Shown: positions 1-64,000 of the stretch, one piece after another
Position numbering within the stretch: the first letter of the stretch is position 1
Layout: each line of letters starts with the position of its first letter
Assembly: GCF_003704095.1 (NCBI RefSeq)
Contig: NW_020846280.1
Span: forward strand, 248,001 to 312,000
DNA: 64,000 nucleotides
Direction: 5' to 3'
Source of the DNA: Pocillopora damicornis
Lineage: Eukaryota
Program-made: the position numbers and the translations under genes
The notes under the pieces: model-generated
Told to the model about the DNA's origin: nothing
The model's database searches: none
Seen by the model: only the letters and a program-made list of their open reading frames with translations

Positions 1-1530
1 GCCTCTGCCAAAAAATTAACATCGCTTTTGTAAACGGCTTTAACTGTTATTTGTTGCGTTATCTTGTTGTAAAACCGACTAAGACAAGCTAGAGTAGCTT
101 AATTTTCTCTCGTAAACGATTTGAATTTCATTGAGAGAGTCTCTAGGCAGCACTCAAAGTCAATGATGTAAATATCCACGTATTATTTGAGGTAAGTTAT
201 CTTCTTCAATTTGATCGCAGCCAAAACTCATTCAAAATAATTGTCTAACACATATTTTAATTGTTAGAGCTCGATAAGTGTAATAGAAGTAATCTTAATG
301 TAGAGAATGGCTTTGTAATTTATTTAAAGGCGGGGATAACGTTTATGCAAGTCATTAAACGCAGTTTCAATTTTTTACTTTGAATGACTTTGCGTTCACA
401 TATTCGTACCTGACGCGCCATATTATATTTTTCGTTTTGATATTGCGATTAAACATTTATAGCCAAGAAACCATATGTCTAACAAAGTGACACAATTCGA
501 CGGGAAAATGTAATCTAAACTCTCAGAAAGCAGGTGGTAGAAACTCGCCTACAGTTCCATGTTTCTGAAATGATTAGCAGCTCATAGTAATTTCTTCTGT
601 AGGGAAAACAGTATTTTCAGTTAGTAATGTGTTTTGTCAGGGTATCCTTCGGCAATAATTTTTTATGCCTTTGGGCCTGAGCTGACTCAGTCTCAGAATA
701 TTCAGTTGAAAACAAAACCACTCTGTTCTCTGTTGATCTAAATAATTCATAGTTGTTTGATCTAGGAAATCAAACTGTTAATAGGAAAATAGTTGTTGAC
801 AAAGACAGAATGGAGTGTAGGTTTGAAAATCACTTTGTAACTTCCAGATCTCTTCCTAGAGGAAGTGATTTAAAAATGATAACATCACTATGTGAAAATT
901 AAATTTTATCTGACTTTAAATTTTGCAATGCACTATCTCAGCTATTGATGACAAGCTAAAGATGTGATTATTTTAAGTGACGAATTCACCTTTGTTTGTC
1001 TCTGTGTACCTAGTTTTGTAATTCGATTCGATCAATTTTTAAGTGTCTATTTTTTGTTTTGTTTTGTTGTTGCCTTAGAAATTAGTGATGATCAATACTT
1101 TTTACTCTATATAATTTTTATTTCATATTTTACCATGAGTGGGTTAATTCTTTTAATATATGTGAGATTGATTTTGAGATATACCCTTTTCTCTGTGGCA
1201 CTGTCTCCTGCATAGTCAGAAGGAGTGTTGGAATCAGAATACCTGGCTAATATGCAGTGATCCTTTCAGCAGAAATGTGTGCGAATTTAATATGTAAAAT
1301 TTTGTTTTTGATGTGGAAATCAACACAAAACCTTCATTTGAGAATTCTAAAGTGACTAAATATTACAGAAGTAACATGTTTTAAACGAATCAGGGAAAAA
1401 TTTGTTTTTATTATTTCACTGCTTAATATTTTGACCTAATGTTACTTTGCTGTTGAAAATGATGTACTGAAGAAATCATTAAAATGACCATATCACCATG
1501 GATTGCTACTTAAGTTTGATTCCTGATTCT

Positions 1531-1742
1531 TTAACCTTTCAAATCTCAAGATCAGATTGTTAATTCTCCCCACAAGCTGCTACACATTTCCTTGTAAGTT
1601 AGTTGTCAGAATTTAGTGTTGGACCAGGATAACAACTTCTACCTGATAAGTTTGTGTATTCTCATTACCTGTTTATTGGATAATGTATAGATACTTAGAG
1701 AGAGAAGTTACATGTTTATCACTTATAGGAGTTAATGGTTAA
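1531..1742. mobile_element. ~210-bp TTAA-flanked MITE
   Basis: TTAACCTTT...GGAGTTAATGGTTAA imperfect TIRs. The internal sequence is shared with 6770-6973 (inverted) and 32889-33105. Confidence 0.7.
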
Positions 1743-3270
1743 GAAAGAATGTCTAATTAAAATTTTTAATTCATACAAATAGCACTGACCAATTTCAGTA
1801 TCAGAGAAACTGTGCACCCATTCCCCCCCCCCCCCCCNNNNNNNNNNNNNNNNNNNNNNNNNNNNNNNNNNNNNNNNNNNNNNNNNNNNNNNNNNNNNNN
1901 NNNNNNNNNNNNNNNNNNNNNNNNNNNNNNNNNNNNNGTAGTTGCAGTTTTGTGTGACATTCAAAGTTGAGATGCTGTCATCTTATACCTCCCTCACACT
2001 GCTTGTATCTTCATCAATGGCAGCTTTTTAAGCCTTTATTACGTAATTTAGTCATTTTGGTGGTTGCTATGGATGAACTTTGGAAAGATATCTCTTTCTG
2101 CGCTTTCCTTGGTTTAATTTCCATTGTTAGGTAAGATTTGTCTTACAATGTTCCCTAAAATCAAACTTTTGGATTAGGCAAAGAGTGGTTGAATTTATCA
2201 AATAATACAATTTCATTCTGCCTAAAAAAACCAAAACAGAGGGAAAAAACAACACACCAGACCTGTCATATGTTCATAATTTCCTGTCAATTTAATTTTA
2301 TTATTAATTTAATTTTGTCGAAGAGAAATTCTTTAAATCCAAATAAAGGGAGAATCTAATCAAACTGGTTTGAAAATTTTAAACCTGTCCAATGAAAAAA
2401 ATTTAACAATGATGACACATTGAGTGTTCCGAGGGAGATAGCTACTTTCATTGAGTTGGCTGGTAAAAAATTTATTTTACATTTTCCAGTTATGAAAGGA
2501 TTCTCATTCAGTTAAGCCTTGGTAGACAACTGGAACAAGGATCTTCCATTGGTATTAAATCATCAGAAAATGACTTTCTTATAAATTTTTTCACATGGTA
2601 TTTGTGATGGTAGTCAAAAACAAATTGTAAGTCAGAATGAATGGTGTCAATTAAACTAAATTAAGAAATCTGATTTATATTATGCTTTTTTGGAGATTAA
2701 ATTCACTTTAACCTGGTTTAAATTTAGGAAAATAAGAAATTCTGATGGAGTTTTGAGCAACAGTTTTCTGTGCTGAATCTCTACATGCTTTTTATGTAAA
2801 ATAAAAATTAGGTGTGCAGATATTGGCCCTCGACATATTTCAAATAAATTTGGTCTAGGAAATATGTTGATTTGATTTCCATGTCATGACCTTCCATGCT
2901 GATTTCCTTACTAGAAAAATATTTTTAAGTCTATAAATTTGTTTCAAATAGTATATTAATTAAAATATGTGAACAAAAGTTTAAACATAATTAAAAAATA
3001 TAGAAATGATTGTTTTAGTGTATTAGATATCCTGTTATTACAATCATGTATTATTTGCTATCTTGTGCTAATCTTTGTTTGATACTGTTTGTCAATTAAG
3101 TGTTACCGATAATTTATACAGGTGATAGCCATTGTATAAATTCAATTGTTGTCTTTCATCCTGAAGAGACAGTTTTTTGAATTGTGTTGCAAATACATGA
3201 ACACTTTTGTATTGTTGTAATCTAGTCTGAGTGACAGCTGGTTTTTACCAGTTTGCTTATGTAATCTGCA

Positions 3271-4200
3271 AACAGGAAACTCTTCTTACGTCTAATGTTA
3301 GTTTTCAAAACAGGAAGATATGTTCTGAGCAATGCAGGACTTATTTGTTACGTTGGGAAAATTAGCAGTAAGGTGACTCTCCAGGAAATAGTTCCACAGT
3401 GAAAAGAAACTTTGCAATTACTTTTCTCATCCAGTGCTTAATTAATGTTTTCCATTATGGAAGGTATGTTAGTAGTAGTGTTGTGCATAACTACATATTA
3501 GGATCTTTTGACAGGAAACTAAATTCTGTTTCATATTTATGAAAACTTTAGCACATTACATGCTGTCAAGATGATGATAACAAACCCATCAGCAACATCA
3601 AAATAGTTGTATCTTTAACTAAACGTGAGCAAGAGTTTTGTTATTTGAAATTGATGTTGACACTTTAAAAATGCTTGAAGATATTTTAAGTTAACAAGTC
3701 AGGAGAGTTAAAATATTCTCTGTTTTATCAACATTAAACAGGAAACTTTACTCAAGTCTAATGTTAGTTTTCAAAACAGGAAAATATATCCTGCGCAATG
3801 CGGGACTAATTTGTTACGTTGGGAAAATTAGCAGTCGAGTGACACTTCAGGAAATAGTTGCGCAGTGAAAAGAAACTTTACAATAGACTTCTGTTCTCAT
3901 CCAATGCGTAATGTTTTTCATTATGGAAGGTATGTTAGTATTCGTGTTGTGTATAACTACATATTAGGCTCTTTTGAGAGGAAACTAAATTCTGTTTTCA
4001 AATTTATGAAAACTGAAGCACATTTACATGCTGTCAAGATGACGATAACAAACCCATCAGCAACATAAAAATAGTTGTATCTTTAACTAAACGTAAGCAA
4101 GAGTTTTGTTATTTGAAACCGATGTTGACACCTTAAAAATGCTAGAAGATATTTTCAGCTAACAAGTCAGGAGAGTTAAGATATTCTCTGTTTTATAAAC
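3271..4200 (+). repeat. Intronic direct tandem duplication, 2 x ~465 bp
   Basis: 3271-~3735 and ~3737-4200 share AACAGGAAAC..TCTAATGTTAGTTTTCAAAACAGG..GTTACGTTGGGAAAATTAGCAGT..AACAAGTCAGGAGAGTTAA with scattered substitutions. Confidence 0.9.
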
Positions 4201-5112
4201 CTTTAACAAAATCTTTGCAAGGTCATCCCTTATGCTATTTATAAACAGTTTTGTTATGAAGAATAAATAGACCTAATAGATTTGATATTGTTTTGAAATA
4301 GAGGTTATTTGTGGTCAAGTTATTTTGAGGTGTTTTAATACACTGTATGCTGCTTTTGATTCTAGACTTACAGAATTCATATAACAATTCTTAAAATTCT
4401 TGTGTAACTAACAAGAGACATAATTTTTCTGAAGATTTCACTGTTGTATACATGTACATAATCACAACTTATACAAAATGGGGTCAGTAGGAATGTTCTC
4501 TTTGGAAATAAAAAGCCAGTTTTCAGAGTGTCTGTATAGAGTATAGCTTAATAATTTAATTTATCATTTGGAACATTTATTTTAGGGCAGTGTTTGTTTC
4601 ATTACATGAAACAGAGACATGTTTAAAGTTTCTTGCTTTATTGACAACAATTTCCAAAGATATTAACAGTAGATTACCAGGAGGTACCCAGGACTGTAAC
4701 TGAGGAATAAGGTTGCTGACTGAAATTCCAAGTGAGGCAGCTCAATTTGATATCCAATGATTGTGCTTAATCTGAGAAGTGTCCATTGTGCTTTACTGAG
4801 TGATCACTGGCCAAAATTCCACTGTGGTGATCACTGCTTATTCATGCTGCAAATTTTGTTAACATGCAGCGCTTAGCAAAAACTCTGGGTACCATCCGTT
4901 TTTCTTTAATTCATATATCTTAAAACATTATATATTCACCTTATCCTCCAATAATATGTCAGTATTCTTCTGATTTGGTGGACTTATATCAAAGGCAGTG
5001 TCTATTGGTTTGTCTGTGAGTTAAATTGGAAGCAGCAATCAGCTCATGGGTCTATAAACTCCTTTTTGATTTTCATGCAGTTTTCAAAATATCTTTTTTC
5101 TTATCATGGCAG

Positions 5113-5214
5113 GCACAGATGTCAAGAACACTGAATTTGGATAAAAGTGAAGCTCTAGATTCAAGTGTAAGAAAGAAAGACGACATTCTTTGCAGATCTT
5201 TGAGATCTTTCAAG
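5113..5214 (+). CDS. Candidate alternative upstream coding exon of the NET1/ARHGEF3 gene (long isoform)
   Basis: Pyrimidine tract plus CAG acceptor at 5112 and AAG|GTAATA donor at 5215, phase 0/0. It encodes AQMSRTLNLDKSEALDSSVRKKDDILCRSLRSFK and splices in frame to the EPTTKK exon at 8912. It resembles the human NET1 long-isoform junction REKDDDVVSLSSLDLK|EPSNKR (recalled). Confidence 0.6.
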
Positions 5215-6769
5215 GTAATACTTTTTGATATATAAAACTGCTTTAATTATATCATTACTAATAATTGTGGCTGGTCATGCAAGTTCATTACTGGTGTTTG
5301 AAATTGAATCCATTCCGTTTTGTAATTTCAAATAATGTTACAGTACAAGTATTGATTCTGAAAGTGTTCAAATTAGTTGTTGAGCCCTGATTTGAACATT
5401 TTCAAACTAATTGCATCATTTGGAGATTACAAAACAGATCCAGTCTGAGGGGTGGGTGGGTGTGTATTACCAGCCAGGGTCAAGCATACTGCTACATTTA
5501 ACCAGGTCAGCTCATCACACATAAGAAAGATAATGAATTTTTGGCCTCAAGTTTTTAGTTAATCTTTATTATTGAAGCTCTAAGCCTTTGATAATTAGTC
5601 AGACCTTGATCTTAAATTTTACATTAACTTTATAGGTGCCCTCAATTTTTTTAATTAAATGAGGGTTTGTTTTTCTAAATCTATTTCAGAAACGTGGCAG
5701 CCATTTAAACATAAAGAATCTTGACATCAAAGATATCAAGGTTGGAATGTATATTCTATCCTTTTGGTTGATATTCTCTGTTTTCTCTCATTATGATAAT
5801 CCCTGCCATCATTTGTGATTATGGATTGTTTACATCACTCTTGAGCTGCTACTTTTTTTGGTTACCATGGTGAGTGGGGAAAATTGTCAAGGCCAAATTT
5901 TCCACAAAAGTTGCCAAGTTGGTGATGTGTTTTAACCATGCAACAAGCTGTTAAATTTCTATTCCTTAATGTTAATTTTCTAAAGTTGGTGGGCATTTTA
6001 TGCAATTGGGATGAAAAAGAAAATGTTTTTTGTGTTATGAAGTAAAATAACTCTGCAGAGTAAGAATTTATGGACATGGATAATTTGCTTTACCCCAAAC
6101 CTTACCTGGGAGTTATACCTGCTTGGAATTCTGTCTGGGTTTTTTTACTAAGCCTCCTCCTCTTATAATGAGTGAAAAATTTTCAACAAACTGTCAGAAG
6201 TTAAAGCTTAGTGGCCAAACAAAAGAACCTGGCTGACAATCATTTTTGGATTTTCACTTGACAATTCAAGAGGTAATACTACGAAGGAGGCAAATTTGTA
6301 CAAAAACAAAAGTGATGTCCAGAGCGTTGGTAATATCAATGGAGTAATTTATCTCACTTCAACTTAATACCATAAACATTGAGTTGGGAGCATATTAGTG
6401 ATTACAGCTTGCAACGTAAGTGTCAAAAACATGGTGCCAAATGGGTGCCTAAGCTTCAAATTAAGTGAGGGGAAACAGACAATGCTGTGTAAAAAGAAAA
6501 TGAGGAAGTGTTAATGATATTTATGGATTTAATTGTTTATCTAACTTCAGTTTGATGCCCTAAACACTAAATTATGCATGAGCATATTAAAGCTTGCTAC
6601 ATATTAAGTGTCAAACACATGGTATCAATGTGGAGACTAACCTTCAAAATTCCTCACATGTTGTTATAGTGACCAAATTGGTGTCAGTGTGGAGCATTAG
6701 TCGTTTTAAAAGCTAACAGAATGTAAGGACACTTATTATAAGAGAGGTTACTTTGCAAAATACGTATCT

Positions 6770-6973
6770 TTAACCCTTAAACTCCCAGAAGTGATAAACA
6801 TATAACGTCTCCCCATAATATCTATCCAGCAGAAAGGTAGTGAAAACACTCAGACCTATCAGGTTAAGTTGTCATCTTGATCTAACACCAAACTCTCGTA
6901 ACTAATTTTCAAGGAAATGTGTAGCAGCTAGAGGGGAGAATTAACAAACAGATCTTGGGAGTGAAAGGATTAA
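6770..6973. mobile_element. ~200-bp TTAA-flanked MITE
   Basis: TTAACCCTTAAACTCCCAG...CTTGGGAGTGAAAGGATTAA terminal inverted repeats. Confidence 0.75.
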
Positions 6974-8701
6974 TGTGTAGGGTCTATTTTTGTTTCACCA
7001 GAAACAATTAAGGAAAAGGAAACGCAGTGATCAGCAAGACAGTGCGACAAATATGGAGATTAAGGTCTGTAAATGAATATCTTGAATGTGTTATTATTAT
7101 TACTTTTATTCATTATGATGTGATATATAGGAAAATTTTTTTTAACAGCTGTGGAATGGAAATAAGCTGTATGGTAATTCTATCTAGGTTTGATAACTTA
7201 GCATTGCAATTTTTGAAACTGCAATTTGGGGTAATTGAAGATTATGGATTTACTTGAGAAGGAGTTAATTGGATCAAACTCTCAAACCAGACCAGAATTA
7301 ATAACAGATGCTTTTATCAGCAATGAAAAAGTGTTTTCATCTTGTAAATGGCCTTTTTTGAGGCTGATATAATTTTGAATGAATGCAAGTTTCTTTTATC
7401 GTGGATCAGCATAAATATTTAAAAGCATATGCTAAGTGACACAAATCACAATTGTGATTGATGGCTTTGTTGTTCAATTTAGTTAATAACGATCAAGCTT
7501 ACTACAATTTAAAATGGCAGTGCCCTTAATAAGATCTTAAGAATATGGCTGCTTGAGTTTATCACCTGTCAGAAACTGGGCACATGTTTTAGTTTCAAGT
7601 GGAAAAAATTCTAAAATACTTGAGAATGTAGACTGTTAAACTTCTGGATGAAGAAGAATAACCAGCAGTATTAGACAATGGAAAAAAAAAAGATTTATGC
7701 AACTAAGTCTGGGGCATCATTAACAATTACAGAAAAACAACATATACTGCTTTTTACCCTGAATTTTTTAAATTACCTTAATGTACTGTGAATCAAATAC
7801 TTAGTCCTTCTAATATTGCACATTAATTTCTTTTAAATGTGGATTATTTCGCAGTGCTTGTCAAGCATAATACTGAACTTTTTGACTAACATCGTATTAT
7901 GTCAGTAGTGATTTATGATTCGTGCTCATAATAATGTGAAAGATGATCTTTAAAAAGCCCTCTCAGTTTTATACAATAGCTAACATTGATGGCAGAACAC
8001 TCTGTCTTTACCATAACTTATCTGAACTCAGTGATCACGCTTCTTCAAAATAACAAAAGCCTTGTTTCACAGCAAATTGTGAATTTTGGATGTGATCTTA
8101 TTTAATAGTGTTCCACAAAATTTAAGAGAAAGGTGTGTTCATTATATTCACTCCTACGCAACTCACGATACAGCATTTACCAGAATTAGTTATGCAACAC
8201 ATTAAGAAATGCTTGACCGGGATTTACCTAAAACATGTGGGAGAAAGATTTTCCTGTGGTTTTCCTTGCTTGTGGTGAATTCATAAAGGAAGGAATTAAC
8301 TCTTAAAAAGCTCTTGCATTTCAAAGGTGTCTCAGCTATTTGTTCTACTTAGCTTGCTGTATCATGTTTCATTAATGTCTGCTGGATCTAAATTTAACAC
8401 TGAAATGAGGCCTTTGTCTGTGTGGAATTCCTGTGATCATATTTCATTCACACAAATGAGATCAACGTGAAATGGCCCAAGCATCATTTATGATTTGGAT
8501 CTAATCCAAGCAAGTATGATATACACGTACAAACATTTGCCTTTCTAAAGAGTGGATTTTTCAATACCTTGAATGTCACACTTCAGGCGACAGTTGTTAT
8601 TGATTGTGGTTTTTATTTGAGTTTAACGCAACTGACATCTGGTCTGTTTAAAATTTTGCCTCTGCCTGAATTCTCAAGGAGAAACCATCTCAACTTAGAG
8701 C

Positions 8702-11700
8702 ATGATCAAACCGCTTCTTCGCCGCCACAGTATTTCCACTGCCGCTCAGTTCTTTGAGCCGGCTCCTTCACCCACCAGAGCTGTGATTCACCAGGTGTCT
8801 AAAGATTTTACGAGTAGTATATTTTACATTTTCATCAAATGTCTATTGTATCATTTATTTTTGGAACAAAAACAATGTACTGATCAATAACATTTACTGT
8901 CTCTCTCACAGGAACCTACAACAAAGAAGATTTGCCCTGTTTCCAGTATGACTGTGTCAGCTGATGCATCACCTGATGTAGCCAAGAAAGGAATCTTAGT
9001 ACAGGTTTGTTCACATGCCAAATGAAATTCAAAAAATAAATTTAATGTGTGATAGTGCTGTTATTTTATTTTTCTGTCAGTAAAGGCATGTATTTATATG
9101 TATGTCACTGGTTCTAATCTAAACCAAACATGTTAAACCTTTTTGGCTCAATTGCCATCAATCAACTATAAATTTTAAAATTTTGGGAATTATAATTTGC
9201 TTCTTTGAACAAAGGTAACTGTTTTCTCTGGAGAGACCTAACTGATGCTTTTAACTTCAAGAAATCTAATGTACTGGTTCAGCAAAAGTAGCATAAACTT
9301 ATGCTTCTTTCTTTGGGAATTGAATTACAATGTTTTCCGATATCAGTGTCTGCTTTTAGAATCGTACACTTTCATGAAGGTGTCAGGTCTTTGTCTCTCA
9401 TTAGTTAATTAACAGGGTTATCAGCCTCTCCTGTTGTTAAATGCTTCAAGATTTTAATACCCAGAGGTTTTTTTGCTTTTCAGCGATCAGTAAGTTTACG
9501 ATCCAGTCTAACAGTCAAAGATTCTGACTTTGCCAAAAGGTATAGGCTTCTCCCTACTCCAACAAAGCATCGGCCAAGCAAGGTATGGTCTTTGTCATTC
9601 AATTTATCTGCATGTTGTAACATGTCATGTGTAGTTTCGTATATCTCAATTATTCACCCTGAATCATCACCTTCTTTCATTCCTGGGCATTTGCTAAATT
9701 GTATGTTAACAGGGCCAAAAGGAAAATGTAGATTTGCAAATTTTCCATATTCCAAGGATAAAAGACAGAATTTAACTAGATTGGGCTCATAAAAGAGGAG
9801 TAAATAATTCTTTTATTTATAACAGTGTGCTTTAATTCCTAAGGGATTAAAAACATCTTGATAATTTCATTTAGAAAGCCGATGTCATGCAACAGTACTA
9901 GAGTATTTTTGGGACCCTGACTGTAAATTTAATGCTATCATTTAAGTATCATGTTTCCTTACAGAGATTTGAAATAACTCATTCTGCACTTGAAGCAGTG
10001 AAAATTTCTTCTACAATGGCTCATGCACACTACAATGCCTTAATTGTTACTTTCTCACAAGGTCATCATAATATGAATTGTCAATGAGAAATTCTTTGAC
10101 CTTTAAAGCCTACCAATTTGTTTTTTCGCGTTGAAAGCCCACACTTTGACATGAAAATTCAATTTACTCTCTCTCTGATCCAATGCAGATAATCGTGTTA
10201 ACTGCATTTATAAATGCTGTAGGTAGCTTTAGTTAGAAACAATGTTAACGGCCACATTGTTCAATGCATTATTTTCTGCATTTGACTGATTAGACATAAT
10301 GATTAAAAAGATTTAATGCCAAAATTATTAAGTTACTATTTTTGCCTGACTATTGCTTCTTTGAAATAACGCAATTTTTCAAGTTGCCTTTTGCCTTGTT
10401 CATCCTATTTCCTATTCTCATGGATGTTAATGAAAATGTTAAAAATTTTAAAAGAAGCAAGAGTATTTTTTCACTCCTTCTGTTTTATATAGGACACTCC
10501 AATTAGAATAACCACAAGCTAATTTTGCAAAGTAAACATAGCAGATAACAAGATTTAAAAGAATCCAACAAGCTCGCAGGAAATTTGATTTAGCGGGCTT
10601 TTTAAGAGAGCTTTTGGTGTTAAACTTTGAACTTCAGGGAAACAAACTTAAGGATTTGTAAGTGGCAGTGGTGAACTCTAAGCCAAACTGTCCATTCATG
10701 CTGTGATGAACACTCGCCATAATAAAAGTGAAGAGGTGTACATTGACAAATAGAGTACTTATCATTTAGTTGAATATGAACAAATAGCTATTTACATTTT
10801 CAGTGAGAAAAACCTAAAGGAATATTTTTTATAATCAGCCAAACCGAACATTGAAAGAAATTTTGTTTTCTTAAACTAAGTTTTTTTAAGGTGTGCTTTA
10901 TTTGATAAATTTCTCAGTTTTAGAGTTTAGAGGTTTAAGATTTCTTGATTTGTTGTTGTCTTCCTATATTAGTCTTGGAGTGAGACAGTTTCTAGCAATG
11001 GAATTAGTACTACTCTTTCACAGACTGAAATAAAACGGCAAGAGGTGAGTTTAGCAAGTTTCAGACAAGCAGTTAGCCAATTTCTGTCTCCTGAAATTTT
11101 CATGTAAGCTGTACAAAATGTATTTACCCTTATAAACAAAGTTTTCCATGGCTCAGTGGTAGAGAATTGTGCAGCAAAATTGGAAGCCCTGGGGTCCAAT
11201 TCTTGCTGTGTACTCAAATATTTTCTTTCTCTGTTGCTCATGACAAAATGAGTGACAAAATTCTTTTTTCAAAAGAGCTTGCTAAAAATTTCCCTTCTTT
11301 CTGATCAAGCACTGGGATGCAAATTTTTAAGGCCAAACTGAAAAACTGAAAACATAAGGTTTTTGTGTTTTCATGACACCATCTAAGAGACGCTTTTTAT
11401 ACTCATGTTAGACCAGAATTTATTTTATTAAAGTCATCATGCTCTCAAAAATGGTATTACCAAACTGACATCAAAATGTTGAGCCGCAAGAAAAGAGTTT
11501 TTCTTTACTTGATTGTTTGAAAATTTTCATGGTCCAGATTTCATTTTGAGGAAGTCATTATCCTGGTTTGAAATTTCAAGAAGTGAATTTTTTCTGATGA
11601 CAGGCTATTTATGAGGTTTGCACAGGAGAAGAAAATGTTGTGGCTGATTTGAAAATGATAAAGGAGGTAAGAGATATCTCAAGATATTATTAGAGATTTA

Positions 11701-14700
11701 AATTGTGTATCTTGGAATTCTTATCTTGTTTGATGTGAAGTGGCTGTCTTTCCTCAGTTTAAACTCTGCTGCTCAACTAGTCTGTGAACCCTTACACTCC
11801 CCGATCTTAGTGGTAATTCTCCTTACTACCTGCTTTCAATTCTTATGAAGTTAATTTGAAGAATTTGATATAGGATCAACTAGGTATCCCCTTGATTGAC
11901 ATTTGTCTTTATTCTCATCTCTTGTTTGCTTGATATTGTATTGATACTGTAGGAGGAAATTCTGTCTTGGTCACTCATGGGGTGAACAGGCTCTTATAAG
12001 CACTGTAGTACGATCAGCAAAGCTTTGAGAGAAGAACTGATTAGGGGCCACACTGCTTATTAAAGCCTATTCATGTGCTATTGTTGAATCTCCTTGAGTG
12101 ACTTCCCTTTGAAAGTGACTATCACTTGAAAGAAGAAGATTTTTATATTTTTTTGAAGAGTTGCTAACTGTTGTTGCCATTTGTTATCCACCATATTTCA
12201 TGTATATGTATATTAAGCTCCTGTTTTGCATTACTATCCATTTTATTTTTTACTTAATCATTGTGAGCAGGTTATAATCCTAAATATTGTGTCAAACTAG
12301 ATTTTATCTTTGTTGCCATGACATTAAATGACAATCAGTTTTTTAAGGTGCTTAGGGAAACTAATATTGGCTCATGACGGCATTAATTAACTACCCTGTC
12401 TTATTTCTCAGAGTGCTTTTTTTTTTAATTGGCCATGAATAGTCCCTGTATAGTTCTGGGTGATAACAGAGACTTTCTAGAATGTGCAGCCTTAAAAAAA
12501 AAAATCAGTGAGAACAAACAGTCCTCTAACTTGGATTGCTTGGCCCAGAGTATAGCCTCCTAGAGGTCAGCCTCTCCACAATTTATACGATACATGACCT
12601 AGTGTCTGTAAAATGAAAAGAAGGTGGCCATCTTTTTACAAAATAAATTTTAGGAATCTGTTACACTACAACACTATATAAAAGGTTGTCCGCATTTTTC
12701 TGTGGGCACATCTTCGTGTTGTCAGCACTTTGATATTTTTCTGTCTGTGGGTTTTTTAAATTCTCTCCTGGCTTTGCCCAAAAGTTGAAATTGCCAAAGT
12801 GAAGTACCCAGTCTTTCTCTCACAAGGAATCTATTGATGTATTTATAGTTTACTTCATTTGTATGACAATTTTCGTTTTTTACCTGCTAACTGTAAGTTT
12901 ATTTTTTTCTTACAGGTTTATTATGCACCAATGTACAAACTAAAGCTAATGAATGAATATGAATTTATGAAGATCTTTGGCTGTTTAGAAGTATTATTAG
13001 CTCTCCATCAAGGTATGACCCCCCCAAACCCTTTACACCCTAATATTGGCATACACATTCACCCGACTGTTCTCTACACGTTTCCTAAGGTGCTCTTTAG
13101 GAGAATTTGTTTAACATTCAAGAACTTCTTGAGTTGGTGATCATTTCCTTTATTTAGGGGTGATATTGTAAGGAGAAATTAGTTGCTGAACACTCTTAGG
13201 AGTTAAGGGGTTCAAGAGGAGTGTTTTACTTGGGTGCTTTTATGATCCTTGCTATCAATTCTCCCTACAGTTTGCCATACGCATCCTATACTGTTAGCTC
13301 TGAGAATTTGGTTTTGACTCAAACAAAACCCGTGAGGTTGAATTTTGTTTTTTCCCATCATTTTTCTGCTCGATAATGTGTTTCAAGAAGAAAGTATTTG
13401 ATTGAAAAGGCTACCTAAAATACTGCTGAAAATTAATAGTTTGAGACGTAAACTTTGTCGTATTTTCTTGCTTTAGATCTTCACGCGAAGTTAAAAAATG
13501 CAAGATCAAGCGATGGTACAACGGACAGTATAGGAGACATCATGTTAAACTGGGTATGTGTGTGTGGAATTGTTTTATGATTGTGTTTATCGCATGTTTC
13601 TACTATTAGACCTGTTTAGAACACAGAACAACGCTGTTTTCAATCTGGTGAAAAACATTCACCAAATTTCATTTGGAGGAATTCTGTGGTGATGTGTTTT
13701 TGCTCAAGGCAGTCGCTCATATAAATATTTACTACGCTCCAGAAAACGCGCTTCTTTTTCCACACCAATCAGATTTAAGCCTAAGACCAATTGCGTCTTG
13801 GTCACCCGCGTTTTCCCGCGCTTCTGGTGGTTTTGTATCGTTTCATTTTGAGATCTTATTGGCTCCTCGTGACATTTTCTTCTGTTCTGATTGGCTGTTG
13901 TGATTGCTTTGCTTTTGCTTTTACGACACTTTTACAACCGCAAAGATCTTTAAATACAAACAGACCTTTTAGAACCCACAATTCTTAACGAAGTATTGGC
14001 AATGAGTTTCCTTTTTACTTTAGTTTCCAGGTTTAAGATGTTACGCACGATATTGTGCAAACCAATTCGAAGCAAAAACCATTCTCGACGAAAAACTTCG
14101 TCAAGGTGGAAGCGTCGCCGATTTTTTGCAGGTAAATCGCGATTCCTGGCTGTAGACAGGACGTTTCTTAGAAATGAACCTACTGACGTAGGTTGTAATA
14201 ACTTTATGATCCTTGCTATCAATTCTCTATATAACTAATACGTTCCCTCTAACTCTGTGGTAAAGCAATGGACCACAAAATCTTAAGGCCTGGGGATAGA
14301 TTCCTTGTGGGGTGAGTGGGATGGGGCTGGCTTTTTTCGTCGTTTTACTCTCTTTTTATAACATCTGCGTAGAAGGGCAAGGAATTCCTTCCGTCAACCA
14401 CACCTTGCAAGTACCGTCTCCAAGGTCAACTGTGCTATTACTTTAAGTTCAGCGAAAAACCTCCCGGAAAGCGTGGTTTGCGTAGCTTTTCCCGATAAAC
14501 GCCCTTAATCAACGGAACTGGTGCAACGGAAAAAGAACGAGTGCTGACTATTAGATTCGCGGTTTGCGCGTCATTACAGTTTTTTCACCTACCCGTGTTT
14601 TGTTTCTGCTCTTATCTTTGGTTATGGTTTTCCTTTTTTCTCGGAGCGAAGTTATGACATTATGAGCGGAAGATGGGTGGGCGATTTAACACACTAACTC

Positions 14701-17700
14701 TCCTGATCCGAATAATTCTCCTCACCAACTTGAATATATTTGCTGGTTATCGATAGAACACAATTCTCATCACGTTTTTTTGAACGATTTATAACTATTG
14801 TGGGGAAGAAGTCAAGAAGTCGACAGTCAATGAACACGGTTCAAAATTGTGCAATTTAAAGGATTTTCCTATTGACTCCCGGAGATTTACAAAAATGTTG
14901 CTAATTTGTTTCATTAGCTTAACTTCGTCAATTTAAGATTTTCCTTTGGAATATTTTGGGGGTCTTTCAAATTTCGAATTTTGTTTAATTTTATCGTTGT
15001 ATTCTTTTTCTCAGAGTGCTTTTGAAGAAGTTTTCTGTATTTTTTTCTTCTATTGCGTGTGTTTTGTTTTTCCCTTTATTTCTGCAAAAGTGATTGGTTT
15101 CTGCGAACACCTTACTTAAAGTGGTCAATTCTCTTGTTTTCGTATCTGTGTTCTGCGTTGTACTGGCTCGTGAGCTTTCTGGACTCTTCCAAAGGGCAGG
15201 TCACTATTTCTGTGCAAACATTTCCGGATAACAAAAACCGCCGTGTAAAATGGTGCTACAAAACCAGAAATAGAACGAAACTAAAAATATACCAAAGAAA
15301 AACATCGACCAATCCTTTCTTCTCTCAGGGTATTGTGTTCGATCATAGAAGTGCAGACCTAAAGAAAAAAAAGAAACAGAAAAACAAACTTGTGGCACTC
15401 TCAACCACTCCATATCTCGCGGTCCACTCTGAAATGAGTTTCACAAATGTTTGTGCTGTTTTTCTTGCAGTCCATTGTAATCTTTTCATTCTTTACCTTC
15501 CTCCTTCTTTTTTTGTGCTTCCTTTTCAATTTGGTGTTTCTCCATTTAAAACTAATATTTTGGGGTGTCCTTCCCAGTTTAAATATTTTTTCTGGCCGCA
15601 ACAAACGACTACTATACTTAAACGCTCGCTCGTAAATGATCCAGCGGAAATGACACTTACGAATACACACGCGTGTGTGTTTTATATTTTGTAACCACAA
15701 ATCCACTCATTTTCTTTTAATTCTTACAGAGATGCCGTGACTCGCCATTCAGTCGGAAATTAGATCTTTGGAGCTTTTTAGGTAGGTTACATCGCATCGC
15801 ATCACATAAGCTTCTTTTCCAATTACTTGGAAGGAATTTCCGGTGTTTAAGTACCTTTCATTTCAGCTCAAGTCTTGTTAATATAACCATTGTTTTAACA
15901 GAAGTAGCATTGTGTTCTCAGGGTGTTTTAAGTTTTTTTTGTAGCTTAAGTTTGTTAAGTCAGAGATGAAAGAAAGCGCCACTGAGGTGTTTCCCGATAA
16001 GTAACTTATTCCAGTACAAAGAGCTGACAACAACCTTTAAGAAGGCCAACTTTCCATTTCTTCATTCCGCTTGCAACAGTTTTGACGCAGACAGACCGTT
16101 AAAAATCTTATTAATTAGGAAAAGCTGTCTATAGATACTGATGAATTATCCGAGGTGGCATCCACATAAATGTTTAGAAATCAGAATGGTAAATTGTTTC
16201 GTTGTGTGGATTGAGAATTTGACTGAATCTTAACCAAGCGCGCGTATTTGACTGACCGCACACAAAGCGTGTTTTTGTTATTTTTGTTGGCGCCGAATAC
16301 GATTTCCTCTTCGCTTATCTCTTGGTTTAGCAAGGGAAGGGTTAATATCAGTTTCTCACGCAATAAGGACAAGGAAAAAAGTAAAACGACAAAAAGAATA
16401 CTCAAGAATAAACTTCTAATGCGGTCTCATAAACGTGGATGCAATCAGTAGCCAAGAAGTTTTTAAAAAAGGACAAATAAGTGAACACTGTGTGGTGTTG
16501 AATAAACTTTCTTAAGGCAACGAGTTAAAGTGGTTTTTTAAACTTCTTTTATTCTTTACGAAATTAAGTAGATAGAAAGGTGAACAGGACTGTCATTGTG
16601 AAAAAAAAAGAAAAAAAATGCAGGAATTTTAAGTCCAGAAAAGTTACCCCTAAGGTCATTTTTTATACTTTCATCGCCTTTACTTTGTTCTCCAAAAAAT
16701 GTTGATGTGTGATAACTGCATCACGTGTGCGTGGTTTTGAAACGTTGAGAATATCTCGAAATCTTAAACGCTCTCGTGCAGTCAATTGAAAACCAATTAT
16801 CGAGTAATCTGGGCGATAAACGCGCTTAAGATTGCATCATTAACTAGTTGTTTATCTTCCTCGGCAGATTCGCCCAGGAGTCGCCTGGTAAAATACCCGC
16901 TGATGCTGCGCAGCATACAGAAATACGTGAGTAACACTTTCATTAAGTGGGCGGAATTTCTTTCCAGTAGCTTTCCCTTGGGATTTGAACCATCAGGGGA
17001 CCTCCCTTCCTCCCTCCCTGTGGTTTGGGGCTCATGCTTTATTGCTGTCTTCATTAGTTCCTAATGTTATCCCTCGGCTGTAACTTCCGGCCTGTCAGCA
17101 TAACACGTCCCCGCTTTGGTAGCAGACACGTAGAGTAGGAGATAATTTTGTAGCGAAAATTTGTGACTCAGAAAGATGTCTGAGATCCGAACGGTGGCAC
17201 CGGATTTGGGTTGGCGAGAGTGAAGCCACTTAAGATATTTTTATTTCGGTTAAATTGTGAATAAGAGCTAAGTATTTTTATTGTAATTTACTTCTTATAT
17301 ACTGTTGCTCATATTTCAGACGCCGAAGGAGCACTCCGACTGGCGAAAACTAGAACGAGCTGTGAGTATTGTTTAGATTGGGGAATTTACCCGGGGAGGG
17401 GAGGGTAAAATTCCTCAACCAAGGTTTAGAAGCGTCCAGTTTGTTCGTGAGTATGTTCGTGCAGTAAAACTAGGATTGGAACGAATCTGTAGAAACCTTG
17501 ATTTTAGGAAATATGTGATATAAGAAGATCAATGAAGGAGCTTAAGTTAAGCTTTTGTCTGTTGCAGATTTGCCGTTTACAAGACATTATAGAAGAAGTG
17601 GACAGAAAAACAGGCGAAGCAAAGGTAGTTTGGTTCACGGCCGTTTTATTATTTTTTTTCATCGTCCTTTCAGTCCGTGTACGTAAGTTTTTTCTGCCAG

Positions 17701-19600
17701 TCTGTCTTCAGTTTTTTAACCAGGATGTCTTTGTGTTGCAGTGTCAAGATGTACTTAGTAGAATAGTTTTCTTGGATGACAGACAGGTAATGTTCAGTTG
17801 CGTTTTTCGGAAACTCTAATATCTGGGAAATCTTTAATTATTAAAAGGCGCGGGAAATATGGTCAGCGGAAAAAGCGGGAAATCATGTAACTAGCATTAA
17901 GGACGAAAGCTGGTACCTAGCGGTAAGCGCGAGAAAGCACGTAATCAGCACCAGACGGAAAGTATAATATTAGAAGCGCGCAAGCGCATGTTGTAAGAAA
18001 AGGTTGCTAAGAGTGTTTAAGTCTGTAACCAGTGCCAAGCGCGGGAAACATGCAAGAATTGCAGAACGCGGAAAGGCATACATCCAGTGCTAGGTACCCG
18101 AAACATTCGGGAAAACATATGTTGGTGCGCTACACTGATTTTTGAACTAAGGAGCGCTTTTCACGGTCTTATCCCCTTAAGAGGTACGGGTTGTCGAAAT
18201 AATTCCTTGGCCATTATCTAGTATGTATAATTTTTTTCTGGTAAATTATTGTTGTTATTGTTTGCTTTAGATGTGCCCTCATGTATTCAAGTCCAAGAAG
18301 CTTTTATGTAACGGCACACTACGAAATAAACATGGAACGGTAAGAAGAACAGGTGTTTTGATTAAAACCCCTGGTCGACGCAACGTCAGAGTTTCTCTAG
18401 AAACTTATTCCTTTATTCATTCGTCTCTACTTCTTTCTATTTAGAAGCTACATGTGTTTTTGTCGGAGACAGTCTTTCTGCTTACTCGTCCGGCTACAAG
18501 ACAGGACCGGGCCAGCTATCAAGTATTCACACAGGTTAGTTTGTTGTTGTGGGTCTGAGATTCCCTCTTATTGGAAATGGAAATTTATTTTATGAAGTTC
18601 CTACCACATAAGGTTTCGCAGCTGTAAAATGGGACTTCGTAAAAACTGTAGTTTACAAAGGTCTCACAGAAATTTTGCCTGAAAGCCTCCAGTTCGTGGT
18701 TCGCGTTTGAACTTATAGGGCCGGTTATTTACCAACTAAGGTTCTACGCAATCAGTGAACCTCAGGCTTTCTCTATAAGAGGATTGATATAATTAAATAA
18801 ATTTCCTTCCACTGTTAACTTTGGGCCCTCTTGACGCTGTTTACAAAAACAAATGTTCCGATTAAAGGTTTAGCTAGATTGGGGATTTTTTAACAGGGAT
18901 TGCTTAGGAAGGGGTGTTGTTACACAATGGCTAAACTTTGTTTAAATAAGAAGACTGTAGTATTTGGGCCAATTCTGAGCGTGAGAGAGAACAATTCATT
19001 CCAGTACACCTCAGTTATTGACTTTTTCCCAATGCTTTTGTCAGCCAATCCCAGTCGAGAATCTGTTGGTCGAAGATCTCTCAGATGGTGACGTCAGAAT
19101 GGGTGGTTCCTTCAAGACTGCGATCTCAAGACTTGGTACAGGTAAGAGATAGCGTTTTCTTTGTTTTGCAATGAAAGTACAAATTCTGGCGAGAAAATGC
19201 GATAGAAGCCACTCTAAATATGTTCACTAACCTTCAAGTGATTAAGACTTCAGCGTTTGTCGCAGCTAAAATTCTTCCGTGACTGTCTTGTTATTTAGAT
19301 GGAAAGAGGCTCTGTTTTCGTATCTCTAAATAAATAATTTTGCAATCAACTGTCTATGAAAGCCATCTTCCATGGGCCATAAAAATCTGCTTAGTGCCCT
19401 TTTCACAAACTTTTCCCGCACACCATTAATGGTTGATTTTTTTTTCAACAGCCAAACACGTTTTCCGAGTATCAAGTACAGATGCAGAAAATGGTCAATC
19501 ACACACGTTACAAGCTCCCACAGAACAGGAGAAAAAACAATGGTTGAACGCTATTCGAAGCGTGATACCCTGTCCGGAGAACTATAAGACTTATCTCTGA
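8702..19600 (+). CDS. NET1: NET1/ARHGEF3-family Rho guanine nucleotide exchange factor (DH-PH), 17 coding exons, about 453 aa
   Basis: Phase-consistent GT-AG exons: 8702-8794, 8912-9004, 9484-9582, 10973-11044, 11604-11666, 12916-13012, 13477-13553, 14024-14131, 15730-15781, 16868-16926, 17320-17361, 17568-17624, 17742-17786, 18271-18339, 18445-18534, 19045-19141, 19452-19600 (sum 1362 nt). The translation contains EIKRQEAIYEV, YCANQ, DFLQRCRDSPFSRKLDLWSFLDSPRSRLVKYPL, KLHVFL, PIPVENLLVEDLSDGDVRMGGS and SHTLQA..KKQWLNAIR, which are hallmark motifs of vertebrate NET1/ARHGEF3. Probably co-orthologous to both vertebrate paralogues. Confidence 0.93.
11148..11270 (+). mobile_element. Degenerate tRNA-derived SINE-like element
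   Basis: TGGCTCAGTGGTAGAG (A box) ... GGTCCAATTC (B-box-like). Related remnants occur at about 14255-14310 (+) and 50660-50812 (-). Confidence 0.45.
11787..11990. mobile_element. Degenerate MITE copy
   Basis: AACCCTTACACTCCC..TAATTCTCCTTACT..GAAATTCTGTCTTGGTCACTCATGGG; same family as 23918 and 28840. Confidence 0.6.
13027..13215. mobile_element. MITE copy
   Basis: AACCCTTTACACCCTAA...CTCTTAGGAGTTAAGGGGTT; related to 22385-22581 (inverted). Confidence 0.65.
13745..13940. repeat. Dispersed repeat (CCAATCAGA...GGTCACCCGCGTTTTCCCGCGC...GATTGG family)
   Basis: A related inverted copy lies at about 59860-60075 and partial copies at about 20230-20350 and 43610-43745. A GCGCGGGAAA-type tandem array lies at 17845-18130. 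Confidence 0.5.
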
Positions 19601-22384
19601 TGTTACGCAGGGTTTCACGTCACGCAACACCTCAAATTCTGGACAGTCCGTTCGCGCTGAGGTCGGCTAGTTAAGAATGAATACCGTGGATATTACACAA
19701 GGATTGTACAGCAGTTGGAAATTGTTTATGTGGGGGCAATGAGTGTCCAAATTATCACCAGCGCTGGTTCCATCGTCGTTTGATGCCATTATAATTCGGT
19801 CTGAGATGCGTTGACAGAACTGAATCCTAGTTAGGACATTTACAACATCAAAGAGGTTTATTAATTTTCCTATTAAGTTTCACAAGGAAGTGAGATGGGT
19901 CGAATTTTCTCCATTTTGGAGTGATTTAAATTATGAGATTTACCATGCTAAAGTAGCCTGCTTTTTTTCTTGTTCAATTTTTGCGAAGAAAAGCGGATTG
20001 TGAAAAAAACAACAACAACAATGAACAAGCACAACAGTCGTTGCTTTCGCAGGTAGAATAGTCTTGATTCTTCAGACGCACCGACAGGTTTCGGTAACAA
20101 AATATTTCCTCTACTTTATAGCGAGCTGTACCATAATATTGTTTATGTCTTGTAATTTATACTAAAAAAACTAGAGCAATTTCCTCTCTACTATCAATAG
20201 AGCCGATCGTCGCCTTTTCTATGAAAAACAGCGATGGGTCTAAGCGCGGAAAAAAATCACGGGTAATCGGTGAGTCTTAGCTTGTACAGCACCTGATTGG
20301 CTCTGGAAACAGCGCTTTATTCTGATTGGTCAAGTCAGAATGCACGCATATCTTCTAGCCAACCATTGCACCTCGATAACGTGGAGTAAATCTCTTTGGT
20401 AAAAAAAATTTGATGCATATTAGCGCTTGGCGACCGATTTTCCTTTTGTCGTTTCAAGCAGTAATATCCTACAAAATATCTGGCGAATATATTCTAAAAA
20501 GAAAAATATTTTATGATAACACGCAATAATATATTGCATTTATAATGTTAGTGATCAAATTGATAAGTAATGCTTTGGAAATTTAAGTGATAATCGTAGG
20601 TATGTGATTTAGGAAAAATTTAGTTTATCCACATAATGAGCCATAAACTTTAATGAAAATTTGGTTTCAAAGCCATACGACTTTCTTACATAGTACATAC
20701 GAAAATTTTGTGTATATATAAGTGCTGTAAAAAAGTTTTTTTTGAGGTTTTTGACACGTCGTTTACAGTTGTTCGTCTCGTATTGTGTTTTGTTTCAGTT
20801 CACGTTTAAATAAAATCTTTGGGATGAGAAATTCTTCGTCTTATAAATAGCTTCGGCCAATTTCCTTCTTCTCTAGAACCAGAATTTGTCAAATTCTTGT
20901 TCTTGATTAAATTTGGTGTAAGAATTGAAAAATACGAGTCACCAGGCATTTTCCTGCGGTGACCCCTTTTTACGTGTTCGCAGAGAGGACAGTATTAGTT
21001 TTCTTTTCATATTTTGCGACCTTATGTAACTGTATTAAATTTTGTAAAGGTAGCACTTGAAATTCGAGAAACCTTATGCGACATTTTTTTGTTTTTAAAT
21101 GAACTTACTACCATCAAATTGTTTTTAAAATGTACTTCTGAAATTTATAAGAATGTAATATCCACCCTTTCGGTCAAGTTATATGTATGTCTATCTCGCA
21201 GCGTTTCTTAACCAGCAATTTCTGTTCAGATGTTCTTATATCAATACCTCTTCATGTATTTCGTGCCGGCACAGGCATAGAAAAAGGTTCTCCTTCTCCC
21301 AGGTTTAGCGATAGTGAAAGTTGTCGCAATTCCCTACTCTTGCCGTCTTTAAGCTAGATATCCATTGTCGCGTTTTCGTCCTGAAACAAAAAAAAAAACG
21401 TACTTTGAACTTAACGTTTACGTGCATAAACGCAACCGTTGACAAGACGTTGTCATATTTCCATTTCAAGTTTTTTCCAAGGCGTCGTACATGCGAAAAA
21501 CTAACGCGACACGGTAAATCCACCTTCTATGGCCTTTGAAATTTAAATCATAACGAAAGTTGCAAACTAAGAGACTAACTCTCGCCTCCGTTGGGTCTTT
21601 CCACGTTCATTCTTCCTCGGCGACTCTTGTACACTTACGTACACTTTAAGCATCCTTCGCCGATGTTTACGTGCGTTTAAAAGATTTGAAACACGGTACA
21701 TGTTGTGACGTCTCAACAGTTGAGGTAATCGTGTAACTTTCACGTGGATGACGGGTAGTTCCTCTTTTTCGACGAAGTCCGGTGCGCGAGAAAAAAGATT
21801 CAGCCCCAAAACGATAGCCACCCGCATCGGACTTCACCAGAAAGGAGGAACTGCTCGTTGTATAGCTTTCACGTAGGCCCGCTGTGCAAGGCACTTTCTG
21901 CTTTGATATAGTTAACAACGACAAATAAAATATGTATATTACATAGAGCGCACAAAAAAGCGCACAAAATAGCCAAGTAGAAACCCTTGTGTGTACGAAA
22001 AGGCCTTAACATGAAAATAAAATAAAAAAAGAAAAAAACGGTTGTCCACATCAGTTAAACTTGCTTTATTGAACCATCGAATTTACACTAAGTACCCAAT
22101 TAAATAAAAGCTACACACAGTCACCTCTACGTTTTAACAGCATAGTTGCACTTACTAATTTGCTTAAAACTGATACAAAATTATATAATTTACAAAATTA
22201 GTAAGCTACAACATGTATTTTAATGCTTGTAATAAGATACACATAGCATTAGCAAAGTATTGGAAAAATAGCGAATGTTCAGGTAGTAAACTATTCTATC
22301 ATTGATGAAGCTAGTATATTTAAGCTAGTAAATTTAAAATTCATTGAAGTGAATTTTCTCCAGTTATACTAGCAAAAAATACTT

Positions 22385-22581
22385 TAAATCCTTTGATATC
22401 TGAGGGTGAGTAGCATCTAATGTCTCTTCACAATATCTCACCCCTAAATCACACACAACGGTCACAAGAATGAAGGAAATTATCTTTATTGTTAAGCAAA
22501 TTCTTTTAGTCAGCACCTTAGGAAATGTATAGAGAACATTATGGAGGATATACATACTGATGTTTGGGTGTAAGGGGTTAA
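22385..22581. mobile_element. MITE copy
   Basis: Ends GGGTGTAAGGGGTTAA; the reverse complement matches 13027-13215. Confidence 0.65.
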
Positions 22582-22987
22582 AAGAAATGGGCAGGGAAAA
22601 TATTATGTATTGTAAATCCTCCAGTGGCTTCCTATGACTGGTTATGTCAATTTTCATACATGCCTGTCTCACAACAAATTACTCTTAATTAATTCCATTC
22701 CTTCTCATCTTAGGATTACTTCTGTATATTTTCTATTTCCTAGCATTTTATTTATGATTCCAGGATATTTTCAGGGCTGTTTCTTCATTGCAACCTTGTT
22801 CGAGATCACTTTCACATTTAGTTGCTTAAGTATTGAATGCCCTTAAAATTTAATGTCTTTAATGGCATATGTCTACCCAGAGACCTGATTAAAACTATTT
22901 TTTTGGCAAATAATCTCCCTCTTTTTTGTTTCCCACCCAATAAATTTTAATTCAACGAAACAACTCCAATGCTTTTTAACAAAGTTT

Positions 22988-23590
22988 AACTGATCCTTGC
23001 CTTCCAAAAAAATTAGAGGACAAGCTATCAAAAGGCTTTTAAACCTATGGGATGCATTGCTTGAGGCAGTTCAGGCATAACTACTGTATAAAGTGCTGAT
23101 CCGTGCAATAGTTATAGTGGTTTAAGTAATCCTTTCCCTGATCCTTGCCTCCTAAAACTTAAAAAACAAGCTATGCCTTTTTAACTAATGAGTGGCATTG
23201 CTCATGACAAATTCAGACATCACTGCTTTATAACGAAGTGGTCCATGGAATAGTTATAGTGATTCAGGTTTTTATGATCCTTTCACTGATCCTTGCCTCT
23301 TAGAACTTGGAAAATAAGCTACCAAAAAACACCTTTTCAACTCTTGAGCAGCACTATGCAAGGCAACTAAAGACATCACTGCTGTAAACCATGGTCCATG
23401 CAATGGTCAGAGTGGTTTACTTAATAGGTGATCCTTTCACTGACTCTTAACTGCCTTCAAAAACTAAAAAAAAATGAGCTATCCACAAGTGCCTTTTAAA
23501 TTTGTAACTGGTATTGTGCAAGGCAAATTAAGACATTCCTGCTGTATACAGTTGTGGTCCATGCAATAGTTATAGTGATTCAGGTAATCC
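22988..23590 (+). repeat. Degenerate minisatellite, about 4 units of ~148 bp
   Basis: The unit CTGATCCTTGCCT..AAGCTA..GGTCCATGCAATAGTTATAGTG recurs at about 22990, 23138, 23286 and 23440. Confidence 0.8.
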
Positions 23591-23917
23591 TTGAGGCTTC
23601 TAGGGAGGGGTAGGACAGGGATCTTGTCTTTGGGTGGGCATGACAGCTGTTGCCTGATGAGACAACGGCAGCTTTGAAGAAGTCGGGGGGGATTTTTTTG
23701 GGAACAAAATTAAAATAGAGTTCATAAACATATGGAAAAATATCACAGTAGGATGCACCCATTCATTTGGTCCTGTTGTATCACAAAATTATGTGTTTTT
23801 GTGTGATTCAACACAGCTCTTTTGAATTTATTTCTTAAACTAAAGGAACATTTCCTTTAATCTGTATTGATTCTTTTAATTACAGTTCACTTAGTTTATA
23901 AATACAAGTATCAACTA

Positions 23918-24130
23918 TTAAACCCTTTCACGAGCAAGATCTCATTAGCAATTCTCCTCACTGTCTGCCATACAATTCTTATGCTTCTAGTTTGGAGAAT
24001 CTGGTATTGGGTAGACTAATTACCTTCTTATTGATATTTTTCTTCATTATCATCAATTTTCCTCTTTGATATTGTGTAAATATTCTAAGAAGAACTTCTG
24101 TCCTGGTTACTCATGGGAATAAAGGGTTAA
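23918..24130. mobile_element. TTAA-flanked MITE immediately downstream of the ASB13-like exon
   Basis: TTAAACCCTTT...CATGGGAATAAAGGGTTAA. Confidence 0.72.
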
Positions 24131-24150
24131 AATTAGTTTTAAATCCTTAC

Positions 24151-24662
24151 CAGCTTCAAAAAGCATCTCTTTGCATGCCTCATTAGTTGTTTAACAGGTT
24201 TCTTGCTCTCTAGGTCTCTTAGATAAGCATTAGCTCTGAACTCAAGAATTAGAGCTGTACAGACCTCGTCTCTGTTCATTGCAGTGGCATGCAAGGGGAC
24301 TTGATGCCTTCTGATGGAATTAGGGTTTGCCCCAGCCTGAAGCAAAACTTTCACACATCCAACATGACCCAGACAAGCAACATGCAGAGCAGTGCCAAAC
24401 TGGTTTTCATTTTTCTCCAGATTTGCACTGTTTTCAATCAGTATTTCCAAGCATGGGATATGTCCATTTAAAGCTGCTTCGTGAAGGGGTGGAAAGGTTA
24501 CACTCACTTTTGTCCATGTTTTAAGACTTGCTCCTATGAGACATAACAACTATTACAATTATCACTTGCAACAAGCATGCTCTTTTCGAATTAGTACTGA
24601 TTATTTAGATTTCTGTGAGATTATCTACATCAACAGTTATTCCTCATTATGCTAATCTATCT
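24151..24662 (-). pseudogene. ASB13: Degenerate ASB13-like ankyrin-repeat (SOCS-box family) gene exon
   Basis: ORF 24139-24549 gives PLHEAALNGHIPCLEILIENSANLE..FGTALHVAC..CVKVLLQAGAN..EF.AN.Y.RD..KKP, colinear with human ASB13 (recalled). The same exon (acceptor TTTTGCAG at 24663, donor GTAAG at 24150) has stop codons upstream: TAA TGA at 24644-24649 and the reading EHACCK**L** near 24550-24580. It is shorter than expected and is probably frameshifted near 24190. Confidence 0.72.
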
Positions 24663-25199
24663 CTGCAAAAAGGAAAAATACAGACGGAAAGTAGAGCAAC
24701 GAAAGGCTGCACCGAACACCACACTGTTTACAACCACACACTGCGATGCCACTCACTATATGGTTTCCGTGTTTCTATGCATTTGTATAGTATTGATCAC
24801 AGATGACGTCAAAATATGGTAAGAACGAAAAAGTGGCACAGAAGGCGCAGCTGTGTGTGACAGTTCGTGACGTCATTTATGATCAAGTACACTACTGTAC
24901 AGACGAACGGAAGCACGGAATCCCTTTGTTAAAGAGGTTTTGAGTAGCCTCACAATGTGTGGCTGTGATCAAAAAAAAAAAAAAATAATTACAAAGGCTG
25001 TCATATTGTCAAGATTTGGACGACCAGTGGCTCCATACTGAAACAATTAGATTATTCACTTTCGATTTACTTGCGCGATAGCTCATTCTAGCTTCGCTCT
25101 CATCCACTGCACGCAAGCGAGATCTTGAACTCATACGCTGATCTTGTCCAAAGCATAGTACAGTGAGTATGCACAAAATAATATTAAAACATCAGCCTG

Positions 25200-26125
25200 T
25201 CTTGTAATAAAAGTTTGAACGAGTAAAAGATTTATACTTAAACAACTGGATTTCCGCTTTCGTGCGAGCTGATTCGGGCTTTGCCTTCGTCAACATGCAA
25301 CATGACTCGAAAGATCTTAAGTTCGTGAAATAGAGGAGAAATGCCGGAGACACGGGTAGAACTACTATAATGACTATGTCACTATTGGAGAACGCAATTG
25401 ATACTGAAAATAGATGTAAAACAATGTACCAATGATACGACCTGAACTGCATTTTTTTGCAAAAAAAAAGAAGTGGTCACCATATTTCTCGAAAAACCCC
25501 CTCGAAGCAAGTATAGGGACAACAAAAGTACGAGGAAACTAGATCTTAGAAGAGGGCTTGTAATCACTTACTTCTCGTGTGATTTCCAGTAGATATTGTG
25601 CTCCGTGATTGGTGCTCGCTGATCGTGCAAAGATGATGGTAAATTGTGATGAAAAGGCGGAGCGATATGTTTTTACTATCAACAAGGCCTGGCTGCGTTA
25701 GCAGCATTACATTTGTTCCCCTAGGGTAGTGGTGAGAGTTTTGCTCTTCAAAGGGTAAAGTTATTGAAATAAAGAAGAAAACGTCGTTAGAAATTATTTA
25801 CTTATTTTTTATGAGGTTAGATTATAAAAATGTATATTCAAGCACAAATTTTTACATGCTCGGGTGATTCGAAAGAAAAGAAGAGATTCATTACTTCACC
25901 CTTCCCCCGGAGAGTAAGGATAACTACCATTCCCGCGCTTGTCCCGAAGTTCTTTGAGAAACCTTGGTAAGAGACGTAAAGTGAGGCTCACGAGGTCACT
26001 ACTCAGCATAGGATCGGACAGGAATGCGCTGATTTCTTTGCGAAATGTAGGTTATTAACACTGTTTAAAAGCCATGAGGAGCATACATAGGGAAAAGAAA
26101 ACTCTATTGCAATTATTTGAAGAAA
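25200..26125. promoter_or_regulatory. Putative divergent promoter region between ASB13-like (-) and TASOR (+)
   Basis: Head-to-head gene orientation, a CpG-containing segment, an inverted CCAAT (GATTGG near 25607), and several GT donor-like sites consistent with TASOR 5'-UTR exons. The TSS cannot be determined from sequence. Confidence 0.4.
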
Positions 26126-29100
26126 ATGCTTGCTCCGAAAGCGTTGAATTTGGACAACGATTCTGAACGAACAGAGGACGGGTCGATTACAGAAGTTTCG
26201 GAAGATGACATTCCGCTCGCTGTGCGTTTAAATTTGTCAGGAAATAGCGGTACAAATACTACAGGAAAGCAGCGGGTACGGTCTTCTTTTCAAAAGAAGG
26301 GTGGATTTGTCATCCCACGAAAGAAAAAGCAAGCAAATGGTAAGTTAATCATGATCTTTGAGCTAAAGCATTTTTGACTAGTGGTGTGACTTTTAAACGT
26401 GCTAAAATTTCTTGCTCGCCTTTATGCTAATCGTTAGTTTTGCGTAAAAACCCTTCAGAACGAGGTGTATTTGCGGCCCTTAAACACTGATCTGGTTTGA
26501 CTTTGGCATTTCTTTTTTAAAGAACTTCTTCAGCATTCCAGTTTTGATACTAGAGAAGGGAAGGAGGTACTTCGCAATGTCGCGCAATCATATCGAGATC
26601 CTGTGCTTGGCGCTACCCTGAAATTTGAAAAGCTAGAGCTTGTATTTAATGACCAGCTGTCCCGAGAGGTGAGTAAATTTGGATTATTAATCGTTCCATT
26701 CATTCAGTGAGTGACTTTGGATCATTAATCATTCCAAGTCCGAAGTAAGCTATGGATTTATTTAAACAACGTTCCACAGCAATCTTCTGATCTTTGTTTG
26801 GGCTTTGTTTTAATCAACAGTACCAGGATAAAAAACAGTCTATGCGGAACGAATGGCGAAATTCTAAAGAACTTGAAGACAAACATGCGTTCTTCTACAC
26901 TGTTGATCGTGAAGAGGTTTGAATAGCTAAGCTCAATTATACTTTTTATGGCATGCGATGCGGTTTTTGCAAAATTAAGCGAGTGTTTCGTTTTCTTACA
27001 CAAGCTTCGCTACAAGTGAAAGTACAGGATAACTTAAGTGAAATGTTTTTTTTTTGTTCCACAAACGTCTAATGTTTTCACAAGGAGACAAAATTTAACC
27101 AAAACGATTTCATGAATCCCTGACCTCGAAAGAAACTTGCTATGTTTATTTGAACGATTGTTGTTAAAATTATTCAGACTTCCATTTTTAGATGAATTGA
27201 AAATGCTTGAGTTGACAATTTTGTGAAAAATTTCGATTCCTATCGTAGTAATCGCTGTTGATAAACTTTAGTTGTGCCTCTAGTTGAATAGAGAAGCGAA
27301 ATAGATTTTAGATGAGCCAAACTGGTGTCCTTGGTTAGTTTGATACTTAAAGGAGCAAATAATTTTTCATCACATCCCAGCTGCTTCCGATAATTGCCTC
27401 GTTACGTATTACGTGAGAAATCTGGTTTCGTTATTTCTAGGAATGGTTTTGCACAGAAATAAATTTGATGACCTATTTTATAAGTTGACATTTATCAAGC
27501 TCATAGCATTATGATATGGAGGGAAACAAACTCTAAGCCTGTTTTGTCTTATTCTGGGCACCAGCTGTTTGATTTTGTGTTTGGCACGAAGATGCGAAGG
27601 CAAATTTTGAGGCCTAGTGGCAAGAATTCTGTTTAGCCCTCATCTTCATTAGGTTTACAATGCTTTGATAAAAGAAAGCAACGACAGAACCAGTAGCTTA
27701 CCTCTGGGACAAAGGATTTGTTTTAGATTAGCATGGGGGTTATTCCAAAATCTTTCCTTGCCAAATATTTTGGTCGTTTGCATTTACTCTTGAGTCCTAA
27801 AGAGTGACTAGTTTCTCATTTCGTTGTACATAGTCATCCTTGAATTACGCATAAAGGTCACAAGACTAAGGAAATGATCACCAACTAAAGAACTTCTTGA
27901 CTGTTAAAGAAATTCTCCTTGATAGCTACTTAGGAAATGTAAAGCGAACAGTGTGGAGAAAATTAGGATGTAAAGGGTATGGTAATCCTTGACAAACGTC
28001 CAGCATCCAACATTTATGGTTGAAGCTTGAATTGCTGTGAAAAAGTTTATTCTTTCTGCAAAATAAATTATTGTGAAGGGAGGCAGGGAAACACTGTTTC
28101 GTTTCAGTATTTTGTTAACCTATTTTGGTTTTGTTATATCAGGCAAGAAAAATATGTGAAAATGGATTGGAGGTTGGTTCAACATCATTATCATGTTTGG
28201 GAGATCCATCAATGGGTATGTGTTTTTTGTCATAATAATGGTTCACTGTAGAAATTCTTGTGCTCTCATTGGTCAAGAACTATTGTAAATAAGATAATAG
28301 ACAACAAAGATGGTGTGATGTAATGCTCGACAATCCTCGCCATGTCAGATAAAAAATTTATCTTGTGAAAACAATCGCAAATTTCTGAGATATGGACAAT
28401 AACAAACTTCTGAGTTTTAAGTCTGGTAGACTTAGAAATTTTTGTAGAAGAGCTTGTCATGAGGGAAAAAAAGCAGAGGAAGAGAAGTAGAAATAGAAAG
28501 TCCAGTTCTCAGTTTGCAAAGTTGAAAGATGAATAACCTCGAAGAAATACTTGGTAATGGAAAATTGTCAATTTGTTAAATAGACAAGGCACTGACAATG
28601 TTATGGTGAAATTGATATTAATCACTCTTAATGATTCTTAATATTTACAACTGATCATGCAGTTTCTTTGTGTTTACATTTAAAACTTCAGGTGTGTATC
28701 TTGGCCGTCATGCTGACGTCATTTCCAGGAAACCTCTTATTCAAGGTTCTCTGGGATACCTTATAGTTTTCAAAGTCATCAAGGTTTGTGTGCAGTCTAA
28801 ATTGCGTAAAGGAACTCATTGCTGACTAAAAATCATCCTTTAATCCTTAAACTCCCATGAGTGACTCAGACAGAATTTCTCCTTACAATATCAATACAAT
28901 GTCAACCAGATAAGTGATGAGAATAAAGAAAAATATCAATTTGGGGATGATTAGTTGATCCAATACTAAATTCTCTGAACCAACATTATAAGAATTGTAT
29001 GGTTGACAGTAAGGAGAATTACAAACCTGTTCTGGGAGTTAAAGGGTTAAGTGTTCTGCAGTACATTGCAACCTTAAATTCTTAAGGTATCATGTATTTC

Positions 29101-32100
29101 CTTTAACCACAAGATTGGTCAAAAGTACTTCAAAACTTACGGAAAGCACTGCTATATTCTTTGGTTGTGAAACAGTAGGAAGTGTATATTTTGGAGCATT
29201 AATATCTTTTCTTTTTTCCTTTTACCTTACAGGGCAAGGTAAAACAAGTAACAGAACGGAATGCAGCAACTGCTGGAGACCTGCTTGAGCCAACACCAAA
29301 CTTTGACTGCCATGTTTCAAGATCCCTTCAGAATCTTCAAGCAAACAGCCCACTTAACCAAGTATTTGATTACTCACAGGTGGGTTTGAAGGACATCATT
29401 TGTGTGGTGGGATTTGTTTAAGTGTGGTAACTAAACTCATCACATAGCCTGTATAGCCTTGTTTATGCTTTTAATGAAAAATATTGTATAATAACTCCCT
29501 TCCTTGGGCCATGCACAGTGGCTTGAGTAGGGCAGAATAAGCTGTTTGGCATCGAAAAGCCAAAACAAAGAGCAAAAAGATGAAGGAAAAAAGAGGGGGT
29601 GGTAGTCTTATGATAAAATGCTCATTGAATGGTTTAAAGTGGGGCAGATGGCAGCGAGGTCTGTACATCTTGACCAAGAGCCAAATATTTTCCCACATGG
29701 CCCTCCCACTCAGTCGCTAAATACACAATCTCAGTCAACTTTTGGTCCCTGTACTACTTGATTTGTTTGATCGGGTTAAGAAATACAGCAGCTTTAATAA
29801 AAGTAACAACATGACAATTTCAGGCCGTAAGTGGACTGTTTTATCACTTTCAAGGGGTTGCTGCTTCTGGGGATTTATTGCAACTAGGAAATTTTATAAT
29901 ATCTTTTTTACTGCAGACTTCTCCCTTGGAAAATTAAGCATGGATTAAGTTGTGCTGTTAACTGATGTTTTTTATTAATGCCTTGAGAAATTTATATGTC
30001 TATGAAATCTTTTTATTTTTATTTTTTAAACAGTATTATTTCTACGAGTTTGCTGAGGAAGGTGATGACCTGCATGTAAAAAGGCCGCGGCATTGTCTTC
30101 CTTATGCTGTTATCACTCTTTCGGTGGGTGATTCATTGGGTCCTCATCAAGAATCATCCATTGTGCAGGTGAGGTGAAAGCAAAATGTAATGTTTGTCAC
30201 CTTTTTTCTTTATCATACAATTTCTGATTTTATGCATTTTTGTTAGGAGGAGTTTCCAGGTGTGGACAATAGTGGGTTTTCACTGCCAGCCAAAGGTTTT
30301 GTAAGACGCGAGACAAGTAAGTTAAACTTTGAAATTATATTGTATGTCACCTCATTCTTTTTTAAATGTGTAGGCCAGGGTTCTCAAAAGAAGGTGGCAT
30401 CTTTTAGTATTTTAACAGTGTATAATTAATTTTTTTTCTTTTCATTTTGCACCCAAATTTTATTTCTGGCAACCATTTTATGATTTAACTTTTCCAGTTG
30501 GCGACTTTGAAAAAAATGACTATGAATAATTGCGATGGGCAGACATTTAGTTTTTATCCTGTTCAGAACCCTGGTAAACCATTTGACAATTAAAAAGAAG
30601 GATTTGATTTTTAGATGGTAATGCACGAGTGACATGTTACACTAAATGATGTAAATTTATTATGGTTAGGAATTCCAGAAAAGAGATGGGGAAGAAGTAG
30701 CCATGTTGTTTGGACGGGGAAAATCACAAACAAAGACAGATTGTTGGCTGATGCACAGCTTGTTTGCCATTCTGTACAGAAAATCAAGCTTCCCTTTGAA
30801 ATGTAAGTTAATTTAGCAATGATCGAGGGTTGGTGAAGTAAACCATTTTTGGTGAGAGACCTTTTCATTGTTGGTCATGTTGCAGCTGTTGATCTTTGGG
30901 AAAAAACAGTCAAATTTAATATGCACCCAATCAGTAAGATATTTCATAAAGCTTCCCATTTTCCTCTGACACTATACCTACTTTGGCTTGGAAACACATC
31001 TCTTGTTGAAGTAGGTAATCTGCATGTTATTGGCTATGTTTTTTGAGATTGACATTTTTCACTAAGCAAGATTTACTTCATTTAGGTCAGATTATTATTG
31101 ATCTATGAAGGTTTTTTCTTATTGCAAAGCAATCTTTCATCAAGTTGTCAATGTTGTCATCAACACATGTTTACATGATGCAAAATTTTTGCTTTCAGTG
31201 GTAAGAAGATTGTTATGAAGGAGAAAATCTCCTTTCAGCAGCTGAGACCATTCTTGACTTTCCCACTTTTTCGCTCTGGTCCACCCTCTGTGTCTAGAGT
31301 GTGCAAAGGTAATGTTTTTCTATTTTTGAATGAAATTTTTTTTTCTAAATTTTACATGGCCTTTGTCTTAAAAATAGAAAACTCATTTTATCCTTGATTT
31401 TATCCTTGAACTAATAATAACAGGAAAGTTTGTAAAAATTTGACAACTGCATTATGTGATGTATATTCTGTGCCTGGTATAACCAGGGGCTGCCACTTTG
31501 AAAGTGAGCTGGTGGATTGAGTAATGCTCCCATGTAAGTAGCAACCAATGACAAGCTCACTCACAAGAAAACAGACACAAAGCAGGGTAGTGTTCCAGTA
31601 TTTAAGATGTTTCAATTTTTTGGGGTTTTCTTGTTTTTTCTTTATTTTTATTTTCTAGTGAATGTAGGCTCTGACATTTTAATAAATTGATTTCTTCTTA
31701 TAGTTCCAAATATAATTAGTTTTGTTGTTGTTGTGTTTTTAGCATCTTTAGCTGGTGGGACAAGCTTTTTGCATTGTGAATTAGTTCCAATTGAAGATGA
31801 CCATGGAAAAATTATAAAACTTGTTAAGTTTTTCCAGGAGAAAAATTGGGTAAGCAACATGATGAATAACAAAACGCACAGATAGAACCCTAAATACTTG
31901 GAATCTTTGATTGTTGTGAAATTTTTTGCTCATATCAGTTGTTTGGTGGTGGTGAAAACATCAAAGACAAGCAAGTCTCACAAAGTCAACATCTCAATCA
32001 ACACTGCTGCTGTAGGAGTCTGATCGTGGACACTAAACTTAAACCCCCTCAAAAGTAGGGAAGATTTGTTCCTCCACACCAGTAGCAAAACAAAACCCCT

Positions 32101-35100
32101 TTGGAATGAGGATCAATTGTCCTGAGTTATGCTACTTGCTGATCAATATAACAAATTGTAGTTGTGATAGAAATATGAGACAGATATGTTCATTTGTTTT
32201 GTAATTTTCACAATAAGTAAGGTTAAATTTTTAGTAAATTCTGTTAATTTTCATCAACCAACTGTGTAATATTTCTTAATACTTTTTTCTCTTTGTCGAC
32301 ATTGTTTTTTTAAGGCTGGAATTGTCAAAAATCCAGATGCCAATAGAGTGATATTTCTTATTCCAACCTCTCAAATCACTTTGGACCTTGGTGAGTGATC
32401 ATCCTATAGCCTTGTGGGTGTTTTTCCTAAAGTGTTCTTAACTTGTCTGACAGGTTTTTATATGGTGTGTGAAGAGCATCACCTTACAATGTATCTTTTT
32501 TTACTGCTATTTTCTTTGTTTTTACATAAAATGGCTTGATCATGTAATTTTATATGTTAATTACATTGTAACTGTTCAAAGGAATTAGAGAAAGCTGCTT
32601 TATTTTCCCTTTGTGATGAGAGTGTTTTAGACTTGCGACTTGAAGTTTTAGCCTTTTTTGTGCCTATACTGAATGGCTATGGAACCAAAAGTCCTTACAA
32701 AATTGATTATTTCCTAGGCATCACTACAGTAGATTCACCAGCAACACTTCATGCTCTCCTCTTTGTGAAGAAACAGAAAACTGGCAGAGGTAAGTGTGTG
32801 TCTCAATGCCCAGATCATATAACTGTGTAATTATTCACTTGATTTTAAGAAATAAGAAAAAATTTTATTTATGAAGGTAAACAACTACTTCAACCCTCTA
32901 ACTCCCTAGATCTGATTCATTGTTAATTCTTCTCTTTAGCTACAACACTTACTCTCGCAAATTAGTTATCAAAATTTGGTGTTAGATCAGGATCATCACT
33001 TTTACCTGACAAGTTTGGGTATTCTCATTACCTTTGTGTTGGGTAATGTATGCATACTGTAGTGAGAACTTACATGTTTATCACTTCTGGAAGTTAAAAG
33101 ATTCAAGTGGTGTGTGAAAAGGGAGCAGTGGTGACATCCAACACAACATCCATGGAAAATGAACATAGATTTATCGCATTTCCTTATTCAGGGAAAAAAC
33201 ACTGATTTGTGTTTACTTTCGACACGTTACGTGATGTACTAAATTTTTTTCGTCTACGAACTCGTCATTTGATTGCATTTGATTGTCGAAAAAATATGGA
33301 TGTACGACCGTACGACCGTACAAGATGCTACTTTTAGCATGCGTGGTCAACTGTACCGCGGGCACGCCAACGTCACGGCTTTGTTCAGTAGTCCAGTGGT
33401 CGGTGCACTGGGCTCCGAGTCGGACGACCCGGGTTCTCGTCCTGGCCGGGGCAAGGCGTTGTGCCCTTGAGACGTGCGGGGGGGAAAAAAAATGTGAGCT
33501 CCGCTTTTAGGCTTGGCTAAATCTATATATTATTTTATGTAGTAACAGATGGAAGTAAGCACTCAAATACCAGGTCCTTAATCCTAATGGAGGAAACAAA
33601 GGCTTGGAAGCAAGCATTTGTTTCCTTGTAGATAGTACAACGTGACAAAAGTCCTCTGGATGCAGACGTAGTTTTGGGTATTTCTCGGTGTACCTGTTTT
33701 TCCAGTGATGTCCTAATCCTTATTTGGATGTGTTTGTAGACCGCTACTTATCTATGCAATTTGTGTTGCTCCTGATGTCATACTTATGCTATTTTCTTCT
33801 TACGTCTCCTCGTAGAGAACGTCATCAACACGGCGAAAAGTGGCTCTGTAACCGCAAATGATATGGGAGTAAGTCAAATTCAAAAGGAACTGAAAAGACA
33901 TCTGAGTACAAAGGTTGATGACAAGGAGAAGCTCAATGAACCAAGACGGCACAGTTTAGATTCTGCGAGACCATTAGCTGCCCCGGCATCCAGTCACATG
34001 GAAAGGCAGGATGTTCCTGATTTTGTGTCGTGTGATAAGGGTTTGACAAACGAGCAAACGGTGACATGGAAGCGTAGAGTGGAAAGTTGGCTTAGCAGGC
34101 CACACCCTTTGGGAGGCATGGAGGGAGATTTTCAGAAGTCGACAATTCAATCCTCTTCCGCTCCTACTTATGTTCCTGGTCCCAGAGTAGTCCCAAATGT
34201 GCCTTTTCAGGATGTGCGTGCAAGATCAAGTGGTAATAACGAGGAACAGAGACTGTTGTCTGGGAAACAAGATGTGAATTTTAGAACTATTGGAAATATG
34301 GAACAGCACAGAGTGTTTTCTGGACAACAAGATATCCCAATTGGAACACCCAACACAGAGAAACAGAAAGTAGCCCTTGGAAAGCAAGATGAACTTGAAA
34401 GACATGAAGGAAATGTAGAGAAAAATCAAGGTTTTCTCGGAGAGCATGCTGATGTCTCATTGCAACAGTTCAAACTGGATGACGTGGCTAAGAAAGACAC
34501 AGTGTTACCTTCGCCAGCTCTTGTTGTGAGGAAAGAAAAACACAGGGAAGATCCGAGATTGAGGCGCTCTGTTGACGGTGAGCCAGCCACGTCATCTAGC
34601 AGAAGTGGCCATGGTGTGCCTTTTAATGCGCAAGCGTCGCTGCAAGCTCGGGGAGTGAAACCGAATTCTGCTCCAGTTGCATATACATCACCAATAACAG
34701 CTGCTAATCAACAGAACAAGTATCAAATCAATAGTGAATTTCTGAACGAGTTGTTGGTTAAGATAAAATTTCCAATGTCTGAGCAATCGAATACGAATTA
34801 TCAATCGAACAGTGAGGTTTTAAGAAATTTTGTGGAAAAGGTGAAACAACAGAAACCTGAAGAATCAAGCCCAAACAGCGGATTTCTAAGAGAGCTGTTA
34901 AACAGGTTGAAATCACAGAAGCCTGAAGAATCAATGTCCACCATGATTGATGGTATAAGAAAAACCTTGGACATGATGAAGAATCAATTAGAGTCGCAGA
35001 GTGTGAAACGTCAGGCACAAGACGCTGCAAAAGGAGCAAAAACTGCTGGTACGTTGATGTCTTCAACGATTGATGAGAAGTCTATGAAGAGAAGCCGTAG

Positions 35101-38100
35101 TGGTGTGGGTTCAACAGAGGTGAAAGGGGAAAGATCTCAAACATATCAAGGTAATGCATCAGTATTGTCCGCACAATCATCTGGAGAGCGAAACTTGAAA
35201 AGTATTGAGAAGCGAAGAGAAGAAAAACAGACACCTGTTGTAAGGTCTGAAAAGAAAGCTATGGGAGATTCTCCAACGAAGGGGTCAAAACAGCACAAAA
35301 GTACTCCTAAAGGTCCGGCAACACCAGCCAATAGTAAGCCAGTCAAGGAGACTGCTGTACCAGAATTGTCTGAGGCCCCACCTCCGGCAATTCCATCTTG
35401 TGATGCCCTGACAAGACCACTATCAAATTCTGATGCGCCACCCAAAAAACCCAAGTTGACATTGATTCTTAAGAAGAGAGACTCGAGAGAGGTTTCTGCA
35501 CAATCGTCTGGTGATGAACATAATCAAACACCAGAGCCTAAGGTGACAAAACGGTCTCAGGAAACAGAGCACGAGGAAAAAGCTGATATCCAAGGGGACA
35601 GAAAGTCACCTGTATCCATGGATTTGAGTCCCCAATGCACCACACCAACAGGATCAGTTAGTCCTATAACTGTGGTTTCCTCAAAAGGACGTTACCACTC
35701 TGTAGGAACTCCAGCAAGTACTCCTTCAACAGTTCCGATTGCCATAGTGTCATCGAGTTTTCCATTCAATCCTCCCCTTCCTCAAGGGCCCTACAGGAGT
35801 ACATTGAGCATGGGACCATGCACAAGTCAGCCAAATCCACCACCAGTTCATTCTGCGCCATTTTCATCCCCTTTCCTACCTCAGTCCATTATTGGCACAA
35901 GTCCTCAACCAGCACTTCAGACTCCATCAGTCTCATCTGCGCCTCCTGGTGGAACCCTACCCTTTGGTTCTCCCCCTCCACCACCTGGCACAACGTTTGT
36001 GCCATACTCTCCCATCTCACCAACACCTATTTCTTCTTTACCCGCTTCCCTACCACCTCGGCCTGCACCTAGCAGCTCATCGTTTCCACCTCTACCTTCG
36101 CATCCAACCATTCAGCACCATGAACAGCAGTGGACACCTCCTCTTCAACCCAATCAGAGGTTTGCCTTCCCTGCGAATATGCCACCTCCACCAGGCATTG
36201 CACCAATTTCTCCATCTGAGGTGCCACGGTGGCCTGCAAACACTCCTCATCCGAGGCTTGTTCTTCCACCACCATGTCTTCCACCAACAGCTGGTAGACC
36301 TCATCATGTTTTCCCACCAAGTGTGCCATTTCCGAGACCAGTGCCAGAGATGCCTCCTGTGCCACCCCAAAGATTTTCACAAATACCAGTTCAGAGGTTC
36401 AGTGTTCCTCCTCTACCTCCCACTGGGCCAGGACACCCTCATCGCGGTGGTCTTCCTTGCACTATACAAAAGATGCCTGTGCATCCCATGTATAGTGCAG
36501 GGCCTTCAGTGCCTCAGTTTCCACCACGACAACCAGGTCCTATTGGATTCTGGGTTGCTCCGATTAAAACTGGTTCTGCCCCCAGCGGAGGCGCTAAAGG
36601 CTATGCGAACGTAATGTTTCCACAATCTACAGAGCAAAGATATTCAAAGGAGTTGGCAACCACAATTCCTAGAAAGGATGAAGACCCTAAAAAAGACGAG
36701 ACAAGGCAAGGAAACAACAAGCATCTCGGTTTTGCAAAGTGGCAGAAAGGTGCTGAAGAGGGCCAAAATGAAAACGATGCAGATGATGTCAGAACGATGA
36801 ACAAAGCACAGCACTCTAGCACTCAAATAGGAGACCAAACTGATGCTGCAACAAGCAACTCAGAGATGACAGTTTTCGACTCTTCAAAAGAGGACAGAGA
36901 GATAACAGGTAGCGAAAGAGACAAGAAAGAAATGCCTATGAAGGAGAACGTGACTGAAACCAGGCCAACCGAGGAGTCTATGGAAAGAGTGGACCAGAGT
37001 AGAAGAGAGACAGAAAAGGAAGGCACCGAGGCTGTAGAAACACTAGAGAAACCTACAGAATCAGCAATCAAATTGTCATTAATAAATGAAGCAGGAACGC
37101 AAGGCTTATCATCAGGGTTGGACCAAATGGATGTGACAGAGCCAAATGAATCACCCACGAAACTTTCGCAAACTCACGAGTCTATTTGCAATGCAAAAGA
37201 TCAAATTGTGGTTGAACCAGCAAGAGAAGGATGCAGTAATGTTTCAGGAAACCTTGACGATGTAGGTTTGATAGAAGATGACAATGTGGACGACGTACCA
37301 AAGGAAAGAAGCACTGAAGCTAAGGACCCTCCTCTGGCTGATGCCTCTGCGTGTCAAATCTCAATCTCTCAACTTTCAACAGAACCTTCAGGTGTTTTAA
37401 GTAATAGGCACAGCGACATAGCAATCTCAGGAAGTAGTACAGACGTTTTGGGCAGTAAACCATCCAATGGTTTAACCACCACAACATATCACACTGATGC
37501 AGAATACAAGGAATCCAAAACCCATGTAACAGAACCTCCTGGAAGTATTGATGAACACAGTGATGTGTCCATCTCTGGAAACAGTTCTGACCTTTTTGAC
37601 ATCAACCATCCTTTGTGTTTGCCCACCACACCCTATCGAACTGAAGCAGAACGAAAGGGATCTAAAGCGGTCAGTAAGATCTTTGACATTCTTCGAAGGA
37701 ATGCTCAGGAATCCAGATCTGGTGCAGAAAAGGCGATAGAGGAAGAGATGGAAGGAGATNNNNNNNNNNNNNNNNNNNNNNNNNNNNNNNNNNNNNNNNN
37801 NNNNNNNNNNNNNNNNNNNNNNNNNNNNNNNNNNNNNNNNNNNNNNNNNNNNNNNNNNNNNNNNNNNNNNNNNNNNNNNNNNNNNNNNNNNNNNNNNNNN
37901 NNNNNNNNNNNNNNNNNNNNNNNNNNNNNNNNNNNNNNNNNNNNNNNNNNNNNNNNNNNNNNNNNNNNNNNNNNNNNNNNNNNNNNNNNNNNNNNNNNNN
38001 NNNNNNNNNNNNNNNNNNNNNNNNNNNNNNNNNNNNNNNNNNNNNNNNNNNNNNNNNNNNNNNNNNNNNNNNNNNNNNNNGAAGGAGATGTGGAGGAGGA

Positions 38101-41100
38101 AGTGGAAGGAGAGGTGGAGGAGGAAGGGGAGTTGGAAGATGAGGTGGAAGGGTTTGAGCAGGAGATGGAGGAGGAGGCAGAAGGGGTGGAGGAGGAGGTA
38201 GAGGGGTTGGAGGAGGAGGTGGAAGGGAAGCAAGGGGAAGTGCAACGGGAAGCTGAAGAGGAGCTAGAGGATGTCGACATCTTTAGCAACCCTGATAATC
38301 CAGATCCTAGTGCCATGGTTGATGAATCGTATGTTCACGAAGAGGGTGAGTATAGATTGAGAGTCAAAAAGTCTCACCAAATAGAGGACTATTTTATCAT
38401 AACCTACTGTATTGTTTACTAAATTGTTTACCAGTACAGTACTTAGGATTGAGTTTATTTTGATGAGGGATTGGTTTCACTTAAAGGTTTCGCAGAAGAG
38501 AGTAAACTGATACTTGGTGGAGAGGAGAGCTCCCCCAGGAAAAGAGCCATCCATTTGGAGAGTGGCTTACGTGTTGTTCAGCTCCTTGACTTAGGATCTT
38601 TTGAGACAAGCACTGAGGAAAGAGGCCCTGAAGAGTCTTCAACCCTTAATGCTAGCGAGACTAGAGCACATGGTGTCAGTAGCTTGCCGTCGCACCAAAC
38701 AGCACAGGAAACGTTGCCTAAAGGGGAGAGTGAATACGACGATGTCAGTGATATATCTGATGAAGGAACCCCAGAAAGGGACCTTCCCGGTAAAGTATTC
38801 GAAAATTTAAAATTGATGTTAAAACGTGACATTATTTTCTTTACTGTGGAAAGAGGTCACTTAATTGATTTCTGTTACTGCTCTCAGTCTCGAAGATATT
38901 AGTTAGTTCAAAGATCGCTCCTTCAATTCGTCGAAATTGTTTCATTTTCAACCTGTCAAATTGTTGGAATTGCGGTCACCTAGCGTGTTATCATTGTGTT
39001 GTGTTCTTTGGTCAGAAACTTTAATTGCTCAGTGCCACTCTCTTCCCAGGAGTATAAATGGGTATCGGCAAATAATTTTTCAAGGAAACCGTATGACCTA
39101 CAATGGATTGGCATCTCATCCAGGGGGAGTCTCAATACTCCTGGTTACCTCATGCGTCAGAAACTATGGAACACCTTGGCTGCATGAGATACTTAGCTTA
39201 GGTGCAGACACAACTCGTTACTTAACTTTCTTTGTTCAGTGTGAAGAGCAGCGACCACGCACGGGACCCGGGCTAGTCCCTTTCCACCATCTAAGGGTAA
39301 AAATCTAAGAGGAAATAAAACGATACGTAGGGATGGGGTTAGGAGGGGATGGCTGCCTCCAATAGACCAGAAACCGCGAACAAGCTTTTGCTGTTATTGG
39401 CCACTAAGCCGTCAAGACCTGACCTTGACTCTGAGGCATGGTAACGTGAAAATAGCATTAGTCTGCCAGGAGTGTGACACATGTAAACAACTGATGATTC
39501 GTATGTTGTCCTTTTTGCGTCTACAGAGTATGGATCTTTCGATATTGAATTAAAACAGCGATGGTCATCGAAAGTAACTCGCAATACTGACAATCAAGCT
39601 TCAACCAGTGTGCCAACCCAAACGCCTGAAGAGCTGATAACACCTAAACTAGAAGTGGTCCGAAATGAAGCAGATAGTTCCAGCGCCCTCATTGAACGAC
39701 CCAAAGCGCGGAAAAGGTACGTGACGGTTCCAGCACAAAAAAGAAAGCTATGGAAAAGTTCAAGCGAAGATTATGACTCCTCTGAGTTGTCCTCTCCGAC
39801 AAAGAGAAGCAAGAAGAGCGTACACGAAAGGAGAGGCTGCATGGCATCCCCCGGCTCCCATAGGGATGGTTCTCACAGAGATAGGCAGGTAAACGAAGAG
39901 CCATGCAGGCAACCAAAGGAGCGCGTATCCAACTTGTCGAGGCGCGAACTGCCTCCACGAATTGTGAGCGATTTGAAGGGTGGATTGAAGATCACCATTT
40001 TACAAGGTAACTAAATTTAGAATTTACAAGTTAGTACGCTTTAGGGAAGTGTACAAGGGTAGAGCAAGATAGGCGAGGAACTGCGAACAGAAGAAAACAT
40101 TTTAATTGTTTTTCCATTTCCAGTCGTCAGTTGAAGATAGACAAGGATGCGATGAACCTGTTGATACGCATACTGTTTAAAATAGAAGTGTTTTTAACTT
40201 TTTCAATTTTTTTTTTAGGTTTGATATCAACTGGTCTCTTGTTTGTAATCATTACAAATTCGTTTTGAGAATTGTCTCAATCAAACCAAAACACAAAAGT
40301 GCTTGGATCGTTTGTCTTTTTTGAAATTCAAATATTACGTTTATCGAGACTTGAATCGGTTTCCTTTTCCCCCTCTTTTATGAGTGTATATATATCATCT
40401 TTTTGTAGTCAGTGACTGAGCTTAAAATTAGCATCGTGTGTATTGCATTTAGAGAAGCGTAGGCTACAGTATGTAATCGTGAACTGAATTTAGAACTCTG
40501 CGTCCAAACTAACTCCAAACTATATATTCGTTTACTTCTCTTTTACTTCTGATGTTTTCTTGTGAAACACATCGTACAGACAAAAAGAAGGTGCTTAGAT
40601 AAACAGTGTAAAATTAAAATCTGGCCTGTTTACATTCCACAGACACACTATTTAAAATGTTATGCCCTCTAAGGAAATAACCAAGTGTTGAAACATTCTT
40701 TTGGTTAGATCCTTTAAAGATGGAAAAGAAAGAAGAAGAAGTGGAAGAGGAAGAGGCAGATCTGCTTGAAACAGAAGAAGCAGAAAAAGTGAGTCACATT
40801 CAGACGGAAACAAATATATGTTGGCGTGTATTTTGTAGATCTTTCATGCAACCCCTTTCAAGCGTGCTTAGATAACTTTCGTCGTGTGATCAAACTTCAC
40901 CCAATCTGCAGAATCTGTTCCTCCTTTAATAAAAATACCCGAATAGGTGAAGAAACAACGCACCAAAGTTTTCTTTTTGGAATTCACTATTATGATCATG
41001 GTCGCTAAAATTTGTTCCTGCAAAATACATAAATAGCTAGTTCGCTAAATATTACTTCCGCTAAGTGTTCTTCATGCTACAATGTACTAGAAACCCCAAA

Positions 41101-44100
41101 GGCCTGTTACAAGTAAGTTCTAATCCGTATCTTGCCTTGTCAACAAAGAAACGACCACTAACTGACATGGAGTATAGTGACCTTGAAGACATAAGTCCAG
41201 GTGAGCTCAGTTCTGATTTTGAGAGCTGGCCAACCACTCCAGACACACCTGAAACGGCCACCCCAGCCATGGACTTTACTCACCCGAGTCTGGGATTCTG
41301 GGCTGCACCACTGAAATCAAATGACGTTTCCAAACCAGCTGGAGCTGTCGTTAGCGATGAACATCAGCAGGTGTCCGATTTACAGATGTTGTCGCCAACT
41401 TTATCTCCACCGGCATACCTTGAAGAGCACCCTCTTGTAGGGGTGGAACAAAGCCAAGTACCGTATGCTTTTGGAGAGGAAAAGATTCAGGATGTCGTTC
41501 AAGAACCTTGTATATCACGATCATCTTGGCCAGGTTAGTGTCATAGTTATATTAATGTTCAGACTTATAATTAGTTTTACAAGAGTGAAAACTCATGGTT
41601 AATAGTATTAGAGGGAAGGTACCGTAAATTGAAGGTAGCTACAGAGGAGGGTAGGAATCACCTTAGCAACCTAGAGGTCATCGAGCGATAGCGCTTCTTT
41701 CTGTCATCTCAACACCGACGAACCGGTTTATGGAATAACTGCTCACCTCGAAATGTGGTAGGGAGGGAGAGGGAGAGAAAGAGAGAGAGAGAGAGAGGTA
41801 AACAAAGGAAGCAAAGAACCCAAGGAAATTGAATAACCGCATCTGGAAGCCCCCTCGTCACAGAAGGAAAAGCGTCGCATTGACTTACATGACATGTACA
41901 TGAAGCCTCATAGAATAATATTATAGCGTGCCACTTCTGGAGAAAGAGCTCATAAGTCGTGATATTGGAAGATCCACGACTTGAGACAGAGGAAGCAAAA
42001 TTAAGCTTCGTTGCGTTTGCTTTTTAGTTGAGGGTTTCTTCTGCCAAACGACGACCTCTGAGGAACGTGACTTGGGATTGGGAAGTCTGGGTCCGACAGA
42101 GCTGGTGGTGCCCAGAGTTCACAAAGAATCTTTATCGTTGGATGACAGCACTGGTCATTATATCTCACAGTCTGCACACGAAAGTGATGAGGACATTGCA
42201 AGGTTTGTTGACCAATGGTTTTATTTTGTTAGATGAACCATTCTCTTTTTACTTAGGGAATAGGACTGATAATGACTGGGCGTCGTTTGGATTTTTCAAA
42301 GGGAAACGGAAGGGGTTCACATTCACAAATTTCCGTGCACCATTTACCAGTTATAGGTTAAGATGTGTGAATGGATTCCACGTTCAGAATTTACCTGACG
42401 ATTAACTCGAAGTTCCTGGAACGCCTACGACATCTTTTACAGAGTAGCTCTCAATGTATAACTTAAGAAACAAAATAGTGTCCATGCTGGCCTGTCAGCC
42501 TTCTACTTTCAGAAATGTTGTTCTCCTTGTTTTATTTCAAGATATGGTCAAGAGCTTCCTCAGTCTGAAGTGTTTGAATATGGCCATGGACTCCCTGATC
42601 ATCAACACCAACATTACAAGTCACACAGGGATAGCGCCCAAAAACCACCCAGAGGAACACAGAAGGTAGTTGAATCAAGTTACTCGGCCACATTTGCTTT
42701 ATAGTCTCGAAAAGATGCAGTTTTGCAACAAAACGATAAGTAATCAGCATTACTGGATACAATTAAGTTTGGCCTGTTTTTTCTCGATAAAAATAACCTT
42801 TCAGAATTATTTTTTACTGTCCATACGGTGTAATTTTTTTTTTACCTGAATGATTATTTTCTGATAGGAAGGAAAGCATCGCACAACAATTCGCGAGAAA
42901 AGATATCCGTGGAAGAGCCGTGAAGAGGTCAAACACAGCCAGGGAACGTCACACAGCCAGGGAACTTCAGTTGGGGGAGAAGGCAGGTGTTGTATTCACT
43001 TGGTTAGGGATACATCTGAATCAGCTACTTTCAGCAATGCTCGTTCACAATCTTAACCAAACACTCAACCTTTACACTCCCAAGATCAAAAGATCGGTTC
43101 TCTTTACAGTTTCCCTTATTTCCCTTCAGTTTTCGCTCGGAGAATTTGGCGTTAAATCAAACAGCATACCTAAGCTAATAAGTTCCCTTTTTGCAATCAC
43201 CTCTCTACTGGACAATATGTTGTTATTGTAGGGAGACGTTCCTTATTAGTTGCTCTTGGGAGTGAAAGGGTTAACTTTTGTGTCACCTCTGTGTCACGAG
43301 TCATCGGGGGTTGATGATCTGTCGAAGGACTTAGTACGTAGGCACAGACGGAGAGAGCATGGGCTCGAGGATCTACTGTTTACCCTTCTTCTCCTGTGAT
43401 TGGTGGTTCAGTTCATCCATACTGGCTGGCTAGCTAGGTTCCTGAGTTTTGACAATTGCGTGCTCGGCCTTGGAAAGGAATCAGCGCGCCACTGAAAGGA
43501 CAAATATTCTCCTGAGAGAGATTTTCAAAGAGATTGTGAACAGTTGAGAGTAGCTGTCGATGATGTGTTTTTATCCTTGAATTTATCTTTTTTTCCGAAC
43601 AATAATGATATTAATTAGGATTGGTTTCACTTCTGCATCTGACTGGTTGAAAAGCTAGGGTGTGGTCTCGTTACTGATAACAAAGCGCATTGAAGCAGAA
43701 CCAAAGCAGTTCTAGATTACTTTCCATAGTCAATCGAAAAGTGCCATAGCACCGTGGACAAATTTTAATAAACTCCAGCAAGAGGTGTTATTCCCATGAT
43801 TTTCGTTTGAGGGCATAGAAGTGAAATCAGAAAGGCATGGTTTCCTTATCATCTGAGGGAAATTAGTGAATGAAATTACAAAATATACATATATATATAT
43901 ATATATCTATATTTTTGAATTGTTTGGATTCTTTCTGGTGGTTTAGATTCCAAGTTAGTAAGTCAAAGCGCCACTGGAAAAAATACTGGTTGTGATGAAG
44001 ACAGCCCTGACAAGAGACCTAAGGTGGTTCAAGATGCAGAAACTGCTAATCACGGTAAATCTGGCGGGATTGAAAAGCCAGAAAAATGGGACATATATGT

Positions 44101-45582
44101 TTTTGCGTGGATGAATAAAGTGCAGCTTGAAAACTGGGTACGAAGGCAGAACCACGGGGCTAAACTGGCCACCATTGGAACGGACCAAACTTGCACTGTT
44201 GAAATTACCCCAGAATCTAAACGCAGATCTTCAGAACGTTTATATCGTCGAGCCAAGAAGCGATTGAGGCGATTATGTCAAAGCTCAAGGCCGTGTACAG
44301 AGGACGCAGATACTCCAGAACCAGCATTTGATGACGTTAACGCGGAGACGCAGTGTGAAAGTTTTACTTCTTTTCATAAAGAAGCAAGTTCCAGTTCTGT
44401 TTCTGTTTCAAAGGAAGATGGGAATGTTGAGAGATGTTCTGTACAAAGCGCGCATGTTAATCACTCGGTATCATCTTGCACTCCGGTTGAAAATTTTGCA
44501 CAAAAGCACATTGATGTTAATGTTGAATGCGATTATTCTGTTCATCCCAAGACGGATGATCTGTTGTGTGATAAAGAAGTTTCAATTATTTTCGAAAAAG
44601 GTTTGGTTACAGAGGTGGAAGGAGTTACCGGAAACAACGATGATCCAAATTATCCAGAAACCAGCTGTTCACATGTTCACCTGGGTAAAGATTCGTCTGA
44701 AGAAGAGGAAGAACACGACGATGTATCGTTGGGGGATCAGGGAAACGAGTGTGGGAGAGATGGCGTACAAAGAGGGCCACTAGCTGGCGCAGAGAGTGAT
44801 AGCATTCATAAAGAGGATGCAGTAATTAAGAGTTTTCCAACCAAAGTGTTCGATTCTAATGAGGATAAAGAGCATCAACCGCTCGACATAGATATGCATG
44901 ATATTGCAGATGATGTAGTGTTACACCATGCTGTTTCTGAGGGGAATCGTGAAGCAAAAGACAGACAGGCAAACCTGTGTGTAACTGCTGATATAAAGAA
45001 TGTGAACGAGTTAAAGTCGATCGGAGATTTTTCTTTGGATTTGAATTCACAACATGAAAAAGACACAAGCGATACGCCGCAGAACGTCAAGGAGGTTACT
45101 GAAGATGTCGAGGTGAATCAAAGTACAACCGACGAAGCTGTGGTTGTGAGGAGTGGATCTGTAATCTTCGAAGACCAAAAACCAAGTTTAGCAGGACAGA
45201 GTATCCCAGATGTTGAAAATAACTCTCGTGAGGAAGGTAGTCTTGGTCATGAAACTCCAAAGTGTCCTGATGAAGGCGAAACAGGAGAAGAAAAGATGCT
45301 CGCAGAGCCTGACTTAGGTCCTGATGGATGTGGAGGAAGAGGAGAAGGAGAAGGAGAAGGAGAAAAACGGGCAGGTATTAAGATTTCCGATCCTAAAACT
45401 AGGAAGGAGAATCACATGAATGAAGCTCCTTTTGAAACCTTGGCAGCAGAAGAGAAGACAGATGGCTCAGGTCACGAGAGGACAGCCTCCACTGTTGCCA
45501 ATGCATTGCCAATTGAGGCTTCAATCGGTATAAGTTCAGATCATTTCAACAAAGCCCACAAAACCCCTTCAACGACTGCTGG

Positions 45583-45620
<38 letters not shown>

Positions 45621-48600
45621 GTGCTGGTGTGTTGACGTCTTGTGATCCTGGTGTGCTAAAACTAGTTCCAGGTACAGTGCCCTCAGCTCTGGAACCTCTT
45701 CCCCAAACCCACATTCCACACTTTCTTCTCCCTCCTCTTCCTCTTCGTCCTTCGCTCCCGAGGAATGTTGCATGTAGCTCTGTTAATAGTTGTCCTCCTG
45801 GTTCAGAACTTCTGTCTCCGACAGAGGCAAGTGGTAATTCAACAATATTTCCATCGGATTCAGTGGCGCAAGAAGTCGCCAATAAAGATGAAGATGATGA
45901 AGATAGGCGACCACCCAAGAGTATAATGGATCATTCGGTGGTTTCGGCTTTGGTGCAGTTTTACACCGAAAGCAATAACGTAAACGGCAACAGAAACTGT
46001 GATCTCAAAGAGAAGGAAGATAATGGTAAAACTAACTCTGGTGTCTGCATTTCGACTCGTATGGAATCAGTGCAAAAGAGCGACAGAAAACATGAAGAAA
46101 CAAGTGATATGGAAATAGACTCTGATAACGAAAGATCCGAAAGCTCTGACGGATATTCAATTCAAATCGATAACACAAACGGAAGCAGAAACAGTGATTT
46201 GAAAGAGAAGAAAGATGATGCTGAAACAAACTCTTGTGTCTACATTTCGACTCGTATGGAATCAGTGCAAAAGAGCGACAGAAAACATGAAGAAACAAGT
46301 GATATGGAAATAGACTCTGACCAGGAAAGAAATGCCACCATTATGGTTATTGAGAGATCTGAAAGCTCTAACGGATATTCAATTCAAGATAAGCCGGCCA
46401 AGTTGGATTCTGCTGACACTGTAAACCAACAAAGCTTAGCAGCTGGTGTTCAATTGCATGCTGAAGACGATAAGGTATCGGTGGGGAAATCTTTAGATGT
46501 ATCAGCAGCGAAGAATCCTGATGTTGATGCAAACCTACTTAAGGATCAGGAACTCTTGAACAATGACGCCCTCAAGGAGATTCCAGGTTGTTCTGGTAAC
46601 GAACGACAAGAAACGCTTTCATGCGTCTCTCGAAATGATCTAGGAGTAGGAAAAAATGATATGGAAGTGGATGTGGAGTCATTGCTGAAGTGTTCATCAG
46701 TCACTTCCAACAAATCAAGTGGAGATAGTCCTGACGTTATCGCCAATAACACTATGGTGATGGGAGATAATTTGGTGGAAAATCCTAAAGGTACATCTGG
46801 GAGATCGCAAGCAGAAAATCTTGATTTTGCGAAGAATGAAGTGCGTGTACAGGAAGGCATAATTGGTATTAAAGGAAAAACGAGGAAGAATGTTACAGAT
46901 GAAAATTATCAGGAGAATCCCATTGTCTCTGGTTACAAACCACGAGCAGAAGAACCAGCAAACTTGGAGGAAGACTTATCTGAAGAGCAACTATTGAGCC
47001 CCATTGATCCGCTCTTCATGGCGAGTGCTGAGCAGACCATTTTCAGCTCAATAGGTGGCTTAAGAAACCTGTTAGGACAATCGTCAACGTTTGATCGCAT
47101 CGCAGAGGAAACCATTGCCTCAACTGTGTCTTCGTTGGAGGATATTCTTCGTCAAGCAAATTGCAGCTACTTGGAGCTGAGCAGCTGCCCCTCTGACAGC
47201 GGTGTGTCTGTGGGGGAGGAAGCTTCGGGTCCTTCTAGAGTATTCAACTTTAACAATATTACGCATTTAGCGACCCCTCCACAGGAAAAGGATTGCAGAA
47301 CGGGGTCGTTGGATGGGCAGTCTCCAAGTGGAGTAGGGCAGCCAGAGTGGCTGTCTACAAATGAAAAGAGTGATGCACGTTGTTACCTCGGTAGAGGTAT
47401 GTTTGTTTGTTCAAACTGACTAGTGAAATGCATGTGCNNNNNNNNNNNNNNNNNNNNNNNNNNNNNNNNNNNNNNNNNNNNNNNNNNNNNNNNNNNNNNN
47501 NNNNNNNNNNNNNNNNNNNNNNNNNNNNNNNNNNNNNNNNNNNNNNNNNNNNNNNNNNNNNNNNNNNNNNNNNNNNNNNNNNNNNNNNNNNTTTTTAGAC
47601 ATATCAAATCTATGGGTGCAGAAATGGCGCAATTTTGAGAGCGGTGCCCTCCCAACACTGAGAACCAGAATCGACTCCTCAACGCCAGTCAACTTTCCGT
47701 TCCTCTGTGAAAATCATGTTATAGTGTGTTGTTGTACTTTCTTTTAGTATCAGGGAAGCCTTCTATTCAGAAGAGAAGTCAAAAGCCAGGTGTTAACAGG
47801 AAGTTCCAGTTCTTTGTGTATTCACCAGACGTTGACAGGGAGTGTGAAGCGTTGAAGGTATGTTGTATGTTGTATGTTGTGCCATTTCCTTAGAAAGGAG
47901 TCGCAGTTAAAGAAAGATCTTTCGGGGTGTCACGTTTGTGAAACAAAGATTAGTCCCCAACAATGAAGCGAACGGCAGACCTTCGCTTTTAGCGGTTTGA
48001 AGCTTTAACGCTCTAGAAATCAATGTCCCTTTACTGAGACAGTTTGTGCAGGTTTTAACCAACGCACATATCAAACCGCGGTATCCTCGTTACTTTGCAT
48101 GATATCGCCATTCACTTTATGATAACAATAGTACACTGTTGCTCAATTGTTTAAGGTTGCAATACTGTATGTTTGTTCTTTTGTAAGAACTACATGTTGA
48201 GAGCAGGTGGAACACTTGTGGATGTCAGGAACTCCAAATATTTGGAGGAAAATACACGAGAGCTGAAAGTGTTCATCAGAAAAAAACACTTGCCATCTGT
48301 TCACAGGTAAATAAAGGAACTGAAGATAAGTATGGTTTTGTCTCACCTAGTCTACTATTTTTCTTCTGCTTTTTGGGGGCACGGTGGCTCCTCTCCAAGA
48401 TAGAGGGTGCGACTCACTTAGCCGGAGTGCTGAAAGAGACGCTGCTTCTCTCTTTTATTTTGTCTCCTTTGGGGAAGAAATAGTTGGTGTTTGGCACGGC
48501 TAAATCTGTTTTCGGAGCGTGTTATTCCCAGAATTTTTTACCGAGTGAATGTCTCTGTGACAAGTGGTTAATGGGCTATGTTGTCATCCTCTTCCTGTGT

Positions 48601-51600
48601 TCTGTACTCACTGTAAAATTGCCGATATTCCTTAAGATTTCTCAATATTTACCTCTTTGTCACCAGGTTGGCCAACTTGTACCGATTGAAGATGTCACCA
48701 CTTGTCAAGTTCTCCCTGTTTAACACTTTGACAGGTATGCGAAACATTCATAATAACAACTGCGAATTGATCTTCACCGTTAGACTGCTATTAACTTCAC
48801 TGCAAAAAAGGGACGTCACAAAAATTTAGTTGATTAGTATAGTTGAGTGGAGTTGACGTCGTCTTTCTTTGTAGACGTGACAGAAGGAAGCCGTTTTTAC
48901 GAGAACATCTTTGTTTCGGGTGGTGCCTTGCTGGCCGATGACAACTTTCTGAAGACAATTCAACTTGGTGAGTCTATGGACAGTCTGCATCTGCATGCGA
49001 GAGGGGGGAAAGGAAGGTTGAGGGGGGTGAAAGAGTGAAAGGTGAGACGGTTTTGGGGGGGAGTGAGAGGGGGAAGAGGAGGGAGGGGTGAGCGGAGTGA
49101 AAGAGTGAAAGGTAAGATGGGGGGGTAGGGGATTGGGTGGGAGCGACAGGGTGAGGGGTTACATATAGATGCGGCACCTCTGAGGGATACTTATGTCCTC
49201 TGGCCCAGTCTTAAATGTTCACTTGTACCACAGTACAGTCCTGGTTTGAATTTCTTCAGCCCTGTGTTGATCGTGTTTCAGCAGCCGGAAGTTTCTCTCG
49301 CTCGCTGCCTGACTATTAAGCCGTATCGTTCTTGCTTTACTTTCGTCTCGTAGATCACCTTGATGCTCTGTTACGCTACCTAAAGGAACAAAGCCTAGTT
49401 CATCAGAAGTTCGTCTGGGTCTTGAACATCAGCCGAAATGGCTACAAGAAACTTTCTCTGAACAGGTGAGTCAGTTTTGGCTTCGTCAATTTTTTATCGT
49501 TATTCAGAAAACCTGTCATCGCGTTGGCTCCGCTCAATCCCTGCGTTTTTTTGTTTTTTGTTTTGGTTTAATTTGCTACAGGCCACTGACGAGAAGAGAC
49601 TCCAGAGTTCTGGTAAGTTCGCTCTTGGTTCAATTTAGTTCGCGTAGTCGGCGCTTTTGCATGCATTTTGAAGTGTTATGCTCCGCTTATCTTATAAGCC
49701 AATAAGCTCTCGCCAAACGGACAGATTAACCTCTGTTCTGGTTTTTTGTTTTGTTCGTTAGTTTTTTTTTTTATGTGTTGCTTGGCGTGCAGCTTCATTA
49801 TCAAAATAGCAAAAGGGTGCTAATGAGTTAATCGGTAACGTTCATCGTAGCTCGCCAAAAAACTTTACTCTCTCAATTTTGTAAAGACATGCGCGAGAGA
49901 TAATGCGGCGAGTGAGAGGTAATTCGCGTATAATTTCAAGGGCGTGGGATTTATCTTGATGTGTGCACTTGAATACACATCGATTCGAGACCTTACTTGG
50001 AATAGTTACATGACTGAAGAAGATATGTATAATTTGAAGATTTTATATTCTCCCCAACCCCCTGTCCCTTCCACTGTTAATTGAATTCAACGTGTTTCCC
50101 CTAGAATCTTCTACGCGATTACAAGAACGAAGGTTTTGTTACAGTTCTTCAAAAGGTGAGAGGATTTGCGGTTATCGTCGAAAGCTGCATATTCATTGGC
50201 AACATTCCCAGAAATTATGGAAAATTGTTGGAAACATTTGACGAGTTTCCCTTGAAACGTCCGATACCGATAGTATTTGAACAAGGATATTAGTAAACGG
50301 AAAGATCTTGTGAAATGCGACTTTGGCAAGTTTACCTTGAGAATTGTCGAAAAGAAATTTCGTTTTTTTGTTTTTGTTTTACGTAGCAGTCAACATGATT
50401 CGCCAAATAAAGCTCGCTTTTGTTCCTAACTACTACAGTGGGAATTTTGTTAAATTTGAATGCTGAACGTATCAATTTTTCGAACCAATTTGATTTCAAA
50501 ATGCTTTTGTTTTGTTCTTCTCGACCAGGGTTACGTAACAGAAGGCATTCCGTCTTCCCAGCGCTATTTACAGACCTCGCTCAAGCTACAAATTGAACTT
50601 GTGTCTGTCTACAGACACGTGATTCTGTTGTCAGGTGCGTCAGCAGAAATCTTTTGCCTATGATATTTTAAAGAAGGGTGTTATTCGTTTTTACGAGCGT
50701 GGTTCAAATAAAAAGTCATTGTCCTCCTTATCGAAATCGAAACCGAAATACCATCAGAAAATCCACACCATCCAGATTTTGCGCTCTGATGTTTAACCAC
50801 TGAGCAACAGCTATGGTAAGCCAGGCCAGTAGTACCGGTTTTGTACCTCTATCACGAATTTGAAAGATTCGAACCACCCAGACTCAAGCCGAACTGCAGC
50901 ACAGAACAATGAGAAGTGATTTGTATTTTCGTTGGATTTAAAGTTCGTGTTTATTTTTCCTCTAAGTATGCTCCAATGTTACGAGTACAAAAGAGGGAAT
51001 GTCCCTTCCTCAGCATGTAAAATAATGGCTTATCCTTGCATGTTTCGTTAAAATCAGTGTTTCTCTTGATCACAGATATGGACAAGAACAGAATGGAAGT
51101 ACCGTGGTTCTTTGAGCGAGGGGTGAGCTTATCAGCCAGTGCAGATTAAATTTTTCCTATTCTAAGGGGCCATGAGAATCTATTTTAGCTGTGCTCTTCC
51201 TTATTCGAAAGATATAATTTTTTCGTTTATTTCCTCTTTTAGATTGGGGTTATGAATGTTAAAGAGTTTTTGACGTCATTTGCGGGGTAAGGAGTTTGAA
51301 CAGACGCATACATACGCTCGCACGTGTGCATGCAATTACGCACGCATGTGCGTATGCTTCTACACGTGCACGTTTTCACATACGCATATACGCTCGTATA
51401 CTCATACGTTTATGCATGTAAAAGTAAATAACAGGATCTCGAAATTACTCCAAATATTTGGAAGCCGCTTTTTTAATACCAATCTTTTATTTTCTTTATT
51501 ATAGGGAAAGGGAAGCAACAAACCTGATCCTAAAACAGCCGAATCCTGAAAGTATGTGTAAGGAAACTACGGCAGTGGCATATTGTTCCACTCCCGAAGG

Positions 51601-51995
51601 TGCGTTAGCTTGTTGCAATACGCGCGTGCCAGCTGTTTGTCTCATTCTTTGCTTGTTGCAGTCACAACTACGATTTCGTTATTATCCAATGGGAATTGCA
51701 CACGTGTTTTCTGCTTCATTTCCTCTTTATAGATGAAACGTCTCTCCAAACTCCGCTGGGAACTCCAATGTCAGACTCCTCAACTGATTTTCCATATATG
51801 GAGACACAGGCTCGTGAACCACCGCGCTCGACTGGCACCCCCCGAAAGCGAGCCGTACGCTCGCGGAGCTGGGATGCAGGTTCCATGACCCACACTCGGC
51901 TCCAGATTCTCTCATGCGTGAGAACTGTGCGTGACAGTATTCGTAGTCAGATTAGTAATAGTACTCCTTCAAGTCCTGTAGGTCGGTCCATGTGA
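26126..51995 (+). CDS. TASOR: TASOR/FAM208-family protein (HUSH complex scaffold homologue): pseudo-PARP (DUF3715), SPOC, very large low-complexity region, DomII/PIN; about 35 exons, about 4,100 aa
   Basis: Exons: 26126-26339, 26523-26668, 26821-26916, 28143-28215, 28692-28783, 29233-29379, 30034-30168, 30247-30316, 30670-30802, 31199-31308, 31743-31849, 32315-32390, 32718-32789, 33816-38345, 38487-38789, ~39249-39440 (uncertain), 39527-40006, 40709-40788, 41149-41533, 42028-42202, 42542-42665, 42868-42982, 43947-47396, 47748-47857, 48188-48306, 48667-48734, 48875-48967, 49354-49465, 49582-49612, 50105-50155, 50529-50634, 51076-51122, 51243-51286, 51505-51599, 51733-51995. The motifs FVIPRK, ICENGLEVG..LGDPSMGVYLGRHAD, FKVIKGK, LEPTPNFDCHVS, QYYFYE..RPRHCLPYAV, VWTGKI, LHALLF, FVSGG and RHVILLS match human TASOR (recalled). 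The middle exons are less certain than the termini. Confidence 0.88.
26523..30168 (+). other. Exons encoding the TASOR pseudo-PARP (DUF3715) domain
   Basis: Spliced translation ...SYRDP...LVFNDQLSRE|YQDKKQSMRNEWRNSKELEDKHAFFYTVDREE|ARKICENGLEVGSTSLSCLGDPSM|GVYLGRHAD...FKVIK|GKVK...EPTPNFDCHVS...SQ|YYFYEF...RPRHCLPYAVI. Confidence 0.88.
28840..29050. mobile_element. TTAA-flanked MITE in a TASOR intron
   Basis: TTAATCCTTAAACTCCCA...TGGGAGTTAAAGGGTTAA, near-perfect TIRs. Confidence 0.78.
30670..32789 (+). other. Exons encoding the TASOR SPOC domain
   Basis: VVWTGKITNKDRLLADAQL...IKLPFE...FLHCELVP...LVKFFQEKNWAGIVK...IFLIP...LHALLFV follows the SPOC pattern (W-x-G start; AG-x-V, FLIP, LH-x-L). 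Confidence 0.8.
32889..33105. mobile_element. MITE copy
   Basis: AACCCTCTAACTCCC...ACATGTTTATCACTTCTGGAAGTTAAA; same subfamily as 1531-1742. Confidence 0.65.
33380..33530 (+). mobile_element. tRNA-derived SINE-like element
   Basis: Pol III A-box-like TAGTCCAGTGGT and B-box-like GGTTCTCGTCC at tRNA spacing. It is a GC/CpG-rich island in an AT-rich intron and lacks a canonical acceptor stem. Confidence 0.55.
37760..38080. other. Assembly gap (321 N) inside a Glu-rich tandem repeat of TASOR exon 14
   Basis: Flanked on both sides by GAAGGAGAT and E/G/V-rich codons; the gap length keeps the frame. Other gaps lie at 1838-1937 and 47438-47591. Confidence 0.95.
43066..43274. mobile_element. MITE copy
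   Basis: AACCTTTACACTCCCAAG...CTTGGGAGTGAAAGGGTTAA TIRs. Confidence 0.7.
45575..45630 (+). repeat. (GCT)n trinucleotide run encoding a poly-Ala/Gly tract
   Basis: GCTGGTGCTGCTGCT...GGTGCTGGTGCTGGT encodes TAGAAAAAAAAAAGAGAG. Confidence 0.9.
45970..46390 (+). repeat. Coding tandem duplication with a 195-bp (65-aa) period in a TASOR giant exon
   Basis: ISTRMESVQKSDRKHEETSDMEIDSD occurs twice, 195 nt apart (TCGACTCGT at 46052 and 46247). Confidence 0.93.
47748..51286 (+). other. Exons encoding the TASOR C-terminal DomII and PIN-like domains
   Basis: KFQFFVY..CEALK|NYMLRAGG..LKVFIR..HRLANLYRLKMSPLVKF..YENIFVSGGALLADD..LLRYLKE..WVL..LLRDYKNEGFV..LKLQ..RHVILLSD..GIGVMNVKEFL is colinear with the human TASOR C-terminus (recalled). 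Confidence 0.8.
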
Positions 51996-52812
51996 CGACA
52001 CGTGTAGACACCTTGTGTAAGAGGTGGGAAGGAAGGGTGGGGCTTCTTTTTCCTTTGCGTTCCAAGTCAATTTGCTTCTGTGACATCCTCCTCTCCGGAA
52101 GTTGTCCTTTCCATTTTCGTACTAAATTTTGTTTTAGATTGTTGCGTTCTACAACGTTTGTCAGGCGCCATAGTAGATTTAGAACTAAATGTTTAACCTT
52201 GGTTCCGCAGTGACTATAAGAAACTTCATTTTTAAATTTTTATTTAAGGGAGGGGGGGGTTGAAACAATTAATGTTATTTTAATATATACTTCTGTGTAC
52301 AGATTTTTGTACTCTCTCAGAGGAAAAGTTTATAATTTGTTTTGTAATGAAATGTGGAAATGTTTGTAAACCTTCCGAGAAATCTTGCAAAGATTCGGAA
52401 GCACTCGAGCGAAATTAATCGAAATAGCATTTAAACCTATCTAAACTCGATTACTTTGGCTTGAGTTCCACATTTTAAGTAAATTTTCGCTTGCTTCACT
52501 TTTGTTCAGCAAACGTTTTTAAAGGATTTTTACATCTTTGATTACCGAAGTTATGGTGGGTTGGCATAGTTACTAGTTTAAATTAAAATTTGTAAATAGA
52601 ATTATCCATGGTATAAATGTTTTGTTTTTTTTTGTCATATAAAGAAGAGATGTATTAAGTTTTCAGAGATTTAGCAAAGAGCGCGAATCTTAGCTGTTTA
52701 CTCAAGTGATTCCAAAGCCGCGCTAGCGTAGTTACAATCGCGCTACACTTCAAATTTGAGAATGACTTGATATTAATTTGAGGAGAGGGCTGATATTCTG
52801 GCCATGTAAAAA

Positions 52813-52850
52813 TTTATTTCAAATAAAGAGGCGTTTATTGTTGTTGTTTC
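52813..52850. terminator. Candidate bidirectional polyadenylation site between the convergent TASOR and dystroglycan genes
   Basis: AATAAA on + at 52822-52827 with a GT/T-rich tract downstream; AATAAA on - at 52813-52818 and 52834-52839. Confidence 0.4.
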
Positions 52851-54318
52851 TTTTCACATGAAGACCGTGTGTTTTATATTGGTCAAGCCGTTGTTGCCTC
52901 CCTCTCCACACCTTAAGGGTCCATCCTTTATCCATTCTTTTCCTCTCCCGGAGATGAGAGCTCGAATTTTTCCCTTCTTAACACTGCTTGTCCAGATTCG
53001 AAAGATTTCTCGTTTAGTTTTGACAAATACAGTCACTGAAACCTGTGTTGTTATCACTGCAAACCAACTTGAGCGCAAAACTCTCTTTAAGGAGTACATT
53101 TGAACAAGAAAATCACATGAAATATAAATCATGGCATATCTTCAAACGCCAGAAAACTTTTGTTATTACACTATGACAGGTAAGATTAGATTCAAACCGA
53201 GGTAAGCTAGTGAATTGAGCGCGCGAGATGTCAAGATAAGGGACGAAATTAAGGCTCGCTACCGTTAGAAAGGTAAAAAAAACCTCCATCGGTTGGCGTT
53301 AGTTTCTGCGGGGTCCTAGCGCCCAACAAGCAGTATTACTTGCAAACGGGGGAAGGAAGTATTGTATGCTGTTTTCTACATCAATACTAAGTAAGCTTCG
53401 CCTTACCCTCGTCCCCAGAACCCAAAGGTTCGCTCACCGTGGCACGATAAATCCCCCCAAGATCCTCCTGTCCACGAAAAGTGAGAAGCTCTGAGGTATA
53501 GAATATGGCCTCGGCTTAATGTTTCTCGACCTCGAATCAGTTGTCTTGGGCTTGCACTAAAACATCGAACGTGCGCTGAAAAACTGGACACTGTTGATGG
53601 TTTCACTAATTTTCATTTCTTTTTCAAGTCCTGGCTATCTTACAGCCGTATGAGCTAAGAACAAAAATTTGTACAAATTGACATATTATCTACTGCATCA
53701 AAGTTCTAAAAATTTTCGGCGCTATTATTTACAGAATGAGATTATCAGTGTTGCTTACACTTCTTTCAGATTCGTTCTTGTTGAAATGTTCAAATATCAA
53801 AATAAAACATTCACTGCCCATGGTTCATCTCATTTTCATTCTCAGCAAGAGAAGTAACTTGGCATTTTTTCACTGAAGTATCAGTTTGAATACCGATTAG
53901 TATCTTCAACATCCTGGTCGTGACTAAAAGTTTCGAAAACATAAAATTTGGATCGACGATAAATTTACAATTGTAAAAAAGATCTCAGAAATTCTCCTAA
54001 ATTTATGTAAAACTGAACTCTCGTTGAACATTTAAATCATAAGTTATTGAACTTAAAAATAGTTGTCCTTAAAATAAAAATTAAGATGTCCTTTTTCCCA
54101 CGCTAAATTCAGCTTTAACTGCAACAAACGTTTGAGATTTGACCCGTTAACCGCCTTATCTCGAAGTACCTCAGAGAAGTAGTTTTGCGCCTTTTTCTGT
54201 TCTAGAGAGCAGGTAGGACAAGATACGAGAGCAAATTAGCTGCAAAAGTTTGTGCCTAGTTTCAGAAGTCTGCTAAAAAAAACGCCAGTTTACTCGTGTC
54301 ATGTGGCAACTAAAATCT

Positions 54319-57300
54319 TCAAAACATTGGGGGTAGCTGGTAGGCCGGCGGAGGAGTGTTCCGAGGATCTTCGTCATCGAGGACTCCATAAAAAGGCGGG
54401 GGAGGCTCGTACCTAACACCAGGGCTACCTTTCCCATAATCCTCTTCGTCATCTTCATCGGAAGAAACAGGCTTATCAAGCGAGGTTTCCGAAATATATG
54501 ATGGCGGGAAACTCGGGGAATCATCCGGTAGAACAAGTGGTTTCCCAGGAATTGGTTTTAACTCAATCTCCGGTTCCAGAATGATGGGTTTGCGTTTCTT
54601 AAAGGTACGCTTCTCGTTAGAAGGTTTTGGTCTCCGTCTCCTACAGTACCAGATCAGTAGCACGGCCAGAACAATTAAAATAAGGACGATGAGCACACCA
54701 ACGAGAACATGCTTGTACCACAAGTCACCCTCTTCACTAGACGTTCGTGCGCCTGCGTCGATTGGTGCATTAGTTATGACGGGGTAAGATCCGTTACAAA
54801 CTCCCATTCGCTCCTCGTTCGCACTCACCACTGGAAAGCCTTTTAAAGCCCCCCTAAATTCCGTTCTTACTTCGCCATTGGAAAGTAGTATCTTATTCGC
54901 AACGTACTGTAATTTTTCCTCGTCGCATCTCTCTGTCGGTAACGAGTCATTCGTCCATGACATTATCACTGACCCCGCTTTGAAACTCAACACTCTTATG
55001 TTTGATTCATCCGCATCCTCATAATATGATGCGATCTTTTTCAACAGTAAAAGCCTCTGAGCTACGTTGCGGCTAAACTCGACAAACTCGTTTGTAATTC
55101 TGATGTTTAACTCTTGCACGACTGGATTTTCCGATGGAACAACCAAAACCTCAAAGGCGTCCAAGGCTTCAGCGCCGCGGCTATCTTGAGCATACACTAC
55201 CAGCACCTGACCCATAATCCCATCAGGTACATGCGTGTCTAGCGGTAATCCGTCGATAGTCTGGCTTTCACTGTCAAACTGTAACCAAAAGTCCTCCGGG
55301 ATCGATGAACCGTTCGCAAGTTTCATCGAAAGCGACAGGTTACGCGTGTCGGCGCCGTCCTCCCGATCATAAAAAGTATCTTCGGGTATGGTATAATGTA
55401 ATGCCACACCTGCGGGGGCTATCACCCGGCCCAAGTTGTTGATAACCTCGGGGGGTGAATTGGGCGGGGCAGTGGTTGGTATGACAACAGAGGTTGACGA
55501 TGGTGACACGCTAATTGTCCGAGTTGTGCCTGGCAGTGTTGCAGTCTGGGTCGAGTTGGATGGAGACAGAGATGAGCTACTTGGAAGCGGACCTAAAATG
55601 GAAGAAAAATGAAAAGAAAAGCCAGAATGGTTAGAAGAACGAGGGAAAATTACTGCACTATTAGGAACTAGCTTTGAGGACAGGGGGATTGTAGCTAAAA
55701 CCACAGTTTGGGAGATGCTAGTATGAAAACTTCCGGAACTTTGTCTTGGGGTGTCGATTATGTTGTTAGTTTTAATGGGGGTGGAAAGATATTGAGTGAC
55801 AAGAGAATCCGAGCGGAGGTTTTGTGAATTACCAACAGTGGAAAAATTTTCGCGAAATGAGGTGGGTGCGCGCGATAATGAAAACGAGGTAGTACTGACT
55901 AAGGTCCCGTATGAGATTAGAAATTTCACAGAGACAAAAGAGGAAAAGCTCATGGAAGAGTTGTCTGCACCAGACTTACGTGAAGAGAAAGAAGCCGCTG
56001 TAGGCGAGAGAGCCGGAATGCGGCTTCCAACGGAAGATTTATCTAATAAAGAGGATGGCGAGGATACTGTTTTGAGTGTCGTTAGTGTAAAAGATCTGTG
56101 CGGAGTACTTGTCTCAGCAACTAAGCTGGGCTTTGATGTAAGAGCGCCTTTCTCTGTGGTAGTGGTTGATGATGATGATAATGATGATGATGTGGCTGCT
56201 AATTTGGTTGATTTGGTCACAACTGTCAAGAATTTGGTGCTTGATGTTAAAATACTTGTAGATATAAAGGCTGTTAGACTCCTTAAAACCGACGACCGTA
56301 AGGTAGATGAGGTCATACTTCGTGAAGGTGGCACAAAGCTCTGATCCAAGGATTTTGTCACGTTAACTATCGACCTCGCCGACGACATTTTCTGAGTTCC
56401 TGACGATGATTTTGAAATAAGTGTCGCGACAGCGAACTCTGTTTGCATAGTAACAGAGGACGTTCGATCAAGTGTCACACCTGATGTCATGAGAGATGTC
56501 ACGCTACTCACTATCCGTGACCCGGCAGTATCGGTCACGCTACTTTTCCTTGTCGATGATTTTGAAACAAGTGTCGTGACAGCGAACTCTGTTTGCATAG
56601 TAACAGAAGACGTCCGATCAAGTGTCACACCTGATGTCATGAGAGATGTCACGCTACTGACTATCCGTGAGGCGGCACTATCGGTCACACTACTTTTCTT
56701 TGCCATCGATTCGAACCTTGATGACGAAAATGTTGGAATCCTTGAAGATGCTGCTATTTCCACGGTCGATTGCGTGATTCTGATCCCTGAATCAGTGATG
56801 ACCGGCGTTCGAGTGCTAGTTTTACTGCTCTGAATCAACTTTAAAGTAGTTATTTGCGTGATAGATGAAGTTTTCACTGTGTCCGAGAAAGTAATTCTAG
56901 ATTTTATCGACGATCCAATAAACTTGGAAGGTGTGACTACAAATATGCTACTCTGAAGAATGCTGAATCGCGTGACAGATGTAGCATTACTCTGCGTGAC
57001 AGGTGTCACATAACTATGTGTAACAGCTGTCAGATTAACTTGCGTGACAGAAGTGCTGTTAATTTGTGCTGATGAAAACTTAGTAGTGGTCATTCGAGAT
57101 CCAACCATTGAGTAACTGGGTGTAAAGGACGAGTTCACTATCACTTCAGTGCTTCTCAGAGTCTTTTTCGTTGTATTGTGTGACGCGAAAGAGGGTGAAC
57201 CTTGGAGAGGAAACAAGGTAACATTACAAAGTGTCACGCAAGAAACATTTGGTGACTTGAAGTGAATTGCTCTGGCCGGTAAGCGCCCGGAGAACTCATC

Positions 57301-60300
57301 ACAGCTCTCTTAAGTTCATCAGCCAAGCAATACAGTGGCGTTTGATGCGATTAGTGGATAAGAATACTTCAATGAAACAACAACACGTACGAGAAACGAA
57401 TCATTGGTATCTTACCACTGGTCTCCAAGATGCTGGTTGTCCTGTACACCGGCGTGGGTGTGACTGCGGTACTCGTCTGGACAGAGCTGGGTGTCCTGCT
57501 GAAAACACTGTCAAGTCTGCTGCTGGAGTTCACTACACGCGTGCCGCGAGTAACGTGCGTGGAAAGAATCAAAGTATCTGTAACGGAGGTTGGTATCGCA
57601 GTTGCAGAAGTTGGTATGACTGTAGTTGAAGGTAGTATTTCTGTGGCAGATGCTGGTGGGATTGTGACAGAAGTTGGAATGACTGTGATTGAGGGTAGTG
57701 ACACCACAGTAGAGGTTACCACAATTATGGCAGAGGACATTCGTGACATTGTGCTGTCAATTCCAGTAGTTGATTTTCTTAATGAAGAGGTCGACGAAAG
57801 AGAACTGAAATTCATCGAAACAGTTCTGCTTGCGCCGAACAACGTCGTCGAATTTTGCACGATTCTGCTGGACTCACTAACATCACTTTTGCTAAGCAAA
57901 GTTGTCTGGTCTTGTGAATTTAGAAGTGAGGATGCTGAACTTGAAGTGGGTATGGACGACAGAGTTGTAGGGCTGATTTGGGTAGTTGACATCTCTGTTG
58001 TAGTTAAATTCATTACAGAGGTGTCTGCAGGGGTAAAAACAACAGAAAATGCGGTACTTGAATCCAACACAGGAACTGAACTGCTTAAATTTGCCATCAA
58101 CGTGGAAGACGATCCAACGATAGGTTTGCCACTGGAGAACACTGACGGCATCAATGAGGAATTAACGTTAAAATGTCCACTTGAGCTGGTAACAACAGAC
58201 ATTGCCGATGAAGTCGTTCTTGTTGCAGAGAGAGTTGAGTTCATAGATTTGGTGACAGCACTTGATACCGCTGTAGGACTTCCTTTAGTACTTGAAGCAA
58301 TCGTGGAATTCACAGGAACTTCAGAGCTTGTGGTCCGTTTTACAGACAATGAAAAATCTGAGTCTGTAATTCTAGTTAAGTTCGGTCTTAGATCAATGCT
58401 TGAAAACATGCTGGTAAACTGAGAAGTGCTCAATGGTGAAATTGTGCTAAATACAAACGCAGTTGTTGTGATTTTTGGAGTGGACGAAATGTTAACACTC
58501 GATTTTTTAATTCCTTTCGAAGTGATGGTAGGGACAACACTACGATTAGCGAAGAAGGTGCTCGGAAAACTTCGGGTACCACTCGTCCTTGTTAACGGAA
58601 AAGCCGACGTAGTTACGGCGATAAACGATGACCTATTGATTTCAAATGTTGAATTCACCATTGCAGTCCTCTTGGCTGTGGAGGTCAATTTTGAAATGAA
58701 AACATAGATTAGGAACAAAATACGACACTATGAGAATTCCGTCCATTTTTTCCATGCAGTCAAAGATACCATACTTTATTCGAGGAAGGAGCATGCAGAC
58801 ACTTCATGTAGTTTTTCATGCAGCATACTCTGGAGCTCGGCGCACTGCTGATTGCGTGAGGTTACAGGATAGATCAGCAACTTGGAGAAAAACTTGTTAG
58901 AGGAAAATGAGTAGAAAGATGAAAAGTTTTGAAGAATTTCGATCAAAGAAGATAAGGGCAAAAGTCGGCTGAAAAGTTGTGAGGAAAGTTATTGTTTTTG
59001 CTTTATCAATGTATTAAGTTAGTTGGAGTTAAACTAGCTTGAAAAAAACAAAAACAAAAACAAAAAACAAAACAAACATTCTAAAAAGTATAGCGTGTTA
59101 AAGAAAAGGGTTTTCTGTTCCTGAGACCGTTGCCCTAAGCGTGTTTGTTAGAGGTTACTGCATGTGTACACATAGTACATGTCTTTGCACTGTTTTCTGG
59201 GTGGTGGCTACTAATTACAGAAAAGTTGTTGATTCCTATGGGAGTACCCTTGCCCTCTCTGCAAATACGTCAAATAAGTAAAAATCTTCTTGTAAAATTC
59301 TGTACTCTCTTAATTTGGCATCACAAGTACAAAATTATCTCTTTTCTCTATGGTTCTAAGATGTGAAGGTAGATATAAAAAAGACTTCAATTCGTGTACT
59401 TTGAAACGTTTTGCTATGTATATAATGCAAAAAATTCTGAACAGATAAAGGAAACCTTGAAGGATCTGGTTAACTACAGAATAGTTGGTGAAGGCGTTTG
59501 AGGATTGACGATGAAATGTTTTGAGTGCACTTAAGAAACAATTTAATGATAATCACCAATTTTTTTTTTATATCAAACAAATTCAAGGTTGACTTACTGG
59601 TAGTTGCATTCACAGATGTCACCTCACTGAAAATCAAGATGAAACACAATAAATTCAGTGAAAACAAACAGAGAATTATAGATACAAGCAAGAACAACTA
59701 GTTTGGTGAATGTACATGTAAGGATTCTGATAAGTTTAACTGGATCTAAGGAATAACTTTCCCCAAAGAACATTGTCAGACTTGTTATTGGCCAAAAGTC
59801 TTAATTATTTACTCTTAGCTATGTTTATTAGAGCCCACTTAGATCTCAAAAGTTAATCAAAACAAAGGAAAATACCACGAAAGAAAAAAAAACAATAAGA
59901 ATTTAGAATGAAAAAAGCAATCTGTCTGAAGTGGATGAAAACCTGAATGACCAGGTAGCTATTGGTCTTATTTTTGAATCTGATTGGTTTGAAAGAAGGA
60001 CAAGTTTTTGGGACCAATCTCAGGTGAAGTAAGGCAAAACCAAAGTAATCCCAAATTATTTTTGACACTTATTTAAAAATTGCATTATCTCTTCCGACAA
60101 CTCATTATCAACATCTACTTGTGCTTGTAATTGAACAGTTCTTGTTTCTCACCTTGCATTTGTTACAATAGGTGAAGACATCGATGATGGCAGAACAGCA
60201 GTTTTTGAGGAAGTGAGATTGGGCTGTAAGGTACTGCTTGAGAAGATTTGTACCCCAGATGTCTGGTTGGCTATTGTAGAACTCAGAAGCAACATGGAAG

Positions 60301-63300
60301 GACTTAACATCTGTGTTGCAGAACTGGACAACATCACTGAAGATGTGCTTGACAATGATGGGACCAGTGAACTTGTTTTGACCAATGATATCTCAGTGTT
60401 GTTCATTGTTGATGAAACGAGGCTTGTAAACAAAGATGATGTTGGCATTGGTGAAGTTGCCTTTGATTCGGTGGAGTTTCCTGGTTGAGGAGTTGATGGC
60501 AAGATTACCATGCTGCTTGTTACAAAGGCACTTGTCTTAGCAGACGATGTTAAATTTTCAACCAAAGTTGTATTTGGAGGAAGCAAAATTAAACTTGATG
60601 AAGAAGCCAAGAAAGTACTCTTTGATGTCATGGATGAAAGATTTGAGCTGGTAGTGGATATCACAGTGGATAAACTTGTGTGACTGGCTGCACTTGTGAT
60701 AAGCAGTGATGTGTTAGCAACAGGCATAAAGCTACTTGGAACTACAGTCACTGACGCAGTTGCTTGAGTGATTAACGTCAATGAAGACACATTTGGAATT
60801 GAAGAATTTAACTTTGCCGTGGATGTTGCTGGAAAAGTTGACTGAAGCGTAGTAAGAACTGATGGAAAACTTGATGAAATACTAACAGATGTGACTAAAG
60901 TGCTTCTGTTGAAAGACGCAGTCAGTGAAGATGCTCTCACTGCTATGGAAGTGTTTCCTTGGGATGCTGAAGGAACTGTAGTTGAGGAAATTACAGCTTG
61001 ACTTGTATTCAGTGTTATCATTGTCAGCGAACTCAAGATTGATCTATTCTGTGATGATACAATGGTTGATTTGTTGGGTGAAGAAGCACTAAGTATAAAA
61101 GACAGCGTTCTTGTGACAAATGTTGAATTCAGAGATGGGGTATGACTCTCTGATATAGTTATTGTTCTATTGGCAGAAACGATGTTTGTTGGACGTGATG
61201 CAGAAGAACTGTTCAGTGTCAGCAGAAGCTTTGAAGAGGTTAAGATACTTGTTATGCTGGTGTTTATATTGACAGCACTTGAAGACTTGAATACTGTGGC
61301 ACTGAGTAACTGGCTTGATGTTGTCAAGCTAACACTTACACTTGGAGATAGGATTATAGTTCTGTTTGGCAAAATACTTGAAGTTGTTAAATTGATGCTC
61401 ACACTATAAGATGGGAAAATAGTCCTGTTTGGAAACTGAATTGAAGTTGTTGGATAGATGCTAACACTAGAAGATGTGAAAATTAGACTAGATGATGCAA
61501 AAGCAGTTTTGTTTGGTGGCTGACTTGATTCTGTCAAGTTGAAGTGTATGCTGGAGGATGATGACATACTTTTGTTTACTAGCAGGCTTGACGCTGTCAA
61601 ATTAAAGCCAGTGGTAGAAGACTGAATGCTTTTCATTGTTAACTGACTGAACAATGTTGAGTTGATGCTAACACTTGTGGTTTTGGTAACAGTTCTGTTT
61701 GGTGTAACACTTGGAAGTAAAGTTGTGGAATTCTGGCTTGCAGATTTTAAAGTAACAGTTTTTGAGACAATGACCAAAGTGGACATATTTGACAATCTTG
61801 AGGGTGGGGTACTGGATGCAGAGGGCGTAGGGGTAATAGCAAAAATCCCCTGTGCTTGTCTTCGAACTCTGCGTCGTACCATGTCTTTTTGAGTTCCAGA
61901 CAAGACATGCCACCCCACCACAGGGACACCCATCAGTGTGCTAATGGTTCCATCTTGAGCAGCAGTTTCAAGTTTTGAAAAACCTACATCTGTCAGCTTT
62001 AATGCACCACATGCCATGTTCCAGGTTATGAAACTCCTTATGCCTTTGGCAAATCTACCGTCTCCCACACCAGCTGCTATAACAGTGGGATTGTCTAGTT
62101 GTTGTGTTATTGGGTTGGAAATCCCACCTGAGAAGAAGCCTAATTTGCTAGAGTCCACACTGAGATGGCCAGCCATTTTAACCACTAACATCATACGCTG
62201 ATGCCCATTAAGGCTTTGTATGTCCATGTTCAACTCCACTGTTCCCAGGATTGCCTGTATTCTGGGAGGACACGACAAACCAAGAGCAGGTTTGTGATCA
62301 TTGCTGCTAAAGCCTGTAGTGCTGAGATGAACTGATACTGGCAGTTGTTCACTTATAGACATAACAACAATGGAAAATGACTGTGACCCACAAACATGGC
62401 CGCCCAGTGAAGTGTCCTTTGTCAAAGCTACAACTAGGATGTTGTAAGTTCCCTTATCTTTATCTGAGGGAACACCATATAGTTGTTTCTTGTTGCTGCT
62501 ATATGACAGCCAGTGTGAGAGAAATCTATCTGCTGTTTCTGAAACCTGCAAAAATAAAAGGATTATTCAAAAACACAATCAAAGGTTCCTTGCATCCACA
62601 GGCTAGAAAATTAATTTGCAGGTTGAAAAAGTTGTGGCGATTCTTTTACCAGGATTCTCAGTCCAGGACCACATTCACATTATGTTGATGTAAACGCAGT
62701 ACTCTACTTAGCATTCCCATTGGCAATGTAAACATTGTCATGACTAATGATGAAATTGAGCCAATCTACATGTAGTATGGGGTGACAAGGAAACACTATG
62801 GGACAATTTTTTCTACCAATGGGGTGTGTTGTCTCGGCTTTGGGTAACAAAACATCAGGGAATGTGGCAATATAAGCTACATTCACCAACTCTGTATACT
62901 TTAGGTGCAACTTACCACAATGCTGTTCACATTGCAATCGAATACATCCTCAGAAATATTGTAACTAAATACAGATCCAACATAGACAACCGCATTAGGC
63001 AGCACTTTGCTTTTCACAGATGGTTTAGGTTGTACACTTTCTTGACTTGATACAACTGGTAACAAAATTGTGCCAAACAAACTGGCAATCAGTAATATCC
63101 ACCACAGTCTAAGCCTTGGTATACCCTTTGCAGATATAATTCCACTGAAAACACTGCCAACAGTGTTTGATAGGCTCCAAAATAGCAGTAAAAGTCTTAG
63201 CAAACACGAATTTAATCCCAGAAAAGTCCATCTTGAAGTAGATCTTATAAGTGATTTTTTTCTCCAAGGAGTACACTTCAGAAAGTTTTTGTTGCAGTTT

Positions 63301-63428
63301 TGTTCACGTGGATTTGAATTTCCAGACATCTGTGGGCAGTTACAACAACATCGAGGGATCGATGTCCAACAGGACGATGCAGACGTCCTTTCAATTGGTA
63401 GACAATACAAAGATGTTGTTTTATCCAT
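54319..63428 (-). CDS. DAG1: Dystroglycan homologue with a giant Ser/Thr mucin-like region; 5 coding exons, about 2,358 aa
   Basis: Exons on the - strand: 63428-62916, 62545-60153, 59626-59598, 58675-57416, 57200-54319; 7077 nt in total, phases consistent. It contains a hydrophobic signal segment, an N-terminal cadherin-like Ig domain (WLSY..LYGVP..DKG), an S6-like domain (GVPVVGWHV), a furin site RRRVRR followed by TPTP, a mucin region, a second Ig/CADG domain (IPEDTFYDREDG..WLQFD..GLP), an SEA module with AG|SVIMSWTN, a TM helix, a basic juxtamembrane stretch and a PPxY tail (PPSY, PPAY). Confidence 0.92.
56401..56700 (-). repeat. Coding tandem duplication, 2 x 150 bp (50 aa), in the dystroglycan mucin region
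   Basis: 56401-56550 and 56551-56700 are nearly identical (KSSVTD..SRIVSSVTSLMTSGVTLDRTSSVTMQTEFAV). Confidence 0.95.
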
Positions 63429-63473
63429 CTTTTATCTCTTTTTGGCTTAATGCACACCAAGGTAATAATTTTT

Positions 63474-63512
63474 TTAGCTGATCCACTCTTGCCTTCTTGA
63501 TAAGATCACCAT
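63474..63512 (-). promoter_or_regulatory. Short upstream ORF (MVILSRRQEWIS*) in the dystroglycan 5' UTR
   Basis: ATG at 63512 and TAA at 63474-63476, downstream of a TTTCAG acceptor near 63526 and upstream of the main ATG at 63428. Confidence 0.45.
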
Positions 63513-64000
63513 GATTGAAAAGTGGCTGAAATAAAAGTAAGAGAAAATTATCAACACGCAAGGTTGGAATACATATACAATGTGTTCACAACACGGCCTC
63601 TTTTAAAACAGAAGGTAAGCACTCCTGTTGCAATCTGAATTACCATTTGGTTTCTCCTTGTTATCTCAGGTCAAACGGATAATTTGGAATGTATATATGT
63701 TTGAGGGATTGAAAATTTCATTTTTGATGATGAAGTCAGATGTTTAAATGAAATCGTCATGAATGGTGTACCGACCAAACCTGTTGCGGTTTTCAATTTA
63801 AACGGAATTATGCTGCATAAGAATCTATGTATGTTCCAAACACTGCCAAGCGATAAAAATACTGTGAGATGAAAAAGTTAATCTAGTGGAAGTCACACCG
63901 ATGTAGAAACGTGTCATTACAAGGGTCGGATTTCGTTTCCTTGTTTTCATGGTTACAAATACAAAAGATGAAAACAAAGGCCGTAACGGCAGTTTTTTTC

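Follow-up and report, generated by a model that had tools for sequence, protein, structure and literature searches.

The 64,000-nucleotide stretch of the Pocillopora damicornis genome analysed here (GCF_003704095.1, NW_020846280.1:248001-312000; hereafter the window) was found by exon-wise domain and homology searches to contain, in this order, a NET1/ARHGEF3-type DH-PH RhoGEF on the plus strand, an ASB13 locus on the minus strand and TASOR on the plus strand, the RhoGEF and ASB13 being convergent and ASB13 and TASOR head-to-head. The core of this block, the ASB13/TASOR pair, is pre-bilaterian, and in this coral its ASB13 is pseudogenic, though transcribed, and no longer a working member of the family. 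The best explanation, which we regard as probable, is that of an ancestral eumetazoan neighbourhood that was later duplicated in the vertebrates and in which ASB13 subsequently died in Pocillopora; its central pair may have been held together by its promoter region. All of the domain and protein searches were run exon by exon, not on spliced joined models; assembly gaps were left unfilled, and P0001, which is 97% identical and may be a further copy of the same genome, was excluded.

The three genes of the block

The DH-PH part of the RhoGEF (11622-19597, +) was delimited by a colinear tblastx chain against the RhoGEF neighbour in Nematostella, together with PDB and Pfam matches. Its exons lie at approximately 11622-11687, 12883-13014, 14024-14134, 15727-15786, 16864-16995, 17562-17630, 17727-17789, 18271-18342, 18445-18540, 19045-19146 and 19433-19597 (+), and the last, the C-terminal PH exon (~19430-19597), matches Pfam PH (3.7e-8) and SOS1_NGEF_PH (9e-7). 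Five exons (12883-13014, 14024-14134, 16864-16995, 18445-18540 and 19045-19146) were searched separately against the whole PDB with E up to 10; their sole matches are NET1 (3eo2, 4xh9) and ARHGEF3 (2z0q), and they are colinear on the NET1 chain 4xh9, at positions 52-84, 112-145, 159-183, 254-283 and 284-312. The PDB alignments and the Pfam matches together place a PH domain immediately after a DH domain. These data agree with an earlier annotation made from the sequence alone (the sequence-only reading), which had placed a RhoGEF on this strand, and by its best PDB matches the coral protein appears closer to NET1/ARHGEF3 than to other RhoGEFs. Candidate N-terminal exons proposed in that reading at 8699-9789 (+), which are open frames only, matched no Pfam family and no relative, the relatives' loci ending short of the region.

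The ASB13 locus spans 23554-25650 (-). An ankyrin exon (Pfam Ank, 2.7e-16, 24142-24549, -) is followed on the same strand, in the correct order for ASB13, by a SOCS-box exon with its frame intact (23554-23697, -; Pfam SOCS_box, 7.3e-10, 23482-23709), which is 77% identical to residues 257-304 of the Stylophora ASB13-like protein. With a profile of the cnidarian orthologues (A2), essentially all of the best non-cnidarian matches were vertebrate ASB13 (255-283 bits), an amphioxus and a mollusc 'ASB13' being among the top matches too, and of the other human ASBs ASB9 reached 217 bits and ASB11 171 bits. By this best-match evidence the closest vertebrate relative of the coral gene appears to be ASB13; a grouping with another ASB subfamily, which would have counted against the sequence-only reading, is not what the profile scores give, since ASB13 outscores both ASB9 and ASB11.

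The 5' part of TASOR (25981-33000, +) is defined by RNA splice joints, the DUF3715 domain and exon conservation. Exon 1 (~25981-26338, ATG at 26126) is followed by exons at 26522-26666, 26819-26914, 28141-28214 and from 28691 onward, the introns being GT..AG from exon 1 onward in the RNA contigs. Within 28655-30174 (+), DUF3715, the N-terminal pseudo-PARP domain of the TASOR family, is distributed in profile order over three successive exons, at 28655-28822 (profile positions 48-86), 29203-29418 (80-129) and 29962-30174 (128-150), and a genome scan with DUF3715 locates the same region; together with the RNA-contig introns, this bears out the proposed position of TASOR on the plus strand, head-to-head with ASB13. 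Further conserved exons lie near 30633-30803, 31691-31882 and 32561-32827 (+). The other early exons gave no Pfam match; TASOR exons proved to be conserved in Stylophora, in Nematostella and in two anthozoan assemblies.

Two giant exons follow. The first (33863-38419, +) has an ORF of 1299 aa before an assembly gap (37760-38080) and is matched in other assemblies by 22 orthologous products, each encoded by a single ORF. The gap lies in a Glu-rich stretch, and the sequence on either side of it aligns with the C-terminal portion of the uninterrupted orthologous ORFs of related corals; we therefore treat this as one exon, of provisional frame and length across the gap. The second (44024-47419, +) is a 1131-aa open frame with equivalent long ORFs in the relatives L001 and L002. 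Only 19 bases past the stop that closes this frame there begins another assembly gap (47438-47591), which may be intronic or may hide coding sequence. The presumed C-terminal exons (47592-51995, +) are open frames only and, searched singly, had no Pfam match. The C-terminal PIN_TASOR domain (PF24630) and the SPOC/DomI domain TASOR_alpha-beta (PF23314) were found neither in a six-frame genome scan nor in the exon-by-exon search of the window. A six-frame genome scan with PF00621 did not pick up the short exons of the window, and the same was true of PF24630 and PF23314. Both PF23314 and PF24630 are present in the syntenic TASOR orthologues of Nematostella and amphioxus. A second DUF3715 gene, at C580, was considered as a possible duplicate of the block and rejected, as neither an ASB nor a GEF lies beside it.

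ASB13 in Pocillopora is a transcribed pseudogene

Nucleotide comparison with Stylophora reveals a fusion exon (24150-24533, -) composed of a 5'UTR acceptor at 24533, the native ATG (24517-24515), a deletion junction at ~24504/24503 and the rest of ankyrin exon 2. Relative to Stylophora, a deletion of 1.36 kb has joined codon 5 out of frame to approximately codon 137 (codons 6 to ~136 are gone), so that the frame opened by the native ATG closes after 27 aa, and this coral lacks a complete ORF (about 280-305 aa) beginning there. Sequence divergence as the cause of the missing exon 1 was ruled out by the nucleotide alignment, which shows a clean deletion, and a DNA contig from a separately filed run crosses the junction without differences. 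There is a second lesion, a 4-bp frameshift deletion between 24190 and 24191, and this indel is polymorphic among sequencing runs. Hence the ASB13-like gene that the sequence-only reading had placed on the minus strand, convergent with the RhoGEF, stands as far as its Ank and SOCS_box exons are concerned, but its coding copy has been shortened and thrown out of frame. What is annotated as pdam_00007493 (152 aa) is a pseudogenic remnant of ASB13.

Transcription of the locus has nonetheless persisted. A non-coding first exon, with a minimum extent of 25572-25650 (-), is spliced over an intron at 24534-25571; the corresponding joint, 24532/25571, with minus-strand GT..AG borders, is carried by RNA contigs from three studies and is missing from the DNA run. 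No stop interrupts the leftover ankyrin frame of 136 codons or the SOCS-box exon, and for this reason the loss may be recent, or some residual use may have continued.

The region between ASB13 and TASOR

In the RNA contigs the transcript starts of ASB13 and TASOR are at most ~330 bp apart, and the interval between them (25651-25980, no strand assigned) is a putative bidirectional promoter. Within the three RNA runs no contig covers 25686-25884, a segment that the DNA run covers; both genes are transcribed in the three RNA studies, the contigs of which carry no expression levels. The conserved non-coding elements that had been sought in 19600-26126 were recovered in part: the segment 25665-26102 shows 67% conservation with the distant coral of L004, but no non-coding conservation was detected in 19600-26130 with Nematostella, amphioxus or bird. 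In the crow the two genes are separated by 8 kb, more than a simple shared promoter would span.

The neighbourhood in other animals

Nematostella has all three genes in the same order and orientations, namely a TASOR of 2508 aa (DUF3715, TASOR_alpha-beta, PIN_TASOR), an ASB13 of 304 aa and a RhoGEF+SOS1_NGEF_PH protein of 557 aa; its ASB13/TASOR intergenic region measures 0.7 kb. The same triplet, again with identical order and orientations, is found in Stylophora, whose locus shows exon-level homology to the window and whose RhoGEF neighbour carries RhoGEF+SOS1_NGEF_PH. ASB13 is head-to-head with TASOR in two further, unannotated anthozoan assemblies and with a TASOR-family gene in Branchiostoma floridae (1.2 kb apart), Branchiostoma belcheri and the crow (8 kb apart). 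Wherever a lineage was found to have the pair, it is 5'-5'. In both amphioxus species the 10 kb around ASB13 contain no RhoGEF, alpha-amylase genes being found there instead; in the sea slug Plakobranchus there is neither TASOR nor a GEF within 10 kb of ASB13, which is head-to-head with a WD40 gene; and in the herring the gene after ASB13 had no NET1 exon match. As a conserved ancestral pair, then, ASB13/TASOR is adjacent in Pocillopora, Stylophora, Nematostella, two anthozoan assemblies, two Branchiostoma and the crow, and not in Plakobranchus; its general absence from other non-vertebrates, which would have suggested coincidence, is not observed.

In human, CALML5 and CALML3 presumably lie between NET1 and ASB13. 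The human order NET1, ASB13, FAM208B (TASOR2) is given in a positional gene list (PMC6393686), in agreement with the arrangement that the sequence-only reading gave for 10p15.1; the divergence of ASB13 from a TASOR-family gene was seen directly in the crow. Likewise, coding SNPs in FAM208A (TASOR) and ARHGEF3 are ~99 kb apart by published coordinates (PMC12524468), as expected from the proximity of these genes at 3p14.3 stated in that reading. TASOR-like proteins occur across the Metazoa, and the TASOR/TASORB duplication was an early vertebrate event (PMC10578480). In the literature on microsynteny, TASOR2 synteny and TASOR in Nematostella, we found no paper describing a NET1-ASB13-TASOR block.

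Discussion

Since the ASB13/TASOR pair occurs in cnidarians, amphioxus and the crow, this core of the block is pre-bilaterian. That the GEF was linked to it ancestrally is well supported, though this linkage was observed in none of the non-vertebrate bilaterians covered (two amphioxus species and a sea slug). The proposal that the whole three-gene block predates the cnidarian-bilaterian split is supported, most firmly for the pair. The proposal that synteny would independently support the orthology of TASOR was borne out by the ASB13/TASOR adjacency in cnidarians, amphioxus and the crow.

The history that we favour would have begun before the cnidarian-bilaterian split, with a NET1/ARHGEF3-type RhoGEF standing tail-to-tail with an ASB13-type ankyrin-SOCS-box gene, itself head-to-head with a single TASOR gene. 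Starts only a few hundred bases apart, as in the invertebrates, would point to a shared bidirectional promoter region; such a region would be a very small target for rearrangement, and the pair would consequently stay together, an inferred reason for its persistence for which we put the chances at about even. The human regions 10p15, with NET1-ASB13-TASOR2, and 3p14, with ARHGEF3-TASOR, would then have arisen by genome duplication in the vertebrates. The middle gene of the block has died in place in Pocillopora by the 1.36 kb deletion, which put the rest of it out of frame, its promoter, non-coding first exon and 5'UTR intron remaining in use and the order of the block unaltered.

How far could the identities and the shared ancestry of these genes be illusory? 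Ankyrin repeats score high against many unrelated proteins (the PDB matches of the ankyrin exon were swamped by multi-repeat ankyrins and DARPins), the assignment comes from best matches, and ASB13 may be only one of several co-orthologues (ASB5/9/11/13) of the cnidarian gene. Nonetheless, the top non-cnidarian matches that bear a SOCS box are essentially all ASB13 and come from every vertebrate class, ASB9 and ASB11 fall 40-100 bits lower with the same profile, and the position of the gene independently indicates ASB13; we consider it very improbable that this is some other ankyrin-SOCS gene with a superficial human match. Still less credible is a coincidental or convergent likeness to human 10p15, in which the three genes would have been assembled independently in cnidarians and vertebrates. 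No non-vertebrate bilaterian was found with all three genes adjacent, as such a history would allow, but the ASB13/TASOR orientation is identical in cnidarians, cephalochordates and vertebrates, both of the human paralogous regions link a NET1-family GEF with a TASOR-family gene, and the chance that three specific genes among ~20,000 would join twice is negligible.

A more substantial question is whether anything beyond inertia has kept the ancestral block together. Slow rearrangement and the chance survival of tight pairs, with no regulatory coupling, form an account that carries some weight, though we lean against it. Anthozoans, amphioxus and vertebrates all rearrange slowly, and 1-5% pairwise microsynteny is expected anyway between distant animals (PMC3514665); moreover the block is broken in the sea slug, the GEF is separated in amphioxus, the intergenic distance reaches 8 kb in the bird, no conservation of the intergenic sequence was found beyond the corals and ASB13 was lost without visible change to the locus. 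Against purely neutral retention stand the 5'-5' orientation, kept wherever the pair is kept, and the ASB13 promoter and first exon of Pocillopora, active after the coding sequence was destroyed, which is what would be expected if the same DNA also serves TASOR. At the opposite extreme, the two genes could have been divergently transcribed from one promoter region since before the split through functional coupling, the dead ASB13 being kept as a non-coding transcript with its promoter a part of TASOR's; a Cullin-5/ASB13 ubiquitin ligase, for example, might adjust how much of the HUSH scaffold is present. We think such coupling unlikely; if true, it would make Pocillopora a natural knockout of the ASB13-TASOR connection. 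An ancestral neighbourhood, its pair perhaps held by a shared promoter region, remains our preferred explanation.

The position of these genes provides support, independent of sequence, for the very long DUF3715 genes of corals and anemones being true TASOR orthologues, and it supports the view that a single ancestral locus, already beside ASB13 and a NET1-type GEF, was duplicated to give TASOR and TASOR2. The ASB13/TASOR pair is also a clean and checkable addition to the ancient 5'-5' gene pairs catalogued so far, and Pocillopora offers a simple test of the persistence of such a pair when one partner has lost its coding capacity and its promoter is still used. The neighbourhood is real but fairly ordinary; hundreds of conserved ancient gene pairs are known.

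Comparison with known systems

The coral block matches human 10p15.1 and 3p14.3 in its gene families, in their order and in the divergence of ASB13 from a TASOR-family gene (shown in a bird). In contrast, the human genes are spaced by tens to hundreds of kb, vertebrates have two TASOR-family genes after duplication where the coral has one, and the coral TASOR is far longer, owing to its two giant exons. Like unitary pseudogenes in syntenic position, the Pocillopora ASB13 has kept its position, its promoter, its 5'UTR intron and the greater part of two exons, and its protein cannot be made from its own start codon; unlike them, it has an ankyrin frame (136 codons) and a SOCS-box exon without stops. 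The bidirectional pair HSPE1/HSPD1 is similarly head-to-head, with starts a few hundred bases apart and an orientation that is deeply conserved, but there co-expression and a shared promoter have been demonstrated, while for ASB13/TASOR they are only inferred, and the products of ASB13 and TASOR have no known functional link. The closest parallel is perhaps with the conserved ancestral microsyntenic pairs (CAMPs; Irimia et al. 2012, PMC3514665), among which 5'-5' pairs dominate: ASB13 and TASOR are unrelated genes, tightly linked for >600 My in a conserved 5'-5' arrangement, present as a pair in non-bilaterians and chordates and separated by a short intergenic distance in invertebrates. They depart from such pairs in that a third, convergent gene, the NET1-type GEF, has also been retained in cnidarians and human, and in that one member of the pair has become a pseudogene in Pocillopora.

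Results

Identity of the Three Genes

In the Pocillopora damicornis assembly (G000; 234 Mb, 4393 contigs), the window corresponds to G000:C2915:248001-312000. RhoGEF exons on its plus strand (11622-19597) form a colinear chain with the RhoGEF that adjoins ASB13 in Nematostella (tblastx), and the C-terminal exon (19430-19597, +) encodes a PH domain (Pfam PH 3.7e-8, SOS1_NGEF_PH 9e-7). Five RhoGEF exons, each searched alone against all PDB chains, matched only NET1 (3eo2, 4xh9) and ARHGEF3 (2z0q) at E<=10, colinearly along NET1 (positions 52-84, 112-145, 159-183, 254-283, and 284-312); none of the other DH-PH structures, numerous in PDB, was among these matches. This restriction marks the gene as a NET1/ARHGEF3-type GEF. 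The sequence-only reading had placed a RhoGEF on the plus strand, and Pfam, PDB, and the Nematostella comparison bear this out for 11622-19597, but its further exons at 8702-9789 were not confirmed.

The plus-strand TASOR of that reading is upheld by three consecutive exons that match DUF3715 in profile order and by GT..AG introns (26338/26522, 26666/26819, 26914/28141, and 28214/28691) in RNA contigs from three studies. The N-terminal exons show 65-85% identity in two other anthozoan assemblies and 28-82% in Nematostella. DUF3715, TASOR_alpha-beta, and PIN_TASOR are all present in the syntenic Nematostella and amphioxus orthologues; the window's C-terminal exons, searched one by one, gave no Pfam match. 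For a 1299-aa part of giant exon 1, the first of two very long coding stretches, other assemblies supply 22 orthologous products, each encoded by a single ORF; the protein P0001 (97% identical) was left out of the comparisons. An assembly gap (37760-38080) falls in a Glu-rich stretch of this exon. Its two flanks, of 100 residues on the 5' side and 113 on the 3' side, both match the C-terminal 80-160 residues of uninterrupted ORFs in relatives, which places the gap inside one exon. A second gap (47438-47591) starts 19 bases past the stop codon of giant open frame 2.

The ASB13 locus, on the minus strand, comprises an ankyrin exon (24142-24549) and a SOCS-box exon (23482-23709). A search with the orthologous exon from a related coral retrieved full-length proteins annotated "ASB13-like" (Stylophora) and "ASB13" (Nematostella), together with Acropora and Oculina proteins. 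The best non-cnidarian matches of profile A2, built from eight cnidarian sequences, were essentially all vertebrate ASB13, from every vertebrate class (255-283 bits), with Branchiostoma "ASB13-like" (283 bits) and one mollusc "ASB13" also at the top, versus 217 bits for human ASB9 and 171 bits for human ASB11. This preference agrees with the earlier naming of the gene as ASB13-like: ASB13 is its closest ASB member by profile score and also its counterpart by position, and the cnidarian gene may be co-orthologous to the whole ASB5/9/11/13 clade.

Decay of ASB13 in Pocillopora

The coding exons of Stylophora ASB13 specify residues 1-99, 99-256, and 252-305. The window retains the native 5'UTR and 14 initial coding bases (ATG GAC AAA AGT GA, 24517-24504), which abut the middle part of exon 2. 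Relative to Stylophora, about 1.36 kb is absent, namely what remained of exon 1, all of intron 1, and roughly 38 codons at the start of exon 2. The junction is out of frame; the native ATG opens an ORF of 27 aa, and the 136-codon ankyrin frame lacks its own start codon. In a separately filed run, a DNA contig spans 23954-24824 with zero differences, the identical junction occurs in RNA contigs from more divergent Pocillopora lineages, and it recurs in the protein P0055, the representative of 113 member sequences; the deletion is therefore real and common to the Pocillopora lineages sampled. Two smaller deletions, of 4 bp (TAAG behind 24190) and 3 bp (behind 24369), are shared by the window, RNA run X15, and DNA run X2 and absent from RNA runs X17 and X19; they are later, lineage-specific lesions, and the 4-bp deletion throws the SOCS-box exon out of frame too. 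At the SOCS-box exon, a contig of run X17 skips 320 bases (23355-23676), with four other letters between and no splice-site ends (AT..TT); another Pocillopora lineage probably carries a structural variant here.

In RNA contigs from three studies, an acceptor at 24533, the ancestral 5'UTR acceptor 15 bases ahead of the ATG, is joined to a first exon that is non-coding and extends over at least 25650-25572; none of the contigs splices the ankyrin exon to the SOCS exon. ASB13 of P. damicornis is a pseudogene that is still transcribed. The protein P0059, annotated "pdam_00007493 [Pocillopora damicornis]," matches 24142-24531 and 25072-25134 at 100% identity. Because this minus-strand model (152 aa) takes as its first exon 25072-25134, which is supported by 0 RNA contigs, and continues past the 4-bp frameshift into the intron, it probably represents a misannotation of a pseudogene, the ASB13 remnant.

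The ASB13 and TASOR introns contain short interspersed repeats (23895-24133, 24691-24889, and 27676-28073), at which contig depth rises hundred- to thousand-fold in all runs; the ~130-base unit at 24000-24133 has at least 40 genome copies at 78-84% identity.

Gene Neighborhoods

The window can be aligned with Stylophora pistillata, introns included, at 66-86% nucleotide identity; the genes there are a 3964-aa gene (-), ASB13-like (+), and a RhoGEF of 478 aa (-). Nematostella (OW051994.1) mirrors the window layout, with TASOR (2508 aa, -), ASB13 (304 aa, +) at 0.7 kb, and a RhoGEF+SOS1_NGEF_PH gene (557 aa, -). Two unannotated anthozoan contigs carry two ankyrin exons and a SOCS exon, divergent from TASOR exons. 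In Branchiostoma floridae, TASOR (3847 aa, -) lies 1.2 kb from ASB13-like (+), which is followed by two alpha-amylase genes, and B. belcheri has the same arrangement. The amylase genes of these amphioxus loci (L008 28378-35690; L014 24770-32230; a tandem pair in B. floridae) take the position beyond ASB13 that the RhoGEF holds in cnidarians. The crow has a TASOR-family gene (2510 aa, -) 8 kb from ASB13 (+). In the sea slug Plakobranchus, a WD40 gene is head-to-head with ASB13, and TASOR and the GEF are absent within 10 kb; the herring neighbor was uninformative.

In human, where ASB13 and TASOR2 are divergently oriented, CALML5 and CALML3 lie between NET1 and ASB13. The gene order claimed for human agrees with a published positional list for a 10p15 deletion, "... 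NET1 ... ASB13 FAM208B ..." (PMC6393686), and the proximity of ARHGEF3 to TASOR on chromosome 3 with coding SNPs in GRCh37 (FAM208A, chr3:56,667,213; ARHGEF3, chr3:56,766,435; PMC12524468).

Next after TASOR, and tail-to-tail with it, is a dystroglycan gene (54319-62551, -; Pfam DAG1 1.9e-21, alpha-dystroglycan N-terminal domain 2 2.5e-7, long open frames between). Human DAG1 lies at 3p21, on the chromosome arm that also carries TASOR/ARHGEF3, a possible remnant of wider synteny. P. damicornis has a second DUF3715 gene (G000:C580:62540-64979; L012 2510-5555, +), a distant paralogue with colinear exons and ~43% identity in the best one; it has no ASB or NET1-type neighbor within ~10 kb and may be TEX15-like or a second TASOR-like gene.

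Discussion

The divergent ASB13/TASOR pair is common, in the same orientation, to anthozoans, cephalochordates, and vertebrates and hence predates the cnidarian-bilaterian split. The sequence-only reading had assigned this age to the three-gene block. It holds most strongly for the pair, as found in amphioxus and crow; the GEF adjoins the pair in three anthozoan genera and is linked in both human paralogous regions, but was not seen beside it in any non-vertebrate bilaterian examined (two amphioxus, Plakobranchus). The simplest account is that the three genes were linked ancestrally and that some lineages later gained insertions (amylases, calmodulin-like genes) or underwent loss.

Between the pair, 25686-25884 is covered by DNA and by no RNA contig in three RNA runs, and TASOR RNA contigs start at 25981-26015; together with the ASB13 first exon, this places the transcript starts at most ~330 bp apart. 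The stretch 25665-26102 is conserved with a distant coral (L004; 67% over 455 bp, the giant TASOR exon of L004 being only 51% identical); nothing in the intergenic region is alignable with Nematostella, amphioxus, or bird. Judged from this geometry, the pair might have been retained through a shared bidirectional promoter, or just as a very small target for breakpoints; that it was kept by neutral inertia is a live rival to such retention.

In keeping with this reading of the synteny, the TASOR/TASORB duplication dates to early vertebrates, and TASOR-like proteins occur throughout Metazoa (PMC10578480). We found no paper in the literature naming a NET1-ASB13-TASOR block; the pair list behind PMC3514665 was not covered. 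Close to 600 ancient microsyntenic pairs have been described, mostly 5'-5', and about half of all the pairs can be traced to non-bilaterian ancestors (PMC3514665). The block described here is a new and well-documented case of this known phenomenon, with the twist that a transcribed pseudogene stands in its middle.

Follow-up and report, generated by a model that had tools for sequence, protein, structure and literature searches.

The window, a 64,000-nucleotide stretch of Pocillopora damicornis DNA (contig NW_020846280.1, positions 248,001 to 312,000), harbors a TASOR-like gene on the forward strand that runs from an ATG at 26126 to a stop codon at 51993-51995 and has some 4,000 codons spread over about 32 exons. 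The whole gene is colinear with a 4,056-residue RefSeq protein of Porites lutea (XP_073254468.1), whose Met1 corresponds to position 26126 and whose final residue corresponds to 51992; the domain exons share 60-82% identity with this ortholog. Splice sites and phases were derived from consensus and ortholog comparison, and the junctions of the 3' part from RNA contigs. As the sequence-only reading had pointed out, the conserved domains are encoded by small exons of 31-147 bases (Table 1).

Table 1. Features of the TASOR-like gene, the domains of its Porites lutea ortholog and the MPP8-like candidate. Positions refer to the window unless residues or another contig are given.
Feature	Positions	Strand	Remarks
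Exon 1	26126-26339	+	N-terminal tail, FVIPRKKK motif at its end, before pseudo-PARP
Pseudo-PARP (DUF3715), six exons	26523-26668, 26821-26916, 28143-28215, 28692-28783, 29233-29379, 30034-30168	+
DUF3715 match	28134-28223	+	profile positions 23-52, 20.5 bits
DUF3715 match	28685-28798	+	profile positions 48-86, 24.8 bits
DUF3715 match	29224-29382	+	profile positions 79-129, 26.6 bits
DUF3715 match	30031-30102	+	profile positions 128-150, 19.1 bits
Linker exon	near 30273-30341	+	small, conserved; ends approximate
SPOC, five exons	30670-30802, 31199-31308, 31743-31849, 32315-32390, 32718-32789	+
Giant exon 1	33816-38345	+	about 4.5 kb, about 1,500 codons
Assembly gap 1	37760-38080		inside giant exon 1, in acidic EEEVEG-type tandem repeat
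Middle exons, about six	~38487-38789, 39527-40006, ~41066-41533, 42028-42202, 42542-42665, ~42868-43053	+	ends approximate
Giant exon 2	43947-47396	+	about 3.5 kb, about 1,150 codons; donor 47396 fixed by RNA, acceptor approximate
Intron	47397-47747	+	GT..AG; holds assembly gap 2
Assembly gap 2	47438-47591		wholly within intron 47397-47747
TASOR alpha/beta (DomII), four exons	47748-47857, 48188-48306, 48667-48734, 48875-48967	+	RNA junctions
Rest of PIN, six exons	49354-49465, 49582-49612, 50105-50155, 50529-50634, 51076-51122, 51243-51286	+	second exon of 31 bases
Final two coding exons	51505-51599, 51733-51995	+	stop included; RNA junctions
XP_073254468.1, DUF3715	residues 132-281		136 bits
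XP_073254468.1, SPOC	residues 338-464		15.5 bits, weak, under Pfam cut-off
XP_073254468.1, TASOR_alpha-beta (PF23314)	residues 3686-3780		59.5 bits
XP_073254468.1, PIN_TASOR (PF24630)	residues 3784-3929		96.3 bits
MPP8-like candidate	contig C77, ~72.4-59.4 kb	-	chromodomain, ankyrin repeats, PINIT-like domain

The encoded protein has a pseudo-PARP and a SPOC domain at the N-terminus, and DomII followed by PIN at the C-terminus. That a spliced gene carries these domains in the order of human TASOR had been proposed from the sequence, and Pfam, the ortholog and the match to human TASOR (PDB 6TL1) bear it out. Exon 1 is 57% identical to residues 1-75 of XP_073254468.1, with a donor (ATG/GTAAGT) that is gapless against the ortholog, and its FVIPRKKK motif aligns with FQIPRK of vertebrate TASOR, such that an FxIPRK motif ahead of the PARP domain is common to human TASOR and the coral protein. 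Four consecutive exons match successive parts of Pfam DUF3715 (PF12509), with a summed score of about 91 bits against a cut-off of 28.5, and all pseudo-PARP exon junctions are GT-AG and gapless against XP_073254468.1. The catalytic His and Glu of the PARP His-Tyr-Glu triad are replaced: in the alignment to 6TL1, the Porites lutea ortholog has L-Y-Q, as does human TASOR, and the window exons possess F-Y-Q (AFFYTV, GVYLG and DYSQ/YYFYEF). The SPOC exons are 67-79% identical to residues 328-499 of XP_073254468.1. Profile-profile comparison aligned residues 62-487 of this protein with residues 110-507 of gecko TASOR at a probability of 100%, spanning the PARP and SPOC domains, and phmmer aligned its residues 39-490 with residues 63-492 of frog TASOR.

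At the C-terminus, the DomII exons are 51-76% identical to residues 3671-3798 of XP_073254468.1, and the ten DomII/PIN exons together share 51-82% identity with the Porites ortholog. The exon 48875-48967 is common to the end of DomII and the start of PIN. Positions 75-116 of PIN_TASOR are matched by 50520-50648 of the window (17.5 bits, E 0.0038), as the sole family for that frame. The final two exons are 60% identical to the C-terminus of XP_073254468.1, and the 3' UTR extends past 52300; from 47396 to the stop, the frame is open over 380 codons with no internal stop. Using phmmer, residues 3688-4003 of the ortholog aligned with residues 1200-1502 of frog TASOR (E 1.9e-19). The three TASOR Pfam families all score above their cut-offs on XP_073254468.1, and the best solved structure for this protein is human TASOR 6TL1, with an E of 1.5e-42. 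Pfam found no chromodomain on the Porites ortholog.

Between SPOC and DomII lie two giant exons, separated by the middle exons. Giant exon 1 is rich in Ser, Pro and Glu, has 21% hydrophobic residues together with short conserved motifs, and is probably disordered. Its acceptor at 33816 and its donor (AGG/GTGAGT) at 38345 are consensus placements; its frame is open in all read letters and it is conserved in at least 20 coral sequences, with an identity of only about 35% between this coral and Porites. The middle exon blocks have conserved counterparts in two other corals and in residues 1853-2440 of XP_073254468.1, their splice sites being placed by consensus only, several of them ambiguously. 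Giant exon 2 is acidic or Ser-rich, and has an open frame that is conserved in corals. It also contains an internal duplication of 195 bases and a short run of CTG (poly-Ala).

PolyA RNA contigs from four studies, covering one stretch of 5.5 kb, display GT..AG junctions for the C-terminal exons. The intron with gap 2 is skipped, with GT..AG ends, in the contigs of three of the four runs (X1, X6 and X13, from three studies), which join 47396 to 47748, and the X5 contig goes as far as 47396 and the initial letters of the exon that follows. One RNA contig of 3,006 bases links giant exon 2 to the 3' UTR and includes all the C-terminal exons between them. All DomII/PIN junctions are supported by RNA, the one exception being 49465 to 49582, where a repeat was skipped; the piece lengths of the X13 contig agree with the exon set around it. 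In giant exon 2, 62-79% of the sampled words are present in polyA RNA runs of several studies. The gene is expressed and spliced, as observed for its 3' third. Of the transcript that the sequence-only reading required to link the N- and C-terminal exon groups, one contig covers the part from giant exon 2 through all the C-terminal exons, and the splice sites, phases and gene models of three other corals suggest that the N-terminal exons are joined to giant exon 1.

The nearest relatives of the protein are from Porites, Desmophyllum and Nematostella, in agreement with the cnidarian host presumed from the letters. The named vertebrate matches are TASOR, TASOR2 and TEX15, in this order, and the best structure is TASOR; the refuting outcome named by the sequence-only reading, best matches to a non-TASOR family, thus did not arise. 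A tree of the DUF3715 domain (IQ-TREE, 33 proteins, 231 columns), in which the Porites ortholog stands in for the window gene, placed the cnidarians in a TASOR-side clade that excludes TEX15, with a support of 99/97. The cnidarians lie outside both the vertebrate TASOR clade (99/97) and the TASOR2 clade (100/100). TEX15, a piRNA-pathway factor, shares DUF3715 with the coral protein; however, TEX15 proteins align over the PARP part only, the TEX15 domain PF15326 has no match on the Porites ortholog up to an E of 1, and the coral has SPOC and PIN instead. Altogether, the coral gene is almost certainly a TASOR-family ortholog.

Human TASOR (FAM208A) is the scaffold of the transposon-silencing HUSH complex, in which TASOR, MPP8 and Periphilin together silence long intronless transcription units with H3K9me3. 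Compared to it, the coral protein has the same order of a pseudo-PARP devoid of the catalytic His/Glu, SPOC, a long disordered linker, DomII and PIN; it differs in being about 2.4 times as long, owing to two giant exons whose disordered sequence is unrelated, and in that DomI and the Periphilin-binding segment of human TASOR are not recognisable. DomI is the four-helix MPP8-binding domain that follows SPOC in human TASOR (residues 521-632). It reportedly adopts its fold only on binding MPP8 (PMC7618375); past SPOC, phmmer and hhalign aligned nothing between XP_073254468.1 and vertebrate TASOR, for which the profiles are shallow. Vertebrate TASOR2 (FAM208B, the HUSH2 scaffold) belongs to the same family, with the same terminal domains and a very long middle, and its C-terminus matches the coral ortholog with an E of 2.8e-11; the coral gene is nevertheless not nested in TASOR2, and looks like a single-copy, pre-duplication counterpart of vertebrate TASOR and TASOR2. 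XP_073254468.1 and LOC5509427 of Nematostella vectensis, both named ‘uncharacterized protein’, are direct orthologs, the Nematostella one being much shorter at 2,507 residues; we found no published description of either in the literature.

Of the HUSH partners suggested for a search of the same genome, an MPP8-like and a MORC-family gene were recovered. Pfam finds Chromo and Ank in the MPP8-like candidate. The chromodomain is of the CDYL/MPP8 type, with CDYL and MPP8 tied; the first ankyrin repeat has human MPP8 (8QFB) as its top solved match (E 1.1e-5), the whole exon giving a single stretch of 70 bits; and a downstream exon, colinear with the 8QFB chain, has the MPP8 PINIT-like domain as its top match (E 0.0016). 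The chromodomain and ankyrin exons of this candidate are joined by position and strand only. The MORC gene, assigned at the family level, lies on contig C3580 and has three exons above the cut-off. The ATF7IP-type fn3_4 domain occurs at eight places in the genome. In the same genome, SETDB1 DUF5604 had no match and Periphilin was not found, the Lge1 family PF11488 giving sub-threshold matches only (best 21.5 bits); the best PF11488 exon was rejected as Periphilin, being a generic coiled coil that lacks a Periphilin match in the PDB. Periphilin is short and of low complexity, and thus easily missed.

The exons probably constitute one expressed gene of about 32 exons, encoding a protein of about 4,000 residues with a PARP-SPOC-disordered middle-DomII-PIN layout. 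They might alternatively belong to two or more genes, with PARP-SPOC encoded by an N-terminal one and DomII/PIN by a C-terminal one, in keeping with the annotation of Desmophyllum pertusum, which divides the orthologous region among five or more models, with the octocoral and amphioxus proteins found, which have DUF3715 alone in the precomputed Pfam list, and with RNA junctions that cover the 3' part. Such a division is improbable, as the Porites lutea model and the 2,507-residue Nematostella protein, which has the same three Pfam families, each hold both ends, the window exons are all in phase with canonical sites and an N-terminus gapless against the Porites model, one RNA contig connects giant exon 2 with the PIN exons and the stop, and coral comparison revealed no conserved stop or start between the blocks. 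The span also contains two assembly gaps, one of which breaks a coding exon, as might be seen in a decaying or misassembled copy. Against a non-working copy, which we consider very improbable, all the conserved exons are open, and the gene is spliced, with transcripts in the polyA RNA of several studies; moreover, gap 2 is intronic and gap 1 falls in a tandem repeat, where assemblies often break. Each flank of gap 1 has a single open frame with motifs known from this exon in other corals, the right flank being an acidic tandem repeat that starts at 38081; in another coral, a single unbroken ORF holds the motifs of both flanks, separated by about 20 residues. As written, gap 1 holds 321 N, or 107 codons in frame, a length that is estimated and hence no proof of frame.

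Given one expressed gene, its role is the more debatable matter. By analogy with human HUSH, the coral TASOR would act as a nuclear scaffold, of which the SPOC region would dock an MPP8-like H3K9me3 reader and the pseudo-PARP would be required for targeting; the assembly would direct H3K9 methylation, along with compaction of the MORC type, to retroelements that are transcribed. The protein might instead be a true TASOR-family member outside any HUSH-like complex, e.g. an ancestral SPOC/PIN scaffold in chromatin or RNA processing, to which the partnership with MPP8 and Periphilin would be a later arrival. Consistent with this are the undetectable DomI and Periphilin, a middle more than twice the length of human TASOR and of unrelated sequence, and reviews that place HUSH in vertebrates, either as a vertebrate-specific complex (Douse et al. 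2020, PMC7532188) or with a first appearance in cartilaginous fish (Lehner 2025, PMC7619638). We nonetheless hold this alternative to be rather unlikely, as the same genome has the MPP8-specific combination of chromodomain, ankyrin and PINIT-like domains, the only known role of the PINIT-like domain is to bind TASOR (PMC7618375), SPOC, the second MPP8 contact, is well conserved, and DomI, like Periphilin, could easily escape detection. A HUSH-like silencing role with an MPP8-like partner stands at about an even chance: the system envisaged by the sequence-only reading gains the MPP8-like gene in the same genome, and lacks a detected DomI and Periphilin. Somewhat more tentatively, cnidarians may have a working HUSH-like complex of TASOR, an MPP8 ortholog and a Periphilin diverged beyond recognition.

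If cnidarians do have such a complex, its surveillance of transcribed retroelements would predate the cnidarian/bilaterian split, and the complex would have been lost later in flies and nematodes, rather than being a vertebrate invention as stated in reviews. The cnidarian DomII/PIN and the MPP8-like domain set suggest that the TASOR-MPP8 core likely originated several hundred million years earlier; the core of HUSH looks older than vertebrates. Even if the function is not conserved, the gene would still display the ancestral form of TASOR. Although conserved, the DomII/PIN module can be dispensed with in human reporter assays, and its role becomes an askable question. Nematostella, which has an ortholog and is genetically tractable, would allow one to ask whether the discrimination between intronless and intron-bearing transcripts is an ancient animal defence.

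The novelty claimed at the outset was overstated, as TASOR-like proteins throughout Metazoa had already been reported by Schopp et al. 2023 (PMC10578480), besides which we found no other evolutionary study of TASOR or HUSH in the literature. That study defined the invertebrate TASOR-like class by an N-terminal DUF3715-SPOC-DomI, and ascribed the complete architecture, DomII and PIN included, to vertebrates. The coral protein is of the same class, with DUF3715 followed by SPOC and apart from TEX15; it differs in that DomII and PIN are present here in a cnidarian, and that DomI is not detected by sequence. What is new is thus the C-terminal DomII/PIN and the MPP8 candidate in a cnidarian. Beyond animals, Chp1 of the Schizosaccharomyces pombe RITS complex likewise combines SPOC with DomII/PIN at the C-terminus, a resemblance to TASOR pointed out by Douse et al. 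2020 (PMC7532188). In contrast to the coral protein, Chp1 has no pseudo-PARP and carries its own chromodomain, which in the coral is supplied by the separate MPP8-like gene.

The TASOR-like gene occupies positions 26126-51995 on the forward strand of the window, which corresponds to bases 248001-312000 of contig C2915 in the 234-Mb Pocillopora damicornis genome. In addition to two very long open frames, the forward strand contains numerous short conserved ones between 26 and 52 kb, and database searches revealed proteins of Porites, Desmophyllum and Nematostella as the nearest named relatives of the gene. Four consecutive short frames match successive parts of the Pfam profile of DUF3715, the TASOR pseudo-PARP family. 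A short frame at the 3' end (50520-50648) matches positions 75-116 of PIN_TASOR with an E value of 0.0038, and PIN_TASOR is the sole Pfam family reported for it; given that the gene begins with DUF3715, such a match is very unlikely to have arisen by chance. Ten stop-free forward frames between 38.4 and 52 kb gave no Pfam match, one PIN exon being read in the wrong frame. The genome-wide six-frame Pfam search returned zero matches to PIN_TASOR, and a single stop-containing match to TASOR_alpha-beta on another contig was rejected as chance-level. The two C-terminal families were missed in this search because their exons are too short, and direct frame scans together with a spliced ortholog were needed to detect them.

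Searches with the two giant exons (33816-38345 and 43947-47396) recovered nothing beyond exon-sized ORFs of unannotated coral assemblies, and a single-sequence search with giant exon 1 likewise gave exon-sized ORFs only. A full-length ortholog was obtained through the listing of cluster members: XP_073254468.1 of Porites lutea (termed P0046), which comprises 4,056 residues and is named “uncharacterized protein” in RefSeq. Among solved structures, P0046 is closest to the pseudo-PARP domain of human TASOR (PDB 6TL1), with an E value of 1.5e-42. Alignment by tblastn showed that P0046 is colinear with the window: its Met1 falls at 26126 and its final residue directly precedes the stop codon at 51993-51995, in exact agreement with the gene ends of the sequence-only reading. 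Identity amounts to 57-82% for the domain exons, compared with about 30% for the giant exons. With DUF3715, a weakly scoring SPOC domain and DomII/PIN on this colinear protein, the gene is a full-architecture member of the TASOR family, as that reading had claimed.

Features of the TASOR-like gene, its Porites lutea ortholog and candidate partner genes (a slash joins the last and first exon bases of a junction)
Feature	Sequence	Position	Strand	Evidence or remark
Very long open frame	window	33776-38419	+	frame scan
Very long open frame	window	43919-47416	+	frame scan
DUF3715 frame	window	28134-28223	+	profile positions 23-52
DUF3715 frame	window	28685-28798	+	profile positions 48-86
DUF3715 frame	window	29224-29382	+	profile positions 79-129
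DUF3715 frame	window	30031-30102	+	profile positions 128-150
N-terminal exons	window	26126-26339, 26523-26668, 26821-26916, 28143-28215, 28692-28783, 29233-29379, 30034-30168, 30670-30802, 31199-31308, 31743-31849, 32315-32390, 32718-32789	+	GT-AG, phase, P0046
Small linker exon	window	near 30273-30341	+	ends ambiguous
Giant exon 1 acceptor	window	33816	+	splice-site model
RNA junctions	window	47396/47748, 47857/48188, 48306/48667, 48734/48875, 48967/49354, 49612/50105, 50155/50529, 50634/51076, 51122/51243, 51286/51505, 51599/51733	+	GT..AG, Logan contigs
DUF3715	P0046	residues 132-281		Pfam, 136 bits
SPOC	P0046	residues 338-464		Pfam, 15.5 bits, weak
TASOR_alpha-beta	P0046	residues 3686-3780		Pfam, 59.5 bits
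PIN_TASOR	P0046	residues 3784-3929		Pfam, 96.3 bits
MPP8-like gene	C77	~72391-59455	-	loci L024, L035, L036
Chromodomain, split over two exons	C77	72391-72296 and 69469-69254	-	
Three ankyrin exons	C77	61371-60241	-	
PINIT-like exon	C77	59694-59455	-	top match 8QFB residues 240-293 (PINIT-like domain), E 0.0016
MORC-family gene	C3580	118046-120732	+	three successive exons above Pfam Morc6_S5 cut-off

The ends of the N-terminal exons were placed at canonical GT-AG sites that keep the phase and leave no gap relative to P0046, and the ends of several middle exons (38.4-43.1 kb) are ambiguous in the gene model. For the 3' third of the gene (46800-52300), junctions were taken from Logan contigs of four RNA-seq runs belonging to four studies; the gene had been read as spliced, and its C-terminal exons are indeed joined at GT..AG sites in these transcripts. 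In run X13, one contig of 3,006 bases extends from giant exon 2 across all C-terminal exons into the 3' UTR, and the exons concatenated from 47396 to the stop keep an open frame of 380 codons. The junction 49465/49582 is missing from the RNA set, having been dropped at a skipped repeat; it borders a 31-base coding micro-exon (49582-49612) inside the PIN domain, which has strong splice sites and agrees with the piece lengths of the RNA contigs. Moreover, 62-79% of the words sampled from giant exon 2 are present in polyA RNA-seq runs of several studies. The TASOR-like gene is thus real and expressed. In run X1, the ends at which the contig crosses intron 48729-48874 are non-canonical (GA..TA), and four letters are added, whereas the other runs show the canonical junction 48734/48875; this difference probably reflects an allelic variant or an assembly variant close to the end of the exon.

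Two assembly gaps interrupt the gene. Gap 2 (47438-47591) lies inside the intron 47397-47747 that is skipped by the RNA contigs, and therefore leaves the coding sequence untouched. Gap 1 (37760-38080) lies within giant exon 1, where each flank has one open frame only; the left flank ends with the conserved motif TEAERKGSKAVSKIFDILRRNAQ and the right flank carries the motif PDNPDPSAM. At locus L006 of another coral, a single uninterrupted ORF contains both motifs at a distance of ~20 residues, whereas in the window (37700-38230) they are separated by an acidic tandem repeat of EEEVEG type with a period of 21-54, in which gap 1 sits and with which the right flank opens. Expansion of this repeat in P. 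damicornis accounts for the break in the assembly. As written, both flanks are in frame, with a gap length that is an estimate only, and coding continuity across gap 1 is likely. Both giant exons are probably disordered, as judged from their Ser-, Pro- and Glu-rich composition with about 21% hydrophobic residues.

Giant exon 2 also contains an internal duplication of 195 bases, whose 25-residue cores (46052-46126 and 46247-46321) are identical, and a poly-Ala-encoding run of 17 CTG copies (45576-45626). In Desmophyllum pertusum (MU827306.1), the orthologous locus is annotated publicly as five or more gene models; one of them comprises 1,934 residues and includes DUF3715. Giant exon 1 of this locus has many more copies of the ~20-residue repeat SGxTEQxRVFxGQQD.

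Membership in the TASOR, TASOR2 or TEX15 branch was weighed by sequence searches, profile alignment and a tree. With residues 80-505 of a partial ortholog from Porites evermanni as the query, the search ranked a 2,507-residue Nematostella protein, whose precomputed Pfam domains (PF12509, PF23314, PF24630) already display the full set, followed by octocoral, amphioxus and sponge proteins, then vertebrate TASOR, TASOR2 and, last, TEX15. By phmmer, residues 39-490 and 3688-4003 of P0046 align with residues 63-492 and 1200-1502 of frog TASOR, the latter with an E value of 1.9e-19. TASOR2 likewise aligns at both ends, whereas the alignment of TEX15 is confined to the PARP domain. Profile-profile comparison of invertebrate and vertebrate N-termini gave a probability of 100% and an E value of 3e-72, covering PARP and SPOC from the FVIPRKKK motif onwards (residues 110-507 of gecko TASOR); DomI was aligned neither by phmmer between P0046 and vertebrate TASOR nor by hhalign between the two N-terminal profiles. 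The PARP catalytic His and Glu are replaced, the Porites protein having L-Y-Q as in human TASOR and P. damicornis F-Y-Q.

A maximum-likelihood tree was built from 33 DUF3715 domains, with the Porites ortholog representing the window gene; in it, the TASOR-side clade is split from TEX15 with a support of 99/97. The cnidarians fall on the TASOR side and outside both vertebrate TASOR and vertebrate TASOR2; the coral gene therefore fits a single pre-duplication ortholog of the two. The Pfam domains of P0046, the PARP-only alignment and the tree together rule out TEX15. A second, more divergent DUF3715 gene of this genome (C580 62540-64979, forward strand; loci L001 and L003) shows ~30-39% identity to the TASOR and TEX15 domains alike.

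The search for HUSH partners in the same genome revealed an MPP8-like gene and a MORC-family gene, but neither Periphilin nor SETDB1 DUF5604 was found, non-matches that are not conclusive as absence. The sole Lge1-family match, on C2329, was rejected as Periphilin because it is a generic coiled coil. Of 57 chromodomain matches, the downstream 10 kb of 20 were checked for ankyrin motifs, and one locus, on the minus strand of C77, combined both; Pfam confirmed Chromo and Ank in this gene. Its chromodomain is near E 1e-9 to CDYL, CDYL2 and MPP8, its best solved relatives, and is followed by a 601-codon disordered exon. For the first ankyrin exon, the best single stretch (70 bits) is that of human MPP8 (PDB 8QFB), which is also the top match for the first ankyrin repeat alone (E 1.1e-5). 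The same exon fell only into generic ankyrin clusters in the ESM Atlas, and structure matches of the last ankyrin exon are dominated by designed ankyrin proteins. No solved structure matched the acidic exon preceding the ankyrin repeats or a putative PINIT exon at 60057-59791. From position and strand, we infer that the C77 exons belong to one transcript, with the same colinear set of chromodomain, ankyrin and PINIT-like domains as MPP8 (PMC7618375). The ATF7IP-type domain fn3_4 (PF16794) occurs at eight places on C2509, C60, C647 and C1441; several copies sit in long open frames (460-1,272 codons), and three on C60 carry stop codons, suggestive of a family that has expanded or is mobile.

HUSH has been described as a vertebrate-specific regulator (Douse et al. 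2020, PMC7532188; also the source of the TASOR domain map used here). TASOR-like proteins, defined as DUF3715-SPOC-DomI, were reported throughout Metazoa, with the full architecture including DomII and PIN named for vertebrates (Schopp et al. 2023, PMC10578480), and MPP8 and MORC2 are reported to have no ortholog in flies or worms (2022, PMC9635835). Our literature search found no paper on cnidarian HUSH, TASOR C-terminal domains or MPP8, nor one reporting MPP8 outside vertebrates. Beyond this literature, the DomII/PIN module is conserved in cnidarians and an MPP8-like gene is present in the same genome, which makes a pre-bilaterian TASOR-MPP8 core plausible. The cautious proposal that an early-branching animal may carry a HUSH-like system thus holds alongside the observed architecture, and the coral gene may serve a HUSH-like function.

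The TASOR-like gene and a dystroglycan gene on the reverse strand (54319-62551), recognised by its Pfam domains DAG1 and alpha-dystroglycan N2, are arranged tail to tail; in another coral sample, two contigs show a dystroglycan gene after the ortholog as well.
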